IMG/VR virus record: IMGVR_UViG_3300032216_000911
Span: 1 to 49,748 of that record
Source of the DNA: a virus
Taxonomy: Duplodnaviria > Caudoviricetes
DNA: 49,748 nt
Strand: one strand, 5' to 3'
A program made the position numbers and the translations under genes. Below, one piece after another: positions 1-49,748 of this stretch (position 1 is the first letter of the stretch; every line of letters begins with the position of its first letter). Below the pieces are notes generated by a model. It had not been told where the DNA came from, did no database searches, and saw only the letters and a program-made list of their open reading frames with translations.

Positions 1-26
1 ACATAAGATGTAAAAACGCTGGCCAT
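1..26 (-). CDS. 5' fragment of the next late-operon gene (MASVFTSY...), truncated by the window edge
   Basis: ATG at 26 preceded by AGGAG, just downstream of the glycosyltransferase stop; frame open to position 1. Confidence 0.55.
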
Positions 27-36
27 GGTAGGGCTC

Positions 37-1125
37 CTATTCGGCGGCTATCATATCCGATCCGGGGGGTGCTGTCACGAAGGCAAGGTTCGCTTGCAGT
101 CTTTCATCATTTGGCTCAAGTTCCGCCGCAATCTGGGCCTGTTTGATGCAGATATCGCTCAGGCCAAGATGCCAGGCAGAGATAGAGGCGAGGTCATGCG
201 GCTGCGCACCCCAGACGGCGGGGTCGCAGGTGTAGACCGCAAGCCGGTCGGTGATCTTCAGCGCTCGCATGGCGTAGGCGAAACACTCCTCCCAGCGTGA
301 CTGGCGATACATAAGCATAGCCAATTCACACCAGGGCTCGCGGGTGTTCGGGGCTTCGCCAGCCGCTGCGTGGAAGGCTTGCTCGGCCTCCTGATTAAGG
401 CCAAGCTCGCTATAGCACCGGCCCATGACACGGTAGGCGTAGCAGCGCTCGTTCATCCAGGTGGCTCGAGGAAGCGCCAGATAGGACTTGCAGGCGTCGA
501 TGCTTTCTTGCCACCTGGCGCGGAAGCTGAGTTCGCGAGCGTAGTAAAAGGCGTTACGGGGGCAGGCTGGGTCCTCCTTTACGGAAAGCTCCAATAGATC
601 CATGTACTGCCCCCGGTTCTTAGTCGGGTCTGGTTTGTGGACCGCAAGCAGCATATCGGTTTGCGCCCAGACTTCCGTAATGCGTCCATCAGGCACAGGA
701 TATTCGTGGCAGGGATGGTGCCAGAAATATCCGTTTCTGGCGTGGATCTTTTCGTAATAGAAGCTGATGCCGCATCCCCAGTCGAACATGTAGCGGAGAC
801 GGGTGGTTTCTCCCTTGATCCAGACACGCTCTATTTCCTCTCGCCAGCCCGGTTGAAGAACTTCGTCGATATCCAAGCTGATGCAGACATCAATCTCGCG
901 TGGGACAAGAGCAAGAGCCGCGTTACGAGCCAGATCAAATCGCCAAGGAGAAATGCAGATTTCATGCACAACCGCTCCATGACGGGCAGCTTCTTCTGGA
1001 AGACCATCTGTAGACCCCGTGTCTGCAATGATAATCATGTCAGCATCTGCGGCAGATTCACAGAAACGCTGAACGAAGTGTGCTTCGTTTTTGCTGATGG
1101 CGTAGACGGCGATCTTTAACCGCAT
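37..1125 (-). CDS. Glycosyltransferase family 2 with C-terminal TPR repeats
   Basis: GT-A motifs ISKNE, DTGSTD, RFDLARNAAL, SLDIDE (DxD), HE; helical TPR-like C-terminus (FYYAREL, YRVMGRCY, NTREPWCELA). Confidence 0.9.
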   Translation of the reverse strand: MRLKIAVYAISKNEAHFVQRFCESAADADMIIIADTGSTDGLPEEAARHGAVVHEICISPWRFDLARNAALALVPREIDVCISLDIDEVLQPGWREEIERVWIKGETTRLRYMFDWGCGISFYYEKIHARNGYFWHHPCHEYPVPDGRITEVWAQTDMLLAVHKPDPTKNRGQYMDLLELSVKEDPACPRNAFYYARELSFRARWQESIDACKSYLALPRATWMNERCYAYRVMGRCYSELGLNQEAEQAFHAAAGEAPNTREPWCELAMLMYRQSRWEECFAYAMRALKITDRLAVYTCDPAVWGAQPHDLASISAWHLGLSDICIKQAQIAAELEPNDERLQANLAFVTAPPGSDMIAAE

Positions 1126-1127
1126 GT

Positions 1128-1325
1128 TTACCCCGCATTCGCCAGCGACTGTATCTGCGCCGAGATAGCCGCAAGCTGCGCCTGTAGCTCTTCCAGCGTC
1201 GGCTTGGCGGGCTCTGTGGGTGCAGGCAGAGATGCGGCATAGGCGAGCGCCGCAGTCTCTTCCTCTGGCGTGTACTGGATGACCTTCACTTCACCAGTTT
1301 CGACGTTGACTTCAATGCGTTCCAT
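1128..1325 (-). CDS. Small tail-fibre-associated/assembly protein with C-terminal coiled coil
   Basis: Tightly packed after the fibre paralogs; RIEVNVETGEV...PTLEELQAQLAAISAQIQSL pattern. Confidence 0.6.
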   Translation of the reverse strand: MERIEVNVETGEVKVIQYTPEEETAALAYAASLPAPTEPAKPTLEELQAQLAAISAQIQSLANAG

Positions 1326-1334
1326 GTGTGCCTC

Positions 1335-2162
1335 CTATTCGTAGAGAATGTTAACGCTACCGGCATCGAAAGTGTCGGTGCCGTTGACTGTGGTTAATCT
1401 AATACCATCAAGAACGCCGGATAATGTTACAGAAGTTCCAGAAAACTGCATACCAGCAGAACTGCTTACTCCGATAACCATATGTGCAACCCAAATAAAA
1501 TTTCCAATATAACTAAAAATTGCTTGACCGTTAAATACGTTAGCCGCTGATGAGCTGTTAATTCCAAGCCCAGTGGTAAATGTTGCGTTTGTAGATGTAG
1601 TGCCTGAAATGAAAGAAGCCGAACCAGCATAACCGCTTGTCTTGAAAGTGCCGCCTGTGCTGAGTTGCATTTGTAAATTTGAACTTCCGCTAGTGCTAAT
1701 GCCATTGAACATCATAGTGATGCGCTTCACCCAACTCGGAATGCTAGTAAACGCGACAGAAACTACTTGAGTTACCGTCATCGTTGTAGAGGAGACAGTT
1801 TGGGATGAGCTAACAGTATATGTTCCAGTGTTGCCTGTTCCAGAAACAAACGCGGTTATGCTTGTTCCAGCAGTCACGCCGGTTCCGGTAAAGACTTGCC
1901 CAACCGAAAGAGCGCCTGATGCAACTGCCGTGACAGTCATTGTTGTGCCGCTAATCGACGCCGTAAATGATGCTGTAGCTGAATATGATGCTCCTTGCAC
2001 AATCTTTTGCGTAGATGACCACACTGACCCGTCAGTGGTGAAGATCACATTGCCAGCAGTCGTTGGCGATATGCTTGCGCCAAGCCCGCCGTAGCCGCCA
2101 GCGAGAATGCCAGAGCTACTAGCACCCTGCGCCATGACTGATATGTTGCGAGAGATGGTCAT
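1335..2162 (-). CDS. Tail-fibre tip paralog D (275 aa), with an extra ~70-aa Thr/Ser-rich beta insert
   Basis: Start re-assigned to MTISRN at 2162 (GGAG RBS, just after upstream stop); shares [15 protein letters not shown] and [13 protein letters not shown] with its neighbours. Confidence 0.8.
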
Positions 2163-2173
2163 GGGGTGCTCCC

Positions 2174-2818
2174 TTATTCGTACATGATGTTGATGCTGCC
2201 CGCAGCGAAAACGTCTGTGGTGGCGGTTGTTGTTAATTGGACCCGGTCCAATGCGCCGGATAAGGTTCGCGGCGTAAATGAACCTGATGTAACACCGTTT
2301 TGAGCCGTTGTGCCGCTGTTGCGAGTTGAAACTGTGGAGCAGCCCCAAACATTTCCAGTGATGTTGTTTAAAACAATGGTGGCAGACAATGTTTGTGTGG
2401 ACACAGAAAAAGCGCCAACAAAGAACCCGTTGCTGGCCCCGTTGTTCCCGCCTGCGGCGCTGGTCTGCGATATATAACCAGTACTACCGGCATAACCGGT
2501 AGTAACATACGAACCAGAGCCAATTTGTATTATAAAGCTAGAAGCAGCATTTGTCCGAACTTCATTAAGCGATATCGTAATGCGCTTCACCCATGAAGGG
2601 ATTCCAGTAAACCCGATAGCTGTCCCGCTGGTTGTTGCGACAGATGTACCCTGCACAATCTTCTGCGTCGACGACCAAACAGACCCATCCGCCGTAAAGA
2701 TCACATTGCCCGCAGTCGTTGGCGACAATGACGCGCCAGTGCCGCCATAAGTTCCAGCAAGAATGCCCGCCGTACTAGCACCCTGCGCCATCGTTGAAAG
2801 GTTACGAGCATTTGCCAT
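2174..2818 (-). CDS. Tail-fibre tip paralog C (214 aa)
   Basis: Same N-terminal RN.S.MAQGAS..GIL.G.YGG motif and C-terminal domain as paralogs B and D. Confidence 0.8.
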
Positions 2819-2827
2819 TAGCTATTC

Positions 2828-3457
2828 CTACTCGTAGAGGATGTTGACGCTACCAGCGTCGAAGGTGTCTGCACTTACGGTTGTAAGGCGTACGCGGTCT
2901 AACACACCACCCAAAGTCAAAACGGTTCCAGTTGACCAGACCGTTGCGGAAGTTGCTGCGCTTACGTACGCAGTTCCAGAATAAACCCATGTGTTGCCAG
3001 TAATGTTCACCAAAACAGAATATCCAGTTATTGTATCGGTATTTGCACCATAACTTGAAACAACAAAACCGGCGGTTGCGGATGTGGAGGCAATAAGCGG
3101 GGTCGCATTGATGATACCCGCTCTTGAGACGTATCCAGTTGTTGTAAAAGTAGTTGAACCAATTTGTATTATTAAAGTTGATGTTCCGCCCGTAGAAACG
3201 CCATTCATCATCACAGTAATGCGCTTCACCCAGCTTGGTATTGCAGTGAAATCAATCGCGGTTCCGCTGGTTGTGGCCTGCGATGTGCCTTGAACAATCT
3301 TCGCGGTCGATGACCAAGTTGTCCCGTTAGTCGTAAAGATGGTGTTGCCAGCCGTTGTCGGAGACACGCTGCCACCGAGCCCGCCATAGGTGCCGCCAAG
3401 GATACCCGCCGAGCTGGCTCCCTGCACCATGATTGATCCGTTGCGAGTAATGCTCAT
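2828..3457 (-). CDS. Tail-fibre tip paralog B (209 aa)
   Basis: Paralogous to C, D and to the last ~165 aa of the collagen fibre. Confidence 0.8.
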   Translation of the reverse strand: MSITRNGSIMVQGASSAGILGGTYGGLGGSVSPTTAGNTIFTTNGTTWSSTAKIVQGTSQATTSGTAIDFTAIPSWVKRITVMMNGVSTGGTSTLIIQIGSTTFTTTGYVSRAGIINATPLIASTSATAGFVVSSYGANTDTITGYSVLVNITGNTWVYSGTAYVSAATSATVWSTGTVLTLGGVLDRVRLTTVSADTFDAGSVNILYE

Positions 3458-3466
3458 GGGCTGTTC

Positions 3467-6037
3467 CTACTCGTACAGGATGTTGACGGAACCGGCGTCG
3501 AAGGTATCTGTGCCATTCACTGTGGTAAGGCGAACTCGGTCAAGGACGCCACCGAGAGTGACATCGCCCCCGCCAAACAAGCAAGCAGTAGTTGCCGTTT
3601 TAAGAGTATGGGAGCTTATCCATAAATTTGAACCCATCGTCGTAAGCAACATATGACCAGAAGAAGTACTGGTGGCTGCTGAACTATAAACAACCATGCC
3701 TGCGGTTGAAGATGTATTCGCCCCACCAGCGCCACCCGTTATGGTTTGACCCGTTGAAATGTATCCAGTCACCGTAACGCTGCCTGCGCCAATTTGAATG
3801 AGAAATGGCGACGTTCCGCTGGTGCTAACACCATTAAACATTACTGTGACGCGCTTCACCCAGCTTGGAATGCTAGTAAAGTCGATGCTCGTGCCGCTCG
3901 TTGTAGCAACAGATGTCCCACGCACAATTTTCTGCGTAGACGCAAACGTCGATCCATCCGTAGAGAACGGCACGTCGCCGATAGCAGACGGAGCAAATCC
4001 CTGAACGCTTGTGGAGCCAGACCAAGACGTTAACTGCCCACTGGCGGGGGTGCCGGTGATTGTCACCGCGCCAGTCACCGAGCCAACAGTGAAGCCAACT
4101 ACATCGACAAGATCGCCCGCAGAGGCGGCGACTGCAAGCACCACAGACGTGCCGGTGGTGGCCGTGTAGTCAGTGGCGTTCAGCAACATGCCGTTGAGGT
4201 ACACTTGAACGTAGTTGACGCTGTATGTGGCCGTGAAGCTTGTTTGCCCGGCGGTGGCCGTGATGCTGGTGCGGTTGTAGCCGCCTGAGTAGCCAGCAAT
4301 GGTCAGCGCGACTAAATCAACCGTGTCGCCAGCCGCCGTGCCGGTGGCAAGCACAACGGCGCTGCCGGATGAGGCCGTATAGTCAGTCGGGTCAAGCAGG
4401 ACGCCGTTCAGGTAAACCTGAATGTAGCCGGGCGTGTACGAAGCCGTGAAGCTAGTCTGGCCCGCAGTGCCCGTGTAGGTGGTGCGGGTGTAGCCGCCGC
4501 TGCTGAACGTGCCAATGTTGAGCGCGATGACATCAACAAGGTCGCCAGATGCAGCCGCCGCCGCCAGCACAACGGTCGTGCCGGTGCTTGCCGTGTAGTC
4601 CGCGCTGTTGAGCAAAACGCCGTTAAGATAGACCTGAACATAGCCAACCGTGTAGGAGGCCGTGAAGCTGGTCTGACCTGCGGTCGCGGTGAACGTAGTG
4701 CGGGTGTAGGTGCCCCCGCCAGAACCGCCGGGAATGTTCACCGTGACAGCAGTGCCAACCGCAGAGGCCGTGACCCCAGACCCTGTGAAGTCGAAGCTGG
4801 TAACGCCGGAGGTGAGAAGCGATCCCTCATCTGACACCGAGATGTTGGTGCCGGTGCCAGCGGGGCCGGTCGGGCCGGTGGGGCCGTTGTTTCCAGTCGT
4901 GCCAGTAGGGCCCGTTGGCCCAGTGGGGCCAGACGCTCCGGTTGAACCTGTAGGGCCTGTTGGCCCAGTGGGCCCTCCAACGCCTGTGCTGCCCGTGGGG
5001 CCTGTGGGGCCGGTTGGGCCTCCAACGCCCGTGCTACCGGTAGGCCCAGTTGGGCCCGTTGGGCCACCGACACCCGTGCTTCCGGTGGGGCCAGTAGGTC
5101 CAGTGGGCCCACCCACGCCCGTGCTGCCCGTAGGTCCAGTAGGCCCCGTTGGACCTCCAATACCTGTGCTTCCCGTAGGGCCGGTAGGCCCGGTCGGACC
5201 CGTCACACCTTGAATGCCTTGTGAGCCTGTCGGCCCGGTCGGCCCAGTTGGGCCCGTAATGCCCTGAATGCCTTGAGGCCCTGTTGGGCCAGTCGGACCC
5301 GTTGGCCCAGCAACAGTTGATGCAGCTCCCGTAGGACCAGTAGGACCGGTCGGGCCCGTGGGCCCCGTAACGCCTTGAATGCCCTGTGATCCCGTAGGTC
5401 CTGTCGGCCCTGTGGGTCCCGTAGGCCCTGCTACAGTCGATGCTGCACCCGTAGGTCCTGTGGGCCCAGTAGGGCCAGTGGGTCCTGCAACATTGGATGC
5501 AGCTCCGGTAGGTCCAGTTGGGCCTGTCGGACCCGTGGGCCCGGTGGGGCCATTCGGGCCCGTAACGCCCTGTATGCCCTGAGGCCCCGTGGGCCCCGTA
5601 GGGCCAGTCGGCCCGGTCGGCCCCGTCGGCCCATACGGGCCCGCATTCCCCTGCGGACCCGTGGGGCCCGTGGGGCCTGTAGGACCGCGAGGGCCAGTGG
5701 GGCCGGCCTCGCCCGTGCTTCCCTGCGATCCCGTAGGCCCTGTGGGGCCCGTGGGGCCGGTTGGCCCGGTAGGACCCGTAATGGCGTTTCCCTGGGGGCC
5801 GGTGGGGCCAGTGGGGCCTGTAGGGCCGGGGACAGACGAAGCAGCGCCTGTAGGACCCGTGGGTCCAGTGGGGCCAGTGGGTCCTATGACGCCAAGAAAC
5901 TGTGCGAGGGTCGCGCGCTTGGTGATCCCACCCTGAACAACAATAGTTGTGTCGGCAGACGTTGGGTTTTCCGCCAACGGAAGCTGCGTGATCTTGGTCG
6001 GGATTAGGTTTGTAGGGACGCGCGGATTGTTCGTCAT
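3467..6037 (-). CDS. Collagen-like tail fibre/whisker: N-terminal KITQLP anchor, long Gly-Pro-Thr triple helix, three ~72-aa beta repeats, C-terminal tip domain
   Basis: About 340 aa of G-X-Y dominated by GPT; 3x [30 protein letters not shown]; ends ...[14 protein letters not shown]. Confidence 0.9.
4085..4715 (-). repeat. Three tandem ~72-aa coding repeats in the collagen fibre
   Basis: Repeated T(A/G)TAGQTSFTA(S/T)Y...QVYLNG(V/M)LL...DYTA..G..VVLA...GD.VD. Confidence 0.85.
4860..5885 (-). repeat. Collagen G-X-Y coding repeat, including ~45-bp higher-order units ([15 protein letters not shown])
   Basis: Directly visible 9-bp periodic sequence with synonymous variation. Confidence 0.95.
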
Positions 6038-6336
6038 GGAACCAGATACCCATCGCCTTCTTCACCGATGATGAAGAGGTCATCATCCTGCGAGATCGTG
6101 CCAAGCATGTTGAGCGCGATATTAGTGTCTGGACGAGGATGGCCCAAGTCAATTCTTTCGGGCTGGCGAGCCGCAAGCCGGTATGGGTCGAACTGATCCT
6201 TGTCCTCGGCGCACACATAGAGGCCCGGATAATTAGGGTCCGAAGAAAGATCCTCAAGCGACATCTTTCGCGAGCACCGGGCGCAGATCCCGATGCCGAA
6301 GGTGGATTTGCCGCGTGGGTCGAGGAAGATGCTCAT
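6034..6336 (-). CDS. Conserved phage virion-module protein with CxxC...C motif
   Basis: ATGA overlaps on both sides; GICARCSRK...LYVC...PRPD. Confidence 0.7.
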
Positions 6337-7421
6337 CGCGTATATGGCGAAATGTTTGGGGCAAAGTAGATCGGCGAGTTGTCCCGCTCCTCGTCTTGCG
6401 CAATCCGCAGGGCCTCATCAGCCGTCGCCTTGATTGGGCCGACTAGCTGAAGATCGAAGTCTGGGAGTTCCATCGCTAGACGCCACGCAAGTTGCCAGAC
6501 AATGGTCTCGTACCAGCGCTGCGGGATATCAAGCTCGTCCGTGAGGGTGCCAACATCCATGATGTAGCGCTGGCGCCAGATGGTGAACTGACCGAACATG
6601 TTGGTCGTGTCCGTAACCGGCCAGATTCGCATCACCGGATAGTCACGCTGGCGGTCGAACCAATACTGAAGCGGACGCCCTTGGAACGCCTTGTTCGGTA
6701 GGTTCGTCCAGTCGTCGCGGTTCATGCGAGCGAGCGGGATTTCAGTGGGGTTGTTCGCCGCGTAAAACTCGACGACGTTCAGCGTATTGCCACCCGTCTC
6801 GCGCATACGGAAATAGTTGACCGGCTGGGTGCCGTCGATGTCGTACCACTGCCACTGGCCTGCGGTGTAGAGAACCGAGCCAGGCGACAGGGACGAGGTC
6901 CACGTCACGCCATCGTTTGACCATTCAAAGGCGATGTTGAAGTAACCGGTGGTCGCCATCATCACGCCGACCGTCGTCACCTGCACCTGCGACTGCGGGT
7001 TGGTGACAGGCTCAGCGCCGATGTAGGCGATCTCAATGTTCCCGTTTATGCCCGTCTGGGCGCAGGACGTGTCGAGATCACCATCAAAGGCGAACGATGG
7101 AATGCCCCCCGGCGAGCTGTACTGCACCGGCCCATTCTGCCGAGACAGCCAGCGGAAATTGGCATTCAGGATGTCCATCGTGCCCTTGGGCGGCGTGATT
7201 GCCGCTTGACCGAGATAGAGGGGGAGGATCTCTTTCTCGATGCACCAAAGAGGGACACCCTGGCTGCCAAGCGACGACAACAGCAGAAAGAGGTCATCTT
7301 TCGCCATGTCGATCAGCTCAGACGTAATCTGTTGCGGCTGCATACGGCAGCGCCGGAAGGCGTGGTCAATCACCTTCCGGGTTTTGAATACGGTCGTCGA
7401 AACTGTGCCAGATACGGCCAT
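6333..7421 (-). CDS. Head-tail adaptor/tail-tubular-A-like protein with an inserted discoidin (F5/8-like) domain
   Basis: Helical N- and C-termini (VIDHAFRRC; GRPLQYWFDRQ; DIPQRWYETIVWQLAWRLA); central AFDGDLDT...SNDGVTW...YFRMR. Confidence 0.6.
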   Translation of the reverse strand: MAVSGTVSTTVFKTRKVIDHAFRRCRMQPQQITSELIDMAKDDLFLLLSSLGSQGVPLWCIEKEILPLYLGQAAITPPKGTMDILNANFRWLSRQNGPVQYSSPGGIPSFAFDGDLDTSCAQTGINGNIEIAYIGAEPVTNPQSQVQVTTVGVMMATTGYFNIAFEWSNDGVTWTSSLSPGSVLYTAGQWQWYDIDGTQPVNYFRMRETGGNTLNVVEFYAANNPTEIPLARMNRDDWTNLPNKAFQGRPLQYWFDRQRDYPVMRIWPVTDTTNMFGQFTIWRQRYIMDVGTLTDELDIPQRWYETIVWQLAWRLAMELPDFDLQLVGPIKATADEALRIAQDEERDNSPIYFAPNISPYTR

Positions 7422-8546
7422 TTAGCAACCGACCTTTCCACCCTTCTTCATCATGCCAGGCGCGTTCTCAGGGGTTGCCTGAGTAGCAGCGCGAGCCATG
7501 GCGGCGCGGATAGCGCCAACGTCAGGCTTGCCCGAGCGAGAGCGACCCACGCCGATGCGAGGGCCGCCAGCCATAGGAGCGGCCTGCTGCGGGATCATAG
7601 GCGACCGAGGAGCAACCGGAACCCCGCTAGGGCGGGCTCCCATCTGCTGGAGAGGGCTTGCAACTCGAGGGGCTGCGAGGGCCATACCTCCATCAGCGTA
7701 GGGGGTCTTCTTCTGACCTTTCAAAGACGCCTCGATGGCGTTAGACTTAGCCATCTGAACGGCAGGGCCGCCCATAGCCTTCTTAAGGGCATCGGGCTTG
7801 ACCATGCTCTTAATCATGGCCCTGTCCTGCGCTGCATCCTCATGAGGCATCCCGCCCTTCTTGAGGTTAGATGGGCGGCGCGGAGGCATGGGCATGTCCT
7901 TCGCCTTGCCGTAGAAGTCCTCGTCGGTGGACTGCGGGATCTTGCCGCTTTTGATGTCCTTCACGGATACAGAGTCAATCTTGCCACCGTGAGACTTCTT
8001 GGCCTTGCCCGCCTCGCTGAGAGCGATAGCAACAGCCTGCTTGGGGTTCGTGACCTTCGGTCCCTTCTTGGAGCCGGAGTGCAGTTTGCCTTCGCCAAAT
8101 TCGTGCATGACCTTGCTGACCTTGCCGCCCTTCTTGTAGGCAACGCTTTGGTCAGAAGACTTCGAAGATTCGTCAGAACCGCGAGGGTTGACCACAAGAG
8201 GACGAGACCGACCCTTAAGGCGGCGGCCAACATCTTTCGCGGCATTTTCCGTCCACATTGGGTCATTCCAATCCGTAACGCGCGGATTGGGGGTGGGAAC
8301 ATTGTCGCCGTAGCCGGTGTAATCATCTTCGCCCGGCATCCTGCCAGCCTGCGCCGCCATGCCACCAACAGCCTTCTTCATCGGCCCCTTCGGCTTACCC
8401 ACGCCGATGATGACCATCATGCCCTTGGGCTCTTTCTCGACCTTGCCGCCCTTGGCGAACATAGGCCCAGTGACCTTGTTAGGGGCGCTGCTGGTGAAAC
8501 CAGCGGCAGAGGGAAACTCGAAGTCTTTGACGTAGCGAATGGCCAT
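7422..8546 (-). CDS. Basic modular protein (374 aa) with ~9 xA/KxGG tags and an embedded DUF6496-like module
   Basis: Start re-assigned to MAIRYVKDFEF at 8546, 1 nt after upstream stop; KVMHEFGEGKLHSGS...PKQAVAIALSEA resembles DUF6496. Confidence 0.75.
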   Translation of the reverse strand: MAIRYVKDFEFPSAAGFTSSAPNKVTGPMFAKGGKVEKEPKGMMVIIGVGKPKGPMKKAVGGMAAQAGRMPGEDDYTGYGDNVPTPNPRVTDWNDPMWTENAAKDVGRRLKGRSRPLVVNPRGSDESSKSSDQSVAYKKGGKVSKVMHEFGEGKLHSGSKKGPKVTNPKQAVAIALSEAGKAKKSHGGKIDSVSVKDIKSGKIPQSTDEDFYGKAKDMPMPPRRPSNLKKGGMPHEDAAQDRAMIKSMVKPDALKKAMGGPAVQMAKSNAIEASLKGQKKTPYADGGMALAAPRVASPLQQMGARPSGVPVAPRSPMIPQQAAPMAGGPRIGVGRSRSGKPDVGAIRAAMARAATQATPENAPGMMKKGGKVGC

Positions 8547-8547
8547 G

Positions 8548-8793
8548 TTACTTCCCCTTTCGCCGAGCAGCGGCGGCGTTATCGACAAGATTTGGATAGG
8601 GTCGCCCAGCAGCAGCGGCGTGTGCCTTGGCTGATGCTTTCTGTTTCTTTGAAAGGTGGCTTGACTCTCCATCGGGAGCAGGCTTGTCCCAGAAGGGCTT
8701 AACCTTGCCTCCACGGGCGTAGCCGTCAGCAGAGCTGCCAAAGCCAGAGCCCTTGGAAAAGTCAAACTCGCCATATATCGGGCCCTTGGTCAT
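8548..8793 (-). CDS. Small basic protein with a leader ending in YARGG
   Basis: GGAG RBS before MTKGPIY at 8793; C-terminal LSKKQKASAKA.A..AGRPYPNLVDN resembles a recurrent phage small-protein motif. Confidence 0.7.
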   Translation of the reverse strand: MTKGPIYGEFDFSKGSGFGSSADGYARGGKVKPFWDKPAPDGESSHLSKKQKASAKAHAAAAGRPYPNLVDNAAAARRKGK

Positions 8794-8794
8794 G

Positions 8795-9199
8795 TCAGCT
8801 CCCATACAATTCTAAATAAGCCTCAGCCTCTTTGGCATTTTGGCTAGATAGAAGATAGATCTGAGCAAACTCTAGCAATTCAGGAGAGTCTTGAAAAAGC
8901 CCCAGCCCCTTATTGCAGCGGTTACACAACATGCCACGTATTTTATTTGTTGAATGACAATGATCAACAACCAAAGCAGTTTGATCGCCACATATTGTGC
9001 ATTCAAAGGTGCTTTTTATGATTTCATCTAGGTGGAAGTCTGAAATCATGCTGCGATATTTTCCGCGCCGTGTTTCAGAGCGATACATAGACCGACACGC
9101 CCTGCACCAGCTATCAAGGCCGTTTATTTTTTTGTTATGCAAAGGAAAAAATTCTGGCGTACCAGGTTTTTCCTGTTTGCAACGGGTGCATTGAATCAT
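8795..9199 (-). CDS. Endonuclease VII-like HNH (putative free-standing homing endonuclease)
   Basis: CTRCK...CRAC zinc motif; CTICG...VVDHCH...RGMLCNRCNKGLG; AT-richer than flanks; ATGA overlap with upstream stop. Confidence 0.85.
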   Translation of the reverse strand: MIQCTRCKQEKPGTPEFFPLHNKKINGLDSWCRACRSMYRSETRRGKYRSMISDFHLDEIIKSTFECTICGDQTALVVDHCHSTNKIRGMLCNRCNKGLGLFQDSPELLEFAQIYLLSSQNAKEAEAYLELYGS

Positions 9200-9504
9200 G
9201 TCGGGCAATCCCATTTTTTGAGAGAAAGTGCTTTCCTTGTTGGGCGCCCTTTCTCATCTTTCATAGGACCGGGCATTCCTGACATTCTAGCACAAAATGA
9301 CTTGCGCCGCCCAGCCGCGACATCACTTTGCGCAGCTTGCTTTGCGCTCACGGGGGGCTTGATATCATGGCCTTGAGCACGGAGGGACGCGCGCCCCTTC
9401 GCATTTAGTCCGCCCTCTGGGTTCTTCCCCTCAGCGCGCGTCCAAGCGCCACCCGTGCTATAAACAGGAGTCGCGCCGCCCTTGGCCATACACCAGCGCC
9501 CCAT
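9196..9504 (-). CDS. DUF6321-like small basic phage protein preceded by MAKGG/YSTGG tags
   Basis: AWTRAEGKNPEGGLNAKGRAS...RRKSFCARM...KALSLKKWDC. Confidence 0.75.
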   Translation of the reverse strand: MGRWCMAKGGATPVYSTGGAWTRAEGKNPEGGLNAKGRASLRAQGHDIKPPVSAKQAAQSDVAAGRRKSFCARMSGMPGPMKDEKGRPTRKALSLKKWDCPT

Positions 9505-9507
9505 GGG

Positions 9508-9912
9508 TCACCCGTATGTCTTGATGCACTCGAGCACAATCGAGTACATGTCGCCAGAAGAAGCGTCGGCAGTGGTGAACGCGATGTTTCCTGTCTTCGT
9601 CGGAGCGGCGTTGTTGGTGAGGCCGCCAAACTCAGAGAAGTCCATGAAATAGTTCGTGTTCTGCGGGAGCATCCACGTCAGCAAGTCAGTCGTCGCATCC
9701 CAGAGAATGCGGACCTCCATGCCATGAGTGGTCGCCCAGATCTTGTTGATCTTGACGCCCGTGCAGGCCACACCGAAAGCATTCGGCGCAAGGTTGGCCA
9801 CGATCACCTTGTTGACAGCGGTTTCACCCGTGCCGTCAGAGATGTTCGTGAACTTTTGAATAACCAGCCGCTCGCCATCAAGCAGCGTCTGCGTTCCAAC
9901 TGTATCGACCAT
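9508..9912 (-). CDS. Hypothetical beta-rich virion protein
   Basis: Strong RBS (AGGAGG), late-operon position, biased codons. Confidence 0.7.
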   Translation of the reverse strand: MVDTVGTQTLLDGERLVIQKFTNISDGTGETAVNKVIVANLAPNAFGVACTGVKINKIWATTHGMEVRILWDATTDLLTWMLPQNTNYFMDFSEFGGLTNNAAPTKTGNIAFTTADASSGDMYSIVLECIKTYG

Positions 9913-9934
9913 CAGTCCCTCCTAAAGGAAAGTG

Positions 9935-9953
9935 AGGGGGCACAAGGCCCCCT
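9935..9953 (-). terminator. Intergenic GC hairpin, possible weak terminator or mRNA stabiliser
   Basis: AGGGGGC-acaag-GCCCCCT just after the stop at 9960; imperfect U tract. Confidence 0.4.
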
Positions 9954-9959
9954 TGCTTA

Positions 9960-10679
9960 TTAGGCGGGGGTGACGCCAACAGCGCCGGTCTGCGTGGCGT
10001 CAGGGCCAGCCGCCGCAGCGGTGAGGCCAATGGCGATCACAAGGCGGCGGGTGCCGTTGGAGGCAGTGGACGCAGGCAGGAAGGTGCCGCGCACGTCGCC
10101 GGTCGCATTCGTCGCGGGCGAGGTCGTGTCAGCCGCAGTGAAGGTGCCAGCGTTGTCAGCGACCGCGCCAGCCCAGCCGGTGCGCAGCAGGTAGCCAGCG
10201 TCCGTGACCTTGTAGGGCAGGCCAAAGGTATCGCCCATGCCGACCGACAGGTTGCCGACGAAGGCAGCCGAAACGGCAACGCGGGTGATCGTCTTAAAGG
10301 TCTTCGTGCTGTTGACGGTGGTGGTGCCATTGATCGTCAGCAGGGCAGTCTGCGCCTGGCCCCAGTAATCCGTGCCAGTGACGGTCACGGTCTGGCTGGT
10401 GTCGCTCGCGCTGGACGAAACGATGGAGACGTTGCGGGTGCAGTTGAAGGTGGCGACGCCACCAGTAGCGCTACCACCATTAATGGTGGCGTTGCCAGCA
10501 GCCGCGACAGCCTGAGCGGCGCAGACGGCAGTGGCGGAAATGGTGGCAGGGACGATGTCAAAGATGTAGACGCGACCCAGCGGGCCGACACCTTCATACA
10601 CCTGACCGGGGCCAGCCCAGCCCTGAGACTGCGGTCCGTTGGCTCCACCGAGCCAGAGGTCGTCACTATATTGAGGCAT
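9960..10679 (-). CDS. Putative capsid decoration/minor structural protein
   Basis: Directly downstream of major capsid; Ala/Thr/Gly-rich beta protein. Confidence 0.65.
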   Translation of the reverse strand: MPQYSDDLWLGGANGPQSQGWAGPGQVYEGVGPLGRVYIFDIVPATISATAVCAAQAVAAAGNATINGGSATGGVATFNCTRNVSIVSSSASDTSQTVTVTGTDYWGQAQTALLTINGTTTVNSTKTFKTITRVAVSAAFVGNLSVGMGDTFGLPYKVTDAGYLLRTGWAGAVADNAGTFTAADTTSPATNATGDVRGTFLPASTASNGTRRLVIAIGLTAAAAGPDATQTGAVGVTPA

Positions 10680-10731
10680 TGGTCTTCTCCATGAAAAGCT
10701 TGACCGGTTTTCGGTAGGTCTATTCTCACAT

Positions 10732-10761
10732 AAAAAGAAGGGGCGGTCTAGCCGCCCCTTC
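10732..10761 (-). terminator. Rho-independent terminator after major capsid gene
   Basis: 10-bp stem GAAGGGGCGG/CCGCCCCTTC, 5-nt loop, T5 on minus strand. Confidence 0.85.
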
Positions 10762-10768
10762 CCTTGTA

Positions 10769-11683
10769 TTAGACGCCGGGCGTCCCGAAGACCGAGCGCG
10801 GGTCGGTCCAGCCGAGGTCATAACGCTCGGTGGACTTAAAGCGCATCGAGTCGGTCTCGAAGTCGCCTTCCATGCTCTTCTCAAGCGGGCGGCGCATCAT
10901 GAGCTTCAGACCCTCGGGAGCGTCGGTCTCAACCCACCAAGCGGTGGTCGAGGTCAGACGAGACAGGTTAGCCTGACCACCGGCCAGAAGACCCATCGAC
11001 TTCACGGGGTTGATGTCGTTGTTGCCCGTGCCGGTGCGGAGGACGCTCTTCAGCAGAACCTCAGCCTGGAACACGTTGGACGGAGACACCACGAGCTTCG
11101 TCGGGTTCAGACGGATGCGCTTGCCGTTGTTGTCAACAGCATTGCGGACCTGAATGAGGATCTGCTCCAGCGAGGTCTGCGACAGCGCGGCGGCGGTCGC
11201 AAGCTGGTTGGAGAAGGTCCCGTTGATGATCGGGTGGTCGGTCGCAACAAGCGACTTACCGTCACCGCCAGCATAGGCGCCGTTGAACGCGCGGTTAAGC
11301 ACGTTCGCAGCGAGCGTCTCCTTCGTCTCGACCAAGGACTGGGCGAGATGCTTGGCGTAGGTCTGGCCGATACGGATGTGATCACCGTCTTCGACGAGAA
11401 CCTTCGTCAGCGCGAAGGCAAGGCCATAGACCTTGTACTGGTAGCGCTTGATGAAGAGCACACCACCGGACTGGTAGGTGACTGCCGTGCCATCGGGAAG
11501 CTCAGGAGCCGCACCGAAGCCGAACAGAACCGGCTCTTCGTGGTAGTTGCGGGGAATGCCACGCTCCTCGCGGAAGACTTGCTTCCACTCGTCGGCGCGC
11601 TGATCGTAAACGCCGTCGAACGCCTCGTTGAGGATAGGCTCGACAATGGACCGGAAGTCCGTACTGCGCATTGGTGTTGCCAT
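10769..11683 (-). CDS. Major capsid protein (Mu gpT-like HK97 fold)
   Basis: FGFGAAPE, YGLAFALT, ETKETLAANVLNRAF, GGDGKSL...HP, ERYDLGWTDPR; follows scaffold and is followed by a terminator. Confidence 0.9.
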   Translation of the reverse strand: MATPMRSTDFRSIVEPILNEAFDGVYDQRADEWKQVFREERGIPRNYHEEPVLFGFGAAPELPDGTAVTYQSGGVLFIKRYQYKVYGLAFALTKVLVEDGDHIRIGQTYAKHLAQSLVETKETLAANVLNRAFNGAYAGGDGKSLVATDHPIINGTFSNQLATAAALSQTSLEQILIQVRNAVDNNGKRIRLNPTKLVVSPSNVFQAEVLLKSVLRTGTGNNDINPVKSMGLLAGGQANLSRLTSTTAWWVETDAPEGLKLMMRRPLEKSMEGDFETDSMRFKSTERYDLGWTDPRSVFGTPGV

Positions 11684-11698
11684 GACAGGGGCTCCCTA

Positions 11699-12259
11699 TT
11701 AGAAGGCGTTGATCGTGGCGACGTACTGATGCTTCGAGATCTGCACCTGCACGACTGTGAAAGCATCGCCCGAGGCATTATCAATGCCGTTAGCAATACC
11801 GACGACTCGCATCTGAGCATTACCAGAGGTCGTCTGGGTGCTGACGCCAAGGGTAGCAATCGAATAACCAAGACCGTTGCTGGAAGCAGCGGCGCTGAAG
11901 TTATACTGATTGCCGACGTTGGTCTGCGAGAGAGAACCATCAGCCTGAATCTCATAAACGAGATAGGGGTCCATGGTGTAGTAGGCGATGATCTCAGTCG
12001 CAGTCGTGCCCGAGGGCCAGCTGGGGGAGATCACAGGACGCTGAGCGCCTGAGGGGAGATACTGACAACCGGCGAAGAGACCGATGAAAGCATCACCAGC
12101 AGCGGCGGCCTGAAGAGTGCCGTCGGTGCCCATCTTGACAGGCTGGCCCGTGTAGAGGTCAGCAGCGTAGGTGGACAGGATTGTGCCCTGCATTTCACGA
12201 ATGATCCCCGACGGGCTGTAAGCCGCACGGAGACCGAAGGGAGCATTGGTCGAAGACAT
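11699..12259 (-). CDS. Capsid-associated (decoration/cement-like) protein
   Basis: NAPFGLRA...LYTGQPV...IGLFAGCQY...DPYLVYEIQADG; between scaffold region and MCP. Confidence 0.65.
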   Translation of the reverse strand: MSSTNAPFGLRAAYSPSGIIREMQGTILSTYAADLYTGQPVKMGTDGTLQAAAAGDAFIGLFAGCQYLPSGAQRPVISPSWPSGTTATEIIAYYTMDPYLVYEIQADGSLSQTNVGNQYNFSAAASSNGLGYSIATLGVSTQTTSGNAQMRVVGIANGIDNASGDAFTVVQVQISKHQYVATINAF

Positions 12260-12291
12260 CTTCGATTCCTTTTGCTAGGTGAGGGGACGCC

Positions 12292-12828
12292 CTACTCGAA
12301 GATCGGGTTGGGCGCAGCTTCACGCAGGCTGGACATACCGTCTTCCTCCATCATGCGGGTCTTGCTGCTACGAGCGCGAGCCTCCATGGTATCCATGTCA
12401 GACGTGACCTTTTCCTCCTCACGCAGTGGCGCGTCATGGTGCGCCTCTCTCATGATCCGGTAGTAAAGACGCTCGGGCAGCTTGGCCGCAATCATCTCAT
12501 TCACGCCGACAAGGCCAGCATATTCGCCGGTCTTGAGGGTTGCGTATTCCCAACCCGGAACCTCTTCAGGCTTTACCGGCTCGTATCCGAGACGGAAGCG
12601 CGCCTGAACAGAGTCGCGCGGATTGGTCGTAGTCAGCCAGCACACATGATATCCGGGGATATCAGGCAGGTCTGGCAATGCGCTTTGATAAAACGAATCC
12701 CGAAACATTTGGATGCGATCATCGTCGGAGAGCTCTCGGTTCTCTGTGACTGCGCGATCATCCATCGCGCGGCTACGACGTGCCGGATCAACCATTTTCT
12801 TGAGTCGTTCATCATTACCAAGGTTCAT
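12292..12828 (-). CDS. Conserved head-module hypothetical protein
   Basis: PGYHVCWL...RFRLGYEPVK motif; position between scaffold and capsid genes. Confidence 0.7.
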   Translation of the reverse strand: MNLGNDERLKKMVDPARRSRAMDDRAVTENRELSDDDRIQMFRDSFYQSALPDLPDIPGYHVCWLTTTNPRDSVQARFRLGYEPVKPEEVPGWEYATLKTGEYAGLVGVNEMIAAKLPERLYYRIMREAHHDAPLREEEKVTSDMDTMEARARSSKTRMMEEDGMSSLREAAPNPIFE

Positions 12829-12839
12829 AGCTCGCTCCT

Positions 12840-13754
12840 TCAGCGTGCAGATTTCATTTCACGATCCGTTTCTTGGTAGCGCTTCAACATGCGCTGCCTC
12901 AGAACCGGGTCATCCCAATAGCCAGCGTCTTTCATCGCTTGGATGCGTTCAGCGCTGACAAAAACTTTCTTGGATCCGGGGGCACTCATTTCCCTAGACC
13001 CGCCGACCGGAGGACCCCTCCGACCGGACTGCTGAGGCTCAGTATACTCTGAATCCTCATCATCTGCAAAGCGGTGGGGAAGACGCTCGGCAAGACGCCG
13101 GTCAAGTTCCTTCCAGTACTTCTTGGTGGCGGGGTTGAAGCCCTCGGCGACCAGCCCTGCGTCGATGGCTTTCGCAGCCGACGAGTCGGGGTCGTTGCCG
13201 TTGGCATTGAACCAAGTGTTCTCAGACGCCCACTTCCTGGCCCGATCCGCTACCTCGGTGTTCTGAGGAGCGGGCGCCTGAGAGAACTGGTTCTTGACCC
13301 TGTTGATCTCAGCAGCCTGAGCCATGGCTTGGTCGCGCTGGCGCAGCAGCTCGGGGACCTTGGCCCCGTCGCCGATCTCAATCGCCTTGGCGAGGTCAGA
13401 CTCAGCCCTTTGCACTGCGTACAAGGCTTGGCTGTAGTTCTGGTCGAGGGAGCCCTTCTGCGCCGTGATGGCGTGATGCTCGACAGCCTCAAGGCGCTGC
13501 TGAAGAGCTTTATTCTGCTCCATCAGCCACTGCATTTCCTCTTTGGTCTTGTCGCGGGCGAAGCGCTGGCTCTCCCGACGCCGCTTGCGCTCGTTTCGGC
13601 GCGCTTCGCGGCGTTCTTGGTCTTCCTCATTGAGGGAGTCGGAAAGGCGCTCGTCAGCCTCCTCATGACCTTCGTCATGATCGTCAGCATCCTCCGGCGC
13701 CTCAACCGGGATCAGCTTTTCTTCCTGTATTTCAGCCTTTTCGGTGCTGTTCAT
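12840..13754 (-). CDS. Capsid scaffolding protein
   Basis: Acidic N-terminus, long coiled coil, WASENTWF and Y..ELDRRL motifs, upstream of MCP. Confidence 0.75.
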   Translation of the reverse strand: MNSTEKAEIQEEKLIPVEAPEDADDHDEGHEEADERLSDSLNEEDQERREARRNERKRRRESQRFARDKTKEEMQWLMEQNKALQQRLEAVEHHAITAQKGSLDQNYSQALYAVQRAESDLAKAIEIGDGAKVPELLRQRDQAMAQAAEINRVKNQFSQAPAPQNTEVADRARKWASENTWFNANGNDPDSSAAKAIDAGLVAEGFNPATKKYWKELDRRLAERLPHRFADDEDSEYTEPQQSGRRGPPVGGSREMSAPGSKKVFVSAERIQAMKDAGYWDDPVLRQRMLKRYQETDREMKSAR

Positions 13755-13764
13755 GGCTCAGCTC

Positions 13765-14229
13765 CTACGCGCCAAGAAAGAATGGGACGGCAAGGGGGTC
13801 TTGAACCTTCGTGAGAATGTTCAGATCGTCAAAGATGGCGAACTGAACCTTCTCGACCTTGCCATATTTTGCATGATGGAGCGTCTGAGGGAGGTTAACC
13901 TCAAACCTGTCGCCGCCGTACTTGGGGAGCCACACGAAATCGCCCGGCTTGCACCAAGCTCCTTCGGGCCAATCCGTCATGGTGTCGCGGCTCTTGTAGG
14001 CGAGCGGGCCAACGGCGATAACCTTCGCCACTTGGGTGTTATCTCTTTGAATTTCCTGTGTTTTTTCAGGAACAAAGATAAACGGGTTCAGCTTTTCCTT
14101 TACACCGCGTATCTGAACCAAGATCCGCGACCCGAATGGCGTCATTCCGGCGCTTAATTCGGGGAAAAAATAACCCATGTCATCCGTAAGCTGATCTAGT
14201 ACGGCGCTTTCTGCCATGCTCATCGTCAT
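13765..14229 (-). CDS. GroES-like co-chaperonin
   Basis: PFGSRILVQ...AKVIAVGPLAY...WCKPGDFV..PKYGG; start inferred from GGAG RBS. Confidence 0.85.
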   Translation of the reverse strand: MTMSMAESAVLDQLTDDMGYFFPELSAGMTPFGSRILVQIRGVKEKLNPFIFVPEKTQEIQRDNTQVAKVIAVGPLAYKSRDTMTDWPEGAWCKPGDFVWLPKYGGDRFEVNLPQTLHHAKYGKVEKVQFAIFDDLNILTKVQDPLAVPFFLGA

Positions 14230-14401
14230 CTTCTCCTTCTGCCAAGGTCTCCTCAATGATCGCAATAGCGCGACCCAGACCGGCGTATCGTCCTGCCCTG
14301 CGCCCGTACTCAAAGACTGAGCCGTCGCCAGGCTGCTCCATAGTTTCGTGGGCTACCCGACTTTGTTCTTCGAGTAGCCTCTTAATGATGATCTCAAGCA
14401 T
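14180..14401 (-). CDS. Hypothetical head-module protein
   Basis: EYGRRAGRYAGL..AI.IIEE pattern typical of genes between portal and GroES; GGAG RBS. Confidence 0.7.
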   Translation of the reverse strand: MLEIIIKRLLEEQSRVAHETMEQPGDGSVFEYGRRAGRYAGLGRAIAIIEETLAEGEDDDEHGRKRRTRSAYG

Positions 14402-14420
14402 ATAGTCTCCAAGTCAAGGA

Positions 14421-14618
14421 CTATTTCTTCGCATTGAAGGAAGAAAGTCCGCTTTTGGAGGGGGCATCGTTCTTGCCCGAAAGATTTCTGTGGATACCGT
14501 AGGGTTTATGCGGCGTGACCATGTCATTGACCATGTTCTTACCAGCGCCCGACGGCTCGTTGTTCACGGCCATGCCCATGGCGAGGCGCTTATGCTGGGG
14601 GAGAAGGGAGTCATCCAT
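14421..14618 (-). CDS. Small hypothetical protein
   Basis: Fills the gap after portal with a GAGG RBS; LPQHKRLAMG motif. Confidence 0.6.
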   Translation of the reverse strand: MDDSLLPQHKRLAMGMAVNNEPSGAGKNMVNDMVTPHKPYGIHRNLSGKNDAPSKSGLSSFNAKK

Positions 14619-14626
14619 TGTGAACC

Positions 14627-17044
14627 TCAGGGGTTGATACCGTGGCCGGTGGAGAGATTAGACTTGCCGCCGTGCTCGGCCTCAAATACGGCAAGTTCTT
14701 TCGCGGTGCGGTTGTCCGCATCGTTCATTTGCTGCTTTGCAGCAATATCCATTTGACGCTCTTGCATCTTGATCTGGTCAAGTTGTGTTTCACGGGAAAC
14801 ACGCTCTTGCTCAATCTGAAGCTTCGCCTGATCATACTGCGCCTTGCGCTGCGTCTCGGCCATGAGAACCTGCGTGGGATCCTGAGGCTTCGGCGGCTGA
14901 AATTGCTGCATGAACTGCTGGGCCTGCTGGATAACAGGCGGAACGCCCTGGAGGCTCTGCTGAATGTCAGGCATGAAACGTTGCGAGGCCATCGCCAGAA
15001 GGCGGTCGAGCTCAGCCGACACGTCTTGATCCTTACCCTCAAGGAAGGCGTCCAGAGGCACGCCAGCGGCGTTGCTGGTCTGCTCATAGATGTAGAGCGA
15101 GTACCAGTAAGCCATGTGCTCCTTGATGTGCTGGAGCACACCGGGGATGTACACAGGGCCGATCAACTGGCTCATGCCGAAGATCGGGCTCTTCAGGTAG
15201 TCGAGGTGAACCTGAAGGTGCGCTAGATGGTCTTGCATTGGGAAAGCCGCCACCGGCCTTCCCAGCGTCATGGCGAGGTTCTCGTTGACGGCGTTAAGCT
15301 CAATGGGCTCGGGCTTCTTCGCCAACAGCGGCTTGAAGTCGGGGATCTTCATCCCCTCAAGGAACCGCTCTTCAACGGCGCGCTGGTCATAGAGGCCGGG
15401 CACAGCAGCGGCGCGCTGCACAATAGCCTGCATCTGGGCGGCGCGCTGAACGTCTGAGAAGATGTTGGGGTCAGAGACCGGCACAACATCCATCGGGCCT
15501 TGGAAGTCCTTGGCCTTGCACATCTCCTCGCCGGTCACGCGCTGGATGTACTCGTCGTCGATGTGCTTTGAGTTCAGTCGGTGCAGAACCTTCAGCGTCA
15601 TCGCCATGGCGTAGTGCAGGCGAGCATGAATGGCCGAGAACACCGTCATGCCCTGCTCAATCATGGCGAGGGTGGTGCCGACGGGGACGTTCGGGTTCTG
15701 GTCCTGAAGCTTCTCATAGGTCGTGCGCACGACGCCGCGAGCGGCCTCGGTGACGAAGCCCAGAAGCTGGTAAAGCACGGCGTTCGGCGGGTTGAACGGA
15801 ACGGCCATGGCGATCTTGCGAACGTCATCGACGCCCACGCCGCCCTCGATCTCCGTCACCTGCGTCGGCTCAATACGGTCAGACTGACCACCGCGAGAAC
15901 CGCCCTTCAGCTTCAACATGCCGGGGAAGTTGTTGATGTGCGCCGAGTCGAGGAGGGCTCGCAAAGCGCCAGTAGCCGCACCCGACAGGCTGCCGATCAT
16001 GTGGGGCAGGCCGATGGGATAGGCACCGCGCCAGGGCACGAAGGGAAACTCAATCATGTGAATGAGTTCTTCCTGCTGCTCGTCGTCTGGATCCCAGTTG
16101 CGGTAGATCGACAGCGTTTCCTTTGTCGTGTGGTCGATGGTCACAATGTAGGGGGCGAGGCCGAAGTTGTCTTCGAAGTCGAGATAGCAGGCGACCTCAA
16201 AGACCGTGCGCAGGCCATCCTCGTTGTAGCTGGTTTGCTCGCGGCCTTCGATCTTGTTGTTGGCCTTGCCCGGACCAGTCAGATCTGGCTCTTGCGGAGC
16301 CACGAGATTGATATCGCGAAACATGCCGGTGCCGACACGCTTCTCAAACTCAAGCCGCGTGATGTACTGAACATGGGTCTTGCGCTCAGCGGTGTAGAAG
16401 CTGGTGGCGCTATAGGGTAGGTAAACGTCGTCGATGGGCACGAAGATTGCGCGCGGTCGGTTGCGCTGCTCGTCCCAGATCATCTTCATGTACTGAGCGC
16501 CGCCGAGCGGGACCTGCGTGGTCAGCTGCTCTAGCTCCGGCCTGAACTCAACCATCTGCTGGGTGAGCTGCCAGTTCATAAACTGTTGTTTGCGCTTGGC
16601 TTTCTCAAGCTTTTGCTGCGTAACCTCTCCGGGGATAAATTCCTTTACGGGGCCATTAGCAGGAAACAGTTCCTTAATGACACGGGAGGAAAAGTCTACG
16701 CAGGCTTCGGTCAGCATGGGATGCACGACCTTTGACGCGCCCTGGAAGTCAGCGCCACCTGGGGCGTCGTCGCCCAAACCAGTGCGGCGCAGGCCTTCCT
16801 CGTACTGCTTGTCGCGCAGCGACCGGGCTTCCTTGTCGCGCTCAATGAACTCCAGAAGCTGGCTGGAGATCATCATCATGTCGGTCGTCGGCATGTCCTC
16901 AGCCAAGTTCGCATAGAACTCGGCGTTCTGGGCCATGTCAGGCTCGTCGAGCGTTACAGTCGCGGAGCCGTCTTCATGCTCCTCAATGTCGCTCTCAGCA
17001 TCGGGCTGCATCTCAACTTCTGCGCCCTTTTCGTCTTCATCCAT
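14627..17044 (-). CDS. Portal protein with C-terminal Gln-rich coiled coil
   Basis: 805 aa; FYANLAE, GASKVVHPMLTEAC, PVGTTLAMIEQG..VFSAIHARLH, VPVSDPNIFS; in packaging module. Confidence 0.9.
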   Translation of the reverse strand: MDEDEKGAEVEMQPDAESDIEEHEDGSATVTLDEPDMAQNAEFYANLAEDMPTTDMMMISSQLLEFIERDKEARSLRDKQYEEGLRRTGLGDDAPGGADFQGASKVVHPMLTEACVDFSSRVIKELFPANGPVKEFIPGEVTQQKLEKAKRKQQFMNWQLTQQMVEFRPELEQLTTQVPLGGAQYMKMIWDEQRNRPRAIFVPIDDVYLPYSATSFYTAERKTHVQYITRLEFEKRVGTGMFRDINLVAPQEPDLTGPGKANNKIEGREQTSYNEDGLRTVFEVACYLDFEDNFGLAPYIVTIDHTTKETLSIYRNWDPDDEQQEELIHMIEFPFVPWRGAYPIGLPHMIGSLSGAATGALRALLDSAHINNFPGMLKLKGGSRGGQSDRIEPTQVTEIEGGVGVDDVRKIAMAVPFNPPNAVLYQLLGFVTEAARGVVRTTYEKLQDQNPNVPVGTTLAMIEQGMTVFSAIHARLHYAMAMTLKVLHRLNSKHIDDEYIQRVTGEEMCKAKDFQGPMDVVPVSDPNIFSDVQRAAQMQAIVQRAAAVPGLYDQRAVEERFLEGMKIPDFKPLLAKKPEPIELNAVNENLAMTLGRPVAAFPMQDHLAHLQVHLDYLKSPIFGMSQLIGPVYIPGVLQHIKEHMAYWYSLYIYEQTSNAAGVPLDAFLEGKDQDVSAELDRLLAMASQRFMPDIQQSLQGVPPVIQQAQQFMQQFQPPKPQDPTQVLMAETQRKAQYDQAKLQIEQERVSRETQLDQIKMQERQMDIAAKQQMNDADNRTAKELAVFEAEHGGKSNLSTGHGINP

Positions 17045-17053
17045 GGGAGAGCC

Positions 17054-19240
17054 TTACAGTTTTGATAGAGGTGATTGGCCGAAAGCATACCCTACATTTG
17101 GGTTTTGCGATATCGGGGACGGGGCAGGGGCGGCATTGACGTTCTTCATCGCCAGCGTGGCAAGGCCAGGCTGCATGGTCGGAACCGACGCAGCGATAGA
17201 CGGGGCCATCGGCGAAGCATGAGGCGCGTCAGAACCGTAGGCATCACTGGCAGCAAGGCCGGGAGGCTGGGCAATGCTGCCCACAGGCCCCTCGCCGTCC
17301 GTGAAGGCCATTGTGGGGTACGGGGGCACGGTTGGCTGGGACGGAGGCTGCATGGGCGACACCAGCCCGCCGTCGGCGAAGTACTGGTCAGCGTTGAAGT
17401 AGCCGCCTTGAGCGGCGGCAGGACCGTAAAACCGCTGCTCAGCGCCAAATCCATACTTGGTCGGATCGCCGGTCAGGCCGAGATATCGGCGGAGGGCAGT
17501 GGCGGTGTCAGGCGCAGGTCCGGATGCCGTAACGGTAGGGGTAGCCGTGGGATCGAAGGTGGCAAGGTCAATGATTTGCGATCCAGTGGTGAGTGGTGGA
17601 ACATATATATCGCCGCCAGATCCTGTACCATTATCCGCTCCAGTATAGCTGGGTGCCTGAGCCTGAGCTGACGTGGACGACATGGCGGTGGGCTGAGACG
17701 ATGGGGCAGATGGAGATACTGCTGGTGCAAAAGCCGATGGAGTAGAGCTAGGCAACCCAGCCGCCACATTCCCAACTGTATTAGCCGCTTGCGCGTTTTG
17801 AGCGGCAAGAGCATCAAGCGTATTCATGCTCAAGCCTTGTTCTAAATCTTGAACATCTGTTGGAGACCCAGATCTGCCAGCAGCTGTCCATTGAGCTTGC
17901 GCCAATGCAGCACGATCCGCGTCGCTGAGAGCGGAAACTTGTTCGTTTTCTAAAGTACCAAGAGGAGACGCTAAATTACCGGGCGAAGTGGTAGTGGTTA
18001 TTGTTGGCGCCATATCTGGGGCAAATGGCGATCCCACGGGCGCAGCAGATACTTGAGGAGCGCCTGTAAATGTTTGCGCCGCAGCAAGATTTTGCGCGGG
18101 AGAACCAGATCTAGATCCAAGGCCAGGGGCTCCCGGCGTAGCCGACGGATCAAAAGCATTGAAACCATATGCGCTTTGCACGGTAGCGGCTGGCCCGTAG
18201 GTAGCCCCAAAAACATTAGTAGCGGCGGGGCCTGGCTGCGAGCCATAAATGGCCTGCTGCCCCTTGGCCGCAGCAATACTGTTACTTGTTGATCGTAGGC
18301 TGTTGACAAAGTCTGGATTAGCATCAACCCATCCCGGACGAGAAGCGGGGTCAAGGCTATTAAGCCAACTATCAAACTCGCCCCTTCCAGCGGCATTTTT
18401 GGCGGCGGTGAGAGTTGCCGGATAAGATGCGGTGCTTGGAGATGCCTCAGCAGTACCAACACCAAACAATTCGCCAATAGCGTTGCCAAGCGATCCCAAA
18501 ATTCCTGATGTACCGCCACCGCCAGACCCAGGCCCGGTTCCTACATCCGGGCCAGCTTCTGGGGCAGATGATGTCTCCGGTGCCGCAGCGCTGGTATCCA
18601 AACCGGCGCTTACAGCTCCAAGAGTGCTGCTTAAGGCAGCGTTCTGGTCGGCCAAAGAGGCATATGCGTCAGCGCTGATTCCTTGCGGGGCGTTCGCCAT
18701 AGCAGCCAACTCTGCTGGTGACGCCAAGGATAGAGAGTCACTCGTCAAACCAACCAAGCCAGCATCGGGCCCATCAGGCCCGTCCGCAAGACCAGCCAAG
18801 CCTTCAGCGCCCTGCGACCCAAGCCCAGCACCCAGACCACCCCAGCCAGCGGCCTCACCGGCTGACAGGCCAGTGCCCGCGTCAGCCTCGCCAGCCGCAG
18901 AATTAGCATCCCCCATGCCGTCGCCCATGCTGCCGCCTGAACCACCGCCTTCGCCGCCACCGTTTCCGTCCGAGCCGCCACCATCGCCATCGCCGCAGCT
19001 GCCGCAACCGCCGCAGCCCTGAGCGATCAGGGCGACGTTCTTGTTCTCGTGGATGTCGGCCCAAGCGCCGCCAAGCTGGTCAAGCAGTGCGCGTTGCTCA
19101 GCCGTGATCAGGGGAATGACCTTGGCGGGCAGTCGGTCGAGGGGGATCTGGGCGACAATCGCCTCGGCCACCGGGTTTTGGTCGGCCACATAGTGCTTGA
19201 GCAGCTTGGCCGCCAAGGCCCGGAGGTCGTTGTCGTTCAT
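17054..19240 (-). CDS. Low-complexity Gly/Ala/Ser/Pro-rich putative internal virion/ejected protein
   Basis: 728 aa between terL and portal; helical N-terminus, CGGCGSC plus Gly/Asp tract, AAQGG and FADGG tags. Confidence 0.6.
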   Translation of the reverse strand: MNDNDLRALAAKLLKHYVADQNPVAEAIVAQIPLDRLPAKVIPLITAEQRALLDQLGGAWADIHENKNVALIAQGCGGCGSCGDGDGGGSDGNGGGEGGGSGGSMGDGMGDANSAAGEADAGTGLSAGEAAGWGGLGAGLGSQGAEGLAGLADGPDGPDAGLVGLTSDSLSLASPAELAAMANAPQGISADAYASLADQNAALSSTLGAVSAGLDTSAAAPETSSAPEAGPDVGTGPGSGGGGTSGILGSLGNAIGELFGVGTAEASPSTASYPATLTAAKNAAGRGEFDSWLNSLDPASRPGWVDANPDFVNSLRSTSNSIAAAKGQQAIYGSQPGPAATNVFGATYGPAATVQSAYGFNAFDPSATPGAPGLGSRSGSPAQNLAAAQTFTGAPQVSAAPVGSPFAPDMAPTITTTTSPGNLASPLGTLENEQVSALSDADRAALAQAQWTAAGRSGSPTDVQDLEQGLSMNTLDALAAQNAQAANTVGNVAAGLPSSTPSAFAPAVSPSAPSSQPTAMSSTSAQAQAPSYTGADNGTGSGGDIYVPPLTTGSQIIDLATFDPTATPTVTASGPAPDTATALRRYLGLTGDPTKYGFGAEQRFYGPAAAQGGYFNADQYFADGGLVSPMQPPSQPTVPPYPTMAFTDGEGPVGSIAQPPGLAASDAYGSDAPHASPMAPSIAASVPTMQPGLATLAMKNVNAAPAPSPISQNPNVGYAFGQSPLSKL

Positions 19241-19704
19241 GGCCTGATAGCCTCATGGATCCGGTGAAGGGTCGGGTACTGGCCCAATTTTACACCATTA
19301 TCCAGCAGATTGGCTACCTCGATCATTTGGAGGTCGTCGAGCTCCTGCTCGGTCATGGGAAGAGGCTTGCCGGTCTCATAGTCGAGGGGATAGCCGTCCT
19401 CGAGCCCCTTGGGGCGGTTCACCCTTGAGAACAGCCACGCCAGCCGCTCGGCCCGCTCGCCGAACAGCCCGGCGATGACCGGACGCTGCTCTGGCGTCAC
19501 GGTCACTTTCTGAAAGACGTTCGTCCCATAAATCGAATGCAAGCCTCCGCCCAGAGCCACGTCCTCTTCAGCGCCCATGCGTAAAAGGTCATCATAGGTA
19601 TTCACCAGATGTTCGCCGAGCGTCCGCCCGATGTGGGAGTTGTGCATCTTGCGGAATGCGCCGACGCGCTTCAGCGCCGTGAACAGCAAGTGGCGCTTAC
19701 TCAC
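19237..19704 (-). CDS. DUF6817-like (HD-fold-related) protein
   Basis: HIGRTLGEHLVNTY..L..MG....VALGGGLHSIYGT...R.VI..LFGERAERLAWLF. Confidence 0.75.
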   Translation of the reverse strand: MSKRHLLFTALKRVGAFRKMHNSHIGRTLGEHLVNTYDDLLRMGAEEDVALGGGLHSIYGTNVFQKVTVTPEQRPVIAGLFGERAERLAWLFSRVNRPKGLEDGYPLDYETGKPLPMTEQELDDLQMIEVANLLDNGVKLGQYPTLHRIHEAIRP

Positions 19705-20317
19705 GGGGCTTGCCCTTCAAAACAAGGACGCGGCGGATCGTCGGGCAGATCCGGCTGACGCCCCGACCGACGTGGCGGATGTTGCCGGGGAAGATAGTAA
19801 TCCTTCCATACCGAGGCAGGACTGCCTTGATCACGTCGTCGCTGTCGTCGAGGAAGACGGTCTCGCCTGCCCACTCAGCCTTCCAGTCCTTCTCGACGTA
19901 GATGATGCAGGTCTCGTCGGTCTCGAACTTGCTGTCACGGTGGATGTATCCCTCAACGCCGTAGGTATGGGCGTTGGAGTAAGCCCGAACGAGTACAGGC
20001 GTGGTCGGCATGAAACGAGGCTGGATGTAGTCCCAGAGGTCGCGGATGCACTGGGGGACTTCATGATAGACTTCCTCGCGCTCGACCTTGCTGTCGGACA
20101 GCACCACGTTCCAGTGGCCGAATCCAAGCATCTGGCTCGACTTCCAGCCATAACGCCAGTTGCGGGCGTCGAGCTCGTCGATGGCTGCGTCCAGCAATTC
20201 TTGGGGGATCTTGTCGTCATAGCAGCGGATCTTGTCCGCCTCGGTAATCTCTTTCGCTGCTTCGAGAAGGCTCGCATCAGCCTTCAGCTGCCTGATCAGT
20301 TCTGCGATGGGGTCCAT
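19697..20317 (-). CDS. 2OG-Fe(II) oxygenase (prolyl-4-hydroxylase-like)
   Basis: HxD (IHRD), W..EWAGETVF, distal H (NIRH), R..LVLK 2OG-binding motif. Confidence 0.9.
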   Translation of the reverse strand: MDPIAELIRQLKADASLLEAAKEITEADKIRCYDDKIPQELLDAAIDELDARNWRYGWKSSQMLGFGHWNVVLSDSKVEREEVYHEVPQCIRDLWDYIQPRFMPTTPVLVRAYSNAHTYGVEGYIHRDSKFETDETCIIYVEKDWKAEWAGETVFLDDSDDVIKAVLPRYGRITIFPGNIRHVGRGVSRICPTIRRVLVLKGKPRE

Positions 20318-20318
20318 C

Positions 20319-21227
20319 TTATATCCTTTTGCTGAGTTTTTTCAGTGCCTTAGCCATCGCTGGGCGGGACTTGACCACATCACTGTCAAGAGCGCCCTCG
20401 ACATGCTCCTTGGTGCGCTGAAGCCCGTCAAGGCCTTTCATGCGCGCCATCTGATCGCCCATGTGACCAGAGCCCATGAAGTCGTGCTTGCCGCCCATCA
20501 TCTCGTTAAGCCGAGCGAAGGTGCGAGCAGACGGCGCGTAGGTCTGGAAGCGCTGCAACAGACCATCGACATCGCCGGTCATGATCTGCCTGGCGAAGTC
20601 CATGGCCCGCTCCGGGGGCATGTACATGCCGCTCGCCACCTTCAGGAGGTAGGCGAGGTGCTGTAAATCAAGATTATCTTTATTTGCAATGTCAGCAATG
20701 TCCTTTGCAACTTTAGAAATTTGATTTGGGGTAGCCGGATTGGCGGCTGGTTCCTTTACGTCACCACCCTTCGCCTTCTCAAGCGGCTTGGAGTGATCCT
20801 TCTTCAGCCAGTCCTTCAGCTCGTGCGTCCCCATCTCAACCACCGAGTGGATCCGCTTGTGGCCCTGCCCGTCGGAGAACGAGTGGACGTAGTCGCGCAG
20901 GGCATGGGCACGGTCCTTGTACCCGAGCAGCACCTTGTGCTCATTGAACTTGCCGGTGCGGGGGTGCTGCTGGTTGACGACGAAGACCTTCTTCGAGTCG
21001 CGGTGCGGCCCGACGAAGGCGTCGGTCTTCATACCGTCGTGGTCGGGCTTCGACGTGTCGATGTAACCGTAATCCGCCGCCATGCGGGATGCGCCGCTGT
21101 CTTTCCTATGGCGGATCTCGCCCTTGTGCTCCTCGAGCGACACCGGCTCGCCTGCCGCCATGGTGTGCCCAACGACCGCGCGACCGCCCGTGGCGAAGTA
21201 CTGATCAGCGTCGAACTTAGGCAGCAT
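20319..21227 (-). CDS. Inorganic-pyrophosphatase-like (InPase, polyvalent-protein type) domain protein with helical C-terminal module
   Basis: DYGYI...DGMKTDAFVG...VFVVNQ..P.TGKFNEHKVLLGY...A...Y; start MLPKF at 21227 has AGGGG RBS. Confidence 0.8.
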   Translation of the reverse strand: MLPKFDADQYFATGGRAVVGHTMAAGEPVSLEEHKGEIRHRKDSGASRMAADYGYIDTSKPDHDGMKTDAFVGPHRDSKKVFVVNQQHPRTGKFNEHKVLLGYKDRAHALRDYVHSFSDGQGHKRIHSVVEMGTHELKDWLKKDHSKPLEKAKGGDVKEPAANPATPNQISKVAKDIADIANKDNLDLQHLAYLLKVASGMYMPPERAMDFARQIMTGDVDGLLQRFQTYAPSARTFARLNEMMGGKHDFMGSGHMGDQMARMKGLDGLQRTKEHVEGALDSDVVKSRPAMAKALKKLSKRI

Positions 21228-22665
21228 ACGGGTTCCCCTTCGGGCGGTCGTCATAGGCTCGAGGCTCGGGCGCCTCAGGCCGCGTGACGCGGATCATATC
21301 ACGGTCGGCGAGGTAGCGCAGCCCCTGCACCCCGGCATCCATCAGGTCGTCGTGGGGGATCGACCCCTCGCCGGAGAACGTGCAGAGCTGCTCAATCATG
21401 GTCTGGGCCCAGCTGATCGGGGAGCCGGGCATCTTGGTGCTCTCGGGCACCCAGACACGCCCGGCTGCGAATAGGGGCGAGATGGCGTGGAGGCGATCAA
21501 GCTTCCTCGCCCTGCCAGGGTTGTAGGGCGCTGAGATGATCCCCTCCCGAGCCAACGTCTGACGCAGGCTGATCCCTGAGCCTTTGTCTTCGATCAGGAG
21601 CACGTCGGGCTTGCGGCCAGAGTCTTCGGTGTAGGTCGGCCCGAACATGGGCTTGAGGATCGCCCGCTCCCTCGGGGCATAGACGGCCTTGAACTCGTTC
21701 TTGACGCGCTTGATGAGGTCGGGGAAGCCCAGCCGGTCCTGCCAGCAGTCGAGCAAGATGATGTCGCGGCGCTCCTTACCCATGCTGAAGACGCCCCAGA
21801 CGGCGCAGGCGCTGTAGTCGGGATCGCCTCGGGTGGTGCTGCCGGTCTCCTCTGTGAAGGCAGTGTCGAGCGACATCACGATGAACTCAAGCTCTGGGAG
21901 CTGCCGATCGTGGGGCCACAGCTTCAGCCACGACCGGCGGATGACGCCCATCTCCTCCGGGCTGATCACCTCGGCGTGGATCTCCTGGCGCCCGATGGTT
22001 GTGCCCTCATAGCGCAGGATCTGATCGCGGAAGGTGGGTGCGAGGTTGGCAAGGTTCTCATAGGTGCTCGCCCTGGTGACGATCACGTCCTTGCCCTCTC
22101 GGGCCAGCAGGTTCCTGATGATCGTATTAGGCTTCGGGGTGGTGGTGCAGATCAGCCTGGGGCGATCCCCGAGGCGCATACCGAACATTAAGAGATCGAA
22201 GGCCTCGTCGGCCCGCTGCCAGGCGGCGAGCTCATCGAGCCACCCGCCATGGAACTGAGGACCACGGAACCGCTCGGGCTTCTCGGCGGTGATGCCCTTG
22301 ATCGTCGAGCCGTTGATCATCTTGATCTCGACCTCGGAGCGGTTGTAGGTCTCGATCAGCGCCGGGGGGATGCAGTTGATCAGGCCCGACTCGCCCTCGA
22401 AGCAGACGCCGGTCAGATCCCCGTAGGTCGGGGCCGAGACGAGCCACCGTGTGCCAGGGCGCAGGGTGGCCCACGCCCCGAGCACCTCAGCGGCGGTTCT
22501 CGTCTTACCGGCGCCACGGCCTGCGAGCAGGAGCCAGATCACCCAGTCGGCGGCCTTCGGGGGGATCTGGTGCGGCAGCCTCTTGACCATCCACGACATT
22601 TGCCAGTCGGCGATTGCTCGCTCGACCGGGTTCAGTTTGATGTAGGCTGCCGCGAGGTCGTCCAT
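21217..22665 (-). CDS. terL: Terminase large subunit
   Basis: Walker A AGRGAGKT, Walker B GWLDE, TTTP motif III, nuclease SLDTA, IEDKGSG, HDDLMDA. Confidence 0.97.
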   Translation of the reverse strand: MDDLAAAYIKLNPVERAIADWQMSWMVKRLPHQIPPKAADWVIWLLLAGRGAGKTRTAAEVLGAWATLRPGTRWLVSAPTYGDLTGVCFEGESGLINCIPPALIETYNRSEVEIKMINGSTIKGITAEKPERFRGPQFHGGWLDELAAWQRADEAFDLLMFGMRLGDRPRLICTTTPKPNTIIRNLLAREGKDVIVTRASTYENLANLAPTFRDQILRYEGTTIGRQEIHAEVISPEEMGVIRRSWLKLWPHDRQLPELEFIVMSLDTAFTEETGSTTRGDPDYSACAVWGVFSMGKERRDIILLDCWQDRLGFPDLIKRVKNEFKAVYAPRERAILKPMFGPTYTEDSGRKPDVLLIEDKGSGISLRQTLAREGIISAPYNPGRARKLDRLHAISPLFAAGRVWVPESTKMPGSPISWAQTMIEQLCTFSGEGSIPHDDLMDAGVQGLRYLADRDMIRVTRPEAPEPRAYDDRPKGNPYAA

Positions 22666-22865
22666 CAGCCCAGCTTATACTTGGCTACGGTTTTACCATT
22701 GTCGTTCATGACGATGGCCAAACCTTCATACAAAATATGATCGCCGTCGGAGAGGGTCACATATGCCGGGGCCCCATCCTTCTCAGGATAGAACCACACG
22801 TTCTTCGACGCATACAAAATGCGCCTATCTTCTCTAGTGCCGGGCGCGTGCATCACTGTAAACAT
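22665..22865 (-). CDS. Small hypothetical protein between terS and terL
   Basis: Stop overlaps terL start; purine-rich upstream. Confidence 0.6.
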   Translation of the reverse strand: MFTVMHAPGTREDRRILYASKNVWFYPEKDGAPAYVTLSDGDHILYEGLAIVMNDNGKTVAKYKLG

Positions 22866-22922
22866 CTGCTTCTCCTGCTGCTACTATGCCCTCTCGGGCC
22901 TCGGCGGGGATCCGCCAAGCTC

Positions 22923-23327
22923 TCACTGTTTCTTGGCCTCCAGAGCGCCCAGGAAGGCCAGCAGGGCCTCGCTGGCGGCGCCTGTCGTCTCGACCTTAGC
23001 CTCAATCTCGACCCTGTCGCCCCACTTCTTCGGCGCGACCTTCGATGCGTGCCACTTGCGCGCATCCATGCGGTTGCGTGCTCGAGCGGGATCTGGCTCG
23101 GTGTCCGCGATCAGCACCACCTCAGCCGCGAAGACCTCCTGCTGACGTTCGCGCGCGTGCGCGTATATCTGGCGGAAATCTTCCCTATCCTGCAACCACC
23201 TGTGGACAGTCCGCTCATGCGGAGCCCAGTCTTCCTTCTGGCAGATGATGTGGAGATGCCCACCTGCGGCGATAGCCTCGCAGATTTTTTCGGCTGTTTC
23301 GGTCGTATAGCTAGACGGTCTGCCCAT
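22923..23327 (-). CDS. terS: Terminase small subunit (Sf6/P22-like)
   Basis: MGRPSSYT...ICEAIA.G...TVHRWL...F...YAHARE...IAD...DARKWHASKVAPKKWGD; AAGGAG RBS. Confidence 0.92.
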   Translation of the reverse strand: MGRPSSYTTETAEKICEAIAAGGHLHIICQKEDWAPHERTVHRWLQDREDFRQIYAHARERQQEVFAAEVVLIADTEPDPARARNRMDARKWHASKVAPKKWGDRVEIEAKVETTGAASEALLAFLGALEAKKQ

Positions 23328-23402
23328 GTCCGGCTCCTTTTCGATCAAGAACATAGCATGAGGGCAAATTATTTTCAAAAAAGATCGAAAAAGGAGAATT
23401 TT

Positions 23403-23434
23403 GTTCTTGCAATCACCGCGAATCAGATTATTGT
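23403..23434 (+). promoter_or_regulatory. Early sigma70-type promoter P1
   Basis: GTTCTTGCAATCACC, then TATTGT 16 nt after TTGCAA; AT-rich upstream; same motif at 24050 and 34290. Confidence 0.7.
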
Positions 23435-23461
23435 AGGGACATCAACCGAACGGAGCCCAAC

Positions 23462-23623
23462 ATGACCAAGCAGATGAACGCCCAAGCAGTCGCCCAGATC
23501 CGCAGCGAGATGGACGCCGCCAAGACCAGCAAGGGCGCCCGCAAGGCGATGGCGAAGCTGGCCCTGTCCCGCAACAACCTGACCGACTGCGGTCGCGCAG
23601 AGTGGCAAAAAGAACTGATCTGA
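23462..23623 (+). CDS. Small early protein (53 aa, MTKQMNAQ...), absent from ORF track
   Basis: AACGGAG RBS directly after promoter P1; typical codon bias. Confidence 0.75.
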   Translation: MTKQMNAQAVAQIRSEMDAAKTSKGARKAMAKLALSRNNLTDCGRAEWQKELI

Positions 23624-23646
23624 TCATTAACCAAACGGAGCCCAGC

Positions 23647-23847
23647 ATGTTCATCGAGATCCACGACTACATCGCCCAGAAGCGCCAAGACGCCCGCGAC
23701 GCTTACGACTACGCCCGCTGGATTGGCTCCCCGGAGCCCAGCGAGGAACAGATCGACCTCTTCCTCGAACTGACCAACGGCGACGTGTTCAGCGTCTCGC
23801 AGGACGAGCGCGACCAGATCGTCTTCAACATCATCGAAGGAGCCTGA
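23647..23847 (+). CDS. Small acidic early protein (MFIEIHDY...)
   Basis: AACGGAG RBS repeated before ATG at 23647. Confidence 0.75.
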   Translation: MFIEIHDYIAQKRQDARDAYDYARWIGSPEPSEEQIDLFLELTNGDVFSVSQDERDQIVFNIIEGA

Positions 23848-23850
23848 ATC

Positions 23851-24039
23851 ATGTATTACCTCATCAACAACGACTCTGACCTGTCCTTCGCCCAGCAGAT
23901 CGCCATCGCCGACACCTATTGCTGGCTGTCTCAGGCCAAGCAGCAGGCAGACCGCCGCATCGCCAACACCGGCGACCGCTGGGTGGTGGTCAAGATTGAG
24001 GAGGTTTACGCCACCAGCAAAACCGAAAAGGAAGAATGA
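23851..24039 (+). CDS. Small early hypothetical protein
   Basis: AAGGAG RBS, tight packing. Confidence 0.7.
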   Translation: MYYLINNDSDLSFAQQIAIADTYCWLSQAKQQADRRIANTGDRWVVVKIEEVYATSKTEKEE

Positions 24040-24049
24040 ATAGAACAAA

Positions 24050-24081
24050 GTTCTTGCAATCACCCACCAACCCTGTATTCT
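24050..24081 (+). promoter_or_regulatory. Early sigma70-type promoter P2
   Basis: GTTCTTGCAATCACC identical to P1; TATTCT at the same spacing. Confidence 0.7.
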
Positions 24082-24118
24082 GACCCTGTAGCAACCAACC
24101 AGACCAACGGAGACCAAC

Positions 24119-24436
24119 ATGTTCCTCAGCAACGAAGCCCCCCTCGCCGACCGTTACGCCCAGATCGAGGCCGAGTTCAAGGCCCTCAAGAAACAGTATG
24201 AAGCGCTGAAGGAGGAAGCCCTCACCGCCTGCATGGCGGCTGCTGGCGACGACCTCAAGGCTGTCGTCAACGGCGACCACTTCTTCCTCGACTACAGCTT
24301 GACAGCAACCAAAACCTTCAAGGTCGAGCGCGCTCTTGAGCTGGGCTACATCACCAAGGAGCAAGTCGAGGCCTGCAAGGTCGGCTCGACCCGCCAGAAC
24401 ATGAGCGCCAAGGTGCTCGCAAAGGTGTTCGCATGA
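24119..24436 (+). CDS. Early hypothetical protein with N-terminal coiled coil
   Basis: AACGGAG RBS; LADRYAQIEAEFKALKKQYEALKEE. Confidence 0.8.
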   Translation: MFLSNEAPLADRYAQIEAEFKALKKQYEALKEEALTACMAAAGDDLKAVVNGDHFFLDYSLTATKTFKVERALELGYITKEQVEACKVGSTRQNMSAKVLAKVFA

Positions 24437-24588
24437 ACCCCGTATATGCGGTCCTTCGGGACGATGCCACGCTGGCAGGCTGGGTGCAGAAGCGCCCAGC
24501 CGGGGACTGGAGGGCTCTCACGCCCTCTGGCGTCCTCACCTACCACGCCACCCGCCAACAGGCTCGAGAGGCCCTCAAATGCTCATAG
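24433..24588 (+). CDS. Small hypothetical protein (51 aa, MNPVYAVLRDD...), absent from ORF track
   Basis: ATGA overlap with upstream stop; fills the gap. Confidence 0.6.
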   Translation: MNPVYAVLRDDATLAGWVQKRPAGDWRALTPSGVLTYHATRQQAREALKCS

Positions 24589-24695
24589 ACGCCCTGATCT
24601 TCGGGATACCGATGACCCTGCTAATCCTCTGGCTCTGGCCGGAGGAGAAGGCGCCAGACCCATACGACAACCCTGACCACTGGGGCGACCAATGA
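24579..24695 (+). CDS. Small single-pass membrane protein (38 aa, MLIDALIFGIPMTLLILWLWPEEK...)
   Basis: GAGG RBS; hydrophobic N-terminal helix; stop overlaps the next ATG (ATGA). Confidence 0.6.
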   Translation: MLIDALIFGIPMTLLILWLWPEEKAPDPYDNPDHWGDQ

Positions 24696-24898
24696 GAAAC
24701 CTTCAGGCCTTCCTTGACGACCATAATATCCGGCACAAGGATCTAGCCTTCATCACCGGCTGCACGACCCGCTCGGTCTTCAACTGGATCATGGGGGTGC
24801 GCCCCCTGCCCAGATCCACCGATCTGCTGCTGCAAGCCCTCGCTGAGGGCAAGATTGACGAATCGTGGCTGGCCGAAAAGCTTAAAGCTTATCTCTAA
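24692..24898 (+). CDS. XRE-family HTH protein
   Basis: IRHKDLAFITGCTTRSVFNWIMG.RPLP. Confidence 0.8.
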   Translation: MRNLQAFLDDHNIRHKDLAFITGCTTRSVFNWIMGVRPLPRSTDLLLQALAEGKIDESWLAEKLKAYL

Positions 24899-24915
24899 CA
24901 AAACGGAGCAAAGCC

Positions 24916-25338
24916 TTGGAAAAACAACACAAAAATACACCCATTGAAGACGTAGACATGAGCAAAAGGCTCAGAAATTGCTTTACAGAGCAAGGCTTCG
25001 AGACGCTGGGCGACATAGCCGCGCGCACAAGAGCCGAACTGCTGCGCATTCCGAACTTTGGGTCCGGCAGCCTAAGAGAAACTGAAGAAATTCTGGAGCT
25101 TTTCGATCTTAACCTGCACGAAACCATGAAGCCGTCCCTACGCAAAAAACAAAAAAAATGGTTCATTGCGAAATGGATGCCGATTGCTACGGCGCCTAAA
25201 GACGGGACTGAGATACTGGCATCTCAAGGTGACTACATTGATGTCGTTGCGTGGAGCGACAAGCCCTACGGGTTCTTTGAAGCAAACGGGATAGAGATGC
25301 ACCCAGATCACTGGATGCGCCTTCCTGGGCCTCCATAG
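24916..25338 (+). CDS. RNA polymerase alpha-CTD-like domain fused to a DUF551-like domain
   Basis: IEDVDMSKRLRNCF...TLGDI...TRAELLRIPNFGSGSLRETEEIL; WMPIATAPKDG...PDHWMRLP. Confidence 0.8.
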   Translation: MEKQHKNTPIEDVDMSKRLRNCFTEQGFETLGDIAARTRAELLRIPNFGSGSLRETEEILELFDLNLHETMKPSLRKKQKKWFIAKWMPIATAPKDGTEILASQGDYIDVVAWSDKPYGFFEANGIEMHPDHWMRLPGPP

Positions 25339-25357
25339 CCTCACTGACGCCTTTCTC

Positions 25358-25385
25358 GGCCCGGAGCTACCTCCGGGCCTTTTTT
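25358..25385 (+). terminator. Rho-independent terminator ending the early operon
   Basis: GGCCCGGAG-ctac-CTCCGGGCC followed by T6, between convergent genes. Confidence 0.9.
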
Positions 25386-25398
25386 ATGCCCGAGGCCA

Positions 25399-26316
25399 TC
25401 AGGCGGCCTCCGTAGCCTCAAGAAACGCCTTTATGACTTCCGCCGCGAGCTGCGGGACGATGGCGTTGCCGTAGGCGCGCAGGCGTCCCACTCGGTTGGA
25501 TACCCCATAAGCCAACAGGGGAAGGCCGGGTTGAGAGCGCCTCGATTTGCCGTCGGCTCCGGCGAGCCAGATATGGTCTGACCAGAATCCGTTGCCTTGT
25601 CTGTTATCCAGACCGCATCGGCTAAAGCTGTCTGAACCCCGTTCTCCTTCATGCGGCTGGGATCTTTGCTGTTCTTCGTGTGCTTGTTGGCGGTTGGCGT
25701 CGGCCATGTGGCCGCCACTTGCCTGGGCAGTTGATCCATCCTCTTGTGCCCATCCTTGCTGACTTTCGCCATGCCCGGCGTGTCCTTCCAGTCCCTTGTC
25801 GTGGGTGTGACCCATGTCGCTTGCGACCCAGTATAGCCGCTGTCGGATGTGGGGGGCATCCACCGAGCAAGCCGGGATATCGACTCCCCTGCTGGCGTAA
25901 CCTTCTCGCGCCAGATCAGCGCGCACTCCGTCGAGCCAACCATAGCCAGCCGGTCCCGCAACCTGCTCTCCCATGACGACAGGGGGCCTGACGGCGGTGA
26001 TGAGGCGATGGAAGTGGGGCCACAGGTGCCTTGGATCGTCTGTACCGGCGCCTTTGCCTGCGACCGAGAACGGCTGGCACGGGCATGATCCCGTCCAGAT
26101 CGGCTTGTCGTCTGGCCATCCGGCGAGTCGGAGGGCGTGCCCCCACCCACCGATCCCGGCGAAGAAGTGGCACTGGGTGAATCCTCTAAGTTCATCAGGC
26201 GCCACATCGACGATTGACCGGGTATCGACTTCGCCATGGGGGATATGTCCTGCTTTGATCAAGTTGCGGAGCCATTCGGCTGCGTAGGGTTCAATTTCGT
26301 TGTAGTAGGCGGCCAT
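25399..26316 (-). CDS. C5 cytosine DNA methyltransferase, alpha polypeptide
   Basis: Motif I FFAGIGG, IV GSCPCQPFS, VI GEQV, VIII APHIRQRLYWV, X RLRAYGNAIVP; motif IX missing in this frame; start MAAYYNEI at 26316. Confidence 0.9.
   Translation of the reverse strand: MAAYYNEIEPYAAEWLRNLIKAGHIPHGEVDTRSIVDVAPDELRGFTQCHFFAGIGGWGHALRLAGWPDDKPIWTGSCPCQPFSVAGKGAGTDDPRHLWPHFHRLITAVRPPVVMGEQVAGPAGYGWLDGVRADLAREGYASRGVDIPACSVDAPHIRQRLYWVASDMGHTHDKGLEGHAGHGESQQGWAQEDGSTAQASGGHMADANRQQAHEEQQRSQPHEGERGSDSFSRCGLDNRQGNGFWSDHIWLAGADGKSRRSQPGLPLLAYGVSNRVGRLRAYGNAIVPQLAAEVIKAFLEATEAA
25431..26237 (-). CDS. Nested alternative-frame methyltransferase beta polypeptide (true start uncertain)
   Basis: WVTPTTRDWKD and WPTPTA repeats plus motif IX-like ALNPAFPCWLMGYPTEW; wholly inside the alpha ORF in another frame. 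Confidence 0.75.
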   Translation of the reverse strand: MAKSIPGQSSMWRLMNLEDSPSATSSPGSVGGGTPSDSPDGQTTSRSGRDHARASRSRSQAKAPVQTIQGTCGPTSIASSPPSGPLSSWESRLRDRLAMVGSTECALIWREKVTPAGESISRLARWMPPTSDSGYTGSQATWVTPTTRDWKDTPGMAKVSKDGHKRMDQLPRQVAATWPTPTANKHTKNSKDPSRMKENGVQTALADAVWITDKATDSGQTISGSPEPTANRGALNPAFPCWLMGYPTEWDACAPTATPSSRSSRRKS

Positions 26317-26327
26317 GGTCTGGATCC

Positions 26328-26957
26328 TCAAAACGGCATGACGTCGTCGATGAGCGCCTTGGAGTCGGGGACAGCGTCGAGCGGATCCGTAACCCTCGTC
26401 CTGACCCTCTCGACAGTCGCGCCGGGGAAGACCTGCTTGGCGGCGAGGATCTCGGGGAAGCCCTCGATCAGGCGCCCGATCTCGTCGAGCGTGTAAACCC
26501 TGACGGCGCGATCCTGCGCCGCAACCTTGCCAGCCTGGTGGGGATCCCTGACGAGGGCAGCCACAGCCCCGCTGGGCATAACCACCTCCCAAACCTCAGT
26601 GTCGAGCTCCGCCTTGCCAGCAGCCACCGCAGCTCGATCCAGAGCACGCCAGGCTGCGATCATCCTCCGAGCCTGGGTGATCACGTCCTGCAGCTCGCCA
26701 TGCCACAGCGCCTGGTTGAGCAGGTAGCGCTGCCGGTCGAACTTCTCCCGCATGACCGTGTCCACCAGGAGCCTCAACCGCCCTACGCCCCACCGCCTCT
26801 CCATCTCAATCGCCACGAGGTCCAGCTCGTCCACCTCCGCTTGCCCGCTGATGAACATCCCGACCGTCGTCTGCCATGGCGGCGGGTCCATCCTTGCCAC
26901 GGGTATGCCAAAGCTGTGCTTTTGCTCTTTGCCGTTCTCGAATTTAGGCTTGGCCAT
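26328..26957 (-). CDS. Conserved phage hypothetical protein
   Basis: AAGGAG RBS before MAKPKF; MERRWGVGRLRLLV...KFDRQ...AWRALD..A. Confidence 0.75.
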   Translation of the reverse strand: MAKPKFENGKEQKHSFGIPVARMDPPPWQTTVGMFISGQAEVDELDLVAIEMERRWGVGRLRLLVDTVMREKFDRQRYLLNQALWHGELQDVITQARRMIAAWRALDRAAVAAGKAELDTEVWEVVMPSGAVAALVRDPHQAGKVAAQDRAVRVYTLDEIGRLIEGFPEILAAKQVFPGATVERVRTRVTDPLDAVPDSKALIDDVMPF

Positions 26958-26989
26958 GTTGTGCTCCTTTTGCTCAGTTCGTGTGACAG

Positions 26990-27185
26990 ACTTGCTTACT
27001 TCGGGGTGGCGGCGGAGGTCCGCCACCCTATACGAAGTATAGGGGTTCAACCTCCGTTAACTTCCGTATGTTTTCTTCAATGATTTCAGGCACTTGAGTT
27101 TTAGACTTCCGCAACCTCCGTAGACACTTCCGTTCAATGATTTCAATGACTTAGAGAGAGACCTCCGCAACCTCCGCAAGGGTGG
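26990..27185. other. Putative replication origin: iterons, hairpins and IHF-like boxes
   Basis: Seven AC(C/T)TCCG direct repeats (27050-27176), two TTCAATGATTTCA copies, overlapping hairpins 27004-27028 and 27026-27044; largely non-coding, downstream of primase-helicase. Confidence 0.7.
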
Positions 27186-27195
27186 TTCGGTCGTT

Positions 27196-28002
27196 TTAGA
27201 CCCCGCACATGCCCTCGCAATCGTTCATAAACAGGTCCGGCTGGCCGACTTCCGCGTTGGTTCTGAGATCAACTTCGGCGAGCGGTTTGCAGCTTCTGTG
27301 GATGTATGGGACGGCCTTAAAGGTTCCCATAACACCGTTTGAGCGGAGCGCCTTATCCACCCCAACAGCGTCCTCAAAAGAGGCCGGATCGGTCGCCTTC
27401 ATGCTGATCCAACTTTCGTCAGAGCGGAATGGGCAGAAAGTACAGGAGGACTTTGGCGCCGACCAACCGTGCTGGGTCATCCATTCAAGACAAGCTGCCC
27501 GGCTCATCCCGAGCTCAATGAGTGGCCAGCGGTTAACCTTCCATTGAATCGCTGCGGGCTTCATGCGAATAGCCTCGTCGGTCGAAATGCCGATCCAGAC
27601 CTCAACCGACTTTGCTGGCACCCGAGCCCTTCGACCATATCCAAGCAATGACCTGAGCTCTCTGTCTATCGGCTTGATCTTGTACTCCGAGGTGCATTGC
27701 CTGCGAGCCATACCGATCCCCTTGCTGCCCTGATCCATGAAAAAAGGAATTGACGCAAAGCGCTTTGAGCCACCCGTATTCGTGCCCTTGATCAGATCGT
27801 CGCGGATGTTGCCAGCGCTGATTATGTGAACAGGAAACGGAAGCTCAGCAATTAACTTGTGCAGATGCTTGTAAACTGATTCGGGCTCAGCGCCCGTATC
27901 AGCGAAGATGGCACAGTCTGGCATCTCGACCTCGCCAAATTTGGCCATCAGCGCCAGCGTAGTGGACTGAACGCCAGCCCCTAGCGATAAAACTTTCAAC
28001 AT
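27196..28002 (-). CDS. PAPS-reductase-like (PP-loop, Cys-rich) protein
   Basis: VLSLGAGVQST, FADTGAE, RQCTSEYKIKPI, IGISTDE, KSSCTFCPF, CEGMCGV; TGATG coupling to helicase. Confidence 0.8.
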   Translation of the reverse strand: MLKVLSLGAGVQSTTLALMAKFGEVEMPDCAIFADTGAEPESVYKHLHKLIAELPFPVHIISAGNIRDDLIKGTNTGGSKRFASIPFFMDQGSKGIGMARRQCTSEYKIKPIDRELRSLLGYGRRARVPAKSVEVWIGISTDEAIRMKPAAIQWKVNRWPLIELGMSRAACLEWMTQHGWSAPKSSCTFCPFRSDESWISMKATDPASFEDAVGVDKALRSNGVMGTFKAVPYIHRSCKPLAEVDLRTNAEVGQPDLFMNDCEGMCGV

Positions 28003-30155
28003 CAATCTATGCTCCCTATTACCTTGAGACCCTGCATTTTGGTTGACTTGTCGCACATTTCAGAAATCAGCACATCGTTCTCTAGCCATGTCTGGATCAG
28101 TAGCACAGCAAGCTTTTCAGGGACGCCGTGACGAGTCTTGATGAGGGATGGGGCATACCGTCCCTTGGCCTTCGTCTGTGGCACAGAAGACCACGGCTTG
28201 CCTGAGTTCCATGCCGTCGAGATGTCGGCGAGGATCTTCCTGCACACGTCCTTCGGGGGCAGCGCGGACTTCTCAGGCGCCCTCTGCTCGCACGCCACGG
28301 CCACCAAGCTGCGGGTCGCCTTGATGTCTCCGACGGGCACCTCAATCAGCTCGAAGGACTGCTTCCAGCCATCCTGGGCGGCCTTGATCTTCTTCGCAGT
28401 CATTGTCCCGATCATGTCGCCTTCGTCGCGTTCGATCCCGAACAGGAAGTCACCTGCGCCATCGAAGACGGTGGATCCGCGCATGTTGCCAGCCCGGCTG
28501 GTGTGATGGACCCCGACGACCGTTGCCCCGAAGGTCTCGCGGACCTCGTCGCAGGCCTTGATGAACAGCGTCATGTCCTTCTGTAGGTTCTCATCGGCGC
28601 CGGGTAGAACGCGGGAGACGGTGTCCACGACGATCATGACGGGGAGTTCGCCCAGCTGCTCGCACAGGGTGGTGATCGTGCGCAGTAGGCGATCCACGTC
28701 AGTGTCGAGCATAAAGTTGATGGTCTGCCTGATCAGGTAGAAGGGGGCTTCGTCGGCCTTTACATCGAGGTGGTTCTCCCACGCCCTGAGACGGAACTTG
28801 ATGTCGCCCACGCCCTCGCTGCTGATGTAGACTACGGGGCCCTTTCTCTTGATCGTGCGGCCCCACCAACTATCAAGGCCGCAGGCGATGGACAGAGCTT
28901 GCCCCAGGGTAATGAAGGACTTGCCGCAGCCCGGCGGCCCGAAGACGAACCCAAGGCCACGGTCGATCACCATGCCGTCGATGAGCCACTCAGGGTCCGG
29001 TAGGTTCTTGATTGCTGTCACTGAGAGGAGCTCAAAAAGGTTGAAATCTTCACGGAATTCAGCGCCGGGGTCTTCCGCATTGGCGTCGGCCTCGCTCTTG
29101 GGCTCAGCCTCCGCCTGAGATTGGCCAGCCTGTCGCTGACCAGATGATGACTGCTGGGGCTTATCCTTCGGAGGCGGTGGTGCGCCTGCGTGATCCCTGA
29201 CCTTTGCATCCCACTGGTCGAAGGCGTGCTTCCACTTCTGCTTGAAGAGGGTGATGCCTCGGCCTTCGCGCTCTAGCAAGATGTGATTCGGTGTGCCGCG
29301 CTCGACGATCCGGGACTTGGCGGCGCGCTCGTACTTTGAGAACAGCTCGCGAAGCATCTCGTCCTGCTCGGCCTGGCCGGGCATGATCGGGGACTCCCGA
29401 TATTCCTGCACGACGCGGGCCCAGACCATCTTGGTCATGTGCTCCTCGCGCCCGTCTACAATGCGCCCGAAGGCGTCTGTTGACGTACCGGGGCTAGTGG
29501 TACGCTGTGCCGGGCTTGATGTCGCTCCACTGGAGCCGCCATGCTCTTGGGCCAGGGTATTGATCTGGTCACAGAGCCACTGGGGGGCCGTGGCGATCTC
29601 CATCTCCCAAGGTTCTTGGCCATCTTTCCAACGGTATGCTGTGCCGCTCTCGTGCATTGACGGTGGCAGCATGGCGAATCCGCCTTGGCCACGGATGTCT
29701 ACACCGATCGACGTCTTGCAGGTCGGCGGGATCCAACCTATCGGCGCCCGGAAGAACAGTTGAACGCCACCGCCGCCCGTTTCCTGCTCGACCGTGTCGA
29801 GCTCGCCTGCGGACACTTGCATGTGCGACATTTCGTCCCACCAAGCCTGCGCGCGAATATTCTTGTGCAAATCTAGATCGACGACGAAGACGCCTGACGA
29901 GCAGGCGCCAGCGATCAAGCCCATGTTGTAGCGCCGGGCGTGTTCGCCATTATCGCCATACCAGCGCTCAAAGGTGAAGTCTGGGGCGAGCTCGTGCTCG
30001 AGCTCTCGCCACTTGGGGAGCGCCGGGCGCTTCCACTGTGTCTTGTGTTCGGAAGGGCGCATGGCTGGCACGACCTGAAGGCCGAGCTCCCGATACATCT
30101 TCGCCCATTCCGTCGGGTCGGCAAATTCTGGATCAAACGACATTTCTGGTCTCAT
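28002..30155 (-). CDS. Bifunctional primase-polymerase fused to a RecA-like (AAA_25/RepA) helicase
   Basis: VVDLD, TGGGGVQLFF, GVDIRGQGGFAMLPPSMH; Walker A GPPGCGKS, IVVDT, GADEN, VHHTSR..MRGS. Confidence 0.92.
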   Translation of the reverse strand: MRPEMSFDPEFADPTEWAKMYRELGLQVVPAMRPSEHKTQWKRPALPKWRELEHELAPDFTFERWYGDNGEHARRYNMGLIAGACSSGVFVVDLDLHKNIRAQAWWDEMSHMQVSAGELDTVEQETGGGGVQLFFRAPIGWIPPTCKTSIGVDIRGQGGFAMLPPSMHESGTAYRWKDGQEPWEMEIATAPQWLCDQINTLAQEHGGSSGATSSPAQRTTSPGTSTDAFGRIVDGREEHMTKMVWARVVQEYRESPIMPGQAEQDEMLRELFSKYERAAKSRIVERGTPNHILLEREGRGITLFKQKWKHAFDQWDAKVRDHAGAPPPPKDKPQQSSSGQRQAGQSQAEAEPKSEADANAEDPGAEFREDFNLFELLSVTAIKNLPDPEWLIDGMVIDRGLGFVFGPPGCGKSFITLGQALSIACGLDSWWGRTIKRKGPVVYISSEGVGDIKFRLRAWENHLDVKADEAPFYLIRQTINFMLDTDVDRLLRTITTLCEQLGELPVMIVVDTVSRVLPGADENLQKDMTLFIKACDEVRETFGATVVGVHHTSRAGNMRGSTVFDGAGDFLFGIERDEGDMIGTMTAKKIKAAQDGWKQSFELIEVPVGDIKATRSLVAVACEQRAPEKSALPPKDVCRKILADISTAWNSGKPWSSVPQTKAKGRYAPSLIKTRHGVPEKLAVLLIQTWLENDVLISEMCDKSTKMQGLKVIGSID

Positions 30156-30170
30156 TTTTGTCTCGCTGCA

Positions 30171-30608
30171 TTAGAAGGCGCCCGTGGCGCATTTTTTGAG
30201 TTTTTCAAGGATACGCTGAACCACCGCCAACTGCTTTTCTGACAGACGGTCGGGGAAGCGGTCACAAATATCGGCGGCGAAGCTCGCCTCCCAAGCACTC
30301 AACGGTTCAACGCCCCACTCTTCAATGAGACGGCTCATTTCCTTCAATAATACTGGATGAGACCAAGATGTGTCGTGGTGATAGTGGCCGTAATCTTGCC
30401 GAGGTGGTGGTGGTGGCGGCGGCGGTGGCTGCCGATAGCTTGATGACGATGCGTAGCACAGGCGCATCAGATCGGGGATTGAGGCCTTGTGGGACTTGGC
30501 GATGTCCGAGATCTTTTTCGCCGCAACGGCGCGCTCTCCATCGAAGTCCGACCCAAGCATACCCAGAAGCTTGTGGACGAGATCCTTTTGTTTAGCGTCG
30601 ATGCTCAT
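30171..30608 (-). CDS. Hypothetical protein with poly-Pro linker
   Basis: KLLGMLGSDFDGER..A; LSAWEASF...LSEKQ. Confidence 0.7.
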   Translation of the reverse strand: MSIDAKQKDLVHKLLGMLGSDFDGERAVAAKKISDIAKSHKASIPDLMRLCYASSSSYRQPPPPPPPPPRQDYGHYHHDTSWSHPVLLKEMSRLIEEWGVEPLSAWEASFAADICDRFPDRLSEKQLAVVQRILEKLKKCATGAF

Positions 30609-30619
30609 TTTGGTCTGAC

Positions 30620-31093
30620 CTATTTAGTTGCTGCATACCAAGCCATGAGGGCCGCATCAGCGCGCCCATCATCTTTCTTTCGAATGAACATCCCCGCGTA
30701 ATTAGGGAACAGCTCCATCGCCCTCTGGCGGGATCCATCCTTGCCACCACGGACACTCGCCGCTTTCTGCCACGCCTGCGGGGTGACAATATCCACAGGG
30801 ATCAGCATCGTGGCGAGCACGCCCTCAATGATGCCGACGCTGCGACCGAAGGAGAAAACCGAAGTAACCCCCTGACCCGGCATCGCCCCAACACGCTCTA
30901 ACACTGCGCGTGATACTTTCCCAGCGAGGCCCATGGCGACCGCAACGCCAACAGGGCTCACCTCAAGCTTGGTTTTGTTGTTCCTTTTCACCTCAAGGGT
31001 GGGCATGTCCACAATGGACAAGTGGCCCTTCTCAGTGTGGAGGAAGGCGATAGCGCCGTTCAGGCCGGGATCGATGCCGATGTATAGGGTCAA
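30620..31093 (-). CDS. RuvC-like Holliday junction resolvase
   Basis: IGIDPGLNGAIA, VLERV, FSFG, TPQAWQK, DGRADAALMA. Confidence 0.9.
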   Translation of the reverse strand: MTLYIGIDPGLNGAIAFLHTEKGHLSIVDMPTLEVKRNNKTKLEVSPVGVAVAMGLAGKVSRAVLERVGAMPGQGVTSVFSFGRSVGIIEGVLATMLIPVDIVTPQAWQKAASVRGGKDGSRQRAMELFPNYAGMFIRKKDDGRADAALMAWYAATK

Positions 31094-31287
31094 AACTTGC
31101 CTCCCTCGCGATCCATGCGGTCAAAGTGCTTGACGCTGATCTTGCCGTCGGAATCCATGATGAGGCCCCATCTCCACTTGTGCGGAACATGGTTTCGCTG
31201 CCGCCACTTGCGGCGGGCCCAGTACGAAACGCCATGCTTTTCAGCAAGGTCGTCGATGAGATCCCAGTCGATATCTGATTTGGTCAT
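31090..31287 (-). CDS. Cro-like small HTH regulator
   Basis: LAEKHGVSYWARRKWRQRNHVP; first gene of the leftward replication operon. Confidence 0.65.
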   Translation of the reverse strand: MTKSDIDWDLIDDLAEKHGVSYWARRKWRQRNHVPHKWRWGLIMDSDGKISVKHFDRMDREGGKF

Positions 31288-31289
31288 GC

Positions 31290-31375
31290 CCCAGAGTTGG
31301 ACAAAAATTCCAATGTGTCAATCTGTAGAAAGTGAAAATTTGGGGTTGACGAACAATTTCAGATCGTTCAGCTTC
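31290..31375. promoter_or_regulatory. Divergent promoter region
   Basis: TTGACA on minus strand (31321-31316) and TTGACG on plus (31346-31351) in an AT-rich intergenic gap. Confidence 0.55.
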
Positions 31376-31401
31376 AGGCCCAGATCAACCGAGCGAATCA
31401 C

Positions 31402-32163
31402 ATGACCAGTCCAACAAATCCTTTTGAATCCTACGGCATTCAGCACCTTTCCCCCAGCGCCTGCAATACATTCATCGGCTCTCCGGCGTCGTTCGTGCTT
31501 GAGCGGCTGATGGGGAAACGGTCGCAGGTGGGCGCTGCTGCACACCGGGGGACTGCGGTGGAGGATGGCGTCGTGCAGGCGCTGCTGAACGATCTCAGCA
31601 CGTCTGAGGGCATCAAGATCGCTCAGGATACTTTTGGCAAGCTGACATCCCTCAGCGGCGATCCTCGCCGCGCTAAGGAGGCCGAGGCTGTCCCTGAGAT
31701 GGTGAAGCAGGCCCTTGAGGAGCTTCGCCCTTACGGCAAGCCATCATCGACGCAGGGCAAGATCTCGTGGGATGTTGAAGGCCTCGCTGTGCCGATCATC
31801 GGGTTCTATGACGTTGCGTGGGAGGAGCACGGGATCCTCCTCGATCTCAAGACCACCCACGCCCTGCCGTCGAAGATCAAGGTCAATCACGCACGTCAGG
31901 TGGCTCTGTATGCGGCCTGCCTCGGCGACAACATCGACGCCCGGCTGACCTACATCACACCGAAGAAGGTGGCCACGTACAAGCTTGAGAACGTGCGCGA
32001 GCATGTGCAGGCCTTGGAGCGCATCGCCTTCACGATCCAGCGGTTCCTCGCGATCAGCGATGACCCAAAGGTGTTGGCGTCTTTCGTGGTGCCTGACACC
32101 GACAGTTTCTATTTTTCAGACCCTCTCGCGCGCCAAGCGGCATTTGAGGTGTGGGGTCTGTAA
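31402..32163 (+). CDS. PD-(D/E)XK exonuclease (RecB/Cas4-like)
   Basis: HLSPS, RGTAVE, IIGFYD, LDLKTT, RQVALY. Confidence 0.85.
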   Translation: MTSPTNPFESYGIQHLSPSACNTFIGSPASFVLERLMGKRSQVGAAAHRGTAVEDGVVQALLNDLSTSEGIKIAQDTFGKLTSLSGDPRRAKEAEAVPEMVKQALEELRPYGKPSSTQGKISWDVEGLAVPIIGFYDVAWEEHGILLDLKTTHALPSKIKVNHARQVALYAACLGDNIDARLTYITPKKVATYKLENVREHVQALERIAFTIQRFLAISDDPKVLASFVVPDTDSFYFSDPLARQAAFEVWGL

Positions 32164-32231
32164 GGTTCTGCCCATGTGGGCGAAGGCGAGCGTCTGGCCA
32201 GACAGACGCATTTGGTAGAAGGAAAACGGAT

Positions 32232-32900
32232 ATGGGTCTCGGTCTTAACATCAACACCGGCAGCAAGAATTTCCTGCCCATCATCAAGTACGACGCTCGT
32301 GCTGGGCGCGTCTTTCGTGTCGATAAGGTTGACGGCATGTCAACGCCTGTGGACATCACCAAGAAGTTCAAGGCTGTCTTTGACTTTGAGAATGCCGAGG
32401 TCGGCTACATCAACTTCGCCACTGGCTCGGCTCCTGACTTCGTCATGGTTCCGCTTGGGTCTGTCCTGCCTGCGTGCCCTTCTGAGAACCATAAGCAGGG
32501 CATGAGAATGAGCGTGAGGCTTGGCAAGGATTGCGGCAGCGACTGCCGTGAACTTGCAGGCACGTCAGGCGCGTTTCTGGCGAGCATGGACAAGCTTCAC
32601 GATGACTACCTCGCTGGCGTTAAGGACAACGCAGGCAAGCTGCCCGTGGTGGCTCTGGTAGACACTGTGGCCATCGAGAGCGGATCTGGCGCCCGCAAGT
32701 CTACCAACTATCGCCCGGTCTTCGAGATCTCCGCGTGGGTTGACAGGCCGAAAGACCTTGGCCCGAATGCTCGCGGGTCTGATCCCGAGCCCGCGCCTGC
32801 TGTGAAGGCTGTGCCGCCTTCTACAGGATCGTCTCGCGCATCTGCGCCAACGGCTCGCTCGCCTGAGCCAGCCATGGCTGATGATGAGGATTTCGGTTAA
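32232..32900 (+). CDS. Putative single-stranded DNA-binding protein
   Basis: Follows exonuclease; YDARAGR...NYRPVFEI..WVDRP, flexible linker, acidic aromatic tail DDEDFG. Confidence 0.65.
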   Translation: MGLGLNINTGSKNFLPIIKYDARAGRVFRVDKVDGMSTPVDITKKFKAVFDFENAEVGYINFATGSAPDFVMVPLGSVLPACPSENHKQGMRMSVRLGKDCGSDCRELAGTSGAFLASMDKLHDDYLAGVKDNAGKLPVVALVDTVAIESGSGARKSTNYRPVFEISAWVDRPKDLGPNARGSDPEPAPAVKAVPPSTGSSRASAPTARSPEPAMADDEDFG

Positions 32901-32907
32901 CAAAATT

Positions 32908-32929
32908 GGGGGCGTCTACGGGCGCCCCC
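32908..32929 (+). terminator. GC hairpin after the SSB-like gene
   Basis: GGGGGCGTC-tacg-GGCGCCCCC; weak U tract. Confidence 0.5.
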
Positions 32930-32948
32930 TTCCCAGGAAGGAGACCAA

Positions 32949-33203
32949 ATGCGTTTTGAAATCATCATGCACATGCCCACCAGAGGCGGTATTGATAAAA
33001 TCAGCGAGCCAGTTCACCGGCTTGTTGTCGATCACCCTTCTAAATCTCTTGAAGAGTTTGTGCATGTGCTCATGAACTATGACTTCGTCATCGTCGATGA
33101 GTTTTATCCAGACCCAGTCACTAAAGCGTACAAAAGCCATGGGCTGATCGCCCTCAACCACCGATACGTCGGTAAAATCAAACAATGGGACAGAAAACAA
33201 TGA
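32949..33203 (+). CDS. Hypothetical protein
   Basis: AAGGAG RBS, ATGA coupling downstream. Confidence 0.7.
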   Translation: MRFEIIMHMPTRGGIDKISEPVHRLVVDHPSKSLEEFVHVLMNYDFVIVDEFYPDPVTKAYKSHGLIALNHRYVGKIKQWDRKQ

Positions 33204-33586
33204 ACCATAAGGACGTTCTCTATAAAACCGTCGAAATTTTGAATGATCGCGGCCAAATGTATGGCGACATTAAAGATGTGTTCAGTCATGCGGCTCAAAT
33301 TGCATCATTGATCAGCGGGAGGGAATACAACGAATATGAAATTTCCGTGGTCATGGAGGCGATAAAACTGGCGAGACGCCGCGCAAACCCTAAGCTTGCC
33401 GACAACTACATTGATAACATAAACTACACTGCGTTCTCGGCGCAGTTTGCCTTGAACGATACTGAAGGAGAGAAGCCTGCTGCCGTGGCAACGCAGCCTG
33501 TTGATGAGGATCTACCATATGCTCAAGAAATCAGCGTACACTTTGACGGGACTAGCACTACTGTCGTCGCCAGTCCTAGCCACTGA
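33200..33586 (+). CDS. DUF6378-like protein
   Basis: DRGQMYG...F...A...VMEAIKLAR...DNYID.INY. Confidence 0.75.
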   Translation: MNHKDVLYKTVEILNDRGQMYGDIKDVFSHAAQIASLISGREYNEYEISVVMEAIKLARRRANPKLADNYIDNINYTAFSAQFALNDTEGEKPAAVATQPVDEDLPYAQEISVHFDGTSTTVVASPSH

Positions 33587-34058
33587 GGAAGATGCAGGTT
33601 CATTTTGGCGCGAGGAAGCGCTGAGGCGTGAGCCGGTAAACTTGGGGAAGGTTGCCGAGTCTCAGAAGAAGAGAGTCGTGATTGACCGGATCACCACGGT
33701 GGTGCGGAAAGAACTGGGTGAAGAATGGGTTGCCAGCGCCCTCAAGATCGCAAAGGTCGAGAGCGGGTATAGGTGCAACGCGACGGGTCCAAAGACCCGC
33801 CACGGCCACGCAAAGGGGGTCTTTCAGCTGATTGACTCTTCGGCAAAGACCTTAGGGTTCGACCCCGGCAAAATGTATGACTGCAATGAGAACATCGCGG
33901 CTGGGGTAGCACACATGAAAGTCTGCATATCCTATGGCGTGAAAGACCCTCGGGGAATGGCTGCTTGCCACGTTGCCGGGTGGAATCATTGGAATGTCAA
34001 ACTTGCGCGTCAACATGAGAGGTACAAGCAGCGTTATATAAACATGGCGGCAGCCTAG
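33519..34058 (+). CDS. Lytic transglycosylase (SLT) with signal peptide
   Basis: MLKK-hydrophobic-VLA signal; catalytic VESG, AKGVFQL, ENIAAG. Confidence 0.85.
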   Translation: MLKKSAYTLTGLALLSSPVLATEEDAGSFWREEALRREPVNLGKVAESQKKRVVIDRITTVVRKELGEEWVASALKIAKVESGYRCNATGPKTRHGHAKGVFQLIDSSAKTLGFDPGKMYDCNENIAAGVAHMKVCISYGVKDPRGMAACHVAGWNHWNVKLARQHERYKQRYINMAAA

Positions 34059-34061
34059 CGC

Positions 34062-34081
34062 GGGGGAGCTTCGGCTCCCCC
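34062..34081 (+). terminator. cUUCGg tetraloop hairpin (terminator/processing site)
   Basis: GGGGGAGC-ttcg-GCTCCCCC right after the stop; no clear U tract. Confidence 0.55.
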
Positions 34082-34100
34082 ATTACCAAACGAGCCAGCG

Positions 34101-34286
34101 ATGAAGGACCAGCAGAATGGAATACTGAGCCTCCGGTGGTGGTCATGCCGCTACATCACGAACAATGATATGAGTCGGCCCGAATATTGCTGTGAGAAGA
34201 TAGTGAGGGGGTCGTACTGTCAGAAACATGCAAAATTGTGCTACCTGCCTCCGAAGAAAAACGACTTGTTAATGATTACCGAGTAA
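34101..34286 (+). CDS. GcrA-like protein, C-terminal Cys/His domain only
   Basis: ILSL...SCRY...YCC....GSYCQKHAKLCY matches the GcrA L..L....CRW...FCG...YC..H...AY pattern. Confidence 0.75.
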   Translation: MKDQQNGILSLRWWSCRYITNNDMSRPEYCCEKIVRGSYCQKHAKLCYLPPKKNDLLMITE

Positions 34287-34316
34287 GTTGTTCTTGCAAC
34301 ACAAGAGGAACGCGGT

Positions 34317-34604
34317 ATGATCGAGATCCAGACCAAACTGAGAGCAACCAAGACCAACTATGACGATCAGCCAGGCACATGGCAGACACCGATCAACCCT
34401 GATGGTGACGAGGCTGCCCGCTACATCCAGAACATGATCGAGCACATGGGGCATGTTGTTAAGATAGCCCTGGAGCACGTTTATGATGACGCAACCAGAA
34501 AACAAATTGAGGCCCACGCATATGACGCGATCAAAGGAACATCAACTAAAAATGGCTCAGTATTGGGCGGCGCAAGAAAGCAGCTGGCACGACAAATATA
34601 TTGA
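34317..34604 (+). CDS. Hypothetical protein
   Basis: INPDGDEAARYI motif; GAGGA upstream; start overlaps a promoter-like motif. Confidence 0.6.
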   Translation: MIEIQTKLRATKTNYDDQPGTWQTPINPDGDEAARYIQNMIEHMGHVVKIALEHVYDDATRKQIEAHAYDAIKGTSTKNGSVLGGARKQLARQIY

Positions 34605-34776
34605 GGCCGAAGGCCGAGTGGATCAGCTTGAGACCAGAATTTTTGAGCAGGCTAGTTGGATTGAATTTCTGGAGGGAGCCCTCCGGGAGATTGTCAAGGT
34701 CAACAATAAGCGAGATCGTTACAGTAGTGAGATAGATGGTATTGTCATTGCAGCATTGGGAGAGGGAAATGTCTGA
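34522..34776 (+). CDS. Hypothetical coiled-coil protein
   Basis: GAGG RBS before MTRSKEH; LEGALREIV...ALGE ending shared with the 35963-36576 paralogs. Confidence 0.6.
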   Translation: MTRSKEHQLKMAQYWAAQESSWHDKYIEAEGRVDQLETRIFEQASWIEFLEGALREIVKVNNKRDRYSSEIDGIVIAALGEGNV

Positions 34777-35296
34777 CGCCCTCATGGACCTTCACAATCA
34801 TTACAAGGCCGTCAGGGCGCGCTTGAATGGTGGACCGCCACCCAAGCCGCCTGCACTGCCAGAACCCGAGCCAGAGCCCGCCCCTGCCCCTCCTGTAACG
34901 CCTCCATTGACTAGGCTCGCCCACTCCTTACAGCCAGCTGTGCTTCTACAGGGCCTGCGTGGGTTCCCTGAGCTGAAGGAACGGATCCTGCCAATCCTTG
35001 AGAAACACAGGGTTGAATGGAAGGAGGTGTGTGGCAGGTCGCAGAGCTGGAAGCACACCAAGTGCCGATTTGAGGTGTTTGTAAAGCTTAACGCTTGTGG
35101 GTGGTCATTGTCGAAGATCGGGCGCCTGTGCGGTGATCGGGACCACACGACGGTGTTGAGCGGCATTAAGAGGTTCATTAAGGAGAACCTGACCGAGCAA
35201 GAGATTGCTATGTGCAAAGACCTCGGGATGCGCCCTGTGGATTACTATGATGCGAAGATGACCTTGAGAGCTTGGAGAGGGATTAGTGATGACTGA
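34769..35296 (+). CDS. DnaA domain IV-like HTH protein
   Basis: SLSKIGRLCGDRDHTTVLSGIKR matches the DnaA C-terminal signature. Confidence 0.8.
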   Translation: MSDALMDLHNHYKAVRARLNGGPPPKPPALPEPEPEPAPAPPVTPPLTRLAHSLQPAVLLQGLRGFPELKERILPILEKHRVEWKEVCGRSQSWKHTKCRFEVFVKLNACGWSLSKIGRLCGDRDHTTVLSGIKRFIKENLTEQEIAMCKDLGMRPVDYYDAKMTLRAWRGISDD

Positions 35297-35528
35297 AGAG
35301 AAAGAAACCTTCTACTACCGCCACAACATCATGAACGAGGTTGGCTACCACCGCCCTGTCACCATCCCCATTTCCATGAGCGAGACGCTGACCCTGCGCG
35401 ACCAGTTTGCTATGGCGGCGTTGACGGGGTTGATATCAAGGGCTCCTGACTTCATGTTTCCTGATTTGTCCCAGAAAGCATATTGGTTTGCGGACTCTAT
35501 GCTTGAAGCGCGAAAGGAAAAGAAATGA
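35286..35528 (+). CDS. Conserved phage hypothetical protein
   Basis: TLRDQFAMAALTGL...AYWFADSMLEAR. Confidence 0.7.
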   Translation: MMTEEKETFYYRHNIMNEVGYHRPVTIPISMSETLTLRDQFAMAALTGLISRAPDFMFPDLSQKAYWFADSMLEARKEKK

Positions 35529-35734
35529 CTGAATGGCAACCAATCGACACCGCGCCAAAGGATGGGACGTACTTCCTTGCATATTGGCGTCCTCCTGAAG
35601 ATGAGCCGTTTGTTAAAATTTATCATGTTTGCCACTACGCACATGGCGTAATTTGGCCATCTTGGATCATTGATGATGATATGCCCACCCATTGGATGCC
35701 TTTGCCTGCGCCGCCTGAGAAGGGGGATGAGTGA
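35525..35734 (+). CDS. DUF551-like protein
   Basis: WQPIDTAPKDG...PTHWMPLPAPP. Confidence 0.8.
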   Translation: MTEWQPIDTAPKDGTYFLAYWRPPEDEPFVKIYHVCHYAHGVIWPSWIIDDDMPTHWMPLPAPPEKGDE

Positions 35735-35961
35735 TGGCTGACGCCCCCGACTCCATGCTCGTTCACTGCGGCTGGTGCAGGCACGAGTGGTTTGCCTTTA
35801 AGTTGCCAATGCCAATCTCTGAAGCCGCAGAGCTTGCAGCGAAAATGCGCTGCCCTGAGTGCGATAGGCCAAGCAGCAAAATCTACTGCGTCCCTGCGCC
35901 AGTATATGGTGATGACATAAACATATCCGCAGAACGTGTTAAAAAAACAGGAGAAAGTTAA
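35731..35961 (+). CDS. Small zinc-ribbon protein
   Basis: CGWC...CPEC. Confidence 0.65.
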   Translation: MMADAPDSMLVHCGWCRHEWFAFKLPMPISEAAELAAKMRCPECDRPSSKIYCVPAPVYGDDINISAERVKKTGES

Positions 35962-35962
35962 C

Positions 35963-36142
35963 ATGAGCGATGATCTTGTGAAGCGGCTGCGCCAGTACCC
36001 AGACGTCAAGCTACCCAATGAAGCCGCCGACCGCATCGAAAAGCTGGAGGCGGCGCTGCGGGAGATTGCAACAGACAGCGCGCTGGTTCGCTACGACGTG
36101 CAACTGATTTGTCGCATCGCACTGGAGGAGAAAGATGACTGA
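35963..36142 (+). CDS. Small paralog 1 (LVKRLR...AADRIEKLEAALREIA)
   Basis: AGGAG RBS; paralogous to next two genes. Confidence 0.7.
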   Translation: MSDDLVKRLRQYPDVKLPNEAADRIEKLEAALREIATDSALVRYDVQLICRIALEEKDD

Positions 36143-36371
36143 CGATAAGCCGTGGGAATCATCCTCATTGGTCGAAAGGCTTAAGTGGTGGGCTTTCAAA
36201 TTTTACGGCAAAGGGTATCGCGAGACTATGGCATCTGACGCTATGACGGAAGCGCACGAGCGCATTGAGAAGCTGGATGCGGCGCTGCGGGAGATAGCGG
36301 CGCTGGGGTTCTGGGACGGCGACAGCGCGATGCACATCGCCCGCAAAGCACTGGAGGGGAAAGATGACTGA
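36135..36371 (+). CDS. Small paralog 2
   Basis: LVERLK...EAHERIEKLDAALREIA...IARKALE. Confidence 0.7.
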   Translation: MTDDKPWESSSLVERLKWWAFKFYGKGYRETMASDAMTEAHERIEKLDAALREIAALGFWDGDSAMHIARKALEGKDD

Positions 36372-36576
36372 TCTTGTAAAACGGCTGCGCTCGTTGGGAA
36401 GCGCTGGACCGGGGCGTATTTCGTTTCTTGCGTCGGAAGATGCGATGAAAGCCGCCGACCGCATCGCTCAACTGGAAGACGCTCTCAAGGAGCTTCTGAG
36501 CCTCGGTGAGTGGGGTCTGAATGATTTAGCAAGAACAGTAGCCCGCGAGGCTTTAGAGGGGGAAGAGGGGGCCTAA
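36364..36576 (+). CDS. Small paralog 3
   Basis: LVKRLR...AADRIAQLEDALKEL...AREALE. Confidence 0.7.
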   Translation: MTDLVKRLRSLGSAGPGRISFLASEDAMKAADRIAQLEDALKELLSLGEWGLNDLARTVAREALEGEEGA

Positions 36577-36584
36577 GCCCCCTC
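36565..36584. terminator. Hairpin between convergent operons
   Basis: GAGGGGGC-ctaa-GCCCCCTC spanning the stop codon. Confidence 0.55.
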
Positions 36585-36590
36585 AAGCCA

Positions 36591-37001
36591 TTACCAATCG
36601 GAATCAAGGGCCATGGTGATCTGGTCAGCCAGTTCGTTCAGCCCATCACGCACCTGCATGGCGACTAGCCTCAGGTCCTCGTCACCGTTCAACATCTCAA
36701 TCAAGGACGACACGGCATCCTGCAAGGAGATGTCATACTTGGTGTTGGGATCTGTGAGTTCTTCTGTTGAATGAACGCGCAGCACCATGGGGTTTTCAAT
36801 GGGCTCGCCGCCTTCTCCGTCGCAAGGAGGATCGCCAACGCTCCACACGATGGGAAAGCTGCAATCACCAGGCAGGATCTCGACTTCGTCGGACTCTTCC
36901 TCTTCAAAGGCTGCATCTAGATCGACACTTGCCTGATCAAGAGCGTATTGGATTGATTCAAGAACAGCCTCAACCTCAAGGCGCAGGGATTCCTTATCCA
37001 T
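36591..37001 (-). CDS. Highly acidic hypothetical protein
   Basis: AGGAG RBS; about 35 D/E versus 6 K/R in 136 aa (hand count). Confidence 0.75.
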   Translation of the reverse strand: MDKESLRLEVEAVLESIQYALDQASVDLDAAFEEEESDEVEILPGDCSFPIVWSVGDPPCDGEGGEPIENPMVLRVHSTEELTDPNTKYDISLQDAVSSLIEMLNGDEDLRLVAMQVRDGLNELADQITMALDSDW

Positions 37002-37057
37002 GACTATCTCCTATTTGCTGGGATCAGCTTGACGATATTGCCAGATTTTTGTGACGG

Positions 37058-37294
37058 CTATTTAGAAGCGCCGCCCTCAATTACCCGCAAATCCGCCGTC
37101 GACGTGGCCTTAATAGACGAGCAAACCTTGCGCATCATTGTGTAGGTTAAGTCCCTGGCGGTCGGGTCGGATGATGCCTCGGCATACTTAGCAAGATGCA
37201 CAAAAGCATAGCAACGCTGGGACACAGCGTCATCCATAGTAGTGATATCACTATCATCAACCAGCTCAATGATGTCGTCGTCATTCCCGCTCAT
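37058..37294 (-). CDS. Hypothetical protein
   Basis: GGAG RBS before MSGNDDD; ends LRVIEGG. Confidence 0.65.
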   Translation of the reverse strand: MSGNDDDIIELVDDSDITTMDDAVSQRCYAFVHLAKYAEASSDPTARDLTYTMMRKVCSSIKATSTADLRVIEGGASK

Positions 37295-37553
37295 GTGTGA
37301 TCTCCGGCGCAAACCAATCGTGATCGTCGATTGGAAGTGAGTGAGTTCTCATGTAATGGATGCTTGGCTCTCGGTGAAACGCACGATGACGGTCTCGCTC
37401 AAGATCGCGAACGCGTTCATGCAGCTGCACGACCTGAAGGTTCAAAGCAATCAACTCGCGGGCCATTTCATTTTCGGCATCCATGGGGCCATGCTTGACT
37501 CGGAACATGGCGCACAGCTCCTCCGCGAACGGGTGCATATCGTCCAGTCTCAT
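37281..37553 (-). CDS. Hypothetical coiled-coil protein
   Basis: ATGA overlap with the phosphoesterase stop. Confidence 0.65.
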   Translation of the reverse strand: MRLDDMHPFAEELCAMFRVKHGPMDAENEMARELIALNLQVVQLHERVRDLERDRHRAFHREPSIHYMRTHSLPIDDHDWFAPEITHERE

Positions 37554-38548
37554 TCATACCGTCTCCGCAACTCAGACATGTCAATGAAACGGTGGGAAAT
37601 GATGTGTCCCGATCTTATTGACAACTCATAGATACCATACGACCAGCCAGAGGTCGCGGTCCCCGCATACTTCGCCACATAGCCGTCTGGCATGGCGCTT
37701 CCCAGATTAAGAACTTCGATGGAGTTGTTGAGGCCGATCTTTGGCGTCTTTCGAAAGGTGGAACGGTGAGTGTGGCCGAAGACGATGCTGTGCGTTGCGT
37801 GGTTGGCAATCTGATTTTCGCTGTTCTGTCCACCATACGGCTTCCCCATGATGTTCTTGGGCACATGCGTGAACCCAACACCGTCTATGAAAAGCCATTG
37901 CCCGTAAGGATGCAAGCGCCAACGGTAGCGCGCACACAACTCTTCCAGCTGCATATAGAGAGTTCCAACAGTTTCGGCGTTTTTGTTCTCAAAACGTTGG
38001 ATCCGGTCTTCGTGGTTCCCCGCCGTCAGCTCCATGGGGATGTTGAGATCCTTAATCTCCTTAAAAAAGAGGCCCATGGCCTCTTCGCAACTCTCCAGAT
38101 CTGTCTTGAATGATGGCCTCATGGCGTGATTAACACTGCCAGGCGCATCGTGGGTTGAGACCGAGTCCCAAGAACAGAAGTCGCCGATTTGGACGATCCG
38201 GTGCGGTATGACTGCGGCACAATGCCGCCCAATCCATTTGAACCGATCTTTTGGCATTCCTGGCTGGTCGTGCGTATCGCCTATGGCGACGACTGTGGTG
38301 GCGCTATCTACACGACCGCCGATGTATTTGGGCTTGTTGGTTGAGAAAAATGATAACCGCCGCTTTAGATCGTCTATTTCTTTCTCCATATCATGAATTT
38401 TAACAACTGATTCTGAAACTCTGACTGGTCTTTCGTTGTTGATTCTTGATCGAACGGTTGACTCTGGCAGACCCAAAAAGCGAGCCGCTTTTCGGATGGA
38501 CCCGTGCTTTTCACATAAATTTTTTGTCTGCTCAGCTGTAAGGTACAT
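37550..38548 (-). CDS. Calcineurin-like metallophosphoesterase with N-terminal HTH
   Basis: GDTH, QIGDF, GNHE, FTH, GHTH; N-terminal SIRKAARFLGLPESTVRSRI; start MYLTAEQ inferred. Confidence 0.88.
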   Translation of the reverse strand: MYLTAEQTKNLCEKHGSIRKAARFLGLPESTVRSRINNERPVRVSESVVKIHDMEKEIDDLKRRLSFFSTNKPKYIGGRVDSATTVVAIGDTHDQPGMPKDRFKWIGRHCAAVIPHRIVQIGDFCSWDSVSTHDAPGSVNHAMRPSFKTDLESCEEAMGLFFKEIKDLNIPMELTAGNHEDRIQRFENKNAETVGTLYMQLEELCARYRWRLHPYGQWLFIDGVGFTHVPKNIMGKPYGGQNSENQIANHATHSIVFGHTHRSTFRKTPKIGLNNSIEVLNLGSAMPDGYVAKYAGTATSGWSYGIYELSIRSGHIISHRFIDMSELRRRYE

Positions 38549-38618
38549 TTCATGTTCCCCACTTCGACGATGTGTTGTAGCATATAATTGTGAAAATTTA
38601 ACCATAGGAATCAGTACA

Positions 38619-38909
38619 ATGAGACCAGACCCCATCATCCGACACGGGTGGTATTGGTCCTTCGGGTGGCTCCGGCGCCCGGAGTACGACACAGAGGACA
38701 TGTATTGCTATGAGCACCCGGATGGTGAGTTGTGGCTATCACCGAGCAAGGCGATCTATCTGGATTGCCGCAGGTGCGTGAAAACCGGAGAGCTATACTG
38801 CTCACCTTCCGTCATCCCAAAGAGGCCCATGAAATATGATCCATCAGCTAAATCCTCCGCTTCCGGTGGAAACTCCCAAGGGCAAGGCCCTATGTATCGC
38901 ATGGATTGA
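38619..38909 (+). CDS. Hypothetical protein
   Basis: AGGA RBS after AT-rich divergent gap; Trp/Tyr/Cys-rich. Confidence 0.5.
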   Translation: MRPDPIIRHGWYWSFGWLRRPEYDTEDMYCYEHPDGELWLSPSKAIYLDCRRCVKTGELYCSPSVIPKRPMKYDPSAKSSASGGNSQGQGPMYRMD

Positions 38910-39030
38910 CTACGGGCCCGAGCACCATCTGCTCTGGGTCTGCTTCCAAAACGACACCCGAGAGTGTTGGTGTTGGGCTAACCCCGACATCAAAGCCCAA
39001 ACCAACCCAAGCATGGGGAGACCGCATTGA
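38836..39030 (+). CDS. Conserved small phage protein
   Basis: QLNPPLPVETPKG.A...IDYGPEH.L.WVCF...T.ECW. Confidence 0.7.
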   Translation: MIHQLNPPLPVETPKGKALCIAWIDYGPEHHLLWVCFQNDTRECWCWANPDIKAQTNPSMGRPH

Positions 39031-39749
39031 TACACTTCATCTGGCTCACGCAGCCTGGCAGCAGGCCCTTCAGCTTCATCAACTCGCTGGCCGTGCTGGC
39101 GGCGACTGCTCACCACCTCGAGCCCATCATCATGTGGTGCAATGAGGTGCCCCGCAACAATCCCAACTGGTACATGGTGAAGGACCTATTTGAGGTAAGA
39201 CATGTCGATCTCCCGACCGAGATCGGCGGGGTGCCGCTGACGCATATCCAATACAAGGCGGACGTGCTTCGCCTGCGTATCCTGCAAGAGCATGGCGGCA
39301 TATACCTAGATACCGACAGCCTACTCCTGAAGCCCCTGACGCCCTTGGTGGGGCCAGAGATGGTGCTGGCTCGGGAAAGCCCTGACTCGCTGGCCATGTC
39401 GCCGATCATCGCCAAGCCAGGCGCTGATTTCATTGGGAAATGGCTGGATCGGATCCCGGCTGCGCTTGAAGTTGGGACCTGGGCATACCACGCTGTAAAT
39501 TTACCTGTGGAAATCTCGAAGGAATGTCTGTGTGACATTCGCCCCCAGCACGAGTTCTTTCCCTTTGACCTTCGTCACAATTACCTCTTCGACGAGGGCA
39601 GGGCAGACGAGCACATAAAGCGCTTAGGAGATCCCTATGCGCTGCACGTTTACGAAACCTACTGGGCCGGATACATCGACGGTGTGGACGAGTCCTACAT
39701 GAGGACCCGCGACACGCTGTTTGCGAGGTTGTTTAAGGGCCTCGTCTGA
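39027..39749 (+). CDS. Glycosyltransferase family 32-like (DxD sugar-binding)
   Basis: IHFIW, ADVLRLRILQEHGGIYLDTD, YALHVY. Confidence 0.85.
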   Translation: MIHFIWLTQPGSRPFSFINSLAVLAATAHHLEPIIMWCNEVPRNNPNWYMVKDLFEVRHVDLPTEIGGVPLTHIQYKADVLRLRILQEHGGIYLDTDSLLLKPLTPLVGPEMVLARESPDSLAMSPIIAKPGADFIGKWLDRIPAALEVGTWAYHAVNLPVEISKECLCDIRPQHEFFPFDLRHNYLFDEGRADEHIKRLGDPYALHVYETYWAGYIDGVDESYMRTRDTLFARLFKGLV

Positions 39750-41766
39750 TGGTCAAGGGCGGCATCTGATACGGCTCTTGCTCTGGCATTCTGCCGCCCA
39801 TGGTTTTGGTAGCGACCTTGGTCCCCGCAGTAGCAAGCGCACGCTGCTTGGTCGCCTTTGCTGCCTGATCTTCAGCATAGGCAGAAAGAGATTTGGTTAC
39901 ACGGTCAACCTCTTCTGGCGTTCCAGAGCGTAGCATTTCGCCGATAGCATTTGCACGTTTCTCAGGGATCGAAGGGTTTTGCACTAAAAAGTTGAAGACC
40001 CTGTTCAGTGCGGATGCAGGCTTGCCTGTTGCCACGTCCTTTGCAACGCCCAGAGCAGTCATGTCAGGGGCGGATTCAAGATCCTTCAAGCCTTCTAAGC
40101 GGCGAGCTGTCGGAGATCCGCCTTTGATGCGTTGAGCGTTTGCCGCAAGCTTTGCCTCCGTCTCAAGATAAGCTTGAAACAGCTGACCACTCATTTGCTC
40201 GGGCATGATAATATTGAGCGAGTCTCTTCGATCTTGAATGGCCTGACCTATACGCTTGGTTGCATCTGTATTGTCAGCGCTGCCAAAAAGCTTGTCGCGC
40301 ATGGCCTTAATAGCGCCTGCACGATAGGCTTCCTTCTCAGCATCAGACATGCCTTTCCACGCCAGCTTCAGCTCCTCAGGATCAGCCGTCATGAACTCCT
40401 TGCGGGCATTTGTCAGGGCGTTCTTGACCTCCATGTCGCCAGCATATTGAGCACGAGCAGCGGCAAACTCGGGGACATTTTTATCAAGCGTGCTGGCGAT
40501 CTCATTCTTCAGCATGGTGGCGCCGCGACCGAGTTGCGTAACTTTTCCGGCCACGTCAGTTTGGCTGTCAATGACCTGACCAAGGCCACGCATGATGTAA
40601 TCGTATTGCCGGATCTGCGGCAAGCCCGCAAAATCTTGGCTGGTAAGAGCAGCTGTCCCGGTCTCTTTAAAATTCTTCCGCCTCTCAGCCAAAAATAGCT
40701 TTTCGGCATATTTTGCAGCTTCAGGAAAAGCAGCGTTTACATCATCCATGACGGTCTGAAGCTGATACTGAGCCTCTGGGGGAAGCTTAGCCTTGTAGGC
40801 CTGATCGTAGAGGGGTGAAGCCTTGGTGCGCAGTGCCTCAACAGCGTTATCAACCGTATCAAAATAAGGCTGACTGGAATCAAGGCGCTCTTTGGCCTGC
40901 TCCATAATACGCTGACGCTGCCCCTGCTGGCGGTCAATGACTTCTTGCGTAAGAGCCTCGCCAGCTGCTCCAGGACGCTGCGCAATAGCCTCTGCGCGTG
41001 ACGTGAGGGATGGGGCAACATCAAAGTAGTTCGGAGACGCGCCCGTAGACTGCATGTATTCAAAGCGGGCTTGCGCCTGCTCTGGTGTCATGCCGCTGCG
41101 CTGAAGGTCCTGCAAGACCTTCTGCTTAGCCACACCTTCAGAGAAGACACTGGGGGCTACGCGTTCGGCGAGACCCTTAACAACGGGCGCAGCAATCTTG
41201 CCAGCGCCGGTCAGCAACGGACCTAGAGCCGCACCTGTAGCGCCACCTTCTAGGCCACCAACAACACGGTTAGAGAAGCCCCCCTCGGCACTTCCAAGGC
41301 CCCCAATAACACCCTGTTTCGTTCCAATAACGCCAGCTTGAATGTAGGGCTCAGCCACTTTGCCAATCCTGCTGGCAAGTTGAAGGCCCTTTGCTTCACC
41401 AAGGCCAGGCACAAGAAGAGTAGGCAGGCTACCAACAACCTCAGACCCAAGCGCCGCTACAGGATACTGGTCGCGAAACCTTTTCAGCGAATCTCGTTCC
41501 TCTTGAAGGGCCTTGTCGTAATCTTCACCGCCAAGCTTTGAACGCGCCAGTGCTGTCAGCTCGTCACCAAAGCCAAACGTAAGGCCAGATCCTACAGAGC
41601 GTGCAAGGCCCTTGGCATACTCGCCCCCACTCATGGGCTGTGATGCCTCTGGCACTGTAGCAATGGGTTTTTTTTCGGGCGCAGAACCGCGAATGCTCTT
41701 AAGAGCAGTTTGGATCTCTTCATCCGTTGCGTCGTCAGGGAAGTTGTATCCCAATACCATCTTCAT
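39733..41766 (-). CDS. Internal virion/DNA-ejection protein
   Basis: FPDDAT N-terminus, GLTFGFGDE, Gly/Ala hydrophobic segment, PLYDQAY, AAARAQYAG, GGSPTARR; last of the tail genes. Confidence 0.7.
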   Translation of the reverse strand: MKMVLGYNFPDDATDEEIQTALKSIRGSAPEKKPIATVPEASQPMSGGEYAKGLARSVGSGLTFGFGDELTALARSKLGGEDYDKALQEERDSLKRFRDQYPVAALGSEVVGSLPTLLVPGLGEAKGLQLASRIGKVAEPYIQAGVIGTKQGVIGGLGSAEGGFSNRVVGGLEGGATGAALGPLLTGAGKIAAPVVKGLAERVAPSVFSEGVAKQKVLQDLQRSGMTPEQAQARFEYMQSTGASPNYFDVAPSLTSRAEAIAQRPGAAGEALTQEVIDRQQGQRQRIMEQAKERLDSSQPYFDTVDNAVEALRTKASPLYDQAYKAKLPPEAQYQLQTVMDDVNAAFPEAAKYAEKLFLAERRKNFKETGTAALTSQDFAGLPQIRQYDYIMRGLGQVIDSQTDVAGKVTQLGRGATMLKNEIASTLDKNVPEFAAARAQYAGDMEVKNALTNARKEFMTADPEELKLAWKGMSDAEKEAYRAGAIKAMRDKLFGSADNTDATKRIGQAIQDRRDSLNIIMPEQMSGQLFQAYLETEAKLAANAQRIKGGSPTARRLEGLKDLESAPDMTALGVAKDVATGKPASALNRVFNFLVQNPSIPEKRANAIGEMLRSGTPEEVDRVTKSLSAYAEDQAAKATKQRALATAGTKVATKTMGGRMPEQEPYQMPPLTIRRGP

Positions 41767-41768
41767 GG

Positions 41769-43196
41769 TTATTGCCCCGGTTGGAGAACAAGTTGGCCAT
41801 TTGCATCGCGAGTAAAGCTTCTTGGAGCCGACTGCTGTTTGAAGAAGTCCTGATAGCCAACCCGGTTCGGGTTCAGTTTGATGTTAGAAATATCACCTCG
41901 GGGGTCTTGGCTGCTGTCAAACACCGGATTAGCATTCAAATATGTTTTCCAGTGCTTTTGCGCACCATCAAGTGTTCCGTTCTGAGAAAGATAATCACGA
42001 AAGAACTCGCGTCGATCAATCTCAAGTTGTTTTGCAGCAATCATGCCAAGACCAATATTTCGGTTGGTCGCATAGTCGTTTGATGTGCTCATGGATGCTT
42101 TGCCAAACTGTTTTGCGTCGAAGTCAGACATGCTGCCTTCGCCTGCTTGGCGCATACCGCGCGACAACCCAATGGCAATCTTGTCCATTTCCTTGGCTTC
42201 TGCAGAGAATGAAGGCAACTGCCCAACAATAGGACCAGTTTTGCTTTTGTTGACTTCATTGATTTCCAAGAACCTATTGGCTTCGCGGATCTCTTCCTGA
42301 AGCGATCCAACAGGTTTTTTTGTCTCTTCCTTATCAAGAAGGTCGCGGCCCTTGTCCATTTCGCGAACCTTGAACTGCTCTCGTACTTTGGGAGATTGAA
42401 TAAAGGCAGCATTATCCCTTTCCGGAACAGGGATTCCAGATGCCTGCGCGAGCTGCTGACGGTTTGCCGCGCTAGTTGAATCAGCTAAGGCCTTGATTTT
42501 TGCCGGATCAAGCTCCTGATTGGTGATTGGGTCATATTGTTTGTCACCAACCACCTTAATGGTCATCACAGTGCCGTCAGTCATCTTGATATCTTTGTAT
42601 TCAGGTTCTGCCTCGCCAATGTCGAGTTTTTGTTTAATAGCGCGTGCGCGATCTTCCGGCGATAAGGTAGCCAGAAGCTGCTGTGTCTCAGTGGGTTTGG
42701 GCTGCGCAGCCTGCTGCGCTTGCAGAAGCTGCAATGCCTGCGCCGGATCCACACCGCCAGTGCCAGCCATCTCCATGCCGAGCTTCTGACGTGCCATCTG
42801 AAGCTGCTGAAGTTGCTGCTGACGTTGACGCTGAGCCTCTGCCGCCTTCGACAACGGACCAGCTAAGGCTGTCCCAACATTGCCCAGCGTTTCGCCAAAA
42901 CCTCCACTGCGGGTGGTCTGTCCGAGTGCGCCAGCTGCTTGAAACAACATCGAAGCCCTGTCAAGGTCGCTCATCCCGGTCTGGCTGAGAGCGCCTTCCT
43001 GCTTCTGCATGGAGGCAAGATATTCTTGCTGCGCGGCACGCTGAGCGTCAGCCTTTTGCTGCATTTGCTGATAGATAGCCTGATACGGGCCCTGAAACTG
43101 AAGAGCGGCAAGGCCTGACGCTGGCACAGCAGCAGGCTTCTCGTCATCATCTTCGGTGTTTACTTGGCCGCCGAGCGGTGCCTGTGTGATGGCCAT
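41769..43196 (-). CDS. Internal virion/DNA-ejection protein
   Basis: Gln-rich coiled coil, GGFGETLGN, GEGSMSDFD; position. Confidence 0.65.
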   Translation of the reverse strand: MAITQAPLGGQVNTEDDDEKPAAVPASGLAALQFQGPYQAIYQQMQQKADAQRAAQQEYLASMQKQEGALSQTGMSDLDRASMLFQAAGALGQTTRSGGFGETLGNVGTALAGPLSKAAEAQRQRQQQLQQLQMARQKLGMEMAGTGGVDPAQALQLLQAQQAAQPKPTETQQLLATLSPEDRARAIKQKLDIGEAEPEYKDIKMTDGTVMTIKVVGDKQYDPITNQELDPAKIKALADSTSAANRQQLAQASGIPVPERDNAAFIQSPKVREQFKVREMDKGRDLLDKEETKKPVGSLQEEIREANRFLEINEVNKSKTGPIVGQLPSFSAEAKEMDKIAIGLSRGMRQAGEGSMSDFDAKQFGKASMSTSNDYATNRNIGLGMIAAKQLEIDRREFFRDYLSQNGTLDGAQKHWKTYLNANPVFDSSQDPRGDISNIKLNPNRVGYQDFFKQQSAPRSFTRDANGQLVLQPGQ

Positions 43197-43199
43197 ATT

Positions 43200-44195
43200 T
43201 CAACTCTTGCCCAAGAGGTTGCTAAGAGCCGCCGCGCTAAGGCCAGCACTGGCCAGCGAGGCGAGCGGCGATGCGGAGTAGGTATTTCCCATCGATGTGG
43301 TGGCGCCGGTGGAGGTGCCACCACCGGACGGCAACCCACGCACGATGTTGCTGAGGAATCCCAGCTGCTGCTCAGGATACTGCGTCTGGGTCTGGAAGTC
43401 CTGATAGGCTAGATCCAGGTTCTTCTGGTTCAGGGCCTGCTGCTGCGCGCCGACGGCCTCCTGAGCCGCAGCGCCCGTCAGACCGAGCGCTTGCTCCTTC
43501 TGACCAAGACCAGCCTGTACACCCGCCAGAGCGGCCTTGTTGGCCTCCTCGGTGCCCGTAAGCTGCCCTGCGGCCTGCCCAAGGGACGCCATGCGCTGAA
43601 GGTCGGCCTGAGCCTGAGTGCCAGCCGTGGTGTAACCCTGCGCCAGCTGAGCGCCGATGTTCTGCTCGAGCCCGGAGGCAATGTCGCGAACACCGCGCTG
43701 GGCAATCTCTTGCTGGCGGCTGGATCCGAACTGACCTGCGCGCGTGAACTGATCGCCAATCGCAGGAAGGATCTTCTCCTGCAACTGACGCTGGGCCTCG
43801 GTGCCCATGCGATCAATCACGTTCTGCTGGTAGGGGTTCATGTACTGCTGAATGGTGCTCGGCAGCGTCTGGCTTGCGGCGCTGAAGTATGGCTGCGCAG
43901 CGCCAACGGTGCTGAGCCCACCAGCCTGCGTCGCCGTCTTTTCGGCAGCCTGAAGCTGGGGCTGGTAAGCGCCAGCAGCCTGCTGTGACGCCTGAAACGC
44001 AGCCTGCTGGGGATCCGTAAACCCGGCGATACGCGGGCCACCGTAGGCCTGATATGGCTGCTGAGCGGCGCTGTAGGCGCCAGACATGAGGTTGTAGAGG
44101 TAGTCCGACAGATACTGCGGAACCTGCGAGGTTGAGAGTGTGGAGCTGGTAGAGGGGAGGGGTGTCCCCTGCGTGAGGAAGTTTAGGAACGCCAT
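43200..44195 (-). CDS. DNA transfer/pilot protein (P22 gp7-like position)
   Basis: Gln/Ala-rich; YMNPYQQNVID, AGQFGSSR; hydrophobic C-terminal helix. Confidence 0.7.
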   Translation of the reverse strand: MAFLNFLTQGTPLPSTSSTLSTSQVPQYLSDYLYNLMSGAYSAAQQPYQAYGGPRIAGFTDPQQAAFQASQQAAGAYQPQLQAAEKTATQAGGLSTVGAAQPYFSAASQTLPSTIQQYMNPYQQNVIDRMGTEAQRQLQEKILPAIGDQFTRAGQFGSSRQQEIAQRGVRDIASGLEQNIGAQLAQGYTTAGTQAQADLQRMASLGQAAGQLTGTEEANKAALAGVQAGLGQKEQALGLTGAAAQEAVGAQQQALNQKNLDLAYQDFQTQTQYPEQQLGFLSNIVRGLPSGGGTSTGATTSMGNTYSASPLASLASAGLSAAALSNLLGKS

Positions 44196-45631
44196 TATGC
44201 TCTCCCACCCATCAAATACTGCTCAGGCGCCCGCGCATCGGGGCTGAACTTGCCCTGCGACAGGGCCTTGCCCTTCTGCTTGCGGATATTAGCACGGAAT
44301 TGATCAAGGCGCTGCGCCCCTGCTTTCGAAGATCCGTCGCCGAGCAGAGCCACAGTTTCAGCGTCAATCACATATTCACCGTCCGACAGCTTGGCGTCGA
44401 TGCTGTCCGAGCGCCCAGTGCCGCCACCCTGCACATAATGGCTCAGGGGGCCACCGTGAGCGGCCTGCACCGGCTGCTGATCGCCAACGTCGGAGTAGAA
44501 GCGCTGCTCCTTGGCCTGTGGCCTCATTCCATAGTTGTAGTAATCAATAGGGCCAGCAAGGCGGGTGCGATCAAGAGGGGCCGTAGCCAGACGGCGCGTC
44601 ATGTTGGGGTCGGTAGAAGTGGGGGTGCCAGCGCCAGCAGAAATAGACGGCATCTCCGGCTGCTTAGGTCCGCTGTCGCCGCCCAAGAGCGCCCCAAGAC
44701 CGACGGCGGCAGCAGCCATCTTGTCAGGGTTAGTGGCGTATCCTTGAAGGGCGCTCATAATGCCCGAGCCCTTGGACGCCGTAGCCGCAGGATCCACATT
44801 GAAGGTCATGCCGCTTGTACCCTTGTCAACAAGATTCCCGCCAAAAACCTCGTTTCCTGGAGTTGTTTTGATAGTGTCGGCTGCTTTGTTCAAATAATCT
44901 AGGTCGGCGCTACTGTACCCGCCAGCGCCTTCAAGGACGCCTCCGGGGGTTCCGGTAGTAACAGAAGCTGGGGGCGCCGCCCCTGATCCTAAATAATTTC
45001 CCAGCGCCGAAGCGCCGATGGTCCCAGCACCAGCAAGAAGGCCACTTGTTAACGCACCCTTGCCGCCACCCGTCAAAGCGCCAATTCCTGCGCCCAGCGC
45101 AGCGTTACCGGCCAAAGTGCCAAGCGTGGCGCTGCCAAGCCCGCTGATGCCCGTGGCGCCAGCAAGCGTGGTTCCAGCCGCCTCACCCGCCCCCAGCGTA
45201 CTCAAAAGCCCTGCACCGAGCGAGCTGCCCACGCCAGTCGCCATAAGAGCGGTGCCAGCCAGCGCCGCCACAGGCGCAAACCAAGACTGCTTCCAGAACG
45301 GCGTGAATTGAGGCATCCCGGTATGAGGATTGATTGTCGGCTCGCCCCACTCTTTGCAGAGTTTCTGGTATTCGTCTTTATTGATGTGGATGACCATGGT
45401 GTCGCCGCCGACGCCAGCATCAGCCACGTTCTTAGCCTGAGACGCTAGGCCGCCCTTGGCCATCTTCTCGACGTGCTCCTTGGGCATCTTGATCTCAAAG
45501 GGCATACACCCTGCCCGGCCACCCTTGGCGAAACGGCTCATGGGACTGCCCTGATGCGCGGCGTCAGCAGCATCATTGGCGAGGGGCGTCCAGTTAGCGG
45601 GGTAGTCGGGGTAATGAATCATCTCAGCCAC
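44195..45631 (-). CDS. Internal virion protein with xAxGG tags, Gly-rich hydrophobic segment and tape-measure-type C-terminal motif
   Basis: FAKGG, MAKGG, GGDTMVIHIN...TINPHTGMPQF, AAHGG...GTGRSDSIDAKLSDGEYVIDA. Confidence 0.7.
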   Translation of the reverse strand: MAEMIHYPDYPANWTPLANDAADAAHQGSPMSRFAKGGRAGCMPFEIKMPKEHVEKMAKGGLASQAKNVADAGVGGDTMVIHINKDEYQKLCKEWGEPTINPHTGMPQFTPFWKQSWFAPVAALAGTALMATGVGSSLGAGLLSTLGAGEAAGTTLAGATGISGLGSATLGTLAGNAALGAGIGALTGGGKGALTSGLLAGAGTIGASALGNYLGSGAAPPASVTTGTPGGVLEGAGGYSSADLDYLNKAADTIKTTPGNEVFGGNLVDKGTSGMTFNVDPAATASKGSGIMSALQGYATNPDKMAAAAVGLGALLGGDSGPKQPEMPSISAGAGTPTSTDPNMTRRLATAPLDRTRLAGPIDYYNYGMRPQAKEQRFYSDVGDQQPVQAAHGGPLSHYVQGGGTGRSDSIDAKLSDGEYVIDAETVALLGDGSSKAGAQRLDQFRANIRKQKGKALSQGKFSPDARAPEQYLMGGRA

Positions 45632-45860
45632 CGGGGAGGTTTACAGAGCGGGTGAAGGCGAATGCCCATTCTAGCCAGTCCGTGTATTCCATGGGATTTG
45701 GGGGGTTCTGCGCTCCAACCGCGAAGAAAGAAACCACACCCAAAGCCCAAGTCTGCCACTTCTCAGGATCTTCCAGCCGAGAAATAGTACCATACTTCTC
45801 GAGACTATACGTCATTGAGTCGGTCCAGTCAGTAACCGTCATCCCACGAGGGTCGATCAT
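45624..45860 (-). CDS. Small Trp-rich tail-module protein
   Basis: MIDPRGM..DW...WQTWA...P.P..Y.DW.EWA; ATGA coupling. Confidence 0.7.
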   Translation of the reverse strand: MIDPRGMTVTDWTDSMTYSLEKYGTISRLEDPEKWQTWALGVVSFFAVGAQNPPNPMEYTDWLEWAFAFTRSVNLPGG

Positions 45861-47401
45861 CCCAGCACCGTCCCGTCGCCAACATCGAGGTGGGCGATGC
45901 ACTGGCCCATCTGGTAGTTGCCGCCGACCGTGTTTGATTTGAAAATGAAACGCATTTCGCGCCGAATTTCTTTGAAGAAGATCACCTGCTGCTCAGGCGT
46001 CAGGGTGTTGTCCTGATCGGGGAAGGTCTTTTCCTCGCTCGTCACCTCTGGTGATCTGGCGTTTGCCCGGCCCGTGATCTGGCAAGTCATGTCGCCAGTC
46101 TGGATGAAGTCAGGCTCAACCATCAGGCAGCGCATCGACCTGTTGCGAGGCTGATTTGGATCCGCCACGAAAGAAATATCAGCCGTCTGGAAGTAGGACG
46201 GGATTGAGTTGATCTGTGTGCCGTCAAGCTCATCATAGCCAAACTCGTTCTGCCAAAGCTTGTAGAGGCCGCTGTCAGGATCGGGATCGACGCCGGTCAT
46301 GAAGGGGTACTCATAGACGGTCACGAACTCGCCGCAGGATCGGCCAGAACCCGGAAGCTGGGTGTCGTACCATGTATTCTCGCGGACGTTGTAGACGACG
46401 GCGTGGGTGCATTCGGTTGCATCACCGCGAGGATAGCACCACCAGATCTCACCAAAGCGCGGCACTTTGTAGGCAAAAACCTTCTGTCGCTGCGCATAAT
46501 TGAGGTTATCAAAGAACCAGTTCTGGTTGAGCTGGTTCGGGATCTCGCGCACGACGCCGTTGAACATCAAAAAGCGGTCAACGCCGACCCAGTAGAAGAT
46601 GCCGTCGTACTCAATCGGCGACTGGGAGGACAGGATTGAACTCTGCGAGGTCAGGGTGTCAAACTGAAAGACAGGGTCGCCGCCCACAAAGGTGCAGCGG
46701 ATCAGGCTATCCAGAGACCAGAATAGGCCAGCAGGCGCATTGCCAGGGCCAGCTCGCAGAGGGAGCGCAGCAACAATCTTTTGGCCGGTAACGTAAGCGT
46801 CACCGGATCCAGTGCTGATCCAGTCGTTCGGGCTATTGGCGACAGACCATGCTACATATCCATTCGAGCCGTAGACGAAGGTGTAGGGGTATAGGCTGAT
46901 GACGCCGCCAGAAACCGCAGGAGCCGTGTTGGCAGTCAAGATTGTCGTATCGGTGGCGAGGCCCCAATAGAGCGATGACGTGGCGTCTGAGTCGATGGCC
47001 GCAAGGTTCTTGCCAGGGTGCGCCAAAAGGTAGGCTCCTGGCGTCACGCCCACCGAGTCAAACTGGCTGTCGAAGGTCCAAAGATAGGTTGAATTGGCGG
47101 TGAAACCTGAGGGAGTCCGGTTGTTCTGGCCGACGACGACGCCATTATTATTGAGGAAGAACTGTGTGATGTAGCTCTGGCTGCCCGACACAAGATAAAT
47201 GTGGGCGTTGTCATTGTATGAGTTTAGGCCACGGGATATCTCGGGAACCTCAGACGACACAGAGCGATAGCCACCCATCTTGCGGGGAAGGCCACGCTGA
47301 AACCTGCACCATTGGCCATCGACGTAAAAGCCGTTCTCAAGGCGCGTTCCGTCGCGCTTGATGCCGGGCAGGGACTTGATGGTGTAGGGTTGAGGAGCCA
47401 T
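45857..47401 (-). CDS. Tail nozzle/head-closure protein (P22 gp10 / tail tubular B-like beta-propeller)
   Basis: PGIKRDGT, DGQWCRFQRGLPRKMGG, FGEIWWCYP, YNVRENTWY. Confidence 0.75.
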   Translation of the reverse strand: MAPQPYTIKSLPGIKRDGTRLENGFYVDGQWCRFQRGLPRKMGGYRSVSSEVPEISRGLNSYNDNAHIYLVSGSQSYITQFFLNNNGVVVGQNNRTPSGFTANSTYLWTFDSQFDSVGVTPGAYLLAHPGKNLAAIDSDATSSLYWGLATDTTILTANTAPAVSGGVISLYPYTFVYGSNGYVAWSVANSPNDWISTGSGDAYVTGQKIVAALPLRAGPGNAPAGLFWSLDSLIRCTFVGGDPVFQFDTLTSQSSILSSQSPIEYDGIFYWVGVDRFLMFNGVVREIPNQLNQNWFFDNLNYAQRQKVFAYKVPRFGEIWWCYPRGDATECTHAVVYNVRENTWYDTQLPGSGRSCGEFVTVYEYPFMTGVDPDPDSGLYKLWQNEFGYDELDGTQINSIPSYFQTADISFVADPNQPRNRSMRCLMVEPDFIQTGDMTCQITGRANARSPEVTSEEKTFPDQDNTLTPEQQVIFFKEIRREMRFIFKSNTVGGNYQMGQCIAHLDVGDGTVLG

Positions 47402-48771
47402 CAGCCGAGCGCCACTGCATACTGGATAGCGATTGCTGTCGCATCAGCTGTGGAGATAGCTCCAATGGCCGCTCGAGCCGCAGCCGCATCGGTTGCAGTA
47501 AAGACATTAGAGCCAACCGTTGTGGCCCCTAAAGCCGTCCTGCCTGCCGCCTGAGTTGCTGCCGTGAAGACGTTAGATCCGACCGTCGTGCCGCCGAGCG
47601 CAGTCCGGCCAGCAGAGGCGTCAGCCGCTGTAAAGACCGCCGTGCCGACCGAGGTGCCCCCAAGATTGACAAGGGCGCCACCGGCTGTCGTTGCTCCTGT
47701 ACCGCCGCTGGCAATAGGAACGGGAAGAGCCACGTTCAGGGTCTGAGCATTAACGACGTTTGTGCCGTTGCAGTAGAGGATGGCGGCGCCACCTTGAGGG
47801 ACAGACACGCCGGTTCCAGCCGAAGTCTTCACCGTCAGTGTGAAAGCGCCGGTTGTGTTGTTGCTGATCCAATATTGTTGCACCGTGGCGGGCACAATCA
47901 CATTTCGGTTTCCCGTCAGGACGCCGATCATGCTGTAAGAGATGCGGTTTAGCTCAAAGCCGGAAAGGGTGTAGTTGCCTGTCCCGGCCACATTGATCTG
48001 GGTGTAGTCGAAGGTGAAGACCGCAGACTTGCCAAGGCCGACCGTGTAGAAGGAGGACCCATCGCAGATGATCATCGCGGAATCGCCGGGGTTCATCACC
48101 AGCGTTGATGCGGAGTTGATGGTTTCTGACCCGTTTGGATCAATCGTCAGGGCGCTGCTGCCGTTGTTTCTGACATAGACGAACCAGTCGTCGCCGAGCG
48201 TTGAGGCGCCAGTGAGCGATAACGTCCCCGTCGTTCCGGTCCAGTTAATCATATGAGCGCGGTCGCTGACGCCAGCCGTGTAGCTGGAGTTCAGTTGAAG
48301 CACCGTGATCGCCTGGTTGAGCGTTGTCGTGATCGCCTTCAGGCCGAAACCAGCCAAGGCGGCGGCATTGGCTGTAGAAGTGGCAGACCCAAATTGGTAA
48401 GCCACCCAAACGCCAGCGGCGGTGGTGTTGGAGGTCATATAGACCTGCCAAAGGGTGCCGGGCGCTACCGTGCAAATGATGGCGCCGGTGCTCTTAACAA
48501 CCGTGAAAGATGTGCTGCCGATGTTGTTGAAAAGGGCGCACTCGCCAACGCTGGCCTGATCAGCGGCGGGCATGTAGACCTTGCGAGAAGACCCAGTGCA
48601 GTTCACATCCATGATGCGAGCAGTAGGGTAATCGGCGGCAGTGTTGGGTGCGTTGGTCTCAACCGGCCACGCCAGCGTAATGTCAGAGGTAGTTAGGCTA
48701 AAGGCTAAATATGAGACATCAGAGGGGTAGATGTTCGTACCGCCGAAGACTTCGGTGTAGGTGCTGGTCAT
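47401..48771 (-). CDS. Tail fibre/needle-proximal structural protein
   Basis: Beta-rich; LTIDPNGSETIN, LTGNRNV, GGTGATTA; C-terminal 21-aa repeats. Confidence 0.7.
   Translation of the reverse strand: MTSTYTEVFGGTNIYPSDVSYLAFSLTTSDITLAWPVETNAPNTAADYPTARIMDVNCTGSSRKVYMPAADQASVGECALFNNIGSTSFTVVKSTGAIICTVAPGTLWQVYMTSNTTAAGVWVAYQFGSATSTANAAALAGFGLKAITTTLNQAITVLQLNSSYTAGVSDRAHMINWTGTTGTLSLTGASTLGDDWFVYVRNNGSSALTIDPNGSETINSASTLVMNPGDSAMIICDGSSFYTVGLGKSAVFTFDYTQINVAGTGNYTLSGFELNRISYSMIGVLTGNRNVIVPATVQQYWISNNTTGAFTLTVKTSAGTGVSVPQGGAAILYCNGTNVVNAQTLNVALPVPIASGGTGATTAGGALVNLGGTSVGTAVFTAADASAGRTALGGTTVGSNVFTAATQAAGRTALGATTVGSNVFTATDAAAARAAIGAISTADATAIAIQYAVALG
47440..47665 (-). repeat. Three 21-aa coding repeats (LG.T.VG..VFTA.....GRTA)
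   Basis: Visible in translation. Confidence 0.8.
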
Positions 48772-49425
48772 TTATACCTCCGTCCGGCGGGCGGAACGAT
48801 CAAGGATCTTGGAGAGGTCTTCGCCATTGAGGGCCTGGGCCGAGCGATCATACATCTGTTGCCACACGGGGATTCGCTCGTCGTTCTTCAGGAACGGCGT
48901 AGCCTCAAGCAGGGACGCATAGAGCAGCACCTGTGGGGCGTAGTCGGTGAGCCAGTTCGTCTGGTTTGTCTCGTCAAGCAACGGCAGAAGCTGGTAGACC
49001 AAGACCTCAAATGGATATGCCTGATCAGGCGTCGGCGCCACGATCCAGTTGTTGTAGTCATACTCGGCGTAAAAGAGCGGAACGTCGGTGTCGCTCCGGT
49101 TTGGCCAGTACGAGCGCACATACTCGTAGGAACGAGGGAAGAGTTGGTTGTACTCGCTCCCCTGATCGCCGGTCCCGAAGTTGAAAGACACCGTTGAGCG
49201 CCAGCGGTCAGGCTTGGGGTAGACAGCAAGGCCAGGCTGCATGGTGCCGGTCAGAACGTTGATCAGGCCCTCAACCTTAAGTTCGCGAGCAATCCTGCGC
49301 TCGGCAAGATTGATCAGGCGAGGGATCTGCTCATAGACAAGTTGATCCGACGCAAGCGTGAAGCCGCGCTCAAGATAGCGCCGGATGTCTTCTTTGAGGG
49401 TCGTGAAGGTCGTCGTGGTGGCCAT
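48772..49425 (-). CDS. Head-tail adaptor (P22 gp4 / T7 gp11-like)
   Basis: IPRLINLAERRIAREL, VAPTPD, TNWL...AP..LLYASLLEATPFLKNDER. Confidence 0.75.
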   Translation of the reverse strand: MATTTTFTTLKEDIRRYLERGFTLASDQLVYEQIPRLINLAERRIARELKVEGLINVLTGTMQPGLAVYPKPDRWRSTVSFNFGTGDQGSEYNQLFPRSYEYVRSYWPNRSDTDVPLFYAEYDYNNWIVAPTPDQAYPFEVLVYQLLPLLDETNQTNWLTDYAPQVLLYASLLEATPFLKNDERIPVWQQMYDRSAQALNGEDLSKILDRSARRTEV

Positions 49426-49442
49426 TGCCTATCCTAGCACTT

Positions 49443-49748
49443 TCAGGCCTGATCCGCCATACTGATAGCCTTGGCCTTGACCCTATTAACCCGGTCGGTC
49501 CAGCCCTTACCAAAAGTGCTGAAGGTCGAGAGCCTTTTCAGGAAGTCCATACGCATGTCGCAGATGGCGTCGGCGGTCTCCTTGGCGTCGCAAGCCTTAA
49601 TAGCCTCAAGGGACTTGGGGCCAATCATGCCGTCAACCTCAACGCCAGCAATGTCCTGGAGGTACTGGGCAGCCTTGTGAGGGCCACTGTTCACCGCGAG
49701 GTCATAGGCAGCGTAATCTACGCCGGAAGGCAGGCTATCCCCCTTGAT
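49443..49748 (-). CDS. Endolysin, glycosyl hydrolase 108 with peptidoglycan-binding domain (5' truncated)
   Basis: LPSGVDYAAYDLAVNSG...LQ...GV..DG.IGPKS...TFGKGW..RV; frame open to window end. Confidence 0.88.
   Translation of the reverse strand: MKGDSLPSGVDYAAYDLAVNSGPHKAAQYLQDIAGVEVDGMIGPKSLEAIKACDAKETADAICDMRMDFLKRLSTFSTFGKGWTDRVNRVKAKAISMADQA

Follow-up and report, generated by a model that had tools for sequence, protein, structure and literature searches.

A double-glycine tag at module borders of cargo-like and ejection proteins in an aquatic podovirus: a candidate docking and cleavage signal

The window analysed here is a stretch of 49,748 nucleotides from a tailed virus (Duplodnaviria; Caudoviricetes; positions 1 to 49,748 of IMG/VR record IMGVR_UViG_3300032216_000911). 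Its major capsid protein (10769..11683, minus strand) places it among podoviruses of the HTVC023P/Caulobacter-RW type, with 81% identity to Caulobacter RW and about 40% to HTVC023P/CRP-901-type podoviruses. A sequence search of the PDB with the capsid protein found no match, and an NCBIfam search with 22 proteins gave no meaningful one. Several head-cluster genes belong to no family.

Six late proteins, all encoded on the minus strand, carry a five-residue tag of the pattern [FYMKLA][AKS]xGG (residue positions of domains follow the numbering of the longest ORFs). The most heavily tagged is a polyprotein-like cargo protein of 374 residues (7422..8546, with the start at 8546 set from relatives), in which we found FAKGG (8445..8459), KAVGG (8361..8375), YKKGG (8124..8138), KSHGG (7983..7997), LKKGG (7851..7865), KAMGG (7767..7781), YADGG (7686..7700) and MKKGG (7437..7451), the last of which lies 4 residues short of the C-terminus. 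A DUF6496 domain (residues 216–258) has YKKGG ahead of it (213–217) and KSHGG behind it (260–264), and cutting at all tags would, by computation, give nine mostly basic peptides of 0.8–8.5 kDa, one of them DUF6496. The neighbouring gene (8548..8793) encodes a basic 81-residue protein of phrog_34011 with YARGG at 8707-8721. A 97-residue DUF6321 protein (9196..9489) starts with MAKGG (9475-9489) and has a weak tag, YSTGG (9448-9462; residues 15–19), upstream of its domain (26–98). Adjoining the portal gene, an acidic low-complexity protein of 728 residues (17054..19240) bears the paired tags AAQGG (17402-17416) and FADGG (17366-17380). A protein of 302 residues (20319..21227) has its InPase domain (28–151) between FATGG (21183-21197; residues 20–24) and KAKGG (20763-20777; residues 160–164). 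Lastly, the first gene of the ejection cluster (44195..45631; 478 residues) contains FAKGG (45518-45532), MAKGG (45449-45463) and AAHGG (44450-44464), together with two modules that we call A and B. An earlier, sequence-only reading had described tags bracketing DUF6496 and InPase and preceding DUF6321, and all three placements hold. It had also counted about 19 copies, of which 18 fit the pattern in the genes named; MAGG in 7422..8546 does not.

Next, we asked how far the tag exceeds chance. The 18 matches in the six proteins compare with 3.97 expected from 5,000 within-protein shuffles (shuffle maximum 13), and the strict form of the tag occurs 16 times against 0.78 expected (shuffle maximum 5). 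The remaining 31 late genes (8,813 residues) hold one loose match, with 4.9 expected, and no strict match; the motif is thus real. Because the six proteins had been selected for the motif, we also applied a profile trained on other genomes, using only the 319 tags that stand beside modules A and B in the ejection proteins of relatives. Its 17 best-scoring sites in the window all fall within the six tagged genes, while YSTGG scores low (2.4). The glycine codons differ between copies; the tag is therefore a protein-level feature, and a DNA repeat as its origin was rejected. YQSGG in the capsid protein (score 7.6, kept in relatives) was not counted, since it is probably a structural loop, as we presume from the HK97 fold. 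Tags are restricted to cargo-like and ejection proteins, so that the earlier term ‘genome-wide’ was an overstatement.

The same data bear on the idea that the tag is simply a flexible glycine hinge, which would need no dedicated reader and would ease the unfolding of proteins and their passage through portal and tail. Such a hinge would fit the flexibility of Gly-Gly and the low complexity of the tag-bearing proteins. However, the tag shows strong preferences at P1 (putatively M, Y, A, F, L or K), at P1’ (Ala 0.85) and at the two residues after the glycines, and neither the Gly-rich fibres nor two of the three other ejection-cluster proteins have it, one moderate site being in 43200-44195. We regard a hinge as highly unlikely.

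The enrichment extends to related phages: 80 relatives hold 291 tags against 31.6 expected, with at least one tag at 63 of the 80 loci. The modules between tags are shuffled, differing in number and order from one relative to another. With the loose pattern, a tag lies just upstream of DUF6496 in 29 of 31 copies and just downstream in 15, the other 16 ending within a few residues. None of 41 tags falls inside the Pfam stretches of 13 large proteins of relatives, which is weak evidence because these stretches are short.

Modules A and B of the ejection protein are about 55 residues long and related to each other (hhalign E 1.2e-4). Module A (45296..45460) consists of a tag followed by G-D..H..E..N-P-x-T-G, and module B (44198..44461) of a tag, a variable linker and G-x-G-T-G-R-S-D..L-S-D-G-E. 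In module B the Glu is invariant in 142 of 142 aligned sequences and the Asp is conserved in at least 90%; in module A the Asp and His are invariant and the Glu nearly so, and module B lacks the His. The single invariant Glu corresponds to no known catalytic set. AlphaFold2 models of module B (pLDDT 48.4 with 35 alignment rows and 58.6 with 142) contain only helices and no strands, and at this low pLDDT the absence of Foldseek matches and the best VIA-align Z of 3.2 are uninformative. For module A, the PDB sequence search returned nothing and the Atlas no named match.

Module B is homologous to a C-terminal module of tape-measure proteins. It matches the tape measure of PDB 8zdo (E 2.5e-10) and PHROG tape-measure profiles, its profile aligns with the lambda module (hhalign E 1.3e-4; bridged by phrog_24), and residues 1022-1066 of the JBD30 protein are a homologue (E 4e-8). 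The tag directly upstream of module B is placed as in the lambda/JBD30/9NA-type module, and a tag-module-tag layout recurs in the tape measures of lambda (79 of 80 near-identical loci were dropped from the scan), JBD30, Tourach and Pan1. In mycobacteriophage tape measures the same domain also lies between two tags. The module is widespread, with 6,725 clusters at 50% identity, and the 9NA copy matches 1,146 phage records. Judged by sequence, modules A and B are candidates for a tag reader or protease, and better partner candidates than the portal, scaffold, MCP, 12292, 9508 and 6034 proteins suggested at first.

Two tape measures are known to be cleaved. For lambda gpH, which yields gpH* and gpHC, both the cleavage site and the catalyst are stated to be unknown (PMC12617516), a question open since 1974. 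The cleaved region reads FATGG-module-YATGG, with a module that matches module B; from this sequence we predict a cut at F733|A734, giving a fragment of 12.5 kDa compared with the ~14 kDa quoted, and thereby an exact, cheap test of where and by what gpH is cut. For T5 pb2, which matures to pb2* and pb2C, one report maps the cut at R1127|A-E-G-G (PMC10038345), and trypsin-free intact masses in another are 121,683 and 9,702 Da (PMC11937500), matching the 121,679.6 and 9,701.7 computed for a cut at R1127|A. This position is contested: the 123.9 kDa obtained earlier by MALDI, which fits residues 2-1148, places the cut after V1148 (PMC11937520).

Our profile ranks R1127|AEGG first within pb2 (9.4; next 6.6). 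As its top site is the mapped T5 cut, by analogy the likely cut in the tag directly precedes the Ala (x|A-x-G-G) rather than following Gly-Gly. The sequence-only reading had instead drawn on bacteriocin leaders, ubiquitin and the adenovirus and ASFV precursors, all of which are cut after Gly-Gly. The invariant GG, with a hydrophobic residue four positions before its second Gly, would suit such a cut. However, in T5 it would give a fragment of 9,387 Da against the 9,702 measured; no C39 peptidase, ABC exporter or adenain-like protease was found in 55 window ORFs; and C39-type leaders are N-terminal and end in GG, whereas the tags here are internal, repeated and C-terminal. The analogy is probably wrong, and a cut after Gly-Gly is to us barely credible.

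T5 also indicates that the motif alone is not sufficient, because a second R-A-L-G-G in pb2 (138-142), far from the module, stays uncut. All eight aligned T5-like sequences retain R-A-x-[GS]-G and G-E-x-G-x-E. As in this phage, a tag is followed by a Glu-bearing module, although the likeness of the pb2C module to A and B is one of pattern only (hhalign E 0.2-0.3 with the 8-row alignment). In contrast to the tape-measure systems, this podovirus carries the tag in six proteins, most of them without a module.

The tag could also be a docking address only, loading cargo into the prohead and never cut in podoviruses. Such a role would fit tandem and terminal tags, where cutting frees no domain (MKKGG here and, among the 104 tags of 36 large proteins of relatives, the 35 that lie 70 residues or fewer from an end), and MAKGG, being at residue 1, would need no protease to expose AKGG. 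However, the mapped T5 cut falls exactly at the tag, and in the 374-residue protein eight tags delimit shuffled modules. Docking without cutting therefore seems unlikely.

To relate free tags to the module, we scanned the late strand of eight of 19 capsid-related records and the window, most of them as 40-50 kb parts. All four genomes without a clear module were at chance for tags (3/3.9, 3/2.1, 2/3.4 and 1/2.1), whereas three of the five with the module had an excess of free tags; the figure for the window, 17, leaves out 8548-8793 and takes in a doubtful ORF. In Caulobacter RW the module occurs with no free tags, the tag total of Pag-Yong1 is near chance (10/7.9), and CRP-901 has a weak module-A-like match (E 0.011). 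As had been stated for the window, no known head protease was recognised among the 55 ORFs scanned, and none was seen by eye in the ORFs of five relatives across the ~5-7 kb that the window lacks. The phrog_133 and phrog_4523 matches on 10769-11683 fall in the capsid part of fusion profiles.

One parallel is gp45 (cargo protein C1) of crAss001. Like 44195-45631, its gene follows the nozzle/muzzle gene as the first of the ejection cluster, and the protein has repeated xAxGG tags between small basic units. A tagged domain of gp45 is bound to the portal wing and modelled from A425 of N-A-F-G-G, and gp45 is treated as one uncut chain (PMC10172136). The ordered domain thus begins at the Ala of a tag, and two other tags flank the piece bound to the tail (214-245); if cut, the two pieces would be separate chains and the structure could be re-read in that way. 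N|AFGG is not among the top 12 profile sites of gp45, and tags occur in one crAss001 protein only, against six here. Module B had no Pfam match to PF25725 (crAss_CARG1) at E 0.01, and their Atlas feature score of 0.80, below the 0.9 bar, is a lead only. Across T5-type and crAss-type modules, hhalign against A and B gave E 0.09-0.7, which is no statistical link, so that the likeness rests on pattern and the Atlas score.

Alternatively, another protease, of the host or an unrecognised phage protein, would cut x|AxGG while modules A and B only anchor to the portal or baseplate. The crAss001 domain on the portal wing is consistent with this, as are the anchoring ‘hook’ proposed from a prediction for the JBD30 homologue (PMC11445458) and the title of a 1973 paper, which names the host as involved in cleaving the T5 tail. 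Against it, the tape-measure module is bracketed by tags, free tags abound only in module-bearing genomes, the uncut T5 RALGG is distant from the module, and the hosts range over Proteobacteria, Bacteroidota and Actinomycetota. We consider a separate protease the lesser possibility, though a serious one.

Altogether, we think it probable that the tag at module borders, in the form [YFMKA]-[AK]-x-G-G, is a docking and cleavage site, cut before the Ala during assembly. An address that also directs processing is thus the best reading, as first proposed, apart from the position of the cut. The tagged proteins would be virion-internal, and their tags would be bound by the Glu-bearing modules A and B at the portal (14627..17044, minus strand, untagged), the putative docking site by analogy with C1 of crAss001 (PMC10172136). 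Cutting of the bound tags, in cis beside a module and in trans on the remaining proteins, would yield InPase, small basic peptides and segments of the ejection protein itself as separate chains that could be packed and ejected.

That the module itself catalyses the cut, given cleavage, is the weakest step, and we put this somewhat short of even. Rather unlikely, taken as a whole, is the broadest proposal: that siphophage tape measures and the ejection proteins of podophages and crassviruses share a self-processing peptidase not described before, namely the ~55-residue module, acting through its Glu. It would cut x|AxGG in cis, explaining lambda gpH and T5 pb2 cleavage; in the abundant aquatic clade to which this podovirus belongs it would also act in trans, serving at the portal as a general system that loads and processes any tagged cargo. 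Should the tag work in trans, a signal of five residues would account for the delivery of variable cargo by these phages and would delimit many small unannotated phage peptides.

We found no published description of the tag in the literature covered, which included few subscription papers, and the sources examined on T5 and lambda tape-measure maturation name no motif. Polyvalent proteins, with InPase and PcfJ cargo domains, are predicted to be packaged and freed by processing; for their release zincin MPTases are proposed, and the word ‘glycine’ is absent from the text examined (PMC5512222, Iyer et al., 2017). The window showed no MPTase. In T4 (gp21), phiKZ (gp175) and SPN3US (gp245), a short motif of many internal head proteins serves both loading and cutting, and a dedicated serine prohead protease cuts after Glu. 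Here no such protease was found among the 55 ORFs scanned, the putative P1 residue is not Glu, and the tag would follow the scissile bond, on its prime side.

The window covers the major part of a podovirus genome. The minus strand carries its late genes, among them those for terminase (21217-22665), portal (14627-17044), GroES (13765-14229), capsid (10769-11683), adaptor (48772-49425) and a cluster of four ejection genes (39733-45631). Its capsid protein shares 81% identity with that of Caulobacter phage RW and about 40% with those of HTVC023P and CRP-901, and the genomes of close relatives measure 55-57 kb. Over the part absent from the window, we read through the ORFs of five relatives; they include genes for fibres, holin-like proteins and lysis, and the only tag match, in the lysozyme, is due to chance. 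Four consecutive fibre-related proteins (1335-6037, minus strand) have in common a near-identical C-terminal domain ending in GS[VI]NI[LM]YE, for which Pfam gave no name.

The tag, [YFMKA]-[AK]-x-G-G, punctuates the products of six minus-strand genes (7422-8546, 8548-8793, 9196-9489, 17054-19240, 20319-21227 and 44195-45631). Of 19 copies listed in the sequence-only reading, 18 match its pattern, [FYMKLA][AKS]xGG. The six proteins contain 18 loose matches against 3.97 expected from shuffles and 16 strict ones against 0.78, and the remaining 8,813 late residues contain one loose and no strict match. A profile search of 80 capsid-anchored relatives found 291 tags, compared with 31.6 in shuffles, and 63 of the 80 loci were positive; the consensus is [GK]-[YFMKL]-[AK]-[KED]-G-G-x-[VA]. 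Segments between tags, which start with AxGG and end with Y/F/M/K, group into families whose number and order differ from genome to genome. Among 31 copies of DUF6496, a tag stood on the upstream side in 29, and the downstream side was a tag in 15 and the end of the reading frame in 16. The tag is a real feature that is enriched, conserved and placed at module borders. A single moderate site, YQAYGG (score 6.9), in the DNA ejection protein at 43200-44195 (minus strand; phrog_4287) may be a further tag. An Endonuclease VII-type gene, probably a homing endonuclease, is inserted between two tagged genes (8795-9199, minus strand), and untagged DUF6817 and 2OG-Fe(II) oxygenase genes (19237-20317, minus strand) lie within the tagged cargo cluster of the terminase-portal interval.

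Ejection protein 44195-45631, the candidate reader of the tag, carries two small, related domains (E 1.2e-4), modules A (45296-45460) and B (44198-44461), each directly preceded by a tag. Module B, with 6,725 relatives when clustered at 50%, has an invariant Glu (142/142 rows) and a linker of variable length from tag to core. It matches tape-measure proteins and is homologous to modules within them: the lambda module scored E 1.3e-4 against the module B profile, with phrog_24 as the bridge, and the order tag-module-tag recurs in lambda, JBD30, Tourach and Pan1. Modules of the T5 and crAss types share no more than a pattern with B: profile comparison was not significant, and B did not match PF25725, the family of the crAss001 cargo protein gp45. 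Structure prediction of module B was of too poor quality to bear on its fold or active site. Elsewhere, a module A copy sits in a 1,441-aa PcfJ-bearing cargo protein instead of an ejection protein (L016:2515-2685), the HTVC023P module (locus L082) reads as a hybrid of A and B, and one 2,237-aa protein (P0145) has 20 module B matches.

The T5 tape measure, pb2, is cleaved after R1127 according to PMC10038345; in the sequence, this bond reads FVPR|AEGGMM. The masses of 121,683 and 9,702 Da that were obtained without trypsin and reported in PMC11937500 compare with 121,679.6 and 9,701.7 computed for this cut and 9,387 for the fragment released by a cut after GG. The site is disputed, an older MALDI assignment being V1148 (PMC11937520). 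A profile of 319 tags adjoining modules A and B in relatives of this phage ranked R1127 first in pb2. Only two of 1,218 pb2 bonds precede A-x-G-G, so this match is unlikely to be due to chance; the other, R138, is uncut, so the motif alone is insufficient. R-A-x-[GS]-G and G-E-x-G-x-E are kept in 8/8 aligned T5-like sequences. The tag is identical in motif to the mapped T5 cut site. In the lambda tape measure, gpH, the same profile ranked Y778 first and F733 second; cleavage site and catalyst are both stated to be unknown in PMC12617516.

On the late strand, observed/expected tags were 17/5.0 in the window, 11/1.8 and 8/3.8 in DSL-LC04, 11/5.2 in HTVC023P, 10/7.9 in Pag-Yong1 and 5/3.7 in RW, all module-bearing, and 3/3.9 in CRP-901, 3/2.1 in QDWS535, 2/3.4 in ct2G2228 and 1/2.1 in ct2os315, which have no clear module; because module-adjacent tags enter these counts by construction and the genomes are few and related, the association of free tags with the module is suggestive only.

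We somewhat favor a mechanism of docking plus cleavage at x|AxGG, in which tagged proteins would be located in the virion, their tags would dock at modules A and B near the portal, and each would be cut before the Ala, perhaps by the module itself. The earlier proposal of an address or cleavage signal is partly supported, with the cut moved from after GG. Cutting 7422-8546 would yield nine peptides, seven with a net positive charge of at least 2 or near it, and cutting 20319-21227 would free the InPase as a chain of 15.7 kDa (computed). Tandem and terminal tags suggest that the tag also acts as an address; three tags in the first 60 residues of a PcfJ-like protein in the terminase-portal interval of DSL-LC04 (L348:10344-12821) fit what an address would show. 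As to what the module does, the chief alternative comes from the JBD30 paper (PMC11445458), which predicted it to be an anchoring hook and found no peptidase motif. Given cleavage, we name the module as catalyst only tentatively. Processing of the T4 or phiKZ type, which acts on internal proteins, would work alike, but its defining features were not seen here. Our literature search found no description of the tag; the available part of Iyer et al. describes InPase cargo and no glycine motif.

In Pag-Yong1, two small genes that follow the capsid cluster (L345:36033-37401) carry strong tags near their C-termini; they occupy the position of the window genes 6333-7421 and 6034-6336, which are untagged. 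Among HTVC023P late genes, small basic proteins and ejection proteins bear the variant [FY][NK]xGG, one instance lying at the gp83 C-terminus.

In crAss001 gp45, several of 21 GG pairs are xAxGG separating small basic units. Its modelled pieces are a portal-bound domain (425-552) and a tail-bound helix (214-245), assumed to belong to one chain in PMC10172136. The portal-bound domain begins, at residue 425, with the Ala of N-A-F-G-G; the following tag is F559-A560, and tags at 206 and 260 flank the tail-bound piece. Cleavage would account for both pieces, although model limits are no proof. The gp45 homologue of a crAss-like contig (L233) has a long insert between two tags, tail-lysozyme-like by eye.
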